Origin: Nitrospira sp.
GTDB lineage: Bacteria; UBA9089; CG2-30-40-21; SBAY01
Assembly (NCBI GenBank): GCA_005239945.1
Contig: SBAY01000102.1
Coordinates: 1 to 37,742, forward strand
Length of the DNA: 37,742 nucleotides
Direction: 5' to 3'
Part shown: positions 1 to 37,742 of the stretch, in pieces
How the letters are laid out: each line of letters opens with the position of its first letter
Position numbering within the stretch: the stretch's first letter is position 1
Notes under the pieces: generated by a model
What the model was told of the DNA's origin: nothing
Seen by the model: the letters and a program-made list of their open reading frames with translations, nothing else
The model's database searches: none
Position numbers and translations under genes: made by a program

Positions 1-190
1 ATGAGAATCCATCTGAGCCATTTAGAACCTTGTTTGGTAATAGAGCCTGTTTTGGTTTTTCCACCAGATGAATGAACAGAAGGAACTAAACCACCATAGG
101 AACAAAGATGGCCGGCAGAAAGGAATCTGGTGACATCTCCTATTTCCATGAGGATAAGGAGTCCTGAGTAATAGCTGATTCCGAGATAGT
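1..190 (-). mobile_element. IS110-family transposase fragment (C-terminal Transposase_20-type domain), 5'-truncated, runs off window
   Basis: Minus-strand translation GISYYSGLLILMEIGDVTRFLSAGHLCSYGGLVPSVHSSGGKTKTGSITKQGSKWLRWIL matches the typical IS110 motif EIGD..RF......Y.GL.P....SG......I.K.G...LR; no N-terminal DEDD domain recognisable upstream. Confidence 0.85.
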
Positions 191-263
191 ATTGGGGCCA
201 GACCTCGAAAGCAGAATTAACTACCAAAGAGAAGAAAAGAAAGAGACGGTGGAGAGCAACTTT

Positions 264-396
264 TTCTAACCCGTTGCTGAAGCTAACTGCGGGGAGTAAG
301 GCGTGATTGAGATAGTTTTGTGGTTTATTAAGCTTTTATCTTGCTCATAAAGTTTGGTGGTAATTTCCCCGCAGTAGCTTAGCTTTTTCGTTAGTG
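264..396 (+). other. attC-like integron recombination site
   Basis: Starts TTCTAAC-CCGTTGCTGAAGCTAACTGCGGGGA and ends TCCCCGCAGTAGCTTAGCTTTTTC-GTTAGTG; imperfect palindrome with AAC/GTT cores; a short upstream frame (..ETVESNFF*) stops at the TAA of the inverse core. Confidence 0.7.
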
Positions 397-479
397 GATT
401 AATGAGGTATTCTTTCTTATCGGACAAACAATAACGGATTACATATAACCAATTTTAAGGAGATAATGGTGTCCCTCTT

Positions 480-2147
480 ATGAAAAAAAAGGAAAAGAAG
501 GTTAATATCATCCCCTTAGGTGGTCTTGGGGAAATAGGCAAAAATATGATGGCCATAGAGTGTGATGAGGATATTATCGTTGTTGATGCCGGCATGATGT
601 TTCCTGAGGATGAGATGTTGGGTGTGGATTTTGTTATCCCTGATTTCAGGTACTTAGAGAAAAAGGTCAAAAATATTCGGGGGATAATTATTACCCATGG
701 ACATGAGGACCATATTGGGGCATTGCCTTATGTTTTACGAAAAATACCTGTCCCTGTTTATGGAACCCGTCTAACCTTAGGGTTGATTAAAAATAAACTT
801 GCCGAGCTTGAACCGGCGATTCCAGCGGAATTGAACTGCATCAAACCACGGACAAGTATTCAACTAGGTGTGTTTAAGGTAGAATTCTTTCGGGTAAGTC
901 ATTCTATCCCTGATGGTGTCGGCCTGGGTATCTATACACCCCTGGGTTTAATCATTCATACTGGAGATTTTAAGATTGACCAGACACCTATTAACGGAGA
1001 GGCAACAGATTTTCATAAGATTGCTGAGATGTGTAAGGATGGTGCATTAGCCTTGCTGTCTGATAGCACCAATGTAGAAAAAGAGGGATATACCCTTTCG
1101 GAAAAAGAGATTGGAGAGATATTCAAACAAATATTTAGAACTGCTCCAGGCAGAATAATCGTAACGACCTTTGCTTCTAATGTCAATCGTATCCAGCAGA
1201 TTATCGATGCCAGCGTCATCTATAACCGAAAGGTTTGTCTTATGGGTATGTCTATGGAAAAGGTGGTTAATATGGCCCAGGAACTTGGCTATCTAAGCAT
1301 CCCTTCTAAAACCCTTATTTCTGTCGATGAATTAAAAGATGTCCCGCTGAAACGGACGGTTATCATTACTACCGGTAGTCAGGGTGAACCCATGTCTGCT
1401 CTGAGCAGAATGTCTATGCATACCCATAAGCATATCAAGATTTCCAAAGGTGATACGGTGATTATCTCGGCTCGGACTATCCCGGGGAATGAGGTCTCTA
1501 TCTCCAGGACAATAAATAACCTTTTTAAGTTAGGTGCAGAGGTGGCTTATGAGAATGTCTCTGAAGTTCATGTCTCAGGACATGCCAGTCAGGAAGAGCT
1601 TAAATGGATGTTCAATATGGTTCACCCCAAGTATTTTATACCGATACACGGTGAGTATCGGCACTTAGTTCATCATGGCAAACTTGCTCAGAAGCTTGGT
1701 CTGGCGGTAAAAAATATCTTCATCATGGAGAATGGGATGAAACTTGGGATAACAAAGGAAAAGGCAATGCTTGATGAAAAGGTTGAGGCAGGCCAAATCT
1801 TGATAGATGGGAAGGGAATTGGAGATATAGGTTCGGTTGTGCTGCGGGATAGACAGCACCTGGCACAAGATGGAATGGTGATTGTTGTGGTGACAATTGA
1901 CCAGCAGAGTGCAAAGCTCATAGCCAGCCCGGAGATTATCTCCCGCGGATTTGTCTATGTCCGTGAAGCAGATGAATTAATGAATGAAGCCAAAATAAAG
2001 GTAAAAAACTTCTTAGAGGAATTGGTTCAGGAAGGAACAACCAACTGGCCAGCAATAAAATCAGGGATTAAAAGTACATTGAGTAAATACCTATTTGATA
2101 TGACCGAACGCCGACCGATGATATTACCTGTTATTGTGGAGGTGTAG
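480..2147 (+). CDS. rnj: Ribonuclease J
   Basis: PLGGLGEIGKN, THGHEDHIG metallo-beta-lactamase motif, HVSGHA, PIHGE, C-terminal RRPMILP. Confidence 0.97.
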   Translation: MKKKEKKVNIIPLGGLGEIGKNMMAIECDEDIIVVDAGMMFPEDEMLGVDFVIPDFRYLEKKVKNIRGIIITHGHEDHIGALPYVLRKIPVPVYGTRLTLGLIKNKLAELEPAIPAELNCIKPRTSIQLGVFKVEFFRVSHSIPDGVGLGIYTPLGLIIHTGDFKIDQTPINGEATDFHKIAEMCKDGALALLSDSTNVEKEGYTLSEKEIGEIFKQIFRTAPGRIIVTTFASNVNRIQQIIDASVIYNRKVCLMGMSMEKVVNMAQELGYLSIPSKTLISVDELKDVPLKRTVIITTGSQGEPMSALSRMSMHTHKHIKISKGDTVIISARTIPGNEVSISRTINNLFKLGAEVAYENVSEVHVSGHASQEELKWMFNMVHPKYFIPIHGEYRHLVHHGKLAQKLGLAVKNIFIMENGMKLGITKEKAMLDEKVEAGQILIDGKGIGDIGSVVLRDRQHLAQDGMVIVVVTIDQQSAKLIASPEIISRGFVYVREADELMNEAKIKVKNFLEELVQEGTTNWPAIKSGIKSTLSKYLFDMTERRPMILPVIVEV

Positions 2148-2187
2148 GAACTATGGACATACCGAATACAATTATCAATTAATAATT

Positions 2188-5100
2188 CTACTCATACCTA
2201 TCCCATACCGTATGTTCGCCAACAGGAGCAGGGGTTTTACCTTCTTTTTTCTTTTTCTCCTTTTCTTTCCTTGCCTTTTCAAGGGCATCTTTACGAAGGA
2301 TGGGGTGAATTTTCAAGAAGGCATTGACTACCTTAGGGTCAAATTGCTTGCCGGATTGCTCCTTTAATTCCTCTATCGCCTCTTCATCAGATTTACTTTC
2401 CCGAAAGGCACGGCTTGAGGTCATGGCATCGAAGGTATCAGCCACCCTTAAAATCCTTGCCAGATAAGGTATTTTTTCCCCTTTTAAGCCATCTAAGTAG
2501 CCTTTGCCATCATACCATTCATGATGATGATAAATAATCGGCACAACCTCCTTAAGAAATTCTAATGGTCTTAACATTTGAGTTCCCAGGAAGGGATGAT
2601 TTCTTATCTCTCGATGCTCCTCTATGTTTAATTCCTTCTCTGTCTTAAGCAAAATACTTTCCTTTATACCTATTTTGCCAATATCATGTAAAAGTGCGGC
2701 TGTCTCCAGGGTCTTGAGGTCTTCTTTGGAAAGATTCAACTCCTTACCAATCTCTACCGCATATCTGGCTACGGTATCTGAATGCCCTTTAGTGAATGGG
2801 TCCCTTGTTTCGATGATCAAAGAAAGTGCCCGTAATGTCTCCAGACTATGTTTTTGGACATCCTGATATAGTTTTGCATATTCGATGATAATCGATGATT
2901 GCTCAGAAATAGTTGACAAAACCTCAATATCTTGTTCATTAAAAAGGGTCTCATTGAGTTTACTGCAGACATTTAATGCCCCAACCGTCTTTTTTCTCAG
3001 AGACAGAGGCACACTAAGATAGGATTTTTCGATATAGATATTTTTCTCTTCTTCTGTCAGGATTGTATCTTCCGGCAAGTTATTAATCATAAGTGGGCTA
3101 TTGGTTTGTATGACTCGTCCGGCAATTCCCTGTCCAAAATTTAGTTTTTCTTCTCGTTCCTGCTCCATATAAGTCAATCCATAAGATGCCTCTAATTTAA
3201 TATTACCCTCTGCATCCAATAAAGACAAAGAGGCCTTTTTAACCCTTAACACCTTAGCCGTCAATTCTACGATTTGCGGGAGAATATCCTCTACGTCAAA
3301 GACAGTACCAATCATTTTATTTACTGCCTGAACCGTTGACAATTGTAATGCCCTTCGTTTTATCCCATCAAATGCCTCTGTATTATTTAACATAATAACT
3401 ATTTGATTGGCTATAATAGATATCATCCGTTCATCTTCGCTGGTAAATACCCCTGAAGGTAATTTATTCATAAAGTGCATGACGCCAATAGTTTTCTTAT
3501 CTTTCATAATTGGCATAGCAATTAAATTTTGTATATAAAGGTCACCCATCGGTCTAAACCTTGGGTCCTTACGGACATCATCGATAATTACCCCCTGTCC
3601 TTTCTCGCCAACCCAACCAATAATCCCATCACCCATCTTAAATTTGAGTGTCTTGAATAATCCTTCACTTATCCTTCTCTTCCCATGACCAACCTTAACG
3701 ACATACTCATGACGGTCTTCATCCCAGAGAAATATCATTCCTATCTCTGCACTTATAACCTCATTGATTATATTTACGGCCAGGCCTAACATTTCTGTGG
3801 TATTCATAGACAAAGCCATTTTACCGGCTATTTGTTGTAAGCCTATTAATTCTTGTAATCTGCGTGAGGTCTGACTATATAATTTAGCATTGTCAATAGC
3901 CGCGGCCGCAGCCTGCGAAATGGCCATAATCAGTCTTAACTCTTCTTTGGATAATGGCTGTTTGAGTTGCGAGACAAGGCTTAAAATCCCAATTACCTTA
4001 TCCTTGGTTATCAATGGAATTAACAGAAGTAATTCTATTTTCCCTGTCCCAACTAATAGCCTTAGATCCGACATGCCTTCTATGGTAGAAAGACTCAAGT
4101 GTCTTTTCCCCACCAGGACAGGTTCAAGTTTCCCCTTCAACTCATCATTTAGTTCAATCTCTGTTTCTTGAGTCTTATCATCTCCAAAACCACGGTCAGC
4201 TATTCTGTTTAATTGATTCTTCTTATCCTCATAGAAGGATATACTCACCGCAAATTGTGGAAATAGTGTAGTGATCTTCTCCATGATGACCTTAAGGATT
4301 TCTGCGATACTAAGGGTAGAAGACAGGGCTGTAGAAATCACATAAAAACTGGACAACTCGGTTACTCGTTGAGTAATCATTTCATAGAGTCGGGCGGTTT
4401 CGATAGCAATACTGACCTCATTGGCTAAGATACAGAGTAAATTCAAGTCGGATTCTGTAAATATCCCACTGCCTACCCGATTACTAATATTAAATACACC
4501 AATCAATTTATCCTTCAGGATTAATGGGGCAGACATGGCATCTTTAATTTCCGTATCTACTTTAGTAGATTTGAATCGCTGGTCTTTCACCTCACCAATG
4601 AGCAGTAAAGGTTCTTTTTCTTTAGCCACCCAACCGGCGATACTTCCATCCCCGGGTTTTCTAACCGTATTTTTAATAATCTCATCTGTCAAGCCCTCAG
4701 CTACCTTAATCGTCAATTCACCGGTAGCTTCATCTAATAACATAACCGAACCGTGTTGAGCCTGGAATATTTCACTGCTTCTTTTCAGGATTAATTTTAA
4801 AATCTCTTGTAACTCCTTACCTTCGCTAATGGTTTTGCTTATTTCATATAACGCCGATAAGGCATTAGCCGCTGTTTTTAATTCCGTATATAATTTAGCT
4901 GTTTGTAAGGAAACCGCCGCCTGAGTGGCTATAACCATTAATATACTTTCGTCTATTTCGGTAAAACCTTCTTCACGCTTAGAATTAAATACATTAATAA
5001 CCCCAATTGTTTTCTCTTTATATTTTAATGGCGCGGCAAGTTGAGAGCGTAAGTCCTGTTTTAAAGGATTAACAAACCGGGGGTCTTTATCCAGATCCGG

Positions 5101-6168
5101 TATATTCTGGACTGCACCTTCTTTAGCCACCCAGCCGGTAATTCCTTCTCCTACCCGCACACTTGACTTGTCTAATTTTTCTTCATGAGGATAAGTGCCC
5201 CTACAAACAACCTCCCCTGAAATATCATCGAGCAGCCAGATGGATGCCTTTTCGGCTGAGGTTACCTTGATAGCACCATCCATCAGTAAAGATAATTGTT
5301 CTTTAAGGTCAAATTTTGAGGTAATAGCCTGTTCTATTCTAAGTAACGCCATAGAACTGGTAATTTCTCGCTGGAGTGCCTCCTTAGTTACACCATAAAG
5401 CCTGGCATTGTCAATAGCCGTAGCCGATTGTGCCGCAAAGATATTAAGTAAATCTATTTCCTCTGAAGTGAATAGGCGACTGGTCTTCGTATAAAGTTCT
5501 AAAACCCCAATTATCTCATCTCTTGCCTTCAATGGGAGTCCAAGATACGAAATAAATCCCTCATCTTTTACCCAGGTGGAGGTTCTTGGGTCAGTGGATA
5601 AATCCAGAATAGATTGAAATGACTTATTCTCTACAACCCAGTTACTTATTTTTTCCTTAGTGCCTATTTCCATTAAATCTGTTTGAATACCTTCTTTAGC
5701 CTTAGGGATTACTCCTTCCTTCATCTTCCCGGCCAACCCCACCAGACAACCATCGACCTGAACTAATTTAATGGCTGATTTTGGAATCATGTCCAGGACC
5801 TCATTCATGTGCAGTGTCGAGGTTAAACCAAAGGATATTTCCTGAAGGGTAGTAAGCTGGGCTGCCCGGGATTTACTTCGTTTCTCATCACCCCGAGCCT
5901 TGAGAAGAATAAAATTATGTATAACCAGGAGGGTAACCAAAAAAGACACTGACATCCATAAGACCGTTACATTCTGGAAAAAGAAAAAACTAACCACAAC
6001 AAATCCAATAACGATTACCCCTACAATCCAATTAAGTAATTTGTCGATATCACTTTTTTCAGAATAAAGTGATATATTTTTTTCTAAAATAGATGGAAAT
6101 TCTTTTATATTGTGAATAAGATACCATGGATTTTTAACTATATTCATGACCATATACCATTCCTTCAT
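2188..6168 (-). CDS. Membrane-anchored multi-GAF (about six) HD-GYP domain protein, putative c-di-GMP phosphodiesterase
   Basis: Two N-terminal hydrophobic segments; six repeats ending like A.AIDNARLY; C-terminal LLHDIGKIG, HHEWYDGKGYLDGLKGEKIP, VADTFDAMTS.R, GKQFDP; exact start uncertain. Confidence 0.9.
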   Translation of the reverse strand: MKEWYMVMNIVKNPWYLIHNIKEFPSILEKNISLYSEKSDIDKLLNWIVGVIVIGFVVVSFFFFQNVTVLWMSVSFLVTLLVIHNFILLKARGDEKRSKSRAAQLTTLQEISFGLTSTLHMNEVLDMIPKSAIKLVQVDGCLVGLAGKMKEGVIPKAKEGIQTDLMEIGTKEKISNWVVENKSFQSILDLSTDPRTSTWVKDEGFISYLGLPLKARDEIIGVLELYTKTSRLFTSEEIDLLNIFAAQSATAIDNARLYGVTKEALQREITSSMALLRIEQAITSKFDLKEQLSLLMDGAIKVTSAEKASIWLLDDISGEVVCRGTYPHEEKLDKSSVRVGEGITGWVAKEGAVQNIPDLDKDPRFVNPLKQDLRSQLAAPLKYKEKTIGVINVFNSKREEGFTEIDESILMVIATQAAVSLQTAKLYTELKTAANALSALYEISKTISEGKELQEILKLILKRSSEIFQAQHGSVMLLDEATGELTIKVAEGLTDEIIKNTVRKPGDGSIAGWVAKEKEPLLLIGEVKDQRFKSTKVDTEIKDAMSAPLILKDKLIGVFNISNRVGSGIFTESDLNLLCILANEVSIAIETARLYEMITQRVTELSSFYVISTALSSTLSIAEILKVIMEKITTLFPQFAVSISFYEDKKNQLNRIADRGFGDDKTQETEIELNDELKGKLEPVLVGKRHLSLSTIEGMSDLRLLVGTGKIELLLLIPLITKDKVIGILSLVSQLKQPLSKEELRLIMAISQAAAAAIDNAKLYSQTSRRLQELIGLQQIAGKMALSMNTTEMLGLAVNIINEVISAEIGMIFLWDEDRHEYVVKVGHGKRRISEGLFKTLKFKMGDGIIGWVGEKGQGVIIDDVRKDPRFRPMGDLYIQNLIAMPIMKDKKTIGVMHFMNKLPSGVFTSEDERMISIIANQIVIMLNNTEAFDGIKRRALQLSTVQAVNKMIGTVFDVEDILPQIVELTAKVLRVKKASLSLLDAEGNIKLEASYGLTYMEQEREEKLNFGQGIAGRVIQTNSPLMINNLPEDTILTEEEKNIYIEKSYLSVPLSLRKKTVGALNVCSKLNETLFNEQDIEVLSTISEQSSIIIEYAKLYQDVQKHSLETLRALSLIIETRDPFTKGHSDTVARYAVEIGKELNLSKEDLKTLETAALLHDIGKIGIKESILLKTEKELNIEEHREIRNHPFLGTQMLRPLEFLKEVVPIIYHHHEWYDGKGYLDGLKGEKIPYLARILRVADTFDAMTSSRAFRESKSDEEAIEELKEQSGKQFDPKVVNAFLKIHPILRKDALEKARKEKEKKKKEGKTPAPVGEHTVWDRYE

Positions 6169-6188
6169 CTGAAAACACCTCTGATTTC

Positions 6189-6254
6189 TTGGAGTTAATT
6201 TTTTAGAATTTTATAATTCATAAAAGGATTAAAAGGCTAAAGCCTAAACTCCAA
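6189..6254. repeat. Degenerate intergenic hairpin (TTGGAGTT...AACTCCAA)
   Basis: 8-bp outer inverted repeat with AAGGCTAAAGCCTAAACTCC heptamer-like run in the right arm. Confidence 0.35.
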
Positions 6255-6290
6255 TTCTCACATATTAGGATGTTCCTTTATTATATTAAA

Positions 6291-6319
6291 ATAATAGCAA
6301 ATAAATTGAATTTAGTCAA
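6291..6319 (-). promoter_or_regulatory. Sigma70-type promoter for HD-GYP gene
   Basis: Minus strand TTGACT-17nt-TATTAT with TG extended -10. Confidence 0.55.
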
Positions 6320-6515
6320 GAAAAAAATCTTGTTAGAGGTAATTCCTCGGTTATCAATTGGTTCCATATCCTGAAAGAGATTACATCACTTCGGAAGGAG
6401 ACGGGCAACGAGCATATCACCTCCGTGACCATTCGCATCGCGCCAGACAGTTCTCCGTTGAGTCCCCATCTTGCCATCGACTCGGGACAACAAGGCATTC
6501 AAATTACCACCTCCC

Positions 6516-7694
6516 TTAAAGTGCTTTAAATACAGCCAGAACTTTATCAAGATGAACCGTTGTATGTGTGGCCATCAAGCTTAGTCTCAGCCGTGACTTA
6601 CCTTTGGGAACAGTCGGTGGTCTTATGGCTGGGACAAAGATACCATTTTCATAGAGGAATTTTGATGCCTGCATCGTTTTAGCCGTATCCCCAATAAATA
6701 CAGGTATGATTTGGGTCGGACTCTCCATCGTATCAAATCCTATGGATTGTAATCCTTCCTTTAAATACCGGACATTTTGCAAAAGTCGAAGTTGAAGTTG
6801 TGGTTCTGTTTGAATTACTTCTAAGGAAGCTAATGCCGTGGCTACTTGAACCGGGGCCAGGGCAGTAGAATAAATAAAACTCCTGGCCTTGTTTATGAGA
6901 TACTCAATCAGGACATTAGAACCAGCAATAAACCCGCCAAGACTCCCCAATGCCTTGCTTAAAGTTCCCATTTGAATATCAATATGCCCATCTAAATCAA
7001 AATATTCCACTGTTCCCCGGCCTTCTTTGCCCAATACCCCTGTTCCATGGGCATCGTCAACCATTACCAGGGCATTATATTTTTCAGCTAAATCCACTAT
7101 TTCCGGCAAAGGGGCAATATCGCCATCCATGCTGAATACCCCGTCGGTAATAATCAATCGAAGTCTTTTGTTTTGGGTTTGTTTGAGGATTTTTTCAAGG
7201 AAAACCATATTTTTGTGTGGATAAACCCTTAAATCCGCCTCACTTAACCTACAACCATCGATTATACTGGCATGATTTAGTTTGTCAACAATGATGACAT
7301 CACCTTTACCTGCTAGGCTTGAAATTACACCAAGATTAGCCGCATAGCCAGAGGCAAAGACTAAAGCCGCCTCTGTCTTTTTAAATTCAGCTAACCTTTT
7401 TTCTAATTCATCATGTAGTGAAAAAGTTCCAGAGATTAATCTTGAGGCACCACTGCCACAGCCAAATCTTTCAATGGCCTCTTTTGCCTTTTCTTTAACC
7501 TTTGGGTGCTGGGTTAATCCTAAATAATCATTGGAGCATAAAAGGATATATTCATCCTGAGCAATTTTAATCGTAGGACCATCACAGGAATCGATTATCC
7601 TTAATTTTCTGGACAAGTCCTGTTTTTCTAACCTATCTAATTCCTCTCTTAAAAAATCCATTTTAGGTGATAAAGGGATGTTTTTTTTAGCCAT
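6516..7694 (-). CDS. bioF: 8-amino-7-oxononanoate synthase (class II PLP aminotransferase)
   Basis: CSNDYLGL, GSGASRLISG, FASGYAAN, DKLNHASIIDG, DDAHG, GTLSKALG, AIRPPTVP; start moved to ATG 7694 because the promoter overlaps the longer GTG start. Confidence 0.9.
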   Translation of the reverse strand: MAKKNIPLSPKMDFLREELDRLEKQDLSRKLRIIDSCDGPTIKIAQDEYILLCSNDYLGLTQHPKVKEKAKEAIERFGCGSGASRLISGTFSLHDELEKRLAEFKKTEAALVFASGYAANLGVISSLAGKGDVIIVDKLNHASIIDGCRLSEADLRVYPHKNMVFLEKILKQTQNKRLRLIITDGVFSMDGDIAPLPEIVDLAEKYNALVMVDDAHGTGVLGKEGRGTVEYFDLDGHIDIQMGTLSKALGSLGGFIAGSNVLIEYLINKARSFIYSTALAPVQVATALASLEVIQTEPQLQLRLLQNVRYLKEGLQSIGFDTMESPTQIIPVFIGDTAKTMQASKFLYENGIFVPAIRPPTVPKGKSRLRLSLMATHTTVHLDKVLAVFKAL

Positions 7695-7701
7695 CTTTTT
7701 T

Positions 7702-7730
7702 ATTCTATCACTCACTTGCTAAAAAGTCAA
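7702..7730 (-). promoter_or_regulatory. Sigma70-type promoter for bioF
   Basis: Minus strand TTGACT-17nt-TAGAAT with TG extension. Confidence 0.6.
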
Positions 7731-7780
7731 CCCGTTTTTTGTCAGAGGCATTCAGGAAATAGCGTTTTTGAAAAAGGTTA

Positions 7781-7856
7781 GCCACAAAAACACAAAGGCA
7801 CTAAATTTCACTAAAATTTCCTTTTGTGGAATTTTGTGTTTTGGTGATTTTGTGGC
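7781..7856. repeat. Intergenic hairpin, CACAAAG/CACTAA 8-mer family
   Basis: GCCACAAAAACACAAAGGCACTAAA ... TTTTGTGTTTTGGTGATTTTGTGGC; ends shared with 32393-32512. Confidence 0.85.
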
Positions 7857-7880
7857 ATATTACAATTAATCGAAATTTTC

Positions 7881-7910
7881 TTGACATTTTTGGTAAGGGT
7901 ATGATATAAT
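7881..7910 (+). promoter_or_regulatory. Sigma70 promoter for mcsA-mcsB-clpC
   Basis: TTGACA-18nt-TATAAT with TGn extended -10. Confidence 0.75.
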
Positions 7911-7984
7911 AAAATTAGGAATTAGGGGAAAATGGTTTTCTCTAATCTATAAATCCTCAATGCTCACAATAAAGGAGGTCAGAG

Positions 7985-8518
7985 ATGTTTTGTGATATTT
8001 GTCAAAAAGAAGAGGCAACTATATTTTATAAAGAAATGGTTAATAATAAATATACCGAGATGCATCTCTGTAAAAAATGTGCCGGTGAGCAAGAAGTCAA
8101 AAATTTACAGATTCCACCGGCTATCACTAATCTTCTCTCTGCCCTGGCTGAATTAAGTGCTGAGGCTGTACCTAAGGAAATAGCCGAGGAAAAATGCCCT
8201 GGATGTGGCTTTACCTATTCGGATTTTCGCGAAAGAGGAAAATTGGGCTGTTCTCAATGTTATCAATCCTTTAGTGAGCCATTGTCTAATATCCTCCGCA
8301 AGATTCATGGTAATATCCAGCATAGTGGTAAATCGCCTGCTACCCTTCCTACCCCCGCTACCCCTTCTGCTGTGCCGCCTGTCAGGGAAACAGAACTATC
8401 AAAGGAAATTGTAGCCTTACGCCAGGCATTAGAGGCGGCGGTTAAAAAGGAAGAATATGAGGAGGCGGCTAAATTACGAGACCAAATCAAGGCATTAGAA
8501 AAGGAAATTATGAATTAA
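7985..8518 (+). CDS. mcsA: Protein-arginine kinase activator McsA (UvrB/UvrC motif)
   Basis: Four CxxC motifs, IHG...H.GK.P, C-terminal EEYEEAAKLRDQIK UVR domain; upstream of mcsB; RBS AAGGAGG. Confidence 0.92.
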   Translation: MFCDICQKEEATIFYKEMVNNKYTEMHLCKKCAGEQEVKNLQIPPAITNLLSALAELSAEAVPKEIAEEKCPGCGFTYSDFRERGKLGCSQCYQSFSEPLSNILRKIHGNIQHSGKSPATLPTPATPSAVPPVRETELSKEIVALRQALEAAVKKEEYEEAAKLRDQIKALEKEIMN

Positions 8519-8600
8519 AAATTATGAATTAAAAATTAAAAATTGAGAAGTAAGAATTGTTTTCCTCAATTTTTAATTTTTAATTCATAATTTTTAATTA
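8506..8600. repeat. Intergenic hairpin, AATTAAA/AATTATG 7-mer family, copy 1
   Basis: AATTAAAAATTATGAATTAAAAATTAAAAATTGAG ... CTCAATTTTTAATTTTTAATTCATAATTTTTAATT; provides the mcsA stop codon. Confidence 0.93.
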
Positions 8601-8620
8601 TACGAGGAGCCCACAGGATA

Positions 8621-9679
8621 ATGGATATAAAAAAGATTGTCGAGACCCCAGCAGAATGGTTAAATAATACCGGTACCCATGCGGATATTGTTATCAGCAC
8701 ACGAGTAAGGTTAGCTCGCAATCTCGACGGCATACCATTTACCAATTGTGCCAAAGAGCCTGAGATTAACAAGGTCATTTCCGAGGTAAAAAATGCCGTT
8801 AAAAATAATCCCTATCTGACTAATGCAAGTATGCTCGATTTAAGCCAGGTAAATAATTTAGTTAAACAATTTTTAGTTGAGCGACACCTGATTAGTCGTG
8901 AGTTAGCCGAAAATAAAAAAGGGATTGTTTTTGTAGGTGATAAAGAGCTGATAAATATTATGGTCAATGAAGAAGACCATCTGCGGATACAGACCTTTTC
9001 TTCTGGATTAGAGCCACAGCGAACATGGCAGATGATTAACCAGGTAGATGATGAATTATCTAAATCATTAAAATATGCCTATTCATCGAATTGGGGTTAT
9101 TTGACTGCCTGTCCAACCAATGTGGGCACTGGTATGCGCACATCGGTGATGATACATCTACCGGCACTCGATATTACTAAACAGATACGAAAAATACTTC
9201 ATGCTATCTCCCAAGTAGGATTGGCTATTCGTGGGCTTTATGGTGAGGGAACAGAGGCACTGGGTGATTTCTTTCAGATATCTAATCAAATAACGCTTGG
9301 TAGGAGTGAGGAGGAAATAACGGAAAATATAGAGAAAATCACTAACCAGATTATTGGTCATGAGCAAAAGGCACGAGAGGTGTTAATCAAGGAAAATCGA
9401 ATTCAATTAGAAGACCAGATTCTGCGTGCTTATGCTACCTTAGCCTATGCCCGGGTTATCTCCTCAAAAGAGGCTTTAGAACTCCTGTCATTAGTTCGCT
9501 TAGGCGCAGGCATCGGATTGATCAAAGAGGTCTCATTAAAAGTGATAAATGAGTTATTGGTTCTTTCTCAACCGGCCAATGTTCAATTATTAGCCGGTGA
9601 GGTTCTAAGTAATCCGGCTCGTGATGTCAGACGAGCGATTATAATTCAACAAAAATTATTCAGGGAGAAAATAAAGTAA
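8621..9679 (+). CDS. mcsB: Protein arginine kinase McsB
   Basis: STRVRLARN, LVERHLIS, MVNEEDHLRIQ, GYLTACPTNVGTG, RGLYGEG, QISNQITLG. Confidence 0.96.
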   Translation: MDIKKIVETPAEWLNNTGTHADIVISTRVRLARNLDGIPFTNCAKEPEINKVISEVKNAVKNNPYLTNASMLDLSQVNNLVKQFLVERHLISRELAENKKGIVFVGDKELINIMVNEEDHLRIQTFSSGLEPQRTWQMINQVDDELSKSLKYAYSSNWGYLTACPTNVGTGMRTSVMIHLPALDITKQIRKILHAISQVGLAIRGLYGEGTEALGDFFQISNQITLGRSEEEITENIEKITNQIIGHEQKAREVLIKENRIQLEDQILRAYATLAYARVISSKEALELLSLVRLGAGIGLIKEVSLKVINELLVLSQPANVQLLAGEVLSNPARDVRRAIIIQQKLFREKIK

Positions 9680-9792
9680 GGTATCAGGTATCAGGTGTCA
9701 GGTGTCAGGTAGGAAGAAAAGAGAAGTTAGGAGAAAAGAGTTTTTCACTGACTCCTAATTCCCCTCTCCTTCCTGCCTGATACCTGATACCT
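9679..9792. repeat. Intergenic hairpin, GGTATCA/GGTGTCA 7-mer family
   Basis: AGGTATCAGGTATCAGGTGTCAGGTGTCAGGTAGGAAG ... CTTCCTGCCTGATACCTGATACCT, with inner TTAGGAG/CTCCTAA stem. Confidence 0.9.
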
Positions 9793-9819
9793 AAATTATT
9801 AATTGATGAGGTGAAAAAA

Positions 9820-12282
9820 ATGTTTGAACGATTTACCGAAAGGGCAAGAAGGGTCTTACAATTAGCCCAGGAAGAGGCAAAACGGTTGGGCCACGACTAC
9901 CTGGGGACAGAACACATTCTTTTGGCATTAGTCAGGGAGGGGGAAGGGGTAGCCGCCGAGGTATTAAATAGTTTAGGTGTCAGCCTGGAGGCTATCCGAA
10001 TAGAAATAGAAAAGCAAGTTCCGCCGGGAGGAAATTTGCTCACTATCGGGGATGTCCCCTTTACCCCTCATTCTAAAAAGGTATTGGAATTAGCTGTCGA
10101 GGAGGCAAAGGCGTTACATCATAATTACATCGGTACCGAGCACCTGTTATTAGGTTTAATTCGGGAAGGAGAAAGTGTAGGGGCAAGGGTATTGACCGCC
10201 TTAGGTACAAATTTAAACCAGGTTAGGGATGGGGTTATCAAACTATTAAGTGGGGCTATACCTTCAGGTGCCGTTGGCGGGGCAACCGCGGGTCAAAAAA
10301 AGACGACTACGCCTGTCCTGGATGCCTTTTCCCGTGATTTAACGGCATTGGCCAGGGATAACAAATTAGACCCGGTGGTTGGTCGCCAGGACGAGATAGA
10401 ACGGGTAATTCAAATATTATCTCGCCGCAAAAAGAATAATCCTGTTTTGATAGGTGACCCGGGTGTAGGTAAAACAGCCATTGTCGAAGGGCTGGCACAA
10501 ATGGTCATCAGCGGAAAAATCCCTGAGGTATTGGCTAATAAACGGGTCTTATGTTTAGACTTAGCCGGTATTGTCGCCGGAACTAAATACCGGGGTGAAT
10601 TCGAAGAGCGTCTCAAGCGAATAATGAACGAAATCAAACAATCACCAGAGGTGATTATATTTATAGATGAGGTGCATACCTTAGTTGGTGCCGGTGGGGC
10701 AGAAGGGGCAATAGATGCCTCGGCTATTTTAAAACCTGCCCTGGCCCGGGGTGAATTACAGTGTATTGGCGCCACAACCCTGGATGAATATCGAAAATAT
10801 ATCGAGCGGGATGCCGCCCTGGAACGCAGATTCCAGACAATTATGGTTGATGAACCCTCAGTCGAGGATACTATCAAGATTTTAAAGGGATTGAGGGATA
10901 AATATGAGGCACATCATCGGGTAAAATATGAGGATACGGCCTTAGAGGCCGCGGCTAAACTCGCCAATCGATACATAGCCGATAGATTCTTGCCGGATAA
11001 AGCCATAGATTTGATGGATGAGGCCGGGGCAAAGGCACGAATCAAGGTGATGACTAAACCACCAGACCTGAAAGGATTAGAAAAGGAATTAGAGCAAATC
11101 ATCAAGGAAAAAAACGCTACTATTGCCGCACAAGAATATGAGAAGGCGGCTGATTTACGCGACAAGGAAAAAGATGTTCGCAAAAGGATAGAAGAAACCA
11201 ATAAGAAATGGGAAAGTGAACATCAGGAAGAAACGATCAATGTTATCAACAAGGAAGATATTGCCGATATTGTCTCCAAATGGACAGGTGTGCCGGTTTT
11301 CAAATTGATCGAAAAGGAATCCGAGAAATTATTACGCATGGAAGAGAATATTCATAAGCGGGTTATTGCCCAGGATGAGGCAATTTCAGCCCTGTCGCGG
11401 GCAATGCGTCGGGCAAGAACCGGGCTTAAAGACCCAAAAAGACCGATGGGTTCATTCATCTTCCTTGGTCCCACCGGTGTAGGCAAAACAGAACTGGCCA
11501 AGGCATTGGCTGAATTCCTGTTCGATGATGAGGAGGCGCTTATTCAGATTGATATGTCGGAGTTTATGGAGAAATTTGCTGTCTCCAGATTAGTTGGTGC
11601 CCCCCCAGGATATGTGGGTTATGAAGAAGGAGGCGAACTAACCGAAAAGGTAAGAAGAAAACCTTATTCAGTTATTCTCTTAGATGAGATTGAGAAGGCT
11701 CACCCTGATGTATTCAATATCCTTTTACAGGTATTCGAAGACGGTCATCTGACGGATAACCTCGGACATACGGTGGATTTCAGAAATACAGTCATAATTA
11801 TGACCTCTAATGTCGGGGCAAAGGATATTTTTGAGGCAAAAGATATAGGCTTCCGCAAGGCTACGGCTGAGAAAACCTATGGCGATATTAAGGATAAGGT
11901 TCTTTCAGAGATGAAGAAGCTGTTTAATCCTGAGTTCTTAAACCGAATCGATGACACCATTGTCTTCCACCCATTAAGTACGGAAGATGTCAAACAGATT
12001 GTCACCTTAATGATTGACAAACTGAATGAGCGATTAGAGGAGCAAAATATAGAGCTGGAATTAAGTGAGGATGGGGTAGCCTTTTTATCGGAAAAAGGCT
12101 ATGACCCGGCCTATGGTGCCAGACCGCTGAGAAGGACTATTCAAAAATATATCGAAGACCCATTAGCAGAAGAACTCCTTAAAGCCAAATTCCCTAACGG
12201 CGGAAAGATATTGGTTAAAAGGGAGGAGGATAAACTAATATTTGAAGAAAAGGGAAGGAAGAAGAAGGCTGAAGGTAAATAA
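9820..12282 (+). CDS. clpC: ATP-dependent Clp protease ATP-binding subunit ClpC
   Basis: MFERFTERA Clp-N repeats, Walker A GDPGVGKT and [11 protein letters not shown] middle domain, IGF loop; RBS GAGGTG favours ATG 9820. Confidence 0.97.
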
Positions 12283-12285
12283 GGT

Positions 12286-12849
12286 ATTTACATCCCCCGT
12301 AATATTGAGAAAACCCTAAAAGGGTTTGTTGAACAATTCCCTGTGGTTATTCTGACTGGCCCCAGACAAGCAGGCAAATCTACATTACTTTCCAATCTCT
12401 TCGGGAATACATATAATGATTAATGTTGAGTTGCTAGGGGCCGGGATGTGCTCCCAATATTGGATACATTATTAATGCTTGAAATACCACAAACTGTGGG
12501 TTTCAGTAACCCGCAGTTAGCTCCAACGACTTGTTATTGCATAAGGTCTCGAGAGTTTTATCATTACTCCCTGCTTTTACCCTATATACTTAATTATGGT
12601 CATGAGATCCAGCTGGGTTAAAGTATCTACCCCATAATGTCTCATTCGGATATTTCTTCGGAATATGTATAATTTTGCTGCCTGTTATTATTTATTTGCG
12701 ATAACATTATCTCCTTCGATGACCCTCTCATCAGTGAAAGGGCTTTATCTGACCCCTATCTTTTCTTAGATACTGCTGGGGATAAGGTGATATTTGATGA
12801 AATCCACTATGTCCCAGAACTTTTACCTTATATAAAAATACTTATTTTT
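12286..12849 (+). pseudogene. AAA_14/DUF4143-type ATPase pseudogene, interrupted and truncated
   Basis: YIPRNIE...VVILTGPRQAGKSTLL (Walker A) up to 12416, resumes at 12705 with IISFDDP...VIFDEIHYVPELL (Walker B); similarity ends at the hairpin at 12846; no canonical start codon. Confidence 0.85.
12417..12704 (-). mobile_element. Gene-less integron-cassette-like insertion (288 bp) with attC-like site at about 12411-12540
   Basis: Minus strand begins G|TTATCGC, contains GCAATAAC-AAGTCGTTGGAGCTAACTGCGGG...GCAACTCAACATTAATC-ATTATAT; removal restores the ATPase frame. Confidence 0.72.
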
Positions 12850-12946
12850 AACCACAAAGTTCACAAAGATAAACAATATAACCCTTTTTCATCTTTTATT
12901 CTTTGTGTAATTTGTGCCTCCTTTTGTGAACTTTGTGGTTAAAATA
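12846..12946. repeat. Intergenic hairpin, CACAAAGTT family
   Basis: TTTTAACCACAAAGTTCACAAA ... TTTGTGAACTTTGTGGTTAAAA perfect outer stem. Confidence 0.9.
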
Positions 12947-12997
12947 GTATCGCACCAAAATTCACGAAACTCCAGATAATACCAATGAGAAAAAATT

Positions 12998-13606
12998 ATG
13001 ACGGGAATTATTTTGGCCGGTGGTAAAGGCAGTCGACTGAAGAATATCAATAAACCCCTTATTAAATTAGGCAGGTTGACTATTATTGAGCAGATTATTG
13101 TTAGGTTAAAAGAATCTTCATGTGAAGAGATTGTCATCTGTAGTGGTCAAAACCCAATCAAGGATACAATCCTTGATGGTCTAACCCAAATTGAGGACAT
13201 CATTCCTCACCAGGGACCATTAGCTGGGCTTTATAGTGGACTTATGGCTTCCAGGAGTTTTTATAATTTTGTTGTTGCCGGTGATATGCCTTTTTTGAGT
13301 ACCAACCTGATTAAGTATATGAAGGATAAAGCAGGTAACGCGGATATTCTCGTCCCTAAAACCCAAAGAGGGATAGAACCCCTTCATGCCATCTATTCTA
13401 AAAATTGTCTGGATGTAATCAAGCAAAAAATATTTAGTGAAAAGGAGAAACTTTCACTTGAATCTATTTTTACTGAGTTAAAGGTAGAATATATCTTAGA
13501 GGATGAGATACGGCAATTTTCCTTACCCGAGATGGTATTTTTTAATATTAATACACCCGAGGATATAAAAGAAGCAAAACGATTAATGAGAAGGTTGGAA
13601 AGGTAA
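12998..13606 (+). CDS. mobA: Molybdenum cofactor guanylyltransferase
   Basis: ILAGGKGSR..NK, GPLAG, DMPF, EPLHAIY, FFNINTPED. Confidence 0.9.
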   Translation: MTGIILAGGKGSRLKNINKPLIKLGRLTIIEQIIVRLKESSCEEIVICSGQNPIKDTILDGLTQIEDIIPHQGPLAGLYSGLMASRSFYNFVVAGDMPFLSTNLIKYMKDKAGNADILVPKTQRGIEPLHAIYSKNCLDVIKQKIFSEKEKLSLESIFTELKVEYILEDEIRQFSLPEMVFFNINTPEDIKEAKRLMRRLER

Positions 13607-13691
13607 TTGGTAATCAGGTAATCGGGTAATTGGTAACAACCAATTGAGACTTTTTCTTTACCGATAACCTGATTACCTGATTACCGGTTAC
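13602..13691. repeat. Intergenic hairpin, GGTAATC(A/G) family
   Basis: GGTAATTGGTAATCAGGTAATCGGGTAATTGGTAA ... TTACCGATAACCTGATTACCTGATTACC; supplies mobA TAA. Confidence 0.9.
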
Positions 13692-13699
13692 TGGCATTA

Positions 13700-14917
13700 C
13701 TATTTCTCCTCCTCTTTAATCACTATCCTTGCCTTGTCCTTTAGCTCTAAGGGAGGGTTCAGGACAACCTCCTCACCCTCATTTACACCGGATAAAACCT
13801 CAACCTCATTGGGATTTCTAAATCCTGAGGTAATCTCTCTTTTACTGACAATATTATCCTTGATGACAAAGACATAGTCCTTCCCTTCGATATTGACTAA
13901 TGCCTCCTGGGAAATCTTGGTAACATCCTTCTTTAAGCCTGAAACAATAACCACATCGCAAAGCATCTCACTCCTGATGTCAATATTTGTTGGCTCAAGC
14001 TGCATGGTCACCTCAAAGGTATTTATCTTTTCTATCAGCCTTGGAGATGGAGCTATCTTTTCTACCTTTGCGGAAATCACCCTACCTGAAAAGGCATCAG
14101 GAATCACAGAAACAGACATACCTAAGGATATTTTGCTAATATCCACCTCATCTAAGTTCACCCTGGCCACAAATTCTTTACCTGAGACAACTACTGAAAG
14201 TAATTGTCCCTGGTTGACCCAACTGCCCTCTTTTATCTCTTTTTGGGTAACAATGCCACAGATGGGTGAGGTGATTTTAGACCAGCAAATCTGCTGTTCT
14301 ATTGATATTAGATTTTTGTCTATGGCTTTAATAGAGGAGACGACGGATTCTGTCTCCTCACGGTGAGCATTAAGTCTTTCTTTGAGTTGTGTCCTGATAA
14401 TCTCAAGTTGTAACCTTGTTTTATCGTAATCTGCGGTTATTCTTTTTAGTTCGTCCAGGGAGATAACCTTGCCCTCAAACAAATTCTTCTTTGCCTCAAA
14501 TTGTCTTTCTGCCTCTCTAAAAAGGACTTCTGCCTCCTGCACCCGGTCTTCTAACTCCTTAATATCAAGCCCTCGCTCAAGCTTGATAAGATTATTTTTA
14601 TAATTGACTAATTTTGCCTCTTCCTGGTGTTTTCTTGCCAAAAGTTCTTTGTCGTCCAGACAAGCAACAATCTCACCCTTTTTCACAGGGGTTCCCTCTT
14701 CGAGGATAAACATTATTACCCCGGGAATCTTTGCCTTAAGTTCGAATCTATCCCTTGCCTCAATTTTCCCCCTGGCAGAGACCTTAAGACTAAGCTCTCC
14801 TCTGGTTACCTCACCCTTTACTACAGCAATCTTCTTTCCATCTTTTCCCCTGACCAGAAAGAAGACCACGCCTCCGATAACAGTCAAAATCACCAGGAGT
14901 ATTATCCATTTCTTTAT
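13700..14917 (-). CDS. Efflux periplasmic adaptor (MacA/HlyD-type membrane fusion protein)
   Basis: N-terminal TM, lipoyl half motifs (EEG.PVKKG.IV, I.SPI.G.V), coiled coil, DEVDI.KI..G; best-placed start behind AGGAG is ATA at 14917. Confidence 0.85.
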   Translation of the reverse strand: MKKWIILLVILTVIGGVVFFLVRGKDGKKIAVVKGEVTRGELSLKVSARGKIEARDRFELKAKIPGVIMFILEEGTPVKKGEIVACLDDKELLARKHQEEAKLVNYKNNLIKLERGLDIKELEDRVQEAEVLFREAERQFEAKKNLFEGKVISLDELKRITADYDKTRLQLEIIRTQLKERLNAHREETESVVSSIKAIDKNLISIEQQICWSKITSPICGIVTQKEIKEGSWVNQGQLLSVVVSGKEFVARVNLDEVDISKISLGMSVSVIPDAFSGRVISAKVEKIAPSPRLIEKINTFEVTMQLEPTNIDIRSEMLCDVVIVSGLKKDVTKISQEALVNIEGKDYVFVIKDNIVSKREITSGFRNPNEVEVLSGVNEGEEVVLNPPLELKDKARIVIKEEEK

Positions 14918-14934
14918 TTTAGTCTCCTTTTTTT

Positions 14935-15589
14935 AAAGAATAGGTCATATAGGACTTATAGGACTTATTCTTTCTCTTCCCTTTCTTCGCGATTGATAAA
15001 GCCTTTCCGTGAATCCACCTTCTTCTAAAAATTGTTTTTCTAATTGCCGCAATAACTGGTCAAGCAAATAATTTGCCTGATGAATCAGGCAGATAAGAAC
15101 ATTTGCAGCTACTTCAAGCGAGCTTTGTTCGATATAGGTCTTATAAGTCTTATATGACCTATTCTTCTCCCATGCAAGATTTCTGATTGCTTGAGCCTGT
15201 GGGTGAGATTTATCCCAGAGTATCAATCCTTGCTGTCGCAGAATGTCTTCGTAATCCGCCAGTAGTTCCTCAAGACTTGCACGAGCCACACCCATCAGTT
15301 TTAGCTCGGTTTTCTTTGATGTACCTGATGCCATGCTGCCTTCAGCAATATTTTGTTTGCCACTACGCGATGCCTGTACCATTTGATCATGAGTGCGAGA
15401 ACGCTTGTCAATAAAACGATTACAGAATACCACCGTAGCATCATAAATAATTTCTGTAGTCTGATAAGATTTCAGGTTGCGGTATCCACCATGTGGGGTA
15501 ATCAAGTTTGGTTTTTCATTCATTGTTTTTTTCCTTTATATGTCCTATGGGTCTTATATGACCTATAGGACATATATGACCTATTCTTT
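14935..15589. mobile_element. Four-helix-bundle gene cassette bounded by 17-bp inverted repeats built from 9-mer TATAGGAC(T/A)/TATAGGTCA units
   Basis: AAAGAATAGGTCATATA (14935-14951) and TATATGACCTATTCTTT (15573-15589) are exact reverse complements; mobility is inferred. Confidence 0.65.
14945..15523 (-). CDS. Four helix bundle protein with suffix domain (23S rRNA IVP-like family)
   Basis: HGGYRNL.SY, RTHDQMVQASRSGKQNIAEGS, ARASLEELL.DYED, C-terminal FLEEGGFTERLY. Confidence 0.88.
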   Translation of the reverse strand: MNEKPNLITPHGGYRNLKSYQTTEIIYDATVVFCNRFIDKRSRTHDQMVQASRSGKQNIAEGSMASGTSKKTELKLMGVARASLEELLADYEDILRQQGLILWDKSHPQAQAIRNLAWEKNRSYKTYKTYIEQSSLEVAANVLICLIHQANYLLDQLLRQLEKQFLEEGGFTERLYQSRRKGRERISPISPI

Positions 15590-16860
15590 TCCCCAAATTC
15601 ATTCTGCATAGTTCATAGTCAATCATAGCCTCAATCTGCATGGTAGAAGAACGAATAAATGTCTCCTCTGCCTCTTTTACCTCTGAGATGGTGGCTAACC
15701 CAAGTTCATATCTTTTCTTTGTTATCCGCAATATCTCATTTCCTAATCCCTTGTTTTTTTCAGAAACCTTTACCCGCTCTTCTGCCTCCCGTAATCCGGC
15801 AATAATCTCCTTTGTCTCCAATATAATTTTATCCTTAAGACTATGGCAATTTTCTTCTGCCGTTTTATAATTCAACTCTGTCTGTTTCACCTTAGATGCT
15901 GTGTAAAAGCCGTTGAAGAATGGAATCTCGATACCTAATCCCTATTCTCCACGACTCTTCCGACACATCATCAAGGCTCTTTTTGAATCCATCCTTATTC
16001 TCACCACTCCAGTTGTAACCTCCAATCAAATTAACCTTTGGAAAGTAATCTGCCCTGATTATCCTAATCTGCAATTCCTTACTCGTTGTCTCTGCCTCCC
16101 TGGCGGCAACCTCTGGATTATTTGTTATTGCCTCGCTGACTATTTTTTCTTCATCCACATCTATCGGCATAAAGGTCGGCTCATCCTTGATAGCTATTTC
16201 CCCCTCTATTTTCAACAGGCTTCCAAGATTATCCCTTGCCACCTTTTCCCGGCAGGATGCCCTGATTAACTCCTCTTTGGCACAAGCCAGATTTACCTCC
16301 TGCTTCATCATCTCTACCTCTGGAATAAAACCCTCTTTGTATTTAGCCAGGGTAATCTCCATAATCGAGTCGGCATACTCTACCCTTTTCTGGCAAGCCT
16401 TTTTTAATTCGATAGCTTTTTTAAGATTCCAGTAAGAGGCTATGATTTTGTAGGTAACCTCATTCTTTACCTGCTCTATTTTCAATAAAGCAATCTTTAT
16501 TTCCTCCCTGGCATACTTAATGGCATTGCTTACCTTCCCACCTGTCCATAGAATCTGATTCAGGGAAAGGGATAGATTATTATGGTATCCTTCAATAGAT
16601 TCAGGCGATTTTATCTCTTCCCAATTATTGTAAGAAGAACTGATATTACCGGTTATCTGCGGATATACCTGAGACAATGTTTCCTTTAAAGATGCCTTTG
16701 TAATCTCAAACTGCAGATTAGCTACCTTCAATTCCCGGCTATTAGCTAACCCTATCCTGATTGCTTCTTGCAGGGTAAGATTATGAACAGACTCAGCATA
16801 AGAGGCTTCATGGATAATAAGGAAAGAGATCAGGCATAAACTTAAAATTTTACTACTCAT
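15516..16860 (-). pseudogene. TolC-family outer-membrane efflux protein split by a +1 frameshift at about 15940-15942
   Basis: Signal peptide, LTLQEAI..L.N, YP.I, L.Q.LW.GG, FPKVNL; removing one G joins WRIG to LGIEIPFFNGFYTASKVKQ and ORF 15516-15890 (RYELGLAT..EV..AE). Confidence 0.85.
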
Positions 16861-18037
16861 ACCTCAGTGCCTCCACTGGATTAAGTTTGGCGGCTATGTA
16901 GGCTGGATAAACCCCAAAGAAGATGCCAACAAGACAGGAGAACCCAAATCCAAGAATAATGGCCAGACTTGAAATAAAAAAGGCAGTTTTAAACATAATA
17001 GAGATTATCAATACCAGACCAACGCTGGCCAATATCCCCATTCCACCACCGATTGAGCATAGGATTAAAGATTCTATCAAAAATTGCAAAAGGATATTGC
17101 CCTTCGTGGCACCACAGGCCTTTCTTATCCCAATCTCGCGCGTCCTCTCACGAACCGAGACAAGCATAATATTCATTATACCAATTCCTCCTACTAAAAT
17201 GGAAATTCCAGCAATACTACCTAAAACCATAGAAATAATACCCATGACCTTATCCAGCATCGAAAGGAGCTCATCCACTGAATGGACATCAAAATCATCC
17301 CTGCCACCAAATATTTGTCTGAGATGTTCTTTTATTCTCTTTTTGAGCAAAGGGATAGAAACCCCTTCCTTTGCCAGAAATTGCACGGCATATATATCCC
17401 GGCTGCCAAGCAGCCTCATAGCACAGGATGAAGGAATCCCTATGGCGGTATTGACATTTATGGGGCCAAATTCCATCTTATGCCCCATTACCCCAATTAC
17501 CCTGAAATATGTCCCCTCTACCTTAATCTCCTGACCCAGTTTCTTTGTCTTACCAAACAAGTCATAAAAAAGCTCCTTGCCAACTACACAAACCTTCTCG
17601 TAACGGTTGACCTCTTCCTTTGTGAACATTCTGCCGGAAGACGCCTTTATTCCCCTGACACGGAAAAAATTTTCCGGCACCCCAAAAACCGTTATTTGTT
17701 TCATCTTGCCTTTTACCTTTAAAGGTATTTGCATGAAGTGTACTGGGGAAAGGTCATCTACCTGTGGGATTATTTCCTTCATGGTCATAACCTGGTCCTC
17801 AGTCAAATAGGCAAACTTATCCGTCCTCGTCTCCATCTGAGCATTAAAAGCCATGACTATATTTGTCCCTGCCGTCAAAAACTCACTCAGGATAAGCTCT
17901 TTACCACCCTTTGAGATGGACAGGACAGTGGTGATGGCAAATACACCAATGACCATGCCCAGCATAGTCAGGCATGACCTCAGCTTATGCTGAATCAAAC
18001 TACTAAATGAAGAAGTGATACAATCCAAAAGGTTCAT
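16853..18037 (-). CDS. MacB/FtsX-type ABC transporter permease
   Basis: RS.LTMLG.VIG, LVGGIGIMNIMLVSVRERTREIGIRKA.GA, FFGVYPA..AAKLNPVEALRYE. Confidence 0.93.
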   Translation of the reverse strand: MNLLDCITSSFSSLIQHKLRSCLTMLGMVIGVFAITTVLSISKGGKELILSEFLTAGTNIVMAFNAQMETRTDKFAYLTEDQVMTMKEIIPQVDDLSPVHFMQIPLKVKGKMKQITVFGVPENFFRVRGIKASSGRMFTKEEVNRYEKVCVVGKELFYDLFGKTKKLGQEIKVEGTYFRVIGVMGHKMEFGPINVNTAIGIPSSCAMRLLGSRDIYAVQFLAKEGVSIPLLKKRIKEHLRQIFGGRDDFDVHSVDELLSMLDKVMGIISMVLGSIAGISILVGGIGIMNIMLVSVRERTREIGIRKACGATKGNILLQFLIESLILCSIGGGMGILASVGLVLIISIMFKTAFFISSLAIILGFGFSCLVGIFFGVYPAYIAAKLNPVEALRYE

Positions 18038-18050
18038 CTAATTCTCTTAA

Positions 18051-18089
18051 AAAGAATAAGTCTTATCTGACCTATAAGACCTATTCTTT
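18051..18089. repeat. Empty copy of the 9-mer TATAGGAC hairpin family
   Basis: AAAGAATAAGTCTTAT...ATAAGACCTATTCTTT; near-identical termini to 14935-15589; supplies TAG of the ABC ATPase. Confidence 0.85.
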
Positions 18090-18761
18090 AATAATTCCCC
18101 CATCCTTCATCCTGATAATCCGTTGGGTATAGCCAGCAATATCTGCTTCATAGGTAACCAGAATTATGGTTCTACCCTTCTTGTTCAAACCACGCAATAT
18201 CTCCATTATCTCATGACTTGTCTGGCTGTCAAGGTTTCCTGTGGGCTCATCGGCACAGATAATCTCAGGGTTATTAACTAATGCCCTGGCAATAGCCACC
18301 CTCTGCTGTTCTCCGCCAGACATCTCCGATGGTTTATTCCGTAGTTTAGTGGAAAGACCTACCCTCTCAAGTGCCTCAGTAGTTATTCTCTTCCTGTTTT
18401 TCCTTAAAGTAGTGCAGGAGTATAATAAGGGTAACAGCACATTATCCATGGCACTCTGTCTTCCCAAAAGATTAAATGACTGAAAGATGAAACCAATCCT
18501 TTTATTTCTTATTCTGGTTAACTCTTTATCGCTATTTTTACCTATATCCTCTCCATCCAATAGATAGGTGCCGGATGTAGGACTATCAAGACAGCCGATG
18601 ATATTCATCAAGGTAGATTTTCCACTGCCAGAGGGCCCCATGATGGCTATGAACTCACCCCTATCAATGGATAGAGAGATTCCCTTCAAGGCAGGAAAGC
18701 CTGTCTTGCCCATAGGATAAACCTTTGTTATCTCCGTAAGCTTAATAAAATCAGGATTCAT
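18081..18761 (-). CDS. MacB/LolD-type ABC transporter ATP-binding protein (H-loop His replaced by Tyr)
   Basis: GPSGSGKST, MSGGEQQRVAIARAL, ADEPTGNLD, VTYE; RBS GAGGA favours ATG 18761. Confidence 0.92.
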   Translation of the reverse strand: MNPDFIKLTEITKVYPMGKTGFPALKGISLSIDRGEFIAIMGPSGSGKSTLMNIIGCLDSPTSGTYLLDGEDIGKNSDKELTRIRNKRIGFIFQSFNLLGRQSAMDNVLLPLLYSCTTLRKNRKRITTEALERVGLSTKLRNKPSEMSGGEQQRVAIARALVNNPEIICADEPTGNLDSQTSHEIMEILRGLNKKGRTIILVTYEADIAGYTQRIIRMKDGGIIKE

Positions 18762-18801
18762 TATTTCCTCGTCCAATAAAAGCAAGTAGAGTTCAAATGA
18801 T

Positions 18802-19095
18802 CTTCAATTCAGACATTAGACAATAGACATCCGATATTAGACTTAAGAGAGAAAAATGTTTGATGTCGTAACCGTTCAGGTTGTTTAGGCTATAGGTTGT
18901 AGACTGTTAGCTGTTGAGTATTGATGACCCAAAATCTTCTCGTTTTCCATGTTTTTGAGTTGCAATCAAAACCGTGGTTATCAAATTCCCTGAGTTTCAT
19001 ATCATCTCACATACCTCCGCCCTACAGCCTAAATGCCTACAGTCTATCTACCTGAACGGTTACCTGATGTCTATGGTCTAATGTCTGAATTGAAG
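18802..19095. repeat. Intergenic hairpin, TAGACAT 7-mer family, interrupted by MITE
   Basis: CTTCAATTCAGACATTAGACAATAGACATC ... GATGTCTATGGTCTAATGTCTGAATTGAAG. Confidence 0.88.
18868..19063. mobile_element. MITE copy 1 (196 bp)
   Basis: TIR GTAACCGTTCAGGT/ACCTGAACGGTTAC; 8-bp flanks TTGATGTC/CTGATGTC; highly similar to 26142-26336. Confidence 0.9.
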
Positions 19096-19108
19096 TTACT
19101 GGATACTA

Positions 19109-20428
19109 TCATAACAAGTATCTTCTTAACCGAATATTTAAGAGTATCCCTATGGAGACCATCGTAATAAAGAGCGAAGAACCTCCATAACTTACCAAAG
19201 GAAGTGTTAAGCCTGTTACCGGCATTATCCCTAAAGATATACCCACATTCAAAAAGACCTGAACCGCAAGCATCGTTACTATGCCTGCGGCCAATAAGCA
19301 ACCAAAGGTATCCCTTGAGGAAAAAGCAATAGATACACCTCGATAGATAATGACCAAAAAAAGGAATAATAGAATACTGGCACCTATAAATCCTAATTCC
19401 TCTCCTATGACCGAGAAAATAAAGTCTGATTGCCGTTCTGGCAAAAATCCCAGTTGACTTTGTGTCCCATGAAAAAGCCCCTTGCCAACTAACTTACCTG
19501 AGCCTATGGCAATCTTAGACTGATTGATATTATAACCGGCACTTAAAGGGTCAATCCCGGGGTCAATAAATACTACCAGCCGTTTCCTTTGATAATCCTT
19601 TAAAAATCCATCTGCCATTAAAGAAACAGTCAGGCTGACAGCAATAATGACAAAGATCAATCCAAAGACAGTAAATCGAATATTCTTTCTAAATAATTTT
19701 AAAATATAGTATGAACCTACCATAATTCCAAGCAAACAAATTAACAAGATAGCGGAATATTTAATGGAACTGATCCATGTATGTAAGAAATACAGAACAC
19801 TGGTGTTATGAATGGCATGAACATTCCCCCAACTTAAAAATAAAGTAAAGATTATAATTAAAATACTTATAGAAATCAAGGTGACCAAATAAACCTGTTT
19901 GGCACCTGTAATATAAAGCATGACGATAATTACTGGAAGAAAAACTAAGGTCGTGCCCAAATCAGGCTGCATGAGAATGAGTAAGACAGGTAGAGCAACT
20001 AATGTCGTTGGATAAATGAATTCGGAAATAGTCGTTAATCCTTCTCGTTTTGTGGATAGATATTCAGCTATGATAATAATGGTAGCTAATTTAGCAAATT
20101 CCGATGGCTGGAATGAAAAAGAACCTATAACTAACCAACTTCTGGCAGAACGAATCAAGGGCCCCCCAAACAAGACAAAGACTAATAAAAATATAGCTAA
20201 GATATAGATTATTCGGGAATATTTACCTAATAATTGATAATCGAATAGAACCGTACTCATTAACCCTAACAGCCCTATCCCAAACCAGAGGACTTGTTTA
20301 TACCACAGGACATTGCCTTCTAAGCTTTGAGTAGCACTATAAATTACAAGTATCCCTAAAAAAATAATTAGAAGCATCCCGATGAAGAGGACATAATCAA
20401 ATCCCCTTCTTAAGCTATAATTGAGCAT
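19109..20428 (-). CDS. rodA: Rod shape-determining protein RodA
   Basis: FQPSEFAK, QPDLGT, GYN..QSKIAIGSG, LPE..DFIFS..GEE.G, P.TG.TLP.VSYGGSS; start at ATG 20428 behind AGAGGT. Confidence 0.95.
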   Translation of the reverse strand: MLNYSLRRGFDYVLFIGMLLIIFLGILVIYSATQSLEGNVLWYKQVLWFGIGLLGLMSTVLFDYQLLGKYSRIIYILAIFLLVFVLFGGPLIRSARSWLVIGSFSFQPSEFAKLATIIIIAEYLSTKREGLTTISEFIYPTTLVALPVLLILMQPDLGTTLVFLPVIIVMLYITGAKQVYLVTLISISILIIIFTLFLSWGNVHAIHNTSVLYFLHTWISSIKYSAILLICLLGIMVGSYYILKLFRKNIRFTVFGLIFVIIAVSLTVSLMADGFLKDYQRKRLVVFIDPGIDPLSAGYNINQSKIAIGSGKLVGKGLFHGTQSQLGFLPERQSDFIFSVIGEELGFIGASILLFLFLVIIYRGVSIAFSSRDTFGCLLAAGIVTMLAVQVFLNVGISLGIMPVTGLTLPLVSYGGSSLFITMVSIGILLNIRLRRYLL

Positions 20429-20444
20429 AATCTTACCTCTTATG

Positions 20445-20513
20445 GAATTTTCGATTTTCGATTTTCGATTTTCGATTGAGGATATAAGACCCCTCAATCC
20501 AAAATCCAAAATC
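20445..20513. repeat. Intergenic hairpin, TTTTCGA/AAAATCC 7-mer family
   Basis: (TTTTCGA)x4 TTGAGG...CCTCAATCCAAAATCCAAAATC between mrdA and rodA. Confidence 0.9.
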
Positions 20514-20523
20514 ATTATCACCG

Positions 20524-22323
20524 TTATTCCTCTTTTTCTTGTTTTTCTTCTTTAAACATAGACCAATCTATTTGTTCTAAAATTCTTCTGGCTACCGGGA
20601 CAGCCTCTATGCCTCCTTTGCCTCCATGTTCGACAACAACCGAAATAACTACCTTAGGGGATTCCACTGGAGCAAAGCACAAGAATAAGGCATGGTCTTC
20701 TCCAGTAGGATTTTGCACCGTCCCTGTTTTGCCGGCTATTCTAAGATTTGGGAGATATGCATTTCGTCCGGTACCATTAATCACAACACGCTCTAACCCT
20801 TCAAATAACACCTTTTGGGTCTGCTGTGATAAGGATATAATTTTCTTTACCCAGGGATTAAATACCTTTATATTTCCAGAGGAATCTATCATTCGTTTGA
20901 CTAATCGCGGGGTATAGACATGTCCTCCATTGACAATGACACTTAAAACATGAGCTAACTGTAATGGGGTAGTTAAAACAAACCCCTGTCCAATACTCAG
21001 AATAAGTGTATCTCCACCATACCATGATTTTCCATATCTTTTCTTTTTCCAATCACGTGTAGGGATTAACCCTGCGGCTTCGGAGGGAAGATCAATCCCT
21101 GTCTTAGCGCCTAATCCTACCTCCATAGCAAACTTCGAGATTTTATCTGCACCTAACTTATAACCTACTTGATAGAAAAAGATATTACAAGAGTGAGCCA
21201 GGGCATCTAGAATATTCATATCACCGTGTTTTTCTCGATGATAGCAAATAAATCTTTGATTTCCCAGCCAGTATATACCACCACAGGAATGTGTAGAGTC
21301 CTCTTTTATAATTTCCTTCTCTAAGGCACAGGCCGCTACAACAACCTTAAAAACAGAACCCGGGGGATATAATGCCTGAATACCACGATTAAGTAATGGA
21401 TAGCGTCTATCGGCGAATATCCTATTAGCCTGTTGCGGGGTCATATGTCTTAAGAAGATATTTGGGTCAAAACTCGGTTTACTCACCATGGCTAATATTT
21501 CACCATTATTAGGATTCATAATGACAATTGCCCCTGATTTTTCACCCAGGGCATCACTGGCTATTTCCTGTAATTGACGGTCAAGGGTTAAAACTAAATT
21601 ATTACCCGGTATAGGTTCCATATCACCTAAAACCTGCAATTGTCTCCCTCTGGCATCAACCTCGATTTGCTTTCCGCCATCCTTTCCCCTTAAGAATATA
21701 TCATAATATTCCTCTATCCCTGATTTACCAATCGAATCACCATATTTATATCCTTCAGCGTGTTTTTTTACCAATTCTTCCCGGCTGATTTCACCCAGAT
21801 AGCCTAAGATATGGGCACTCATAGTTCCATAAGGATAATATCGTTTTGGATTAACCTGAATGATAATACCCGGTAACTCTGTGGTTCGCTCAGCTACCCT
21901 GGTTAAAGTCTGGCGGTCAACATCCGGAATAATTATCATTGGCTCAAACGGTCGGTTTTTTTTAGCTAAAATTTTCTCCTTGACCTCTTCTAAATCAATT
22001 TCTACTATCTTTTTTAACTTGAGCAGGGTTTGTAATATCTCCTGTTCCGAAAGTCCTAATTGAATTATCGAGATGTCAAATGAAGGGACATCCTGGGCTA
22101 ACACCTGACCATTTCTATCATAGATCATCCCCCTGGAGGAAGTAATGGGTATCAGTCGAATGCGATTATTTTCCGATACCTTCCGATAATAACCCCCTTT
22201 TATTATCTGCAAATAACTTATTCTAACAATCAATATCATAAAGGAGATGATGATAATTATAGTTAATCGAACAAGTCTTTGCCGAAGGTTTTCTAATTCA
22301 GTTTGAGTAGGTTCGATTTGCAT
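20524..22323 (-). CDS. mrdA: Penicillin-binding protein 2
   Basis: RG.IYDRNG, YPPGSVFK (SxxK), SCN, KTGT; between mreD and rodA. Confidence 0.95.
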   Translation of the reverse strand: MQIEPTQTELENLRQRLVRLTIIIIISFMILIVRISYLQIIKGGYYRKVSENNRIRLIPITSSRGMIYDRNGQVLAQDVPSFDISIIQLGLSEQEILQTLLKLKKIVEIDLEEVKEKILAKKNRPFEPMIIIPDVDRQTLTRVAERTTELPGIIIQVNPKRYYPYGTMSAHILGYLGEISREELVKKHAEGYKYGDSIGKSGIEEYYDIFLRGKDGGKQIEVDARGRQLQVLGDMEPIPGNNLVLTLDRQLQEIASDALGEKSGAIVIMNPNNGEILAMVSKPSFDPNIFLRHMTPQQANRIFADRRYPLLNRGIQALYPPGSVFKVVVAACALEKEIIKEDSTHSCGGIYWLGNQRFICYHREKHGDMNILDALAHSCNIFFYQVGYKLGADKISKFAMEVGLGAKTGIDLPSEAAGLIPTRDWKKKRYGKSWYGGDTLILSIGQGFVLTTPLQLAHVLSVIVNGGHVYTPRLVKRMIDSSGNIKVFNPWVKKIISLSQQTQKVLFEGLERVVINGTGRNAYLPNLRIAGKTGTVQNPTGEDHALFLCFAPVESPKVVISVVVEHGGKGGIEAVPVARRILEQIDWSMFKEEKQEKEE

Positions 22324-22344
22324 AAGTATTCTCCTATTAATTGT

Positions 22345-22386
22345 TTATAGGACTTATAACTCTTATAGAACATATAAGTCCTATAA
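22345..22386. repeat. Empty 9-mer TATAGGACT hairpin
   Basis: TTATAGGACTTATA ... TATAAGTCCTATAA perfect 14-bp stem between mreD and mrdA. Confidence 0.85.
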
Positions 22387-22391
22387 TTCGC

Positions 22392-22856
22392 TTACCCTGT
22401 TTTTACCTTCCGAATTATAGGAAAGATAAGTATCCCCAGTAAGGTATTATAAAGGGCGATAAAAAGGCATCTATTTATTGTGGAAATTCCTAACATGCTT
22501 ATGGTTGATTGGAATGTAAAGATTAATAGGGATTGAATAAGGGTAAATATAAAAATCGACAGGGATATTGAAATCAAATTTTCTGCATAAACCTTTTTAA
22601 TATTACTGGTTATCAAACCAGTAATTAACTTGGTAAAGGCATTAATTCCAAAATTAATACCTGAAGAACTATCCTGCAAGATTCCCGCAATAAAACCTAT
22701 TAATCCTGATTCGAATGTGGAGTGGTTAAAGGAAAAAATGATGATGATAACCAACAGTAAATCAGGTTTTATTTCATAAATAGTTAAAATATTACCACAA
22801 ACCGTTTGGATGACTAAAGTTAAGATAATTATACCTAACCAAATTATCCAGTACAC
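22392..22856 (-). CDS. mreD: Rod shape-determining protein MreD
   Basis: Hydrophobic, PDLLL and G...GF.AG..QD motifs; operon position. Confidence 0.88.
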   Translation of the reverse strand: MYWIIWLGIIILTLVIQTVCGNILTIYEIKPDLLLVIIIIFSFNHSTFESGLIGFIAGILQDSSSGINFGINAFTKLITGLITSNIKKVYAENLISISLSIFIFTLIQSLLIFTFQSTISMLGISTINRCLFIALYNTLLGILIFPIIRKVKTG

Positions 22857-22912
22857 TCAATAATTCCCTCTACCATTTTTAAAATATGAGATATGGATTA
22901 CCTCATCACCAT

Positions 22913-23018
22913 GAATAAAATAGGTTATCACTTATCGGTGATCAGGTTATCGGTAAGGAAAACACAATAATCGGTTGCTTCTAATTACCGATTACTGACT
23001 ACCTGATTACCGACTACC
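22913..23018. repeat. Intergenic hairpin, GGTTATC/GATTACC family
   Basis: GAATAAAATAGGTTATC..ATCGGTAAGGAAAACACAATAATCGGTTG..TTACCGATTAC..; supplies mreC stop; near copy at 26363-26597. Confidence 0.85.
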
Positions 23019-23867
23019 GCTCTCCTGCTCTGAGGCACAAGGGAGTTCTTTGTTTATAACTACGAGGACCTCTTCCAACTTAGAGAATTTAACGAATGGC
23101 AGGATATCCACTTCACGGAATAGCCCGCGGTCTTTTAATCCCACATGCACCACATAGCCAATAAATAATCCCTTTTGAAAAACTTCGCCATCTCCTGAGG
23201 TAACTACAATATCATTTTTAACTACATCTGCATCATAGGGTAGATATTTTAATTTACCGAATCTATAATTATCCCCTTCTATGACACCTTTTTCTTTAGA
23301 GCGTAGGATTTGAGCACCAATCATACTGTTCTGGTCATTAAGAAGTAAAACTGTGGCGGAATGGTTTTCTACTTCGATTACTCTCCCAACCAATCCTTCT
23401 TTTCCATCCTGATAGGTGACCACAGGAGCCAATTTATATATCCCCTCTTTTTTGCCCTTATCGATAATAATTGTATTAGCCCAGTTACTTGGGTCATAGC
23501 TAATAACCCTTGCGGCGATACTCTGATACGGAAGACGGTCTTTATATTCCAATAGTTTTTTAAGCCTTCTGTTTTCACTTATTGCCTCCTGCCATTCTTT
23601 GCGTTCAAGTGAAAATCTTCTTATTTCCTCTTTGAATTTTCGATTTTCAAGCCTGACTGATTGAATTTCATTAATGGCTGAGAAGAAGTCTTTTATCCCG
23701 TATTTTATTTGAAAAACTATGAGTTGAAAGGGAAGTAAGGCATTCATAATTCCCCGTTTTAAATATCCCGTGGACAAAGAGATATGAGTAGTCATCAAAA
23801 GAATAGAAACAGAAAGCAAAATAATCACAATATTAGTTCTGGCATGTCTCCAAAAGAAACTCGTCAT
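23007..23867 (-). CDS. mreC: Rod shape-determining protein MreC
   Basis: TM, coiled coil EN.RLK.LL, IDKG...G, GLVGRV, D.VVTSG....F.KG..IG. Confidence 0.93.
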   Translation of the reverse strand: MTSFFWRHARTNIVIILLSVSILLMTTHISLSTGYLKRGIMNALLPFQLIVFQIKYGIKDFFSAINEIQSVRLENRKFKEEIRRFSLERKEWQEAISENRRLKKLLEYKDRLPYQSIAARVISYDPSNWANTIIIDKGKKEGIYKLAPVVTYQDGKEGLVGRVIEVENHSATVLLLNDQNSMIGAQILRSKEKGVIEGDNYRFGKLKYLPYDADVVKNDIVVTSGDGEVFQKGLFIGYVVHVGLKDRGLFREVDILPFVKFSKLEEVLVVINKELPCASEQESGSR

Positions 23868-23902
23868 CAGAATTCATTTCACTCCTTCGGGGGCAAGTAG
23901 AC

Positions 23903-23947
23903 AGGTAATCGGTTATCAGGTAAGTATTTACCGATAACCCATTACCT
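23903..23947. repeat. Intergenic hairpin, GGTAATC/GGTTATC family
   Basis: AGGTAATCGGTTATCAGGTAAGTATTTACCGATAACCCATTACCT between mreB and mreC. Confidence 0.85.
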
Positions 23948-23954
23948 TCCCTAT

Positions 23955-25031
23955 TTAACTACCTTCTTCTCCTTTTCTAAGTGATTCAGTGGACCATCTT
24001 ATCCCCCCTTTTTTTCGTGCCCGTTGTAAATTTCTTAATTCATCCAGATATCTACCTGTTCCAATAACTACACATCGCAATGGGTCATCAGATAAGACAA
24101 CAGGTAATCTTGTTTCTTGAGAAAGTAGTCTGTCTAATTCTCGTAATAGAGCCCCACCCCCTGTTAGAACTATACCTCGGTCAACAATATCTGAGGCAAG
24201 TTCCGGAGGGGTCTCTTCTAAGGCAGTTTTAACTACCTCAACAATAAAACTAATCGGTTCTTTTAATGCCTCGCGAACCTCTTCTGATGTGATTCTAAGT
24301 GTTCTTGGTAATCCTGTCATCGTATCCCGGCCTTTTATTTCCATCGATTGCTCTTCTGGTAAGGGATAGGCAGATCCAATTTTAATCTTAAGATCCTCTG
24401 CAGTGCGTTCTCCAATTAAAAGTGAATGGGTTTTTTTAGTATACTGGATCAATGCCTCATCCATTTCATTGCCGGCAATACGAATAGATTTACTGACCAC
24501 CATTCCTCCCAGAGAGATAACCGCTACCTCTGTTGTTCCACCACCTATATCGACAATCATATTTCCAGCCGGTTCATAGACCTGAATATTAGAACCAATA
24601 GCCGCCGCCATAGGTTCTTCAATCAAAAATACCTCTCTTGCCCCAGCCTGTTCTGCGGCTTCCCTGACTGCTCGTCTTTCTACCTCAGTTATTCCAGATG
24701 GAACACCAATGACAATTCGAGGTCGAACTAATGCCTTGCGATTATGCACCTTAGTAATAAAATGTCTAATCATCCGCTCGGTAATCTCAAAATCTGCAAT
24801 TACCCCATCCCTCAATGGTCTAATAGCAATAATATCACCAGGTGTGCGACCTAACATCCGTTTAGCCTCTTCTCCGATAGCTAAAACGGTTCTTGATTCT
24901 CGATCAATAGCCACCACCGATGGTTCAGAAAGCACAATCCCTACATCTTTTACATGAACTAATGTATTGGCTGTCCCTAAGTCTATACCAATATCATTGG
25001 AAAACAAACCAAGTAAGTTATTAAATAGCAT
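23955..25031 (-). CDS. mreB: Rod shape-determining protein MreB
   Basis: [46 protein letters not shown]. Confidence 0.98.
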
Positions 25032-25053
25032 TATTTACCACCCCTTCTTTATA

Positions 25054-25146
25054 AAAATTAAAAATTATGAATTAAAAATTAAAAATTGAGGAATTACGAA
25101 TTAAAATTCCTCAATTTTTAATTTTTAATTCATAATTTTTAATTTT
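25054..25146. repeat. Intergenic hairpin, AATTAAA family, copy 2
   Basis: Perfect 42-bp stem with 9-nt loop, in the predicted mreB 5' leader. Confidence 0.95.
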
Positions 25147-25158
25147 GTGTCCTGATAT

Positions 25159-25187
25159 ACTATACCAAAAATAGCGTTAGTTGTCAA
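25159..25187 (-). promoter_or_regulatory. Sigma70 promoter for mre operon
   Basis: Minus strand TTGACA-17nt-TATAGT with TG extension. Confidence 0.7.
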
Positions 25188-26129
25188 TTAAAATCTTTTC
25201 ATCTTTTTCTCTAAATCATCTAATTCTGCCCTGGCCTCTTTATTTTTAGGATTTAACTTTAGCGCACTCTTTAGTTCCCTGGCGGCTAATTCTAAATCCC
25301 CTTGTTTTTTATAAATCTTACCTAATTGATAATGGGCTATTTCTGAGGCACGATCTAATTTAAGAATGGTTTTATATTCATCTTTAGCATGTTCTATTAG
25401 ACCCTGTTGATAATAAATCTCCCCCAATACCGCCAAAATTTTAATGTTAAGGTCTTTATCTAAATTGGGTATCGTCACCGCATTACGGAAGGCCACAATA
25501 GCATTACTGGGCATTCCTTTTACCTTATATACCCAGCCTAAGTTATACCAGGCGGCAACATCATTTGGATTGATTGCCTTGGCTCGCATATATTCATCGA
25601 TGGCATCATCGAATAACCCTTTTTTAAAGTAGATATGCCCTAAATAAATATGTGTCTCCGCTGTCTCGAATTTCGCTTGTAATGATTTTTTTAATTCATC
25701 TTCAGCCTGGGCATAATAATCTTTATTATTTGAATATTTACTTAACTTAAAATAGGCTATCCCCAGGTGATACCGACTTTGAGGTGAAATCTTTCCACCT
25801 TCATCCAGTTTAATGGCATTTTGATAATATTTAATACTCTCCTTTAATAAACTATATGTTTCTTCCTCATCCTTTTTGAGTTCCGCCTCTAATGCCTTCT
25901 GATAACAATCCTCCCCTAAGGAAATATATGCCTCAATATTAGCCGGGTCCTTCTCTAATATCCTTTTATACTTTAAAATTGTATCTTCCTGGGGGGCAGG
26001 ACTTCTACTTATACCTAAAAAGATAAGGATAACGAAGATAAGCAGGAAGATTATTTTTATAATAAATTTATGTCCCTGGGGCTTACTTCGATAAATACTT
26101 TTCCTTCTACCTGGACTATATACTCTCAT
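25188..26129 (-). CDS. Membrane-anchored tetratricopeptide repeat protein
   Basis: N-terminal TM then repeated TPR units (AYISLG, HIYLGHIY..KG...A...Y..A..INP, AWYNLG). Confidence 0.9.
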   Translation of the reverse strand: MRVYSPGRRKSIYRSKPQGHKFIIKIIFLLIFVILIFLGISRSPAPQEDTILKYKRILEKDPANIEAYISLGEDCYQKALEAELKKDEEETYSLLKESIKYYQNAIKLDEGGKISPQSRYHLGIAYFKLSKYSNNKDYYAQAEDELKKSLQAKFETAETHIYLGHIYFKKGLFDDAIDEYMRAKAINPNDVAAWYNLGWVYKVKGMPSNAIVAFRNAVTIPNLDKDLNIKILAVLGEIYYQQGLIEHAKDEYKTILKLDRASEIAHYQLGKIYKKQGDLELAARELKSALKLNPKNKEARAELDDLEKKMKRF

Positions 26130-26141
26130 CTTTACCTCTAC

Positions 26142-26336
26142 GTCACCGTTCAGGTTGTTTAGGCTATAGGCTGTAGACTGTTAGCTATTGAGTATTGTCC
26201 ACCCAAAATCTTCTCGTTTCCCATGTTTTTGAGTCGTAATCAAAACCGTGGTTATCAAATCCCTGAGTTTCATATCATCTCACATACTTCCGCCCTACAG
26301 CCTGAATGCCTACAGTCTATCTACCTGAACGGTTAC
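26142..26336. mobile_element. MITE copy 2 (195 bp)
   Basis: TIR GTCACCGTTCAGGT/ACCTGAACGGTTAC; perfect 8-bp TSD ACCTCTAC (26134-41, 26337-44), which contains the TPR gene RBS. Confidence 0.92.
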
Positions 26337-26374
26337 ACCTCTACCAGGCAAGCCTGATTGCAGAATAAAATAGG

Positions 26375-26545
26375 GTAACCGTTCACGCCACCAAGACACT
26401 AAGACACCAAGATTACAGAAATAACTGGGGTCTGCTCGTTTGGTAGTTTGTAAATCATATGCCAGTAGACTACCAGGCAACAGACCACCAGCCTACTAAT
26501 TTATTATTCCTTTGTGTCTTTGTGCCTTAGTGGCTGAACGCTTAC
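26375..26545. mobile_element. MITE, same TIR family but different interior (171 bp)
   Basis: GTAACCGTTCA...TGAACGCTTAC; perfect 8-bp TSD AAAATAGG; interior CACCAAGACACTAAGA / CTTTGTGTCTTTGTGCCTTAGTGGC arms. Confidence 0.9.
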
Positions 26546-26640
26546 AAAATAGGTTCTCGGTAAGGAAAACGCAATAATCGGTTGTTACCGATTACCTTAT
26601 TCCCTCCTCCCTTACTTCTGACAATACCACATAATAACTA

Positions 26641-26710
26641 ACTATACCATAAGTTTAATGATATGTCAATTAAAATTAGTCATTGACAATAGAAAAAAAT
26701 ATGGTATAAT
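26641..26710. promoter_or_regulatory. Back-to-back divergent sigma70 promoters (TPR gene / diguanylate cyclase)
   Basis: Minus: TTGACA(26669-64)-17-TATAGT; plus: TTGACA(26683-88)-16-TATAAT; both preceded by TGG. Confidence 0.72.
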
Positions 26711-26729
26711 GGTAAGAAGAAGGTGGAAA

Positions 26730-26792
26730 GGTAGGGAAATGGGTTATGGGTAACATACTTACCTGATTACCGATTACCAGTTTCCGATTACC
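26730..26792. repeat. Intergenic hairpin, GGTAATC family (inverted near-copy of 23903-23947)
   Basis: AATGGGTTATGGGTAACATACTTACCTGATTACCGATTACC. Confidence 0.8.
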
Positions 26793-26811
26793 AAAACAAA
26801 AGGAGGTTGGG

Positions 26812-26908
26812 TAATTAAAAATTATGAATTAAAAATTAAAAATTGAGGAAAGGGAAAATCATAAGTTCTTTTTCCTTTCCTCAATTTTTAATTCATAATT
26901 TTTAATTA
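26812..26908. repeat. Intergenic hairpin, AATTAAA family, copy 3
   Basis: Same left arm as copies 1 and 2, different loop, followed by TATGAGGAGG RBS. Confidence 0.93.
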
Positions 26909-26926
26909 TATGAGGAGGGTTGAAAA

Positions 26927-28546
26927 ATGTATTTGAATTTTCCACAACGAATGATAAAAATTGCCAATAAAACTCGCTGGTTGATAATTCTTTTGGTTTT
27001 ATTGGTCATTAAACTTTTTCCACAACCAGGAATAGATTATTCTCAAGTCTATTTTCTTATTGTTTTAGCCGCCATCTACAACATTTTAGTTAAATTTATC
27101 ACCTGGCAGGACAAATGGAAAAATGGTAAAGGCCACCAGATATGTCATGCCGAAAGCACCCTGGATATTGTCTTTATTACGGGCATTATCTACTTAACCG
27201 AGGGACTGCAAAGTGATTTCTTCCTGCTTTATTTTATAGTCATTATGTTTGCCTCAACCTATTACAAACCTATAAAATGTTTCCTGATAACTATCTGTAT
27301 AACCTTACTCTATGTTTTGATTGGGGTTTTAACCGAACCATCATACCGGGTAATTTTATCTACTCTTTTAAGTAAAATTCCACTTCTATTTGCTATCACA
27401 GGGGTGAGTATTTATTTTTCCCAGGAGATTAAAATTCAAAGTGAAGAATTAGAATTGGAAAGGGAAAAACTTGATAATCTTCTGCAGAGACTTAAAGGAA
27501 ATTTAAAAGAAATTGACAAAAAAAACAGGATGTTGAATGAAATCTATAATCTTTCTTTGAAGATAGGTAGAAGTTTAAGTTTAGAAGAGGAGTTGGATAT
27601 TATTATTGATGTGACCAGGAAATTTTTAAAGACAGATTTTACCGTAATTAACTTAGTTGATGAAAAAAGCAAGGAATTAAAATTTAAGGTAATTAAAGGG
27701 AATTTATCGGCAGAAATTTTTTATGCCGACAGGGGAAAGATAGAAGATAGTTTATTAGGGAAGGTAATTAAAACGAATGAGCCTTTAGTTATCGAGGATT
27801 TGAATAAACCCGAATTTCAGGATTACTCTTACCTGATAAACAAGAAAATATCTTCTTTGCTTTTGGTTCCTTTGAATATTCAGGAAAAAACGATAGGTGT
27901 TTTTATTTGTGGATATTCTCAACCAATGGAACTCAAAGAGGATGAACTCCAATTTTTAATCCTGATTAGTTCTCGAGCCAGCCTGTCAATAAATAACGCC
28001 CAGTTACATGAAGAAATAAGGAGATTATCTATCACTGATGGCCTGACAGGACTCTATAATTACCGCTATTTTCAGGAAACCTTAACCAAAGAAATACAAA
28101 AATGCAAAAGACTCAATCAGATTTTATCCTTACTGATGATAGATATTGATCATTTCAAGGATTTTAATGATACCTTTGGACATCAGGAAGGGGATGCTTT
28201 ATTACAGCGATTAGCTATGCTCTTGAATTTCCAGATTCGGCAAACAGATATAATTGCCCGTTATGGAGGAGAAGAATTTGTCATTATTGTTCCAGGAACC
28301 ACCAATGAAAATGCCCTTTTGTTAGGGGAACGAATAAGAAAAGAGGTAGAAGAAAATATATTTACCCCGGAGGATAAATATCGGCTGGAACCCACCTTAC
28401 CGGTAACTATAAGCGTAGGAATAGCCACATTTCCTAACGATGCGGTCAATCAAAAAGTTTTGATTGCGTGTGCAGACAATGCCCTTTATGAGGCTAAAAG
28501 AACAGGGAGAAATAAGGTAGTTGCTCATTATAAATCAGAAATTTAG
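26927..28546 (+). CDS. Membrane-bound GAF-GGDEF diguanylate cyclase
   Basis: N-terminal TMs, GAF, TDGLTGLYN, DIDHFK.FND.FGH..GD, RQTD I-site, RYGGEEF. Confidence 0.94.
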   Translation: MYLNFPQRMIKIANKTRWLIILLVLLVIKLFPQPGIDYSQVYFLIVLAAIYNILVKFITWQDKWKNGKGHQICHAESTLDIVFITGIIYLTEGLQSDFFLLYFIVIMFASTYYKPIKCFLITICITLLYVLIGVLTEPSYRVILSTLLSKIPLLFAITGVSIYFSQEIKIQSEELELEREKLDNLLQRLKGNLKEIDKKNRMLNEIYNLSLKIGRSLSLEEELDIIIDVTRKFLKTDFTVINLVDEKSKELKFKVIKGNLSAEIFYADRGKIEDSLLGKVIKTNEPLVIEDLNKPEFQDYSYLINKKISSLLLVPLNIQEKTIGVFICGYSQPMELKEDELQFLILISSRASLSINNAQLHEEIRRLSITDGLTGLYNYRYFQETLTKEIQKCKRLNQILSLLMIDIDHFKDFNDTFGHQEGDALLQRLAMLLNFQIRQTDIIARYGGEEFVIIVPGTTNENALLLGERIRKEVEENIFTPEDKYRLEPTLPVTISVGIATFPNDAVNQKVLIACADNALYEAKRTGRNKVVAHYKSEI

Positions 28547-28653
28547 GTAGAGGTAAAGTATCATTCATTAGAATTTTTGAGAGTTACGATAATCTTGTTT
28601 AAAGCGTTATCTAGTTTTAGGAGTCGGCCTTTACCTCTACCTTTACCTCTACT
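28545..28653. repeat. Intergenic hairpin, GGTAGA/GGTAAA 6-mer family
   Basis: AGGTAGAGGTAAAG ... CTTTACCTCTACCTTTACCTCTAC. Confidence 0.8.
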
Positions 28654-28695
28654 TTTAGGGAGGTGAAAACCAAAAATGCAAAAAAGGAGAAAGAT

Positions 28696-28775
28696 GAAAT
28701 TCGATATTAGAAATTAGAAATTGTGGAAAGAGATAAAACGAGAAGTCCTAATTTCTAATTTCCAATTTCTAATTT
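28696..28775. repeat. Intergenic hairpin, AAATTAG 7-mer family
   Basis: GAAATTCGATATTAGAAATTAGAAATT ... CTAATTTCTAATTTCCAATTTCTAATTT. Confidence 0.85.
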
Positions 28776-28799
28776 TAGCAAGAAATCACAGGAAAAACG

Positions 28800-29663
28800 A
28801 TGAAAATAAACTGTCCCCCAAAAGTAAGCATTATTGTCCCCGCCTACAATGAGGAAAAAGGTATTGGTGCTTTAATTGACGAGATTAAAGAGAGGATGAA
28901 GGGCTATGAGTATGAGATGCTCGTTGTTGATGATGGCTCCGGCGATAATACGGCTAAAGTTGTCCGGGAAAAGGAAGTAGCCTTAATTCAACATCCTAAA
29001 AATAGAGGTTATGGAGCGGCGCTAAAATCAGGCATCAGAAAGGCTAAATATGAGACCATCGTCATTACCGATGCCGATGGTACCTATCCTGTTTCAGAAC
29101 TGCCCGTACTAATTAAATATATTGGCGAATACGATATGGTGGTCGGGGCACGAAGTAGTCAGAATATACCATGCTTAAGAAGACCAGCAAAATTCCTTTT
29201 GAATCGACTGGCAAATTATTTAACCGATGTGGAGATACCTGATTTGAATTCAGGTCTGCGGGTTTTTAAAAAGGATATAGCCGTAAGTTTTTTTAACCTC
29301 TTGCCGGATGGTTTTTCCTGGACTACCACCATTACCCTGGCGATGCTCACCAATGATTACCTGGTAAAATTTATCCCCATTAATTACCAAAAACGACAGG
29401 GCAAATCTAAGATAAGACCCATCCAGGATACCTATAATTTTATCCAGCTCATCATTCGCACGGTGATGTATTTTAATCCCTTGAAGATATTTATTCCCAT
29501 GGGGATTGCCTTGTTCTTAATGGCTATGCTCGTCTTTTGGTATAGTAAGTTTGTTTTAGGTAAGGTGATGGATATAACCGTAGTCGTCATTTTAATGTCT
29601 GCGGTCCAAATAGTCGCCATTGGACTATTGGCAGATTTGGTTGATAAGAGAAGCCAGAGATGA
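28800..29663 (+). CDS. GT2 glycosyltransferase (DPM1/GtrB-like) with C-terminal TMs
   Basis: IVPAYNEE, VVDDGS.D, N.GYG.A, DADG DxD, D.NSG.R. Confidence 0.92.
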   Translation: MKINCPPKVSIIVPAYNEEKGIGALIDEIKERMKGYEYEMLVVDDGSGDNTAKVVREKEVALIQHPKNRGYGAALKSGIRKAKYETIVITDADGTYPVSELPVLIKYIGEYDMVVGARSSQNIPCLRRPAKFLLNRLANYLTDVEIPDLNSGLRVFKKDIAVSFFNLLPDGFSWTTTITLAMLTNDYLVKFIPINYQKRQGKSKIRPIQDTYNFIQLIIRTVMYFNPLKIFIPMGIALFLMAMLVFWYSKFVLGKVMDITVVVILMSAVQIVAIGLLADLVDKRSQR

Positions 29664-31120
29664 AAATATTGTTAATCAATCCACCGGCAGAAAATACATT
29701 AAAAGGGAATAACCCTTCTATCATCGATGAAGAACGCGGGTATAATCCACCCTTAGGATTACTCTACCTAGCCGGTTATCTGGAGAAACATACCTCTCAT
29801 CAAGTAGAGGTGATAGATACACAGGTAGAGGAAATAGGTTATGAGGGGTTAGCGGCTAAAATCAGGCAGATAAAACCCGATGTTGTCGGCATTACTGCCA
29901 TGACATTTACCTTGCTTGATGTGCTTAAAATCGCTAATCTTGCCAAAGATATCTCTTCGGAAATCAAGGTTGTCTTAGGTGGTCCGCATGTGTACATTTA
30001 CCCCTCTGAAACAATTTCTCTGCCGCAGGTGGATTTTTTAGTCTTAGGCGAGGGAGAGGTTACTTTTGTAGAATTGGTGGATAACATCCATTTGGTGGAA
30101 AAATTAAAGGAGATACCCGGGTTAGTCTTTAAATCCGATGGACAGATAATCAATACCGGTCTGCGGAATTTCATTAGCAATTTAGATGAATTACCGTTTC
30201 CAGCAAGACACCTTGTCCCCTACACAAAATACTCCTCCTTGATTGCCAAACGAAAACCTATAACGACAATGATTACCAGTCGTGGTTGTCCTTACAAATG
30301 CACCTTCTGTTCCAGACCACATCTTGGGAAGCGATTCAGGGCTCATTCAGCTAAATATGTCGTTGGTGAGATGGAGGAGTGCACCAAACTTGGCATTAAT
30401 GAGTTTTTGGTCTATGACGATACCTTTTCTGTTGACCGCCAGCGGGTATTGGATATTTGCCATGAAATTTTAGCTAAAAAATTAGATATTGGTTGGGACA
30501 TTCGGACAAGGGTAGATACGATTGATGAAGAAATGCTCAAAAGGTTAAAACAGGCTCATTGTGAAAGAATCCATTATGGTGTCGAGGCTGGAACCGAAAA
30601 AATACTCAAGGTCTTAAGTAAGGGAATTACACTCGATCAGGTAAAGGCGGCCTTCCAAATGACTAAAAAGGCAGGTATCTCTACCTTAGCTTACTTTATG
30701 ATTGGCTCACCGACAGAGACCAAAGAGGATATTTTGCAAACCATCAAATTTGCCAAAGAGCTAAATCCCGATTTTGTCCACATAACCATCACCACCCCAT
30801 TTCCGGCAACGGCTATTTACAAAAGGGGGCTTGAGCAAGGAATTATAAAAAACGATTACTGGCAGCAATTTGCTCAAAATCCCACGCCGGACTTTCAACC
30901 TCATTATTGGCAGGAAAACCTGACCCAAACCGAATTACTTGAATTAATCGATTACACCTATAAAGGCTTTTATACTCGCCCAACTTATATCATAAAAGAG
31001 TTACTTAAGGTCAGGTCATTTGGGGAATTTAAAAGGAAGATGAAGGCAGGATTGAAGGTAGCCGGGAGTAGACCAATAACCACCTCTTCTTTGCATCATG
31101 CCTCAGTTACCGGTTGGTAA
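29660..31120 (+). CDS. B12-binding domain radical SAM protein
   Basis: PPLGLLYLA, GGPH, GEGE, TSRGCPYKCTFC (CxxxCxxC), GVEAG. Confidence 0.93.
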   Translation: MKILLINPPAENTLKGNNPSIIDEERGYNPPLGLLYLAGYLEKHTSHQVEVIDTQVEEIGYEGLAAKIRQIKPDVVGITAMTFTLLDVLKIANLAKDISSEIKVVLGGPHVYIYPSETISLPQVDFLVLGEGEVTFVELVDNIHLVEKLKEIPGLVFKSDGQIINTGLRNFISNLDELPFPARHLVPYTKYSSLIAKRKPITTMITSRGCPYKCTFCSRPHLGKRFRAHSAKYVVGEMEECTKLGINEFLVYDDTFSVDRQRVLDICHEILAKKLDIGWDIRTRVDTIDEEMLKRLKQAHCERIHYGVEAGTEKILKVLSKGITLDQVKAAFQMTKKAGISTLAYFMIGSPTETKEDILQTIKFAKELNPDFVHITITTPFPATAIYKRGLEQGIIKNDYWQQFAQNPTPDFQPHYWQENLTQTELLELIDYTYKGFYTRPTYIIKELLKVRSFGEFKRKMKAGLKVAGSRPITTSSLHHASVTGW

Positions 31121-31259
31121 GCCATCAGTTATCAGATTACGATTACAATTTTGGATTTTGGATTTTCGATTTTGGATTAAAGATATTAAGATTCCTCAAT
31201 CCAAAATCGAAAATCCAAAATCCAAAATTTCATTTGGTATTAACTGATAACTAAGGCAT
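31098..31259. repeat. Nested hairpin: outer CAGTTAT family, inner TTTTGGA/AAAATCC family (31148-31229)
   Basis: ATGCCTCAGTTA...TAACTAAGGCAT enclosing four TTTTGGA-type units and four AAAATCC-type units; loop resembles that of 20445-20513. Confidence 0.88.
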
Positions 31260-31273
31260 TACTTCTTTGTCTC

Positions 31274-32254
31274 CTAAATCCTGATGGATACTAACTCGTT
31301 GTCTTTAATCGGTGAAACGGACAATGTCTTTTTACCCAGTGTGGTTAATCCCCAATATTCAACTGCAACTATAGCCTCTTCCTTTGCCTTTGAATATCTG
31401 GCGGTTATCCGAGCAGTTAAATCTAAATATTCCTGAGTTATCTCTCCCCGGAGAATAGTAATTGGTCCTGGAAAATTCACTACCTTGAAAAGGGTATCAT
31501 CCCCTTGGGCTAATTCGAGCAACTTTTTATTCTCTTCGTCATCCCGGCCCACAATTATTTTGGTCTTTGGCGATAATCGAAAGTGCCGACCGAATTTTAA
31601 GAGTTGAATATCGTTAAGAGAGGTATCGTCTTTGAGGCAGGTCAACAGGTCCTTAAGTTTCCTGGAAAAGATAGGGTCGGTTAATAAACAACCTCCGGCC
31701 GGGGTTTCATAAGTGGTAATTCCGAATTCTTTAGCTAAAGCCATCTGTGGTTTCCGGGAACGGCCTTGAATATTCAATAATTTCTCACGGTTCACCCACC
31801 CTTTTTCTTCGACCATGGTTGCCGGAAGAAGTTTTGCCGATAGTGGTCTTAAAAGAAGTCCTTTTAAGTCAGAGTCCCGCTCGATTATCCAGAAGGCATC
31901 TTTTTTCTGAGACTTTGGACGCTCACCTAACACCTCACCTGTGGCTATAAATTCTGCCCCTACCTCAACCATATAGTCCTTGGCTTTTTTAAGCATAAAT
32001 ATTTTACAATCGATGCAAGGATTCATATTTTTGCCATAGCCGTACTTAGGTGACCTGACTATTTCAAGGTATTCCTCACCCAGATGAACTATTTTTAAAG
32101 GGATATTAAGTTCTTTAGCCCCCTCAAGGGATGGATGAGTAAAAGGGGTAATAAAGGTTATGCCGACAACCTCTATGCCTTGCTCGACTAAAACCTTAAT
32201 CGCTAATGTAGAATCTAACCCACCGGAAAAGAGCACCAATGCCTTTTTATTCAA
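31274..32254 (-). CDS. ThiI/MnmA-like PP-loop tRNA thiolase with DUF814-like C-terminus
   Basis: SGGLDS, NPCIDC, TGEVLGERP.SQ, RPLSAK, PAGGC.LT, GRHFR, VGR...EN; TTG start behind GGAGG. Confidence 0.8.
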   Translation of the reverse strand: MNKKALVLFSGGLDSTLAIKVLVEQGIEVVGITFITPFTHPSLEGAKELNIPLKIVHLGEEYLEIVRSPKYGYGKNMNPCIDCKIFMLKKAKDYMVEVGAEFIATGEVLGERPKSQKKDAFWIIERDSDLKGLLLRPLSAKLLPATMVEEKGWVNREKLLNIQGRSRKPQMALAKEFGITTYETPAGGCLLTDPIFSRKLKDLLTCLKDDTSLNDIQLLKFGRHFRLSPKTKIIVGRDDEENKKLLELAQGDDTLFKVVNFPGPITILRGEITQEYLDLTARITARYSKAKEEAIVAVEYWGLTTLGKKTLSVSPIKDNELVSIRI

Positions 32255-32392
32255 ATTAGATAACCCTCCATTGTTCAATAATTTAGACTTCTGCAAAATT
32301 CATAAGCTGCTGATACTTCAGCAAATTATGTAATCATTTTTCTTGACTTTCCCCCATAATCTAACCCCCACTCCTTTACACACATTTTTTTA

Positions 32393-32512
32393 GCCACAAA
32401 AACACAAAGAGAGAGCTTTGAGCCTGGAGCATAGAGCCTGGAGAAAAAAGAATTTCCCTGCTCCGTGCTCTTTGCTCAATGCTAATTCTTTGTGTCTTAG
32501 TGACTTTGTGGC
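32393..32512. repeat. Nested hairpin: outer CACAAAG family, inner GAGCAT/GAGCCT 7-mer family (32414-32483)
   Basis: GCCACAAAAACACAAAGA [TGAGCCTGGAGCATAGAGCCTGGAG...TGCTCCGTGCTCTTTGCTCAATGCT] TCTTTGTGTCTTAGTGACTTTGTGGC. Confidence 0.88.
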
Positions 32513-32536
32513 ATATCTTCCCTTTTTTAACCTTTT

Positions 32537-32601
32537 ATTGTACAGAATAATGGATAAATTGTCAATAAATAGTTGCATTTTATAAAAAAGTAGATTATAA
32601 T
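32537..32601. promoter_or_regulatory. Divergent sigma70 promoters
   Basis: Minus TTGACA-17-TACAAT; plus TTGCAT-17-TATAAT. Confidence 0.62.
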
Positions 32602-32633
32602 ACTAACATTATAATACTAACTATGGAAAAGAT

Positions 32634-33347
32634 ATGAGAGAGAAATTACTAATTCTACCTGTTTTTAATGAAGAGGCTTATATCCTTGAGGTATTAGAAA
32701 GTCTTCCAGATATTGATATTCTTGTTGTTGATGATGGGTCAACAGATAATACCTTTAACATATTAAAGCATAAGAAGATAGATTTCTTGATTAGACACGA
32801 AACAAATCAAGGATATGGTAAATCACTCATCGATGGATTTGAATGTGCCATCAAAAATAATTACCCTTACTTAGTAACTATCGATTGTGATGCTCAGCAT
32901 GAACCTGAATATATCCCTGCATTTTTTGAAGAGCTAAAAAATTTTGATATAGTTTCTGGAAGTCGATATTTACCCACATCTCCACATTTTGGTGAGGCTC
33001 CAAAAGATAGGGTAGAGATAAATAGACACATTACTCAACTGATATGTAAATATACTAAATATAATATTACTGATTCATTTTGTGGATTTAAAGGTTATAA
33101 AGCAGAGGTACTTAAAAAACTTAATCTTACAGAACACGGTTATGGAATGCCACTTCAACTATGGATACAAGCCGCAAATGCAGGACTTACTGTCAAAGAA
33201 ATTCCTGTGCCTTTGATATATAAATCTAATAATAGAGATTTTAAAGGAAGTTTTGAATCAAAAGAGGCAAGGCTAAAATATTACTTAGATGTAATAAAAA
33301 AGGAGATTTCAAATGTCAAACATCTTAGCCGTAGGGGCACACCCTAA
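32634..33347 (+). CDS. GT2 glycosyltransferase
   Basis: LPVFNEE, VVDDGSTD, N.GYG, DCDAQH, TDSFCGFK. Confidence 0.92.
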   Translation: MREKLLILPVFNEEAYILEVLESLPDIDILVVDDGSTDNTFNILKHKKIDFLIRHETNQGYGKSLIDGFECAIKNNYPYLVTIDCDAQHEPEYIPAFFEELKNFDIVSGSRYLPTSPHFGEAPKDRVEINRHITQLICKYTKYNITDSFCGFKGYKAEVLKKLNLTEHGYGMPLQLWIQAANAGLTVKEIPVPLIYKSNNRDFKGSFESKEARLKYYLDVIKKEISNVKHLSRRGTP

Positions 33348-33996
33348 TGATGTAGAACTGGGAATGGGAGCAACTATAGTTAAATTGGTAAGATCAGGGC
33401 ATCAGGTGAGTATTATTGATTTAACCGATGGAGAACCAACACCTTGCGGCTCAAAAGAAAAGAGAAAAGAAGAAAGCCTTGAAAGTGCAAAAATTCTGGG
33501 CATAACGCAAAGGATTACCCTTGATTTGCCTAATAGATACCTACAGGATACCATTGAGGCAAGGGAAGAATTAGCAGGTTATATTAGAAAGATAAAGCCA
33601 GAGATTATCTTTTGTCAATTTGGAATAGATAAACATCCTGACCATACAGCGGCTTCTAAATTAACCGAGTCAGCAGCCTTTTATAGTAAACTTACTCAGA
33701 CCCAAATTCCAGGACGGCCCTGGGAAGTAGCAAAAATATATTACTTTTATGCTATTCACTGGCGATTAAATATCAATCCATCTTTTATCATTGATGTTAG
33801 TGAGGATTTCCATAAAAAAATGGAGGCTCTTCATGCGTATAAATCCCAGTTTATAGATAACAAAAGGAATTCCTTTGTCTTTGATTATCTAAGAAAACAG
33901 GGTGAATATTTTGGCAGCCTGATAAAAAAAGATTATGGAGAGCCATTTGCAAGCAGAGAAAATATTGGACTTAATGATATTGTGGATTTAATATAA
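33313..33996 (+). CDS. PIG-L/LmbE family deacetylase, BshB1-like
   Basis: AVGAHPNDVELG, DLTDGEP, R..E...A..LG, HPDH, Y.SQF, YGEPF. Confidence 0.85.
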   Translation: MSNILAVGAHPNDVELGMGATIVKLVRSGHQVSIIDLTDGEPTPCGSKEKRKEESLESAKILGITQRITLDLPNRYLQDTIEAREELAGYIRKIKPEIIFCQFGIDKHPDHTAASKLTESAAFYSKLTQTQIPGRPWEVAKIYYFYAIHWRLNINPSFIIDVSEDFHKKMEALHAYKSQFIDNKRNSFVFDYLRKQGEYFGSLIKKDYGEPFASRENIGLNDIVDLI

Positions 33997-34075
33997 GAGA
34001 ATTTAGATGTGCTGGAATTCATAGCCAGGTTTGTACGGTTTTTTGACTCTTTTGATGGTGGAGCAAAAATTCTTG

Positions 34076-34105
34076 TTGACATTCCTTAAACTTTTGTGGT
34101 AAAAT
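34076..34105 (+). promoter_or_regulatory. Sigma70-type promoter
   Basis: TTGACA-18nt-TAAAAT with TG extension. Confidence 0.5.
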
Positions 34106-34114
34106 GTCCCCAGA

Positions 34115-35815
34115 ATGAGCAAAAGTGAAGGTAATAACCCAAAAGCAAATTCCTATCAGTTGAATGAAAATGTACATTTTGACTTAGATGGATTTTTTAA
34201 TGTTAATATCCTACCGCAAGGGATACTACTCACAGTACACCCTCCTAAAGGAAAAGGTAAGAAGGTAAATATTGACGATGTGATAGCTCAAATTAATGCA
34301 TTAGAGATTACTGATATTAATCTTAACTTAGTCAAAATAGAGGTTGAGGAAAGTTCTGGCAAGCCTGTTGTAATTGGTAAACGGGATGTGGAGAAAAAGG
34401 TACCTCCCAAATGTATAGTAAAAATACCAAAAGATGAAATGAATGCCTATCTAACTATTATCTCACCTACTTCAGGTGCTGAATCTGTAAAATTAATGGA
34501 TGTTAAAGAGGAGTTAGCTAAAAAAAGCGTTATATTTGGTATTAATGATAGAATAATTCGTGAGGCAATAGAGAAAAAAGACCTTGATAGAGCTATCTTA
34601 GTTGCCCAGGGGCGAATGCCTGTAAATGGAATTAATGCAAGAATTGAGGGTAAATTTAAGAAAAGGACACAAATTCAATTTAAAGAGGATGAATTTGGCA
34701 AAGTTGACTTCCATGAACTTGGCTTGATTCAGAATGTTACCCCAGGACAGGTATTAGCAGTTAAAACGCCTCCTACTGAAGGCACTCCAGGCAGGACAGT
34801 TACCGGTAAAGAGATAAAGGCTAAGAGAGGATTAGATGTACATATTCCTGCTGGAAAGAATACAGAACTGTCATCGGATGAGCTAATACTGACTTCTAAA
34901 GTTGCTGGACATGTAAATTGGATAGAAGGACGGATAGAGGTAGAACATCTTTACACTGTGACAAAAGATGTTGATTTCAAAACAGGAAATATTGACTATG
35001 TAGGTACAGTAATTATAAGTGGTAGTGTAAAAGGTGGATTTAAGGTCAAGGCAAGTGGTGATATTCAGGTTGGAGGCTCAGTAGAAAGTGCGTACATTGA
35101 GGCAGGTGGAAATGTGCTGATTAAAAATGGTGTAATAGGAAGGGGTGCAGCACGAGTTAAAGCCGGTAAGAATATTATTACTAAATTTGCTGAAAGTTGT
35201 ACATTAGAAGCCAATGAAGATATTATAGTTAGTGGATCAATTTTACATAGCAATATAAGAGCTGCTAAAAGGGTGATAGCTACTGATCGCGAAGGGACTA
35301 TTTTAGGTGGACGGGTATTGGCAGGAAGAGGGGTGTATGCTAAAAAGATTGGTTCCTGGTCAGAGGTTAAAACTTCTATTGAGGTGGGCGTAGCTCCAAA
35401 CATTAGAACTGAGGTTATGTCTTTAGCAGAACAGGTAGATCAAGACAAAGAGCGGCTTAAAAAATTGCAACTTGAAGTAGCTACTTTGCTTAAACAAAAA
35501 ACACGATTAGGACAAGACTTCTCTCCAGAGAGAATGCAACTACTTAGTAGCCATCTTAAAGAACAAGGTCAGTTAGTGACGAGATTACGTGGTGCACCAG
35601 AGAAATTATCAAGCATAAAAAAGCAATTTTTTCAAAAGACATTTGGTAAAATTTGTGCCTCCGAAGTAGTCTATCCTGGAGTAAAGATATGCATCAGTTC
35701 TGCAATACTATTTGTAAAAGAGCCATATAAATATGTTACCTTTATCGCAGAGGAAGGTGAGATAGTAATCAGGTCCTACGAAGATCCAACAAAATTTTCT
35801 AAAGAGGGGATATAA
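34115..35815 (+). CDS. FapA/DUF342 family protein
   Basis: A.G..PVNG, G.VDF.EL, P.EG.PG.TVTG, DVDF.TGNI...G, beta-helix repeats, coiled coil, VYPGV.I. Confidence 0.88.
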   Translation: MSKSEGNNPKANSYQLNENVHFDLDGFFNVNILPQGILLTVHPPKGKGKKVNIDDVIAQINALEITDINLNLVKIEVEESSGKPVVIGKRDVEKKVPPKCIVKIPKDEMNAYLTIISPTSGAESVKLMDVKEELAKKSVIFGINDRIIREAIEKKDLDRAILVAQGRMPVNGINARIEGKFKKRTQIQFKEDEFGKVDFHELGLIQNVTPGQVLAVKTPPTEGTPGRTVTGKEIKAKRGLDVHIPAGKNTELSSDELILTSKVAGHVNWIEGRIEVEHLYTVTKDVDFKTGNIDYVGTVIISGSVKGGFKVKASGDIQVGGSVESAYIEAGGNVLIKNGVIGRGAARVKAGKNIITKFAESCTLEANEDIIVSGSILHSNIRAAKRVIATDREGTILGGRVLAGRGVYAKKIGSWSEVKTSIEVGVAPNIRTEVMSLAEQVDQDKERLKKLQLEVATLLKQKTRLGQDFSPERMQLLSSHLKEQGQLVTRLRGAPEKLSSIKKQFFQKTFGKICASEVVYPGVKICISSAILFVKEPYKYVTFIAEEGEIVIRSYEDPTKFSKEGI

Positions 35816-35817
35816 AG

Positions 35818-36576
35818 ATGCCTTTAATTGGTGAAGTATTAGTTAAGGAAGGGATAATAACCAATGAACAACTTCAACAAGTATTAAATGAACAAACTAA
35901 GACAAGTAAGATGTTAGGTGATACATTGGTAGATTTAGGCTTTACTACTGAAGAGATTGTGATGCATTTCATCACTTCACAGGTGTTATCTCTAATTGAC
36001 GATTATCAAGCGGAAAGTCCAGAGATATTTGCATTAAAGAAAGAAACTCCAGATATAAGTCAGATTGAAACACCGAAGGTAAGGGATGAACGGGTGGTTA
36101 TAGTAACTAAACCCAAAGAGCCAAAGAAAAAAGATTTTAAGCGATTATCTGTTAGTAGATTAAGACTGAGAAAAGCGAAAGAATTATTTGAAGTTGGCAA
36201 GTATTTTAAAGCGGCTTTAAATGCACGATATGCTATGTATCATGCTGCAAGAGCAGCTATTTGCGCTACAGAGGATACACCTTTTAGATCATGGGAAGAG
36301 GCTACAACCATTGGCTTGAGATTTACATATAGAGGATATATAGATGCAGGAGAGATTGAAGGTTGTCTGGTAGCATTACGGACTTTGAAAGAGGAAAAAG
36401 ATCGTGTGATACCTAAGAGTGAAACAAAAATAATAATTGATAAAGCTGAGAATTTTGTAATAAGGGTTGAAGAGACTATTAAAAAATTAGAAGAAGATAA
36501 AAAACCTCAGATTGCACAGATTAAAGGGGGAAAAGCCGATGTTTTAGGGAGAACTGGGAGAACTGAGGAGAACTGA
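35818..36576 (+). CDS. Protein with N-terminal MshEN-like domain and C-terminal HEPN-like domain
   Basis: LIGEVLVKEGIITNEQLQQVLNEQ..MLGDTLVDLG; AKELFE.G.Y..A...A.YAMYHAARAAI ... IDKAENFV. Confidence 0.65.
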   Translation: MPLIGEVLVKEGIITNEQLQQVLNEQTKTSKMLGDTLVDLGFTTEEIVMHFITSQVLSLIDDYQAESPEIFALKKETPDISQIETPKVRDERVVIVTKPKEPKKKDFKRLSVSRLRLRKAKELFEVGKYFKAALNARYAMYHAARAAICATEDTPFRSWEEATTIGLRFTYRGYIDAGEIEGCLVALRTLKEEKDRVIPKSETKIIIDKAENFVIRVEETIKKLEEDKKPQIAQIKGGKADVLGRTGRTEEN

Positions 36577-37071
36577 GGGACACATCCGAATGGCACTAAC
36601 TTAAGGAAAAATTAAATAAAAGACCTCCAGATGTCGATTTTAATTTTAGAGTATGGCTAAGTGCAGATGTTTTAAGATCAAAGACAGAAAAAGGGATTTA
36701 CAAAGAGTTGCATGCGAGAATCATTGCCTTCAATTTGATACATTGGTTAATATTGAAGGCTGCCAAGAAGCATAAAAAGGATTCAGAGAGAATCAGCACC
36801 TCATCAACACTCAGATTAACAGCCACTTATAGTTTAAAAATGAGTACGGCACCTTTTTGAATATTACCATTACTTTATGAAGATTTGCTTGAGAAAGTAG
36901 CCTATTCAAAAGTTCCATATCGACCTGATCGACTTGAACCACGAATGAAGAGGCGTGACCAAAAACATTATCCGATATTGAAAATATCCCGCATAGAATG
37001 AGGGAGAGGACTATCAATGGAATTGCTGCTTAAGTTAGTGCCATTCCCCTCTGACTCCAATTCTTCCTTAA
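36544..37071. repeat. GAGAACTG(A)G 9/10-mer hairpin arms enclosing the IS4 remnant
   Basis: TTAGGGAGAACTGGGAGAACTGAGGAGAACTGAGGG ... CCCTCTGACTCCAATTCTTCCTTAA; right arm degenerate. Confidence 0.55.
36588..37046 (+). mobile_element. Internally deleted IS4-family element (459 bp)
   Basis: Perfect 18-bp TIR GAATGGCACTAACTTAAG; interior encodes a stop-containing transposase C-terminus (ADVLRSKT...KELHARIIAFNLI...RPDRLEPRMKRR). Confidence 0.85.
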
Positions 37072-37667
37072 ACTACAATCCTTTCGTATAACTGAATTGT
37101 ACGATTCACATATTCGTCAAAATTTTCAATTCTTTCAGAAACCTTACGAGCTTCTTGTCCTATTCTCTCCGCCTTATCTGAGTGCTTTATTAGTGTTTCA
37201 AGAGTATCTTTAATCTGATCGATGTTTTTGGGATTTACTACAAGTACACTTTGTCCATCAATTAAATAAGTCTCTTTTCTGTGAAGCACCTCACTCAGAA
37301 TCAGGCACTTACCAGTAGCTATTACTTCTTTTACTAAATTTGAAGAATGGTATTCAATAATAGGAGAGTCTTCTCGTTCAAGTGCTACTATACAAGTGGA
37401 TCTTTTGATTATAGATGGAATTTTCCAGGGAGGAAGAAAGTTTAAAAAGAGTGTTTTATCTTCTAATCCTTTTTCTTTCACTGCTTCCTGGAACTTCTTT
37501 AGTTCTTTTCCATTGGCTACAAATAATAACAAAAAATCCTCTTTTATCTTCTGGCAAACCTCTAAAAGCTCGTATATTCCTTTTGTCTCTGAATGGTAGG
37601 GGAACTTTCCAATATAAGTAATTACTGGAAGGTTTTTTGTATCCTCATCTGTAATACAAACTTGCAA
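37068..37667 (-). CDS. GT4-type glycosyltransferase C-terminal domain; 5' part missing or frameshifted, near window edge
   Basis: YIGK....KG..ELLE, E.IATGK..I.S, LVVNP.N; in-frame stop just upstream beside an A7 run. Confidence 0.65.
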   Translation of the reverse strand: MQVCITDEDTKNLPVITYIGKFPYHSETKGIYELLEVCQKIKEDFLLLFVANGKELKKFQEAVKEKGLEDKTLFLNFLPPWKIPSIIKRSTCIVALEREDSPIIEYHSSNLVKEVIATGKCLILSEVLHRKETYLIDGQSVLVVNPKNIDQIKDTLETLIKHSDKAERIGQEARKVSERIENFDEYVNRTIQLYERIVV

Positions 37668-37742
37668 GATGTTGTTTTTTTAACAAAGTTTTTTTCATAT
37701 GTAGGCGATAACGAAAAATAGCCCATTTTGGATAATTTAAGG

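Follow-up and report, generated by a model that had tools for sequence, protein, structure and literature searches.

Tandem-repeat hairpins at the gene junctions of the window

We analysed a stretch of 37,742 nucleotides of Nitrospira sp. DNA (the window), which carries the mcsA-mcsB-clpC and mreB-mreC-mreD-mrdA-rodA genes, and found about 22 elements at the places where a first reading of the sequence, the original prediction, had put them. All repeat units listed in that prediction are present and, as it claimed, every junction within both gene series is occupied; beyond the mre junctions, hairpins also lie in the mreB 5' leader and downstream of rodA (Table 1). The mreB promoter is TTGACA-17-TATAGT at 25187-25159. 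Near-identical copies of the AATTAAA foldback at mcsA-mcsB recur at 25054, at 26812 and on further contigs. The mrdA-rodA hairpin falls inside the longest rodA ORF, yet the alignment to the RodA model does not begin before residue 42 of that ORF. The four-helix-bundle locus comes after a split TolC gene, and among its 9-mer arrays (14936-14968, 15133-15166 and 15536-15584) the middle one is complementary to both outer ones. The MITE nested downstream of rodA has a flanking duplication that agrees at 7 of 8 positions, and the family of the TAGACAT outer arms around it has 22 long matches in the genome. When stretches of the window were folded, 15 of 16 gave z-scores of -3.8 to -13.6; the exception, 18800-18860, comprises a single outer arm and served as internal control.

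Table 1. Repeat elements of the window, in order of position
Feature	Position	Strand	Details
CACAAAG-family hairpin, bioF / mcsA promoter gap	7781..7856	.	arms 7781-7818/7820-7856; fold z -6.7
AATTAAA heptamer foldback, mcsA-mcsB junction	8509..8602	.	44/45 pairs; z -9.75
GGTATCA/GGTGTCA heptamer foldback, mcsB-clpC junction	9679..9792	.	arrays 9679-9711 and 9776-9792; z -9.1
CACAAAG-type inverted repeat, 55-nt loop	12838..12950	.	28/28 pairs; z -6.7
GGTAATC heptamer/octamer foldback between convergent mobA and efflux-adaptor genes	13603..13691	.	z -9.35
Four-helix-bundle + suffix-domain gene framed by three TATAGGAC-type 9-mer arrays	14936..15584	-	gene 14945-15523; TIGR02436, TIGR04258, PF05635
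TAGACAT heptamer foldback downstream of rodA, nested MITE inside	18802..19095	.	arms 18802-18831/19066-19095; 29/30 pairs
196-nt IS66/ISBst12-type MITE, GTAACCGTTCAGG ... CCTGAACGGTTAC, in loop of TAGACAT foldback	18868..19063	.	36 copies, 95-97% identity
AAAATCG/AAAATCC heptamer foldback, mrdA-rodA junction	20447..20513	.	arrays 20447-20477 and 20496-20513; z -4.6
TATAGGACT hairpin, mreD-mrdA junction	22345..22386	.	18/20 pairs; z -5.0
GGTAATC/GGTGATC foldback, mreC-mreD junction	22935..23013	.	z -4.6
GGTAATC/GGTTATC foldback, mreB-mreC junction	23903..23947	.	20/22 pairs; z -6.4
AATTAAA foldback, mreB 5' leader, between promoter and ribosome-binding site	25054..25146	.	44/46 pairs; z -13.6
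Second copy of 196-nt IS66/ISBst12-type MITE	26142..26336	.	
GTAACCGTTCA-ended element, CACCAAGA 8-mer arms	26375..26545	.	65/78 pairs; arrays 26389-26412 and 26509-26532
TTACCGA heptamer array, inverted partner not found	26759..26792	.	array scan
AATTAAA foldback directly upstream of ribosome-binding site of diguanylate-cyclase gene	26812..26908	.	42/43 pairs; z -11.9
GGTAGAGGTAAAG / CCTTTACCTCTA inverted arrays, 70-nt loop	28545..28657	.	z -3.8; right arm conserved in G001
AAATTAG foldback within ~140-nt insertion	28696..28775	.	start of glycosyltransferase gene displaced
Composite: outer GTAATGCC/CAGTTAT arms around inner AAAATCC heptamer foldback (31147-31229)	31097..31263	.	62/69 pairs
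CACAAAG outer arms, nested GAGCAT(A)/GAGCCTG inner arms	32392..32505	.	z -7.6; 19 long matches

Genome-wide distribution of the hairpins

The genome to which the window belongs (G000, 2.94 Mb) is a MAG of 386 contigs, many of which end in hairpin repeats. A genome-wide scan for tandem and inverted repeats, as the original prediction had proposed, bore out the system: we counted 1134 period-7 tandem arrays versus 78 in the mononucleotide-shuffled genome, 435 of the 1134 with an inverted partner no more than 600 nt away. Arrays with an inverted partner number 597 genome-wide versus 6 after shuffling, and intergenic hairpins of at least 16 pairs 726 versus 83. The array units are mostly 7 bases long, sometimes 8 or 9, and 886 of the 1134 period-7 arrays are intergenic, in a genome whose intergenic share is only ~15%. 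Long hairpin-forming heptamer repeats occupy most gene junctions of this groundwater bacterium.

The hairpins fall into dozens of dispersed conserved sequence families with up to ~66 copies. Counting matches that span 70% or more of the query, the AAAATCC hairpin has 66, of which the best reach 97-99% identity; the 196-nt element has 36, and the families of CACAAAG and GAGCAT have 26 and 19. Between unrelated loci, copies agree at 97-99%, loops included, and both the composite at 31097-31263 and its inner AAAATCC hairpin are multi-copy. Read depth over the elements is 4-15x baseline, and independent contigs break at the high-copy hairpins. The predicted single family, defined by structure rather than sequence, is not borne out: the elements make up many conserved sequence families and at least three classes. 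The first comprises the plain heptamer foldbacks, the second the IS66/ISBst12-type MITEs, and the third is a TA-flanked MITE whose core is an AAAATCC hairpin. These classes nest inside each other, as both kinds of MITE insert into foldbacks or carry them, giving nested composites.

Position and polarity are strongly constrained. At codirectional junctions holding a solo hairpin (n=133), the 5' arm begins a median 9 nt past the stop codon, within 10 nt in 69 cases, and the 3' arm ends a median 22 nt ahead of the next start, at 11-30 nt in 74; the hairpins take up the space from the stop codon to the next ribosome-binding site. The G-rich arm is nearly always the 5' one, with 5'-arm G exceeding C in 199 versus 32 hairpins of G000, 36 versus 1 in the same-genus genome G001 and 18 versus 5 in other relatives. 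Asymmetric families are strictly oriented relative to the genes: 15/15 codirectional-junction copies of the CACAAAG/GAGCAT(A) element (32392..32505) and 12/12 of the CACAAAG-family hairpin (7781..7856) share one orientation, and a third family has 12/14. Such strict orientation suggests that signals are carried by some copies.

An IS66/ISBst12-type MITE subclass

The subclass with GTAACCGTTCAGG ends is an IS66/ISBst12-type MITE with 8-bp duplications. Its end motif, GTAAC(C/T)GTTCAG, has 189 matches in G000 versus 40 in the shuffled genome and occurs as 29 convergent pairs, most often 196 nt long. Perfect 8-bp flanking repeats border 11 of the 31 GTAAC...GTTAC pairs, and 7 more agree at 7/8 positions (read by eye); filled versus empty sites at L150/C272 and C186/L087 confirm the 8-bp target-site duplication. 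The termini match the ends published for ISDge4 of the IS66 family (ISBst12 group), given as GTAACTGCTCAGCA with an 8-bp repeat, and in a related genome the same ends bound a DDE_Tnp_IS66 ORF (G004:C198). This likeness covers only a minority of the elements: GTAAnnnTT ... AAnnnTTAC stands at both ends of 3 of 209 array-armed heptamer foldbacks. Within G000, neither an intact IS66-family transposase (a weak fragment scores 24 bits) nor an autonomous partner of the plain foldbacks was found.

Turnover at orthologous junctions

The elements are non-autonomous repeats that vary between relatives both by presence and absence and by replacement. Genes of G001 share ~90% nucleotide identity with those of G000, and in ~300 kb the two genomes have 29 alignable gaps; 16 are filled in both, mostly by different families, and at the remaining 13 an element is present in one genome while the gap of the other is short. 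A separate comparison added 12 further gaps. The comparison of orthologous junctions called for by the original prediction thus turned up both empty sites and different families within one genus.

The window itself contains examples of either kind. G001 lacks both the composite at 31097-31263, where it has an empty site and the window a duplicated CAAAGAA, and the 28690-28790 insert, where it reads an uninterrupted ATGCAAAAAGTAAGC and the window insert is flanked by CAAAA(A)G. At mcsB-clpC, G001 has the same family with other unit numbers and G003 an unrelated 9-mer hairpin; at mcsA-mcsB, G003 has a GGTAAAT hairpin in place of AATTAAA. An unrelated GGGAGGATGAGA hairpin occupies mreC-mreD in G001 and a TGTAATG hairpin mreB-mreC in G003, and mreD-mrdA measures just 8 nt in G002 and G004. 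The mreB leader holds GGTATCA in G001, AATTATC in G003 and nothing in G009, between a conserved promoter and ribosome-binding site. Outside the window, the content of flgF-flgG changes from genome to genome: a four-helix-bundle cassette in G000, hairpins of GTGAATA in G001 and of AATGTAA in G003, an AGAAGAC array in G002, and in G004/G005 a four-helix-bundle cassette other than that of G000. The G000-type four-helix-bundle gene recurs in G003 at another locus, with 79% nucleotide identity and AATTATG arms. Plain foldbacks show clear target duplications in two or three cases (for example ATAAAAAT in L062/C297), which could equally be microhomology deletions.

Gene-carrying forms and rRNA inserts

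The original prediction regarded the four-helix-bundle cassette as a gene-carrying form of the hairpins, and this held well beyond the window. Inverted arrays enclose all eight good TIGR02436 (PF05635) genes of G000, with another unit for each gene; when aligned, their proteins share 15-45% identity with the first sequence, and they match the solved homologues 2RLD and 2GSC. Of 27 four-helix-bundle loci in the phylum, 17 reach a score of 30 or more. Across phyla, 51 of 79 loci do so versus 4 of 79 mismatched controls, and at a score of at least 40 the count is 32 versus 0. The periodic arms in this cross-phyla set, which includes the cultured isolates Bosea, Pseudaminobacter and Nostoc, have period 7 in 46/46 cases, and 45 of 46 cassettes have the G-rich arm 5'. 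One GxxExxY gene, another passenger that had been anticipated, is enclosed by foldback arms in the same way. Over 18 genomes, a small sample of related genomes, array density correlates with four-helix-bundle gene density (Spearman rho 0.50, p 0.03), and the three genomes without such genes are among those with the lowest array densities.

Neither of two further known systems could be matched to these components. For a diversity-generating retroelement, with Avd as its accessory gene, a reverse transcriptase would be expected near the TIGR02436 genes; none lies on the 10 matching contigs, which are short so that linkage was tested to a few kb, and the reverse-transcriptase matches of G000 are on C231, C192 and C124. 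As to a REPIN/RAYT system, a RAYT-like ORF on C35 reaches 68.4 bits, below the cut-off of 80, and has no arrays within 260 nt. The two Y1 transposases of G000 likewise have no arrays beside them.

Heptamer-armed hairpins also interrupt rRNA genes of relatives (the 23S gene of G000 is not in the assembly). The 23S inserts measure 87-91 nt and are located near reference position 1276-1317 in G018 and G013 and near 765 in G012.

Interpretation

We read the junction hairpins as genome-wide palindromic foldback repeats that are probably selfish, non-autonomous DNA resembling the intervening sequences (IVS) of 23S rRNA. Such an element would insert into the gap that follows a stop codon and precedes the next ribosome-binding site, or else into a 5' leader or an rRNA helix, and its two arms would pair in the transcript, folding the insert out of the way. 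RNase III, which G000 encodes (rnc, 266 bits), probably cuts the stem, by analogy with the excision of rRNA IVS described in bioRxiv 10.1101/2024.02.27.582315. Flanking genes would stay functional and the insert harmless. The arrays may change length by slippage while the arms stay complementary, and in gene-carrying forms the loop contains a four-helix-bundle gene (PF05635/TIGR02436, Avd-like) or a GxxExxY nuclease-family gene.

The hairpins might instead benefit the host as RNA elements, that is, as operon-internal processing, stability or translation-insulating signals comparable to REP/BIME stabilisers or RNase III sites, whose structure is kept while the sequence is replaceable. We consider this unlikely, even though several observations speak for it. 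Different sequences fill the same junctions in nearly all relatives (flgF-flgG in 6/6 genomes examined, the mreB leader in 6/7), an occupancy to be expected from a host function but no less from elements that prefer existing hairpins as targets. The hairpins fit closely into the space from stop codon to ribosome-binding site, orientation in some families is strict, and given the G-first polarity, transcription from either direction yields an RNA whose purine-rich arm emerges first. The stems themselves do not speak for it: on the sense strand, G:U and A:C mismatches number 604 and 564 (p 0.25), and in period-7 arms 149 and 157. G:U pairs are not above A:C, and therefore nothing shows selection on the RNA stem, which weighs on our own reading as well. 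Local maintenance would also leave the near-identical copies at unrelated loci, with their identical loops, to be explained, which point to recent copying. Many orthologous junctions are empty or 8 nt long, as mreD-mrdA is in two relatives, gene ends are disrupted by elements (a GT2 start, a radical-SAM C-terminus), and hairpins are present in rRNA genes too.

A purely mutational origin, in which replication slippage favouring 7-base units and template switching build palindromic arrays in AT-rich spacers without any mobility, appears quite improbable. Several observations would suit it: the two arms of a hairpin, and likewise orthologous copies, can differ in how many units they have, as at mcsB-clpC in G001, there is a 65-nt array expansion, in one case (L146/C165) the unit resembles the flanking sequence, and heptamers are over-represented repeats in many bacteria, according to PMC4692102. 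Such an origin would not by itself place identical elements with their loops at dozens of loci, put unrelated units between conserved flanks within one genus, move cassettes with the same gene to different loci in G000 and G003, or create the 8-bp duplications of the MITE subclass.

That the hairpins are ordinary intrinsic terminators or attenuators is very improbable. Strong stems at gene ends and the T-rich 3' arm of AT-rich families would suit this role, but stems of 30-45 pairs far exceed those of terminators, and the hairpins are found within the mre and mcs/clpC operons and in stretches that separate a promoter from a ribosome-binding site. Moreover, a scan of 6000-25999 that counts loops of 3-8 nt only found no enrichment of terminator-like sites (20 versus 16.9 expected), and none of the 20 coincides with a hairpin, in agreement with the predicted lack of consistent U-tracts. 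An assembly or binning artefact, which a MAG of so many contigs with repeats at their ends might bring to mind, can practically be dismissed, as an independent assembly of the source sample spans several hairpins at 100% identity in longer pieces and the architecture recurs in at least 20 other genomes, cultured isolates included.

Building on the reading of the hairpins as selfish foldback repeats, we tentatively raise a broader possibility, on which we would not insist: heptamer foldbacks and PF05635 genes may form one widespread, unrecognised mobile 'intervening' class, with the Avd-like pentameric protein as its dedicated trans-acting factor. The 7-base arrays, in DNA or RNA form, would be what this protein recognises; it would favour their being copied or protected, and hairpins that lack a gene would depend on it as non-autonomous members. 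One possible route would be synthesis of the G-rich repeat strand followed by fold-back copying. If true, this would unify cyanobacterial STRRs, the heptamer repeats of Xanthomonas and Beggiatoa, and rRNA IVS, and explain both the fixed 7-base period and the 5' G-rich arm.

Comparison with known systems

Eukaryotic Foldback (FB) transposons end in long inverted repeats that consist of short tandem repeats, and some copies carry genes. Neisseria Correia elements are co-transcribed intergenic inverted repeats that are cut by RNase III, with arms that are not tandem arrays. The elements described here have no sequence or protein relation to either, and FB transposases are absent. With REP/BIME and RAYT-mobilised REPIN sequences they share the form of short extragenic palindromes at high copy inside operons, where doublets form hairpins; unlike these, they have tandem-array arms and many unrelated families, and the RAYT-like gene has no arrays beside it.

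Heptamer repeats of the STRR type were reportedly described in cyanobacteria by Mazel in 1990, and the 886 intergenic arrays of G000 are likewise tandem 7-mers in intergenic DNA. Further intergenic tandem 7-mers are GGGAATC of Xanthomonas and GGGGA(T/C)T of Nostoc; in Xanthomonas, 70-75 convergent inverted pairs can form stem-loops, and their length and sequence vary between close species (PMC4692102). TAACTGA heptamers occur in Beggiatoaceae, Cyanobacteria and Bacteroidetes, in arrays just upstream of start codons (PMC4679880). As far as their accessible text goes, the earlier heptamer reports deal with one unit each and offer no mobile-element reading, whereas here a single genome has dozens of units, most of them arranged in foldbacks whose 5' arm is the G-rich one. 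Nor does that text link the repeats to PF05635 genes or rRNA IVS, and that of PMC4692102 contains nothing on 23S, intervening or XCC0516.

[quoted passage not shown] Unlike these, the present elements occupy mRNA leaders and the spacers between protein-coding genes, their arms are tandem heptamers and most are gene-less. RNase III cuts the stem of rRNA IVS without ligation, and we propose that it may do the same here. The two groups meet in the heptamer-armed inserts in 23S genes of relatives and in the PF05635 genes found between arms, in copies that lie between protein-coding genes.

Tandem-repeat hairpins fill most gene junctions of the window

The window belongs to a 2.94-Mb metagenome-assembled genome (G000; 386 contigs, GC 38%) from a groundwater sample and carries ordinary genes: RNase J, bioF, mcsA-mcsB-clpC, mobA and a MacAB-TolC-type efflux cluster, together with rodA-mrdA-mreD-mreC-mreB, diguanylate cyclases and glycosyltransferases. 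The spaces between them hold about 22 elements that share the architecture proposed in the original prediction, namely tandem short units, a loop and the inverted units, and one hairpin sits at each junction of mcsA-mcsB-clpC and mreB-mreC-mreD-mrdA-rodA, just as had been claimed. Fold z-scores ranged from -3.8 to -13.6 in 15 of 16 window stretches, the sixteenth being a lone outer arm that provided an internal control. Rfam gave no family match across the window, and none of 20 terminator-like sites (6000-25999) falls on a hairpin, which bears out the view that the hairpins are not terminators. In the mreB leader, the hairpin has a conserved promoter (TTGACA-17-TATAGT) on one side and the ribosome-binding site on the other. 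The window also holds other remains: a transposase fragment at the contig end, a stretch of about 450 nt that is probably a decayed insertion sequence, its short ORFs having no family match, and a non-coding region downstream of clpC that is probably a pseudogene remnant.

Features discussed in the text. Match counts are from BLAST of window elements against G000, for matches spanning at least 70% of the query; L-numbers denote compared loci and C-numbers contigs
Feature	Location	Matches in G000	Identity
PF02371 (IS110/IS116/IS902-family transposase) fragment	window 3-227 (- strand)
CACAAAG family	window 7775-7862	26
Non-coding, no long ORF; P-loop ATPase gene fragments (by eye)	window 12283-12835
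Four-helix-bundle gene	window 14945-15523
ORF of this gene and its three 9-mer arrays	window 14936-15584
N-terminal bundle	between arrays 15536-15584 and 15133-15166
TIGR04258 suffix domain	between arrays 15133-15166 and 14936-14968
TolC-family gene, split	window 15516-16860 (- strand); ORFs 15892-16860 and 15516-15890
196-nt element	window 18868-19063 and 26142-26336	36	95-97%
Foldback containing a 196-nt element	window 18802-19095
Insert with AAATTAG hairpin	window 28690-28810
Radical-SAM gene end	window 31090-31120
Composite element	window 31097-31263
Inverted repeats of about 18 nt (GAATGGCACTAACTTAAG ... CTTAAGTTAGTGCCATTC) around about 450 nt	window 36590-37060
AAAATCC hairpin		66	best 97-99%
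TAGACAT arm		22
GAGCAT family		19
AATTAAA foldback directly upstream of RNase III gene (7082-7738)	G000:C18:6939-7024
Three tandem copies of 19-nt palindromic unit (CAGGTTTTAAACCTG core)	L149 (G001:C11) 14278-14336
Gaps occupied in both G000 and G001 (examples)	L155/C290, L162/C132, L165/C186, L167/C329, L174/C21, L177/C138
Group I-like introns in 23S genes	L317 (G001:C266), L316 (G018:C71), L318 (G013:C34)

The hairpins belong to a genome-wide population of several classes

Across G000, TRF located 1134 period-7 arrays, compared to 78 in the shuffled genome. An inverted partner within 600 nt accompanies 435 of the 1134, and for arrays of period 5-11 this arrangement was found 597 times, compared to 6 in the shuffle. 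Of the 1134 period-7 arrays, 886 are intergenic, in a genome whose coding share is about 85% as judged from a crude ORF call. When 1331 intergenic regions were scanned by alignment, hairpins of 16 pairs or more numbered 726, compared to 83 after shuffling. There are 225 distinct canonical heptamers, headed by AAAAATT (131 arrays) and AAAATCC (126), and copies of one family have loops, not arms alone, in common. The proposal of mobile elements defined by structure rather than sequence thus stands as far as dispersed repeats are concerned, but the elements form conserved sequence families and fall into several classes. In independent contigs of the source sample, read depth over elements reaches 150-575, up from about 37-47; these contigs end at high-copy elements and cross several others at 100% identity. 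The elements are therefore a cause of assembly fragmentation and not artefacts of assembly.

For 133 solo hairpins at codirectional junctions, the distance from the stop codon to the 5′ arm had a median of 9 nt (10 nt or less in 69), and that from the 3′ arm to the next start codon a median of 22 nt (11-30 nt in 74). The hairpins take up the spacer that separates the stop codon from the ribosome-binding site. In the CACAAAG family, the sequence is conserved well past the hairpin on both sides, in the window and in copies on other contigs, and in 6 of 12 codirectional copies the next ORF is 134-140 nt away; the true unit is accordingly longer than the hairpin and may include a promoter or similar signal.

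One subclass could be assigned to a known type. The motif GTAAC(C/T)GTTCA occurs 189 times in G000, compared to 40 in the shuffle, and forms 29 convergent pairs with a modal length of 196 nt. As read by eye, 8-bp flanking direct repeats are perfect in 11 of 31 pairs and match at 7 of 8 positions in 7 more. In the related genome G004, an IS66-family transposase ORF is bounded by ends identical to those of the MITE, and ISDge4 (IS66 family, ISBst12 group) is reported to have ends GTAACTGCTCAGCA and an 8-bp repeat. Taken together, these matches identify the 196-nt subclass as an IS66/ISBst12-type MITE. Since IS66-type ends were present on only 3 of 209 array-armed hairpins, the plain heptamer foldbacks form a separate class. 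The classes are also found combined, with a MITE lying inside a foldback in the window and the AAAATCC hairpin forming the core of a TA-flanked MITE. Searches of G000 for a partner yielded just one IS66 fragment (24 bits), which lacks matching ends in its vicinity, and two Y1 transposases (Y1/RAYT), with no arrays adjoining either. A derivation of the 7-base period from a 7-bp target duplication was rejected, as the duplications are 8 bp. The spread of plain foldbacks and the cause of their 7-base period are what we infer rather than observe.

Elements turn over between close relatives

Comparison of orthologous junctions revealed presence/absence variation and not the fixed elements that would have counted against the original prediction. 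The same-genus genome G001 has an MreB 99% identical to that of G000, and genes of about 90% nucleotide identity. In the mreB leader, where promoter and ribosome-binding site are conserved, the element is AATTAAA in the window, GGTATCA in G001 and AATTATC in G003, and the site is empty in G009. At mcsB-clpC, GGTATCA is kept in G001 with differing unit numbers, and G003 has an unrelated 9-mer hairpin. Among 29 alignable intergenic gaps (about 300 kb of G001), 16 were occupied in both genomes, mostly by different families, and at 13 one genome had an element and the other a short gap; a separate comparison added 12 gaps.

Insertions also reshape coding ends. Relative to G001, the composite element is an insertion with a CAAAGAA duplication on its flanks, and the radical-SAM gene takes its final codons and its stop codon from this element. 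Likewise, an insert of about 140 nt with an AAATTAG hairpin, absent from G001, displaced the start of a glycosyltransferase, which compared to G001 has a new start codon and a new N-terminus. A different repeat type, the 19-nt palindromic triplet of G001, is missing at the orthologous G000 site.

Foldbacks carry four-helix-bundle genes across phyla

In G000, inverted tandem arrays frame all eight good TIGR02436 (four-helix-bundle) genes, with a different unit each time, and one GxxExxY (PDDEXK_3) gene is framed likewise; both kinds of passenger had been anticipated in the original prediction. Identity of the TIGR02436 proteins of G000 to the first aligned sequence is only 15-45%. No reverse transcriptase accompanies a TIGR02436 match on the same contig (10 short contigs, covering linkage over a few kb), and the genes are thus probably not Avd genes of diversity-generating retroelements (DGRs).

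The copy in the window has a TIGR04258 suffix domain and is framed by three 9-mer arrays, the middle one able to pair with either neighbour. Its ORF runs through the middle array, so that each domain lies between two arrays; given this layout, the gene looks like two fused loop-borne modules with two alternative hairpins possible. The neighbouring TolC-family gene is split in two, the 3′ end of its smaller ORF extending into a 9-mer array of the cassette, which may reflect a frameshift or remodelling of the gene end by insertion.

At flgF-flgG, a cassette armed with AATTAAA occupies the site in G000, hairpins or arrays of other units that enclose no gene are found in G001, G003 and G002, and a different cassette is present in G004 and G005. 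The G000-type gene reappears in G003 at another locus, adjoining a tRNA gene, with 79% nucleotide identity and AATTATG arms that are still complementary to each other. According to this comparison, cassettes move and their arms evolve in concert. Closer proteins have more alike units (rho 0.18, a value attained in 0 of 500 permutations), a correlation that we do not count as support for protein-unit specificity, because co-inheritance of gene and arms explains it equally.

Within the phylum, 22 of 25 species genomes contain TIGR02436 genes (1-35 copies each), and inverted flanks scoring at least 30 were present at 17 of 27 loci examined. Array density correlates with density of four-helix-bundle genes over 18 phylum genomes (rho 0.50, p 0.03), and the three genomes without such a gene have among the lowest array densities, both in a small and non-independent sample. 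A cross-phylum scan with a single protein, one genome per species, gave 80 loci (79 usable), which owing to the single query represent one subfamily of four-helix-bundle proteins. They come from Planctomycetota, Acidobacteriota, Alpha-, Beta- and Deltaproteobacteria, Bacteroidota, Cyanobacteria, Chloroflexota, Armatimonadota, Verrucomicrobiota, Nitrospirota, Actinomycetota, a CPR lineage and others, and include three cultured isolates. Inverted flanks scoring at least 30 were found at 51 of the 79 loci, compared to 4 of 79 mismatched controls, and at a threshold of 40 at 32 loci and no control. All 46 arms with clear periodicity had period 7. Two solved structures, the pentamers 2RLD and 2GSC, match the protein profile, and 2GSC is reported to be homologous to DGR Avd.

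Polarity of the arms and possible roles in RNA

Array-armed hairpins have a consistent handedness. The 5′ arm has more G than C in 199 hairpins of G000, compared to 32 of opposite polarity, with ratios of 36 to 1 in a G001 sample, 18 to 5 in other relatives and 45 of 46 in cassettes across phyla. Abundant families are uniform: AAAAATT 25 to 0, AAAATCC 23 to 0, AAATTAG 11 to 0 and GGTATCA 9 to 0. A transcription-coupled orientation (G-rich 5′ arm on the sense strand, 113 vs 12) was rejected, as a palindrome gives the same arm first on both strands. For this reason the handedness is intrinsic to the element, not an orientation to genes, and a BLAST-strand test is uninformative for near-perfect palindromes (AAAATCC, 12 vs 11). 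From the sequence, RNA transcribed from either side would expose the purine-rich arm first. The G-first polarity could possibly be due to selection, in that Rho could load onto an unpaired C-rich arm if this were the first to emerge, and a purine-rich arm beside the downstream start might be mistaken for a ribosome-binding site, or to the mechanism of origin, if synthesis began with the G-rich strand and fold-back copying of that strand followed.

The 23S rRNA gene is absent from the G000 assembly, and the following observations concern relatives, whose 23S genes measure 3054-4724 nt compared to a 2925-position model. Short hairpin inserts with tandem-heptamer arms were present in the 23S genes of G018 and G013 (around position 1276-1317) and G012 (around 765). 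The 23S genes of three relatives have group I-like introns (616-1467 nt, around position 2083-2112), and 23S introns of relatives hold LAGLIDADG homing endonuclease-like ORFs (family assigned by eye), G001 having two. Intervening sequences (IVS) of rRNA are cut out by RNase III without ligation, as reported (bioRxiv 10.1101/2024.02.27.582315). G000 encodes RNase III, and by analogy with rRNA IVS the mRNA-borne hairpins would probably be cut out by the same enzyme.

A host role for some copies may exist: asymmetric families are strictly oriented to flanking genes (GAGCAT 15/15, CACAAAG 12/12, the 196-nt MITE 12/14), and certain junctions are occupied in every relative examined. Against it, stem mismatches are strand-symmetric, with 604 G:U vs 564 A:C on the sense strand (p 0.25) and 149 vs 157 in period-7 arms, which is evidence against an RNA-level function. 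For positions 18000-27999 of the window, the listed sequencing runs are two DNA runs of one groundwater sample and no RNA run.

Relation to known repeat systems

In sum, the observation behind the original prediction is confirmed, and its interpretation is partly supported and considerably extended. On the practical side, heptamer foldbacks break short-read assemblies, shift annotated starts and stops, and can serve as a rapidly changing marker to tell close strains apart. Tandem heptamer repeats have been on record for decades in cyanobacteria, Xanthomonas and sulfur bacteria, to our knowledge without an accepted origin or role. For the PF05635 '23S rRNA-intervening sequence protein' family, the sole studied relative that we are aware of is Avd of DGRs, and we know of no function outside these retroelements. 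Heptamer repeats, MITEs and IVS are known kinds of element, and part of the present finding may already be in print. Published accounts describe heptamer repeats in Xanthomonas, including 70-75 convergent inverted pairs, and in Nostoc (PMC4692102), as well as in Beggiatoaceae, Cyanobacteria and Bacteroidetes (PMC4679880); in the parts of these two papers used here, the repeats are not connected to PF05635 genes or IVS. A full-text literature search, covering main texts, returned no paper joining PF05635/TIGR02436 genes to heptamer foldbacks. The present data join the two, placing the genes within heptamer foldbacks in at least 12 phyla, with gene-less copies of the cassette architecture occupying operon junctions, mRNA leaders and rRNA helices. 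With this tie, the question can be put to the test in carriers available in culture, such as Xanthomonas campestris (XCC0516), Nostoc and Bosea.

Follow-up and report, generated by a model that had tools for sequence, protein, structure and literature searches.

How did a 288-bp segment of DNA come to lie within an ATPase sequence downstream of clpC in this uncultivated bacterium, and is it, as the earlier note proposed, a gene-less integron-like cassette that was integrated at a secondary GTT site? Insertion of integron cassettes away from their usual targets has been observed experimentally in E. coli and has been deduced in silico from isolated attC sites. The window, that is, the whole stretch of DNA that was analyzed (37,742 nucleotides, G+C 0.39), is a housekeeping stretch that carries RNase J, mcsA/mcsB/clpC, a mobA-like gene, macAB-tolC, mreBCD-pbp2-rodA and glycosyltransferases. 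Between the clpC stop codon (12280-12282) and the start of the mobA-like gene (12998) there is no intact gene. Instead, the following features are found.

12283..12416, + strand: ATPase relic part 1, about codons 3-47 of an AAA_14/DUF4143-family ATPase, containing Walker A
12413..12416, no strand: left copy of a direct repeat, ATAA (right copy at 12701-12704; the minus strand reads TTAT)
12417..12704, - strand when read as a cassette: the insert, 288 bp, non-coding, without terminal inverted repeats
12705..12846, + strand: ATPase relic part 2, about codons 48-93, containing Walker B
12846..12944, no strand: palindromic element of 99 bp, with perfect 22-nt arms at 12846-12867 and 12923-12944

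That 12417-12704 is a real 288-bp insert follows from the intact homologues of the ATPase, which are ungapped at the junction in all cases compared (8/8) and read either ...NIISFDDP... or ...SIISFDDP... across it. When the segment is removed in silico, the two flanks join in frame as ...GNTYN/IISFDDP.... A tblastn search with the eight homologues against 12201-13000 returned only two significant segments. For homologue P0001 these are residues 4-47 at 12286-12417 and residues 47-106 at 12703-12903; they meet at Asn47, at the ATAA repeat, and there are two codons for this residue, AAT at 12415-12417 and AAC at 12703-12705. Because ATAA is present at both junctions, the insertion point is ambiguous by 4 nt. 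The repeat could be either a target duplication or homology at a crossover. On the minus strand the upstream junction reads AATG/TTATCGC and the downstream junction ATCA/TTATATG, and GCAATAAC is found at 12540-12533. The coordinates given in the earlier note, the restoration of the frame on deletion and the location between Walker A and Walker B were all confirmed. The minus-strand core words that it quoted are all in the sequence.

The host of the insert is a relic and not an intact gene. Part 1 has no start codon and begins 3 nt past the clpC stop. It matches positions 2-26 of the Pfam AAA_14 profile (PF13173; E 6.8e-6), is 91% identical to P0001, and translated from 12283 reads GIYIPRNIEKTLKGFVEQFPVVILTGPRQAGKSTLLSNLFGNTYN, then a stop. 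Part 2 matches positions 35-84 of the same profile (E 1.7e-4), is 96% identical to P0001, and translated from 12706 reads IISFDDPLISERALSDPYLFLDTAGDKVIFDEIHYVPELLPYIKILI. With both pieces matching PF13173, what remains is AAA_14 sequence with both a Walker A motif (GPRQAGKST) and a Walker B motif (VIFDEI). Intact homologues are 403-413 aa long and combine PF13173 with PF13635. A protein search for longer relatives gave 41 of 63 candidates for piece 1 and 8 of 17 for piece 2, and the same AAA_14 plus DUF4143 proteins were at the top for both. Measured against a length of about 405 codons, the relic retains about 94; the remaining ~315 codons, together with the DUF4143 part, are absent. The insert was earlier said to lie inside an ATPase gene. 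It does split AAA_14 ATPase sequence, but that sequence is a stump that lacks its start and most of its codons.

The homology to the ATPases ends at about 12846, where the homologues read YIKILIDKD and the window reads YIKILIFNH, and the 99-bp palindrome begins exactly at this end. The palindrome is a member of a family of repeats with the word TTTGTG that is present elsewhere in the window. The neighbouring MobA has no relative above 74% identity. Since the relic is 91-96% identical to proteins on other contigs and MobA reaches at most 74%, the ATPase family looks, from these identities, to have been recently copied or transferred. One close homologue of the ATPase carries the label Candidatus Desantisbacteria.

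The insert itself has a G+C content of 0.378, compared with 0.387 for the window. Six ORFs of at least 20 aa overlap it. The longest of these, on the + strand, is 57 aa, and none is convincing; it has 0 relatives among 1.84 billion representative proteins, and an open frame of 63 codons in the insert has none there either. The statement that no ORF is evident ahead of the attC therefore holds. No second copy of the insert occurs in the window, where the best other match is 13 nt, and no donor for it was found there. A comparison with 72,556 plasmid and 50,697 phage records also gave no match. When the 63-aa open frame was used as a proxy for the insert in a scan of one genome per species, 338 pattern matches were obtained, of which 1 passed; this one was spurious and lay within a 1268-aa ORF of Granulicella, an outer-membrane protein gene. 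A scan for promoters and terminators was uninformative (3 promoter-like sites for 2.7 expected, and 0 terminators).

Covariance models place an attC-like site at one end of the insert. Its parts, and those of the rest of the insert, are as follows.

12411-12417: junction-spanning R'-like box, ATATAAT
12418..12539, - strand: attC-like site from the covariance models; its bottom strand is the + strand of the window
12418-12424: inner R'-like box, GATTAAT, in the register used by the models
12426-12429: spacer of the attC-like 5' arm, followed by L' at 12430-12437
12492..12518, + strand: hairpin with an 11-bp stem and a 5-nt loop, in the variable centre of the attC-like site
12521-12527: L'' of the attC-like 3' arm, followed by a spacer at 12528-12531 and R'' at 12533-12539 (GTTATTG)
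12540..12704, - strand: putative cassette body of ~165 nt, with no credible ORF and no family match
12652..12673, + strand: look-alike of the left flank, resembling ATPase sequence at 12395-12417 (23 nt)

The models were built from real attCs, using the bottom strand with its R-box and L-box pairs. Three training sets were used, with 8 (R1), 23 (R2) and 31 sites (R3). All of these models are small, home-made and derived from proteobacterial mobile integrons, and their E-values are rough. R1 recovers attCs that it has not seen; for example, arr-2 scores 26.8 bits and qnrVC1 21.3 bits. With default filters R1 finds no match in the window. With the filters off it gives 12418-12539 a score of 8.2 bits, the sixth of 13 window matches. 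R2, also with the filters off, ranks the same segment first of 7 window matches at 14.2 bits, with an E-value of 0.32 over the window and 0.0043 over 12300-12800. R3, again with the filters off, scores it at 15.1 bits, the top match of the window. The score of the candidate has climbed with the generality of the model, and the other matches in the window have stayed at or below 12.1 bits.

How such a score is to be read can be judged from real sites and from noise. On four real attCs held out of training, R3 gave 24.5 bits (ereA2), 18.6 bits (dfrA16), 16.6 bits (dfrA1) and 14.5 bits (L017:1554-1613). Because the last of these lies 103 nt from qacEdelta1, a distance also seen in R100, it is taken to be the attC of the final cassette. 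Among clear false matches, R3 scored highest inside intI1 (13.8 bits), in 100 kb of T4 (12.8 bits) and in the window (11.9 bits), and nothing in ~175 kb of noise (the rest of the window, three plasmid loci and the 100 kb of T4) reached 15.1 bits. With held-out sites at 14.5-24.5 bits and noise at no more than 13.8, the candidate therefore scores like a weak real site and slightly higher than any noise. The covariance check proposed earlier for 12405-12545 thus gave a divided answer: the site is the best match of the window, but its R3 E-value is 0.31 for 75 kb, which is noise level in a genome-wide scan.

A sequence-only HMM of the L''-spacer-R'' arm matches 12521-12536 at 7.3 bits, the best match in the window. 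Markov sequence patterned on the window, 20 Mb in all, contained 29 matches of at least 7.3 bits; this corresponds to a chance of 7.3e-7 for each base and strand, and over the insert as a whole it comes to ~4e-4. The arm, GCT.CAACGACTTGTTA, is identical at 16 of 17 positions to that of the blaIMP-4 / blaIMP-1 attCs (candidate GCTCCAACGACTTGTTA, GCTGCAACGACTTGTTA in the blaIMP sites). An HMM of the 5' arm alone gave no match. The attC-like match has the strand (+) and the position within the insert that would be needed in a cassette, and its R' end adjoins the junction. Read as a cassette, the insert has the minus strand as its top strand, and the body precedes the attC. The purine content of the bottom strand (0.50, with a median of 0.53 for 19 real sites) was uninformative.

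As single-stranded DNA, 12405-12545 has z = -0.98 and -0.84 (range -0.7 to -1.1), and in the linear state its ends show 0.03 and 0.19 expected pairs compared with 5.9 and 6.3 for the aadA1 attC of R100. The candidate site has z = -1.5, and 15 of 200 shuffles fold as well. The hairpin at 12492-12518, which one G.T pair allows to pair completely on the + strand, is the only structure that the centroid folds contain. The earlier note had named failure of attC folding as grounds for giving up the cassette. Fold stability is rejected as an argument of that kind because real attCs overlap the range of the candidate (z -0.7 to -1.5). For 15 real attCs, taken from class 1 integrons in plasmid records, the bottom-strand z runs from +0.11 (qnrVC1, 126 nt, G+C 0.43) to -9.13 (dfrA1), with blaIMP-4 at -7.5, aadA5 at -2.03 and L017:1554-1613 at -1.25. 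Over a span of this size fold energy does not discriminate, and the lesson for method is that z-scores of fold energy are invalid as a test of attC membership.

A different picture is obtained if the insert is reconstructed as a circle. In that form 12698-12704 plus 12417 pairs with R'' at 12533-12540 in 8 pairs, 2 of them G.T, and the expected end pairs are ~5.0 on the + (bottom) strand compared with 0.09 on the - strand. The R'/R'' pairing of an attC is thus present in the circular reconstruction. Among 400 random inserts in which the junction word was kept, 52 yielded a closed candidate at all, and 5 yielded one that was as stable. Duplexes between an end of the insert and its interior are not significant, with 333 of 500 shuffles pairing at least equally for the left 25 nt and 358 of 500 for the right 25 nt. 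AAC...GTT pairs with closed ends were also sought across 12380-12740. Each strand had 6 candidates and none was attC-like, but the procedure is a weak one that missed several real attCs used as controls.

The geometry of the site depends on the R'-like word that is chosen, since two such words stand in tandem, 7 nt apart (ATAATG + ATTAATG). In the inner register the distance to the L box is canonical and the spacers are 4 and 4 nt long, where the usual length in attCs is 5-6 nt (Nivina 2016), and the AA/C crossover would be at 12423/12424. This is 7 nt inside the insert, whereas the ATPase homology ends at 12416/12417. In the junction-spanning register the spacer of the R'-L' arm is 12 nt. No single register combines the usual spacers with a crossover at the cassette boundary. 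A duplication of 7 nt would reconcile the two registers, but it is ad hoc. The conserved triplets of attCs are AAC in the bottom-strand R' and GTT in R'' (Nivina 2016). The GTT of R'' is present at 12533-12535; both R' words read AAT (12415-12417 and 12422-12424), and one substitution restores AAC. The pattern of extrahelical bases, a G at position 16, a 6-bp stem and a T at 23/24, is displayed by the real attCs that were folded alongside and is lacking in the candidate. Here position 16 is a C that is paired in the minimum-energy fold, position 23 is a T, the intervening stem has only 3-4 pairs, and extra bases lie on the other arm.

With the insert removed, the target on the minus strand is AATG/TTATATG, a G/TT site, and GWT is conserved at genome insertion sites (Loot et al., bioRxiv 10.1101/2022.09.11.507474). 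The earlier placement of a minus-strand crossover at G/TT is right for the restored target. The cassette side of the crossover is A/TT, and on the top strand the first nucleotides of the partners differ (A vs G). Identity of the first nucleotide in partner sites has been reported as the one requirement (Frumerie 2010). Because these nucleotides differ and R' is AAT, one later substitution is needed. The G-to-A change presumed in the earlier note, or an equivalent change on the target side, would supply it, and is still an assumption. In the 37.7-kb window there is no integrase or transposase domain among 28 large ORFs, and no second attC-like site.

The best explanation of these observations is that the 288 bp are a non-coding integron-type cassette, inserted off target by an integrase in an AAA_14-family ATPase gene or its remnant; the chance that this is correct is put at about even. 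On the minus strand the unit would run from TTATCGC... (12704) through a body of ~165 nt to an attC of ~122-130 nt, from 12539 down to ~12417. An integrase encoded elsewhere would have folded the bottom strand (window +) of the circular cassette and recombined it into the target, with the exchange falling between the AA and the C of ...ACATATAA/C..., which would leave TTAT/ATAA at both junctions. Whether the target was then a gene or already a remnant depends on the order that is supposed for the insertion and the truncation of the ATPase. The site would now be degenerate or atypical, with AAT for AAC, tandem R'-like words and a stem broken beyond the L box, and excision is probably no longer possible. 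It is in this conditional sense that the insert may be called a natural example of secondary-site insertion that has become locked in. The explanation also takes the locus to have no present function and to be a decaying remnant between clpC and the mobA-like gene.

Lack of an ORF is no argument against a cassette, since non-coding cassettes are common; in six Vibrio arrays they make up 6% to 49% of cassettes (Boucher 2006, PMC1382264). What speaks most for a cassette is that place, strand and end coincide for a match that in any other position would attract no notice. What speaks most against it is that no register fits both the junction and canonical geometry. The description as an integron-like cassette is consistent with the insertion, its coordinates, the core words and the attC-like score, but it has against it the AAT in place of AAC, the missing extrahelical pattern, the offset of the crossover and the lack of an integrase in the window.

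Several other histories can be envisaged for the same 288 bp. Orphan DNA may have entered a dying gene by a non-integron route, for example by template switching or illegitimate recombination at the ATAA microhomology, or as a decayed small mobile element, with the attC likeness arising by chance in A+T-rich sequence. This is a serious possibility, if a somewhat doubtful one. The locus is a junkyard in which the start and three quarters of the ATPase are gone and a palindromic repeat adjoins, small repeats are numerous in the genome, among them a true MITE (inverted ends, 8-nt duplications), and the composition of the insert is that of the genome. The attC score is low, and the 5' arm, end pairing, extrahelical bases and crossover either fail or are ambiguous. 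There is also the 22-nt look-alike of the left flank within the insert, which no integron model predicts. However, chance would then have had to put the best attC match of the window at this place, with both strand and end as a cassette demands; the arm HMM alone puts this at ~4e-4, and the R3 E-value scaled to 288 bp and both strands is of order 1e-3. The insert, moreover, is without terminal inverted repeats or a subterminal pair of hairpins, and it has neither a second copy nor a donor within the window. A genuine attC would be retained if a fragment of an array, carrying 7 nt past the crossover, had been pasted in by illegitimate recombination. Such a fragment accounts for the offset of 7 nt between 12423/12424 and the junction at 12416/12417, and the A/G mismatch of first nucleotides would need no later mutation. 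This is quite unlikely, and it makes coincidences both of the good pairing between the junction-spanning word and R'' in the circular form and of the G/TT target exactly at the junction.

That the insert is a known element of non-integron type, be it a MITE, an IS200/IS605-type element, a group I or II intron, a structured RNA or a piece of an ATPase paralogue, is very improbable and has been largely refuted. In its favour are the 4-nt direct repeat, if this is a target duplication, and one stable hairpin at 12492-12518, but the ends are not inverted repeats. A MITE or other derivative of a DDE transposon was rejected, despite the 4-nt repeat, on the missing inverted ends and the single copy in the window. 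The whole insert folds no better than shuffles (z = +0.53 and -0.22), and an IS200/IS605-like element was also rejected. Group I or II introns and other Rfam families were set aside with 0 matches at the gathering score in the window; when E-values up to 10 were admitted, the sole match inside the insert had E = 5. A fragment of an ATPase paralogue was looked for by tblastn with 8 ATPases, which gave nothing in the insert better than ~E 0.09, and a protein-coding remnant was discarded when 13 stop-free translated segments gave no Pfam family (best E 0.27).

The look-alike at 12652-12673 has 19 of 22 aligned bases identical to the left flank, with one gap. Its score was reached by 0 of 500 shuffles and by 10 of 5323 natural 30-nt windows. 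None of the models considered here predicts it.

Cassettes outside att sites have already been described, both at attG sites and as SALINs, with isolated SALIN cassettes reported in 2469 of 21,105 complete genomes (Loot et al., bioRxiv 10.1101/2022.09.11.507474). Older insertions at secondary sites are cited in Cury et al. 2016 (PMC4889954). An integron-type cassette at this locus would resemble the attC x attG and SALIN cases, as presented in the former account, in several ways: one attC-like site standing by itself, without an integrase or another attC in the window, insertion within a gene, G/TT (GWT) at the crossover, and a short repeat at both junctions. It would differ from those cases in having a weak attC that is atypical in its AAT, its tandem R' words and its lack of an extrahelical pattern, and in a host that is uncultivated and not a proteobacterium. 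The right-hand CRGM motif of the E. coli attG hotspots is missing, positions 6-9 here being TGTA. SALINs, as defined in that account, have a CDS, whereas this 288-bp unit has none. At best, the insert is a new case of an event type already described. It can also be compared with the non-coding cassettes of chromosomal arrays (Boucher 2006, PMC1382264), which it resembles as a short unit with an attC and no ORF. Those cassettes, as described there, are members of arrays, many of them paralogous to one another, and sister species contain close relatives of them; in contrast, the insert is alone and has no relative in the collections searched.

The attC family of blaIMP/dfrA17 (127-133 nt; sites taken from L013:4612-4744, L018:5118-5244 and L009:4882-5014) has a length similar to that of the candidate (122-130 nt). 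The 3' arms agree at 16 of 17 bases, as noted above, and the 5' arms share GAGTT..AG.GGC. However, attCs of this family form one long hairpin (z = -6.1, -7.5), whereas the centre of the candidate is unrelated and weakly structured (z = -1.5), and the insert as a whole has no match in the plasmid records. It is rather unlikely that the insert is a genuine natural off-target cassette in a non-proteobacterial lineage with an attC of this clinical blaIMP/dfrA17 family.

If the integron reading is true, the locus has captured the landing of a natural cassette outside an integron, inside a gene, in an uncultivated lineage. The empty site could then be reconstructed from intact homologues, and the attC arm would be nearly identical to that of the blaIMP cassette family. 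If the attC does belong to the blaIMP/dfrA17 family, this would be a datable natural attC x genome event, and it would point to the environmental pool behind that clinical attC family. A full-text literature search found no paper that combines Desantisbacteria with integrons. If the integron reading is wrong, the locus is a case of ordinary gene decay.

The same genome offers a small mobile element for comparison, a 197-bp repeat with two copies in the window.

18867-19063: MITE of the same genome, first copy
26141-26336: MITE of the same genome, second copy

Like the 288-bp insert, this MITE is a small non-coding insertion with a short flanking direct repeat. The insert is present as one copy without inverted ends, whereas the MITE has inverted ends of 14 nt and is flanked by 8-nt duplications.

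The disrupted ATPase gene and its neighbour differ in how closely their relatives match them. The relic of this AAA_14/DUF4143-family gene (12283-12846) is 91-96% identical to intact proteins encoded on other contigs, whereas for the adjoining MobA-like protein (12998-13606) all relatives are at 74% identity or below. This difference suggests recent duplication or transfer of the AAA_14/DUF4143 genes within the lineage.

The ATPase sequence directly to the left of the 288-bp insert (12395-12417) resembles a segment within the insert on the same strand, 12652-12673, which lies 31 nt from the insert's right end. The two share 19 of 22 aligned bases, with one gap. This score was equalled or exceeded by none of 500 shuffles and by 10 of 5323 natural windows.

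In one control plasmid (L006:3581-4930 and L006:2985-3071), the dfrA14 gene is separated from an attC-like match by the reverse transcriptase gene of a group II intron, an arrangement that has no bearing on the window.

Long A+T-rich palindromes built of short tandem words are found in many intergenic gaps of the window, and the ATPase relic is broken off at its 3' side by one such palindrome. Their arms are up to 42 nt long and 100% complementary. At least five word families can be distinguished, each present at 2-5 places:

Palindrome word families in the window
8513-8599, 25054-25146, 26812-26908: family at three places
14936-14986, 15133-15171, 15537-15593, 18051-18094, 22346-22393: family at five places
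20442-20487, 31147-31233: family at two places
13603-13691, 22937-23025, 26551-26596, 26744-26785: family at four places
7833-7860, 12846-12945, 26511-26538, 32489-32516: family at four places

These palindromes could be terminators, or else a small palindromic mobile repeat family.

An ORF of the 23S_rRNA_IVP (four-helix-bundle) family has a macA-like gene on one side and a TolC/OEP gene on the other, and is bracketed by TATAGGACT-type repeats:

14945-15523, 15516-15890 and 15892-16860, all minus strand: ORFs of the macA-like / 23S_rRNA_IVP / TolC-OEP region

Since TolC/OEP is encoded here by two separate ORFs, this may be another small insertion within an operon.

The window also holds two copies, roughly 94% identical, of a MITE-like repeat about 197 bp long:

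18867-19063: copy A
26141-26336: second copy

The repeat ends in 14-nt terminal inverted repeats (GTAACCGTTCAGGT) and is flanked by 8-nt direct repeats; copy A lies within a palindrome whose arms, at 18802-18836 and 19061-19095, are 35 nt long.

Follow-up and report, generated by a model that had tools for sequence, protein, structure and literature searches.

As judged by comparison with related genomes, positions 14,935–15,589 of the window (the whole stretch of 37,742 nucleotides that was analysed) are an inserted, polymorphic cassette embedded in an efflux operon, in which a four-helix-bundle gene is enclosed by its own repeat arrays. Bracketing by inverted arrays is, as a rule, a general habit of the 23S_rRNA_IVP/TIGR02436 family and apparently an undescribed one: a full-text search of the openly accessible main texts of the literature found members outside rRNA nowhere described as flanked by inverted tandem arrays. 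The very large S23p/four-helix-bundle family was first found in intervening sequences (IVSs) of 23S rRNA and, to our knowledge, has had no known function ever since that discovery. We consider it fairly probable that the cassette is an IVS-like, transposase-free unit whose arms would pair, and that this is a family-wide rule. Family-wide bracketing, joint movement of gene and arms, and a selected coding array provide concrete, testable biology for a family without a function.

The cassette in the efflux operon

The initial annotation placed the gene between tolC and the adaptor gene, within 17-bp inverted repeats that continue inward as 9-mers, and the sequence bears this out. The genes and arrays of the cassette region all lie on the minus strand. 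Positions 14,935–14,951 are the exact reverse complement of 15,573–15,589 (17 bp); these termini run inward into arrays of the 9-mer TATAGGWCC, and the complementarity goes on for 34 nt at 85%. Upstream of the cassette is a tolC-type outer-membrane gene (15,516–16,860), which occupies two frames with PF02321 in both pieces and a frame change near 15,930; its reading frame continues into the 5' arm and produces the tail RIGHICPIGHIRPIGHI. The 5' arm (15,537–15,589) is a 9-mer array with the 17-bp terminus at its outer end, and the start codon of the four-helix-bundle "suffix" gene (14,945–15,523, 192 aa) is located 13 nt downstream. The 3' arm (14,935–14,973), a complete palindromic 9-mer element, overlaps the stop codon of the suffix gene, after which come the ribosome-binding site of hlyD and the hlyD-type adaptor gene itself (13,700–14,893, HlyD_3 and HlyD_D23 domains). 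The cassette lies at this junction and not in a 23S rRNA gene helix. No recombinase was found inside the cassette.

The 192-aa protein matched TIGR04258 (77.1 bits against a cut-off of 40, residues 137–183) and TIGR02436 (30.9 bits against 24), passing both NCBIfam cut-offs. The match to PF05635 (23S_rRNA_IVP) scored 28.8 bits (E 1.5e-6, profile positions 8–74 of 106), below the gathering cut-off of 33.8; an internal repeat array interrupts this domain. Nearly all homologues of the suffix gene are assigned to PF05635 in a precomputed table, and the search gave at least 8000 homologue matches for the suffix subfamily. The AF2 model of the protein is all-helical (mean pLDDT 79.9), and its top fold probabilities in Foldseek were for the S23p-family structures 2gsc (2gsc_B, probability 0.99, TM 0.64 on target) and 2rld (2rld_C, 0.97), every E-value being above 0.1; the fold comparison was set against the four-helix bundles Xcc0516 and BT_0352. 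The last ~9 residues are read from the 3' array, and homologues are ~7–10 residues shorter at this end. An origin of the gene by read-through fusion at the 3' arm was rejected because helix 4 of the bundle comes after the internal array.

In a relative of the same order (G009), hlyD adjoins tolC with neither the gene cassette nor a hairpin between them; the initial annotation had suggested looking for such an absence in orthologous efflux operons, and the suffix gene is missing from this one. Orthologues of the suffix gene in genomes of the same family occupy other loci, with arrays alongside: in G003 (86% aa) the orthologue follows a different gene, and in G004 and G005 (72%) it precedes yet another. 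Contigs from three DNA runs, two of them probably from the source sample, contained only the assembled form and other array copies, and none joined across the cassette. At 38 of 72 loci both neighbours are co-directional; the median gaps are 64 and 34 nt. The gene, together with its own repeat arms, would have inserted into a macAB-tolC-type efflux operon, in the same orientation as the tolC and hlyD genes on either side. The suggestion, made at hlyD, that the element carries its own ribosome-binding site was dropped because the ribosome-binding site at a flgG-type site is host sequence, common to the filled and empty alleles.

The internal coding array

The suffix gene contains an in-frame 9-mer array (15,134–15,166) encoding KNRSYKTYKTY. 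This array was absent from the initial annotation. The encoded motif, RSYxTYxTY, is invariant in family homologues and conserved at the nucleotide level across phyla; in the AF2 model it forms a helix (residues 124–133) with tyrosines at i, i+3, and i+6. Both the invariance and the modelled spacing of the tyrosines would suit a mere protein motif, a Tyr-rich helix that resembles the flanks by chance, but codon usage contradicts this explanation. Among 74 aligned coding sequences, the motif arginine is AGG in 61 of 66, compared with 0–17 of 61–74 at other conserved Arg columns, and the motif tyrosines are TAT in 67/69 and 68/70, compared with 26–41 of 60–69 at other Tyr columns; the TAT usage holds even in loci of 60–69% G+C. 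The third base of the variable residue x1, which may be at least nine different amino acids, is G in 71 of the 74 sequences, and a further column occupied by T, S, P, or A nevertheless ends in C in 60 of the 74. With synonymous and amino-acid-variable positions fixed as bases, a purely protein-level explanation is extremely improbable. As far as aligned genes can tell, the codon tests show that the internal array of the suffix subfamily is constrained as nucleic acid. The site is kept even in genomes without any other array, and in unrelated phyla the dispersed repeat unit is the suffix gene's own conserved internal motif. In the suffix subfamily (TIGR04258) a third array holds a fixed, in-frame position between helices 3 and 4 of the bundle; it now codes for the invariant Tyr-rich helix and remains under selection as nucleic acid, and it is the predicted partner of the 3' arm in the window.

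Arrays around homologues and across the genome

The 9-mer follows the lattice AT-NN-GWC-NN and is nearly palindromic. Pairs of tandem units with no more than three mismatches occurred 13 times in the window against 0.13 expected, and the terminus with up to one mismatch occurred six times against 0.41 expected; no shuffle equalled either count. Owing to the degeneracy of the units, strict lag-9 self-similarity detected only 24 arrays, and the lattice pattern was used instead. A segment was considered lattice-positive if it contained three lattice units with at least 13 of 15 strong positions. At 77 homologue loci from many phyla, positive segments were found upstream of the gene in 15 (19%), downstream in 22 (29%), on either side in 32, and on both sides in five, compared with 4 of 1,069 random segments and 2 of 291 other gene junctions at the same loci. 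A lattice array was present on neither side at 45 of the 77 loci, so the arms are dispensable for gene persistence.

Enrichment of paralogues for flanking tandem-inverted repeats, another check proposed at the outset, was evident in this genome: of the 10 testable PF05635 paralogues, 8 had flank-to-flank inverted scores of 17.5 or more, versus 22 of 2,270 other ORFs. The arms are 7-, 9-, or 14-mer inverted tandem arrays with a private unit for each paralogue, and all nine canonical paralogues inspected had tandem arrays upstream and an inverted array downstream, each of its own unit. In five genomes of other phyla, scores of at least 17.5 were obtained for 9 of 30 genes and of at least 14 for 14 of 30, versus 0 of 30 in the reversed-sequence control. 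Genes in this analysis were called by a crude longest-ORF rule, and the genomes that were compared are not mutually independent.

PF05635 is also the commonest family beside the reverse transcriptases of diversity-generating retroelements (DGRs), according to a section of PMC10053308, and the gene could be imagined as an Avd-type accessory of such an element, with the repeats as its template and variable repeats. Since none of the paralogues has a reverse transcriptase in its vicinity, this reading was rejected, and it has hardly any probability left. The three RVT_1 matches of the genome are on contigs (C231, C192, and C124) that carry no four-helix-bundle gene, the neighbours of the cassette are efflux genes, and the arrays are short tandem units with no template/variable pair. 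A Y1 transposase/RAYT was likewise discarded as a mobiliser; the two PF01797 genes are located on contigs (C213 and C35) without a 9-mer array.

Cassettes at different loci show that the arms evidently travel with the gene. The cassette on contig C62 is also found at other loci in G003 and G008 (79–84% nt) with related units, and the C62 locus itself holds solo hairpins of unrelated units instead in G001 and G003. Six cassette pairs had an arm similarity of at least 18; three of them have protein score ratios of 0.70, 0.57, and 0.39 versus a median of 0.10, and the other three (ratio ~0.05) involve one locus, L120, probably an ORF miscall. Across the full set of 496 cassette pairs, arm and protein similarities were uncorrelated (Spearman 0.06, p 0.21), the link being confined to the few most arm-similar pairs. 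Linker and flank carry one shared unit in the C68 paralogue and in L074, and a 47%-identical suffix variant is bracketed by a different 9-mer. The anticipated pairing of each protein clade with one repeat unit was seen where it could be tested, namely in C68, L074, the 47% variant, C62, and the arm-similar pairs. Each gene lineage has a unit of its own, and the arms accompany the gene to new loci and other phyla, entering operons that include cas and restriction operons.

Both sister sites listed in the initial annotation (18,051–18,089 and 22,345–22,386, unstranded) are present and fold as RNA hairpins. The first, a member of the same family, lies between macB-type ATPase and permease genes (–16.8 kcal/mol, z –4.0); the second has the same 9-mer unit without the AAAGAATA terminus and is located just 5' of a ribosome-binding site (–17.8 kcal/mol, z –5.0). 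Their interpretation as scars of the gene-bearing element fared less well, since such hairpins behave as insertions themselves: the distance from the ATPase stop to the permease start is 58 nt in the window versus 2–4 nt in G009 and G008, which delimits an insertion at ~18,038–18,095. A 6-nt direct repeat readable here is one plausible target-site duplication; none was consistent among the 19 elements examined. The solo site at 18,052–18,088 and the 3' arm of the cassette (14,935–14,973) belong to one 37-nt class. Genome-wide, the 9-mer family comprises 127 loose loci, and perfect three-unit lattice matches numbered 87 in 49 clusters versus none in each of three shuffles. Arrays inside other ORFs are read as YRTYRTYRSYKSYKSY, KNMSYKTYKTYI, and similar peptides; (Y-K/R-T)n or (I-G-H/P)n tails and in-frame inserts in annotations of these genomes should be treated as repeat elements read as protein. 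The genome also contains 308 heptamer arrays of 80 units. Among heptamer hairpins, the largest family (78 arrays) had no cognate four-helix-bundle gene in the genome and gives no sign that solo hairpins depend on such a gene. "Empty" hairpins of the AGACTAA unit have cores of 105–133 nt that are homologous to each other and not to the four-helix-bundle gene, and therefore they were rejected as simple deletion derivatives. Solo hairpins with the same unit as a cassette would be small insertions of that repeat family, multiplying in some genomes.

Such arrays might constitute an independent family, REP- or MITE-like, that settles in intercistronic junctions; the gene would occupy junction-rich hot spots and be adjacent only incidentally. 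Consistent with this, 75 of the 127 loose loci are intergenic and 18 overlap gene ends, versus 15% and 4% for random placement, and elements with both termini fall into discrete sizes (12 of 37 nt and five of 46 nt, with single ones of 47, 40, and 28 nt). The hairpin at 18,038–18,095 inserted by itself, ordinary genes are occasionally bracketed as well (e.g., on C285 and C186), and G009 has 67 lattice matches with no full-length suffix gene found. In relatives, the tolC-hlyD junction also takes other inserts, a YhcG/DUF1016 gene or a different 9-mer hairpin. However, incidental adjacency does not fit the excess of arrays beside the gene over other junctions, the identity of the dispersed unit with the gene's internal motif in unrelated phyla, the matched arms of a private unit at every paralogue, or the recurrence of cassettes with related arms at different loci. 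We consider an independent family distinctly unlikely.

Alternatively, the arrays could be putative operators of a four-helix-bundle regulator, the flanking and internal ones serving autoregulation and the dispersed ones forming a regulon, with nothing mobile as a unit. The suffix gene is present in one to three copies per genome and the arrays in up to 269, many solo arrays are immediately 5' of ribosome-binding sites, the palindromic periodic unit is like multimer binding sites, and the internal site persists where it is the only array. Avd, which is homologous to PF05635, acts with nucleic acid, as stated in part of PMC10053308. On the other hand, some genomes retain arrays although no copy of the gene was found in them; among 25 genomes of the phylum, which are not independent, eight had gene and repeats, two the gene only, six repeats only, and nine neither, a weak co-occurrence. 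A regulon also leaves unexplained the presence or absence of gene and arms at orthologous sites and the private arm units of some 10 paralogues in one genome. Overall, the operator explanation appears quite improbable, and a mobile cassette remains our preferred interpretation.

Predicted pairing of the arrays and comparison with known systems

Since the unit is near-palindromic, any two arrays should be able to pair, in either orientation. The internal array is 91% complementary to the arm at 14,936–14,968 over 33 nt. Folding of the 721-nt transcript gave a minimum-energy structure (z –4.39) in which the 3' arm is paired with the internal array and not with the other outer arm; the 5' arm folds locally on itself (–22.4 kcal/mol, z –5.3), and there is no simple outer stem in the window. 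The arms of the C382 cassette pair with each other, enclosing the ORF (z –4.67); for the C130 cassette, arm pairing is present in the minimum-energy fold and absent from the centroid (z –2.66, equalled by one shuffle in 20). On the sense strand, the 5' arms show a modest purine bias (16/21). The initial annotation had envisaged an IVS-like or transposase-free mobile unit looped out by its flanks: the insertion and the enrichment of arms agree with this proposal, but the window fold, joining the 3' arm to the internal array, does not. Both observations that the annotation had named as refuting it were checked for, and neither refuted it.

ORF-bearing 23S rRNA IVSs (Leptospira, Coxiella, and others) encode the S23p protein, and their arms form a stem cut by RNase III. 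In Coxiella, three tandem heptamers are located upstream of the S23p ORF, and the 5' cut by RNase III occurs at the first repeat, as described in a passage of PMC4990558. The ends of the cassette are likewise complementary and enclose an ORF, while the fold differs. Because the cassette architecture matches that of these IVSs, we infer pairing and processing of the arrays in the operon transcript. The gene would lie in the loop between an upstream short-tandem-repeat array and an inverted downstream array; the arrays would pair in the transcript and be processed, looping out the ORF and separating the host cistrons without disrupting them. By this analogy, RNA pairing and RNase III processing of the arms may occur, with a probability that we put slightly below even. 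That the protein acts on its own arrays is rather doubtful. Wider in scope, and unlikely as a whole, is the idea that four-helix-bundle proteins are dedicated partners of a large unrecognised class of tandem-repeat hairpins. Each lineage would recognise its own arm unit, perhaps with one ring subunit per unit, and, in the manner of RAYTs with REPINs, would help it to spread or to be maintained; the cis site would be the coding array that the suffix subfamily conserves. If true, ribosomal IVSs, the cas/restriction-operon habit, and the heptamer and nonamer intergenic repeats of many phyla would be one system. The results tie together three matters: where rRNA intervening sequences come from, why four-helix-bundle genes are present in defence loci, and how short tandem intergenic repeats originated.

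Like 23S rRNA IVSs, the cassette has a gene of this family in a loop whose stem comes from the ends of the element, co-directional insertion within a transcribed host unit, and a sporadic distribution suggesting horizontal spread. In contrast to them, its host is a protein-coding operon, the unit of the long 7-, 9-, or 14-mer arrays that form the arms differs by lineage, solo arrays are scattered over the genome, and the suffix subfamily has a third, coding array. REP/RAYT systems have one or a few copies of a Y1-transposase gene, and the short palindromic repeats on either side of it also occur in tens to hundreds of intergenic copies, their type varying by gene lineage. The few-copy gene flanked by dispersed short palindromic repeats, with units differing between lineages, resembles REP/REPIN-RAYT; however, the protein is a four-helix bundle that lacks any known nuclease motif, both Y1 genes here lack a flanking 9-mer, and some genomes have repeats without the gene. 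Palindromic repeats are also known from Rickettsia, whose palindromic elements insert into protein-coding genes in frame and are translated. Arrays are similarly read as peptide in other ORFs, in the tolC tail, and in the tail of the suffix gene, but they are unrelated in sequence, much shorter, composed of tandem units, and tied to one gene family. The 9-mer elements resemble MITEs in their terminal inverted repeats, palindromic ends, numerous copies, and discrete small sizes (37 and 46 nt), as well as in their presence or absence at orthologous sites, but they have no consistent target-site duplication and no identified cognate transposase. Avd of DGRs has a homologous fold and belongs to a homologous family (part of PMC10053308), whereas the cassette gene has no reverse transcriptase nearby and an additional suffix domain. 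Unlike integron gene cassettes, the cassettes are scattered in operons and not arrayed. Cyanobacterial STRR sequences are intergenic short tandemly repeated heptamers of many unit types; the literature search revealed no link between them and four-helix-bundle genes. The heptamer arrays found here resemble them in being intergenic tandem heptamers of many unit types.

Efflux locus and orthologous sites

The cassette (14935–15589) consists of a gene for a 192-aa four-helix-bundle protein, the suffix gene, with a 5' arm (15537–15589) and a 3' arm (14935–14973). On the minus strand follow one another genes for a macB-type ATPase (18785–18081), a permease (18037–16853), a tolC-type protein in two frames (16860–15516), the suffix protein (15523–14945), and an hlyD-type adaptor (14893–13700). 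The suffix protein passed the cut-offs of TIGR04258 (77.1 bits, cut-off 40) and TIGR02436 (30.9, cut-off 24); its PF05635 (23S_rRNA_IVP) score of 28.8 was under the cut-off of 33.8, and the alignment ended at profile position 74. The 17-bp inverted termini claimed around this ORF in the initial annotation are indeed exact, and 9-mer units run on inward from them. The window contains 13 copies of the unit pair (0.13 expected) and 6 of the terminus (0.41 expected). A third array lies in frame within the ORF (15134–15166) and is 91% complementary to the 3' arm across 33 nt. The unit follows the lattice AT-NN-GWC-NN (approximately TATAGGWCC) and is its own reverse complement save for the central W; therefore, pairing is possible between any two arrays. 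The tolC-type gene shows a single frame change past residues WRIG (15890–15960, minus strand), which could mean that the gene is a pseudogene, that the assembly is wrong here or that the shift is programmed; a relative's gene is one 458-aa ORF. In the region 14893–14935, the hlyD-type ORF has no ATG at the start position of the relative, and the listed candidate start is a GTG farther in.

The compared assemblies are MAGs broken at repeats, from genomes that share ancestry among themselves. The reading of the gene as a filled hairpin element implied efflux operons without it, and such a junction was found in the same-order relative G009, where hlyD and tolC are adjacent and the hairpin is absent. 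In G008 and G014 (contigs C424 and C11; L084, L085), the same junction carries a YhcG/DUF1016 PD-(D/E)XK nuclease gene, and in G007 and G008 it carries a hairpin of a different 9-mer, which in G008 (CGCAGATTA) adjoins the nuclease gene. The distance from the ATPase stop to the permease start is 2–4 nt in G009 and G008 versus 58 nt in the window, indicating that the solo hairpin at 18051–18089 is an insertion too. Orthologues of the suffix gene in the same family occupy different loci with adjoining arrays: after another gene in G003 (86% amino acid identity) and before a third gene in G004 and G005 (72%). The arms move along with their gene, and sites change occupants. A paralogous cassette on contig C62 is located upstream of a flgG-like gene; its orthologous site in G001 (same genus) and G003 contains solo hairpins built from two unrelated heptamers and having 35–60-nt loops, and the cassette appears again at other loci of G003 and G008 (79%–84% nucleotide identity, related units). 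We regard the window cassette as very probably an inserted unit.

Arrays inside and beside the suffix gene

The homologue search gave at least 8,000 matches, and the best 120 were 76%–100% identical and came from MAGs labelled with many phyla. The locus set comprised the best 80 of 574 confirmed stretches from a scan of species genomes. Per genome, the suffix gene has 1–3 copies. In 38/72 loci, the genes on both sides ran in the same direction as the suffix gene; the gaps had medians of 64 and 34 nt. The 62 downstream neighbours scanned included Cas4 (10), Cas1 (4), HsdR (4), HsdS (2) and a DNA methylase (1), the remainder being diverse; an earlier paper already reports such genes next to cas4 in cas loci (PMC3936711).

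Flanks were tested with three lattice units, at least 13 of 15 strong positions being taken as positive; this and the other thresholds were chosen by us, each paired with a control. Arrays were detected upstream in 15, downstream in 22, on either flank in 32 and on both flanks in 5 of 77 loci, and with the same score 45/77 had an array on neither flank. The internal site was positive in 71/75, random windows of the same loci in 4/1,069, and other gene junctions there in 2/291. Five genomes chosen for a flanked gene contained 269, 60, 15, 8 and 1 perfect lattice matches, and five chosen for an unflanked gene 0–2 (where listed, at the gene's own locus), but these ten were selected by the flank feature itself and serve as illustration only. 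Among the 25 genomes of the window's phylum, eight had gene and repeats, two the gene only, six repeats only (including G009 with 67 lattice matches), and nine neither.

The internal array encodes the motif RSYxTYxTY, invariant in the homologue alignment and modelled as a helix (residues 124–133) placed between bundle helices 3 and 4. Codon usage was compared across an alignment of 74 coding sequences, whose loci have 37%–69% G+C. The motif Arg codon was AGG in 61/66 sequences, versus 0–17 of 61–74 at other conserved Arg columns, and motif Tyr columns used TAT in 67/69 and 68/70, versus 26–41 of 60–69 at other Tyr columns. Position x1 was occupied by at least nine amino acids with third-base G in 71/74 (background 0.32); the N/D column ended in T in 69/73, and the T/S/P/A-variable column in C in 60/74. 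Amino acids differed at positions permitted by the lattice, and bases remained constant where amino acids differed. On these codon patterns, selection acts on the internal array at the nucleic-acid level.

Within the suffix clade, the units inside and beside the gene vary together. Three suffix-clade loci have an (S-D-x)n linker on a different unit, which one of them also has upstream. The 252-aa paralogue on contig C68 (G000:C68:6224–6982, the window's own genome) shares both the N-terminal domain and the suffix of the 192-aa protein; at the same linker position, a third 9-mer forms an in-frame hairpin read as GQNGRNGRNGQHGQSTMSIPSTKSTSSIPST, and this unit is also present at the gene's upstream end. 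A 47%-identical variant from another phylum has a fourth 9-mer on both sides.

Repeats of the wider family and of the genome

No TATAGGWCC array was found near the ten other PF05635 matches of the genome. All nine canonical paralogues inspected had a tandem array upstream and its inverted counterpart downstream, each with a private 7-, 9- or 14-mer unit. Every ORF called by a crude longest-ORF rule was scored for flank-to-flank inverted similarity; scores of at least 17.5 were obtained for 8/10 testable four-helix-bundle genes versus 22/2,270 other ORFs, bearing out the enrichment of flanking tandem-inverted repeats on which the initial annotation depended. The two genes below 17.5 were C365 and the C68 paralogue; C374 was left out since the contig end was too close. 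Five genomes of other phyla supplied 30 PF05635 loci, of which 9 scored at least 17.5 and 14 at least 14 (reversed-sequence control, 0/30), several low-scoring loci being pseudogenes or ORF miscalls.

Arm similarity of at least 18 was observed for six cassette pairs. In three of them, the proteins gave score ratios of 0.70, 0.57 and 0.39, against a median of 0.10, and two of these three pairs cross orders or phyla. The remaining pairs all include L120 (ratio about 0.05), whose ORF we believe to be miscalled. Across all 496 cassette pairs, the rank correlation between arm and protein similarity was nil (0.06). The arms are, in our view, likely to belong to the gene. The G048 complete chromosome (L103, L108, L118, L122, L125 and others) contains 24 matches to PF05635, many of them interrupted by internal stops, and several have CCTTGAACCC-type heptamer arrays in common, a pattern suggestive of a burst and later decay.

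The 2.94-Mb genome contains 127 loose 9-mer loci and 87 perfect matches to three lattice units, grouped in 49 clusters (none in three shuffles). The loose loci were intergenic in 75 cases and overlapped gene ends in 18, versus 15% and 4% of random placements. Two-terminus elements fall into discrete sizes of 37 nt (n = 12, two of which are the 3' arm of the cassette and the solo site 18052–18088) and 46 nt (n = 5). Three 37-nt elements (G000:C277:9793–9829, C65:2408–2444, C77:5391–5427) cap a longer palindrome of the type GGGGTTCGGG ... CCCGAACCCC, which looks like one repeat family nested inside another. Some ordinary ORFs contain 9-mer arrays in frame, translated as peptide; those deep within long ORFs (G000:C277:4025–4082, C115:12335–12360, C361:3708–3746, C98:3423–3466) give Tyr-rich or Ile-Gly-rich peptides, one of which, KNMSYKTYKTYI, is nearly identical to the suffix-gene motif.

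Heptamer arrays numbered 308, with 80 unit types. The commonest family (78 arrays, one at window 31146–31230) forms (GGATTTT)n then (AAAATCC)n hairpins, whose arms often measure 34 nt around a 17-nt loop, and no four-helix-bundle gene cognate to its unit was found in the window's genome. Gene-less composites with outer inverted ends and AGACTAA arrays (G000:C24:2790–3095, C156:40–375, C335:2270–2525) have a common 105–133-nt palindromic core and share their unit with the C382 cassette arms. Another repeat, about 135 nt long (L143 positions 1000–1135; G000:C130:1200–1335), has more than 20 copies on other contigs at 85%–99% identity.

Predicted RNA pairing and proposed relation to intervening sequences

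In the predicted fold of a 721-nt transcript, the internal array pairs with the 3' arm (z = -4.39) in a stem enclosing the suffix-domain coding region, and the 5' arm folds locally into a hairpin. For the C382 cassette, both arms are predicted to pair around the ORF (z = -4.67); only the minimum-energy fold of the C130 cassette shows arm pairing (z = -2.66). The sense strand of the 5' arm is purine-rich in 16/21 cassettes, a weak sign of polarity.

In our favoured reading, gene and arms constitute a single insertion unit resembling an intervening sequence (IVS) of 23S rRNA, which moves horizontally and lands between cistrons. Its arrays would pair within the host transcript, where RNase III may cut them. 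Processing of the cassette transcript is a tentative prediction by analogy, with chances slightly short of even, and a putative action of the protein on its own arrays seems rather unlikely. No recombinase was found within the cassette and no general target duplication at the elements; the Y1 genes of the genome showed no link to the 9-mer cassette, and no reverse transcriptase was encoded on contigs of this genome with a four-helix-bundle gene.

Searches of freely accessible main article texts gave no report of inverted tandem arrays flanking family members outside rRNA. According to one report, an IVS carrying an S23p ORF has three tandem heptamers upstream of it, their number varying between strains; RNase III excises this IVS, making the 5' cut at the first repeat, and IVS mobility is cited there as an earlier proposal (PMC4990558). 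PF05635 and Avd, a protein of diversity-generating retroelements, have also been described as homologous (PMC10053308).
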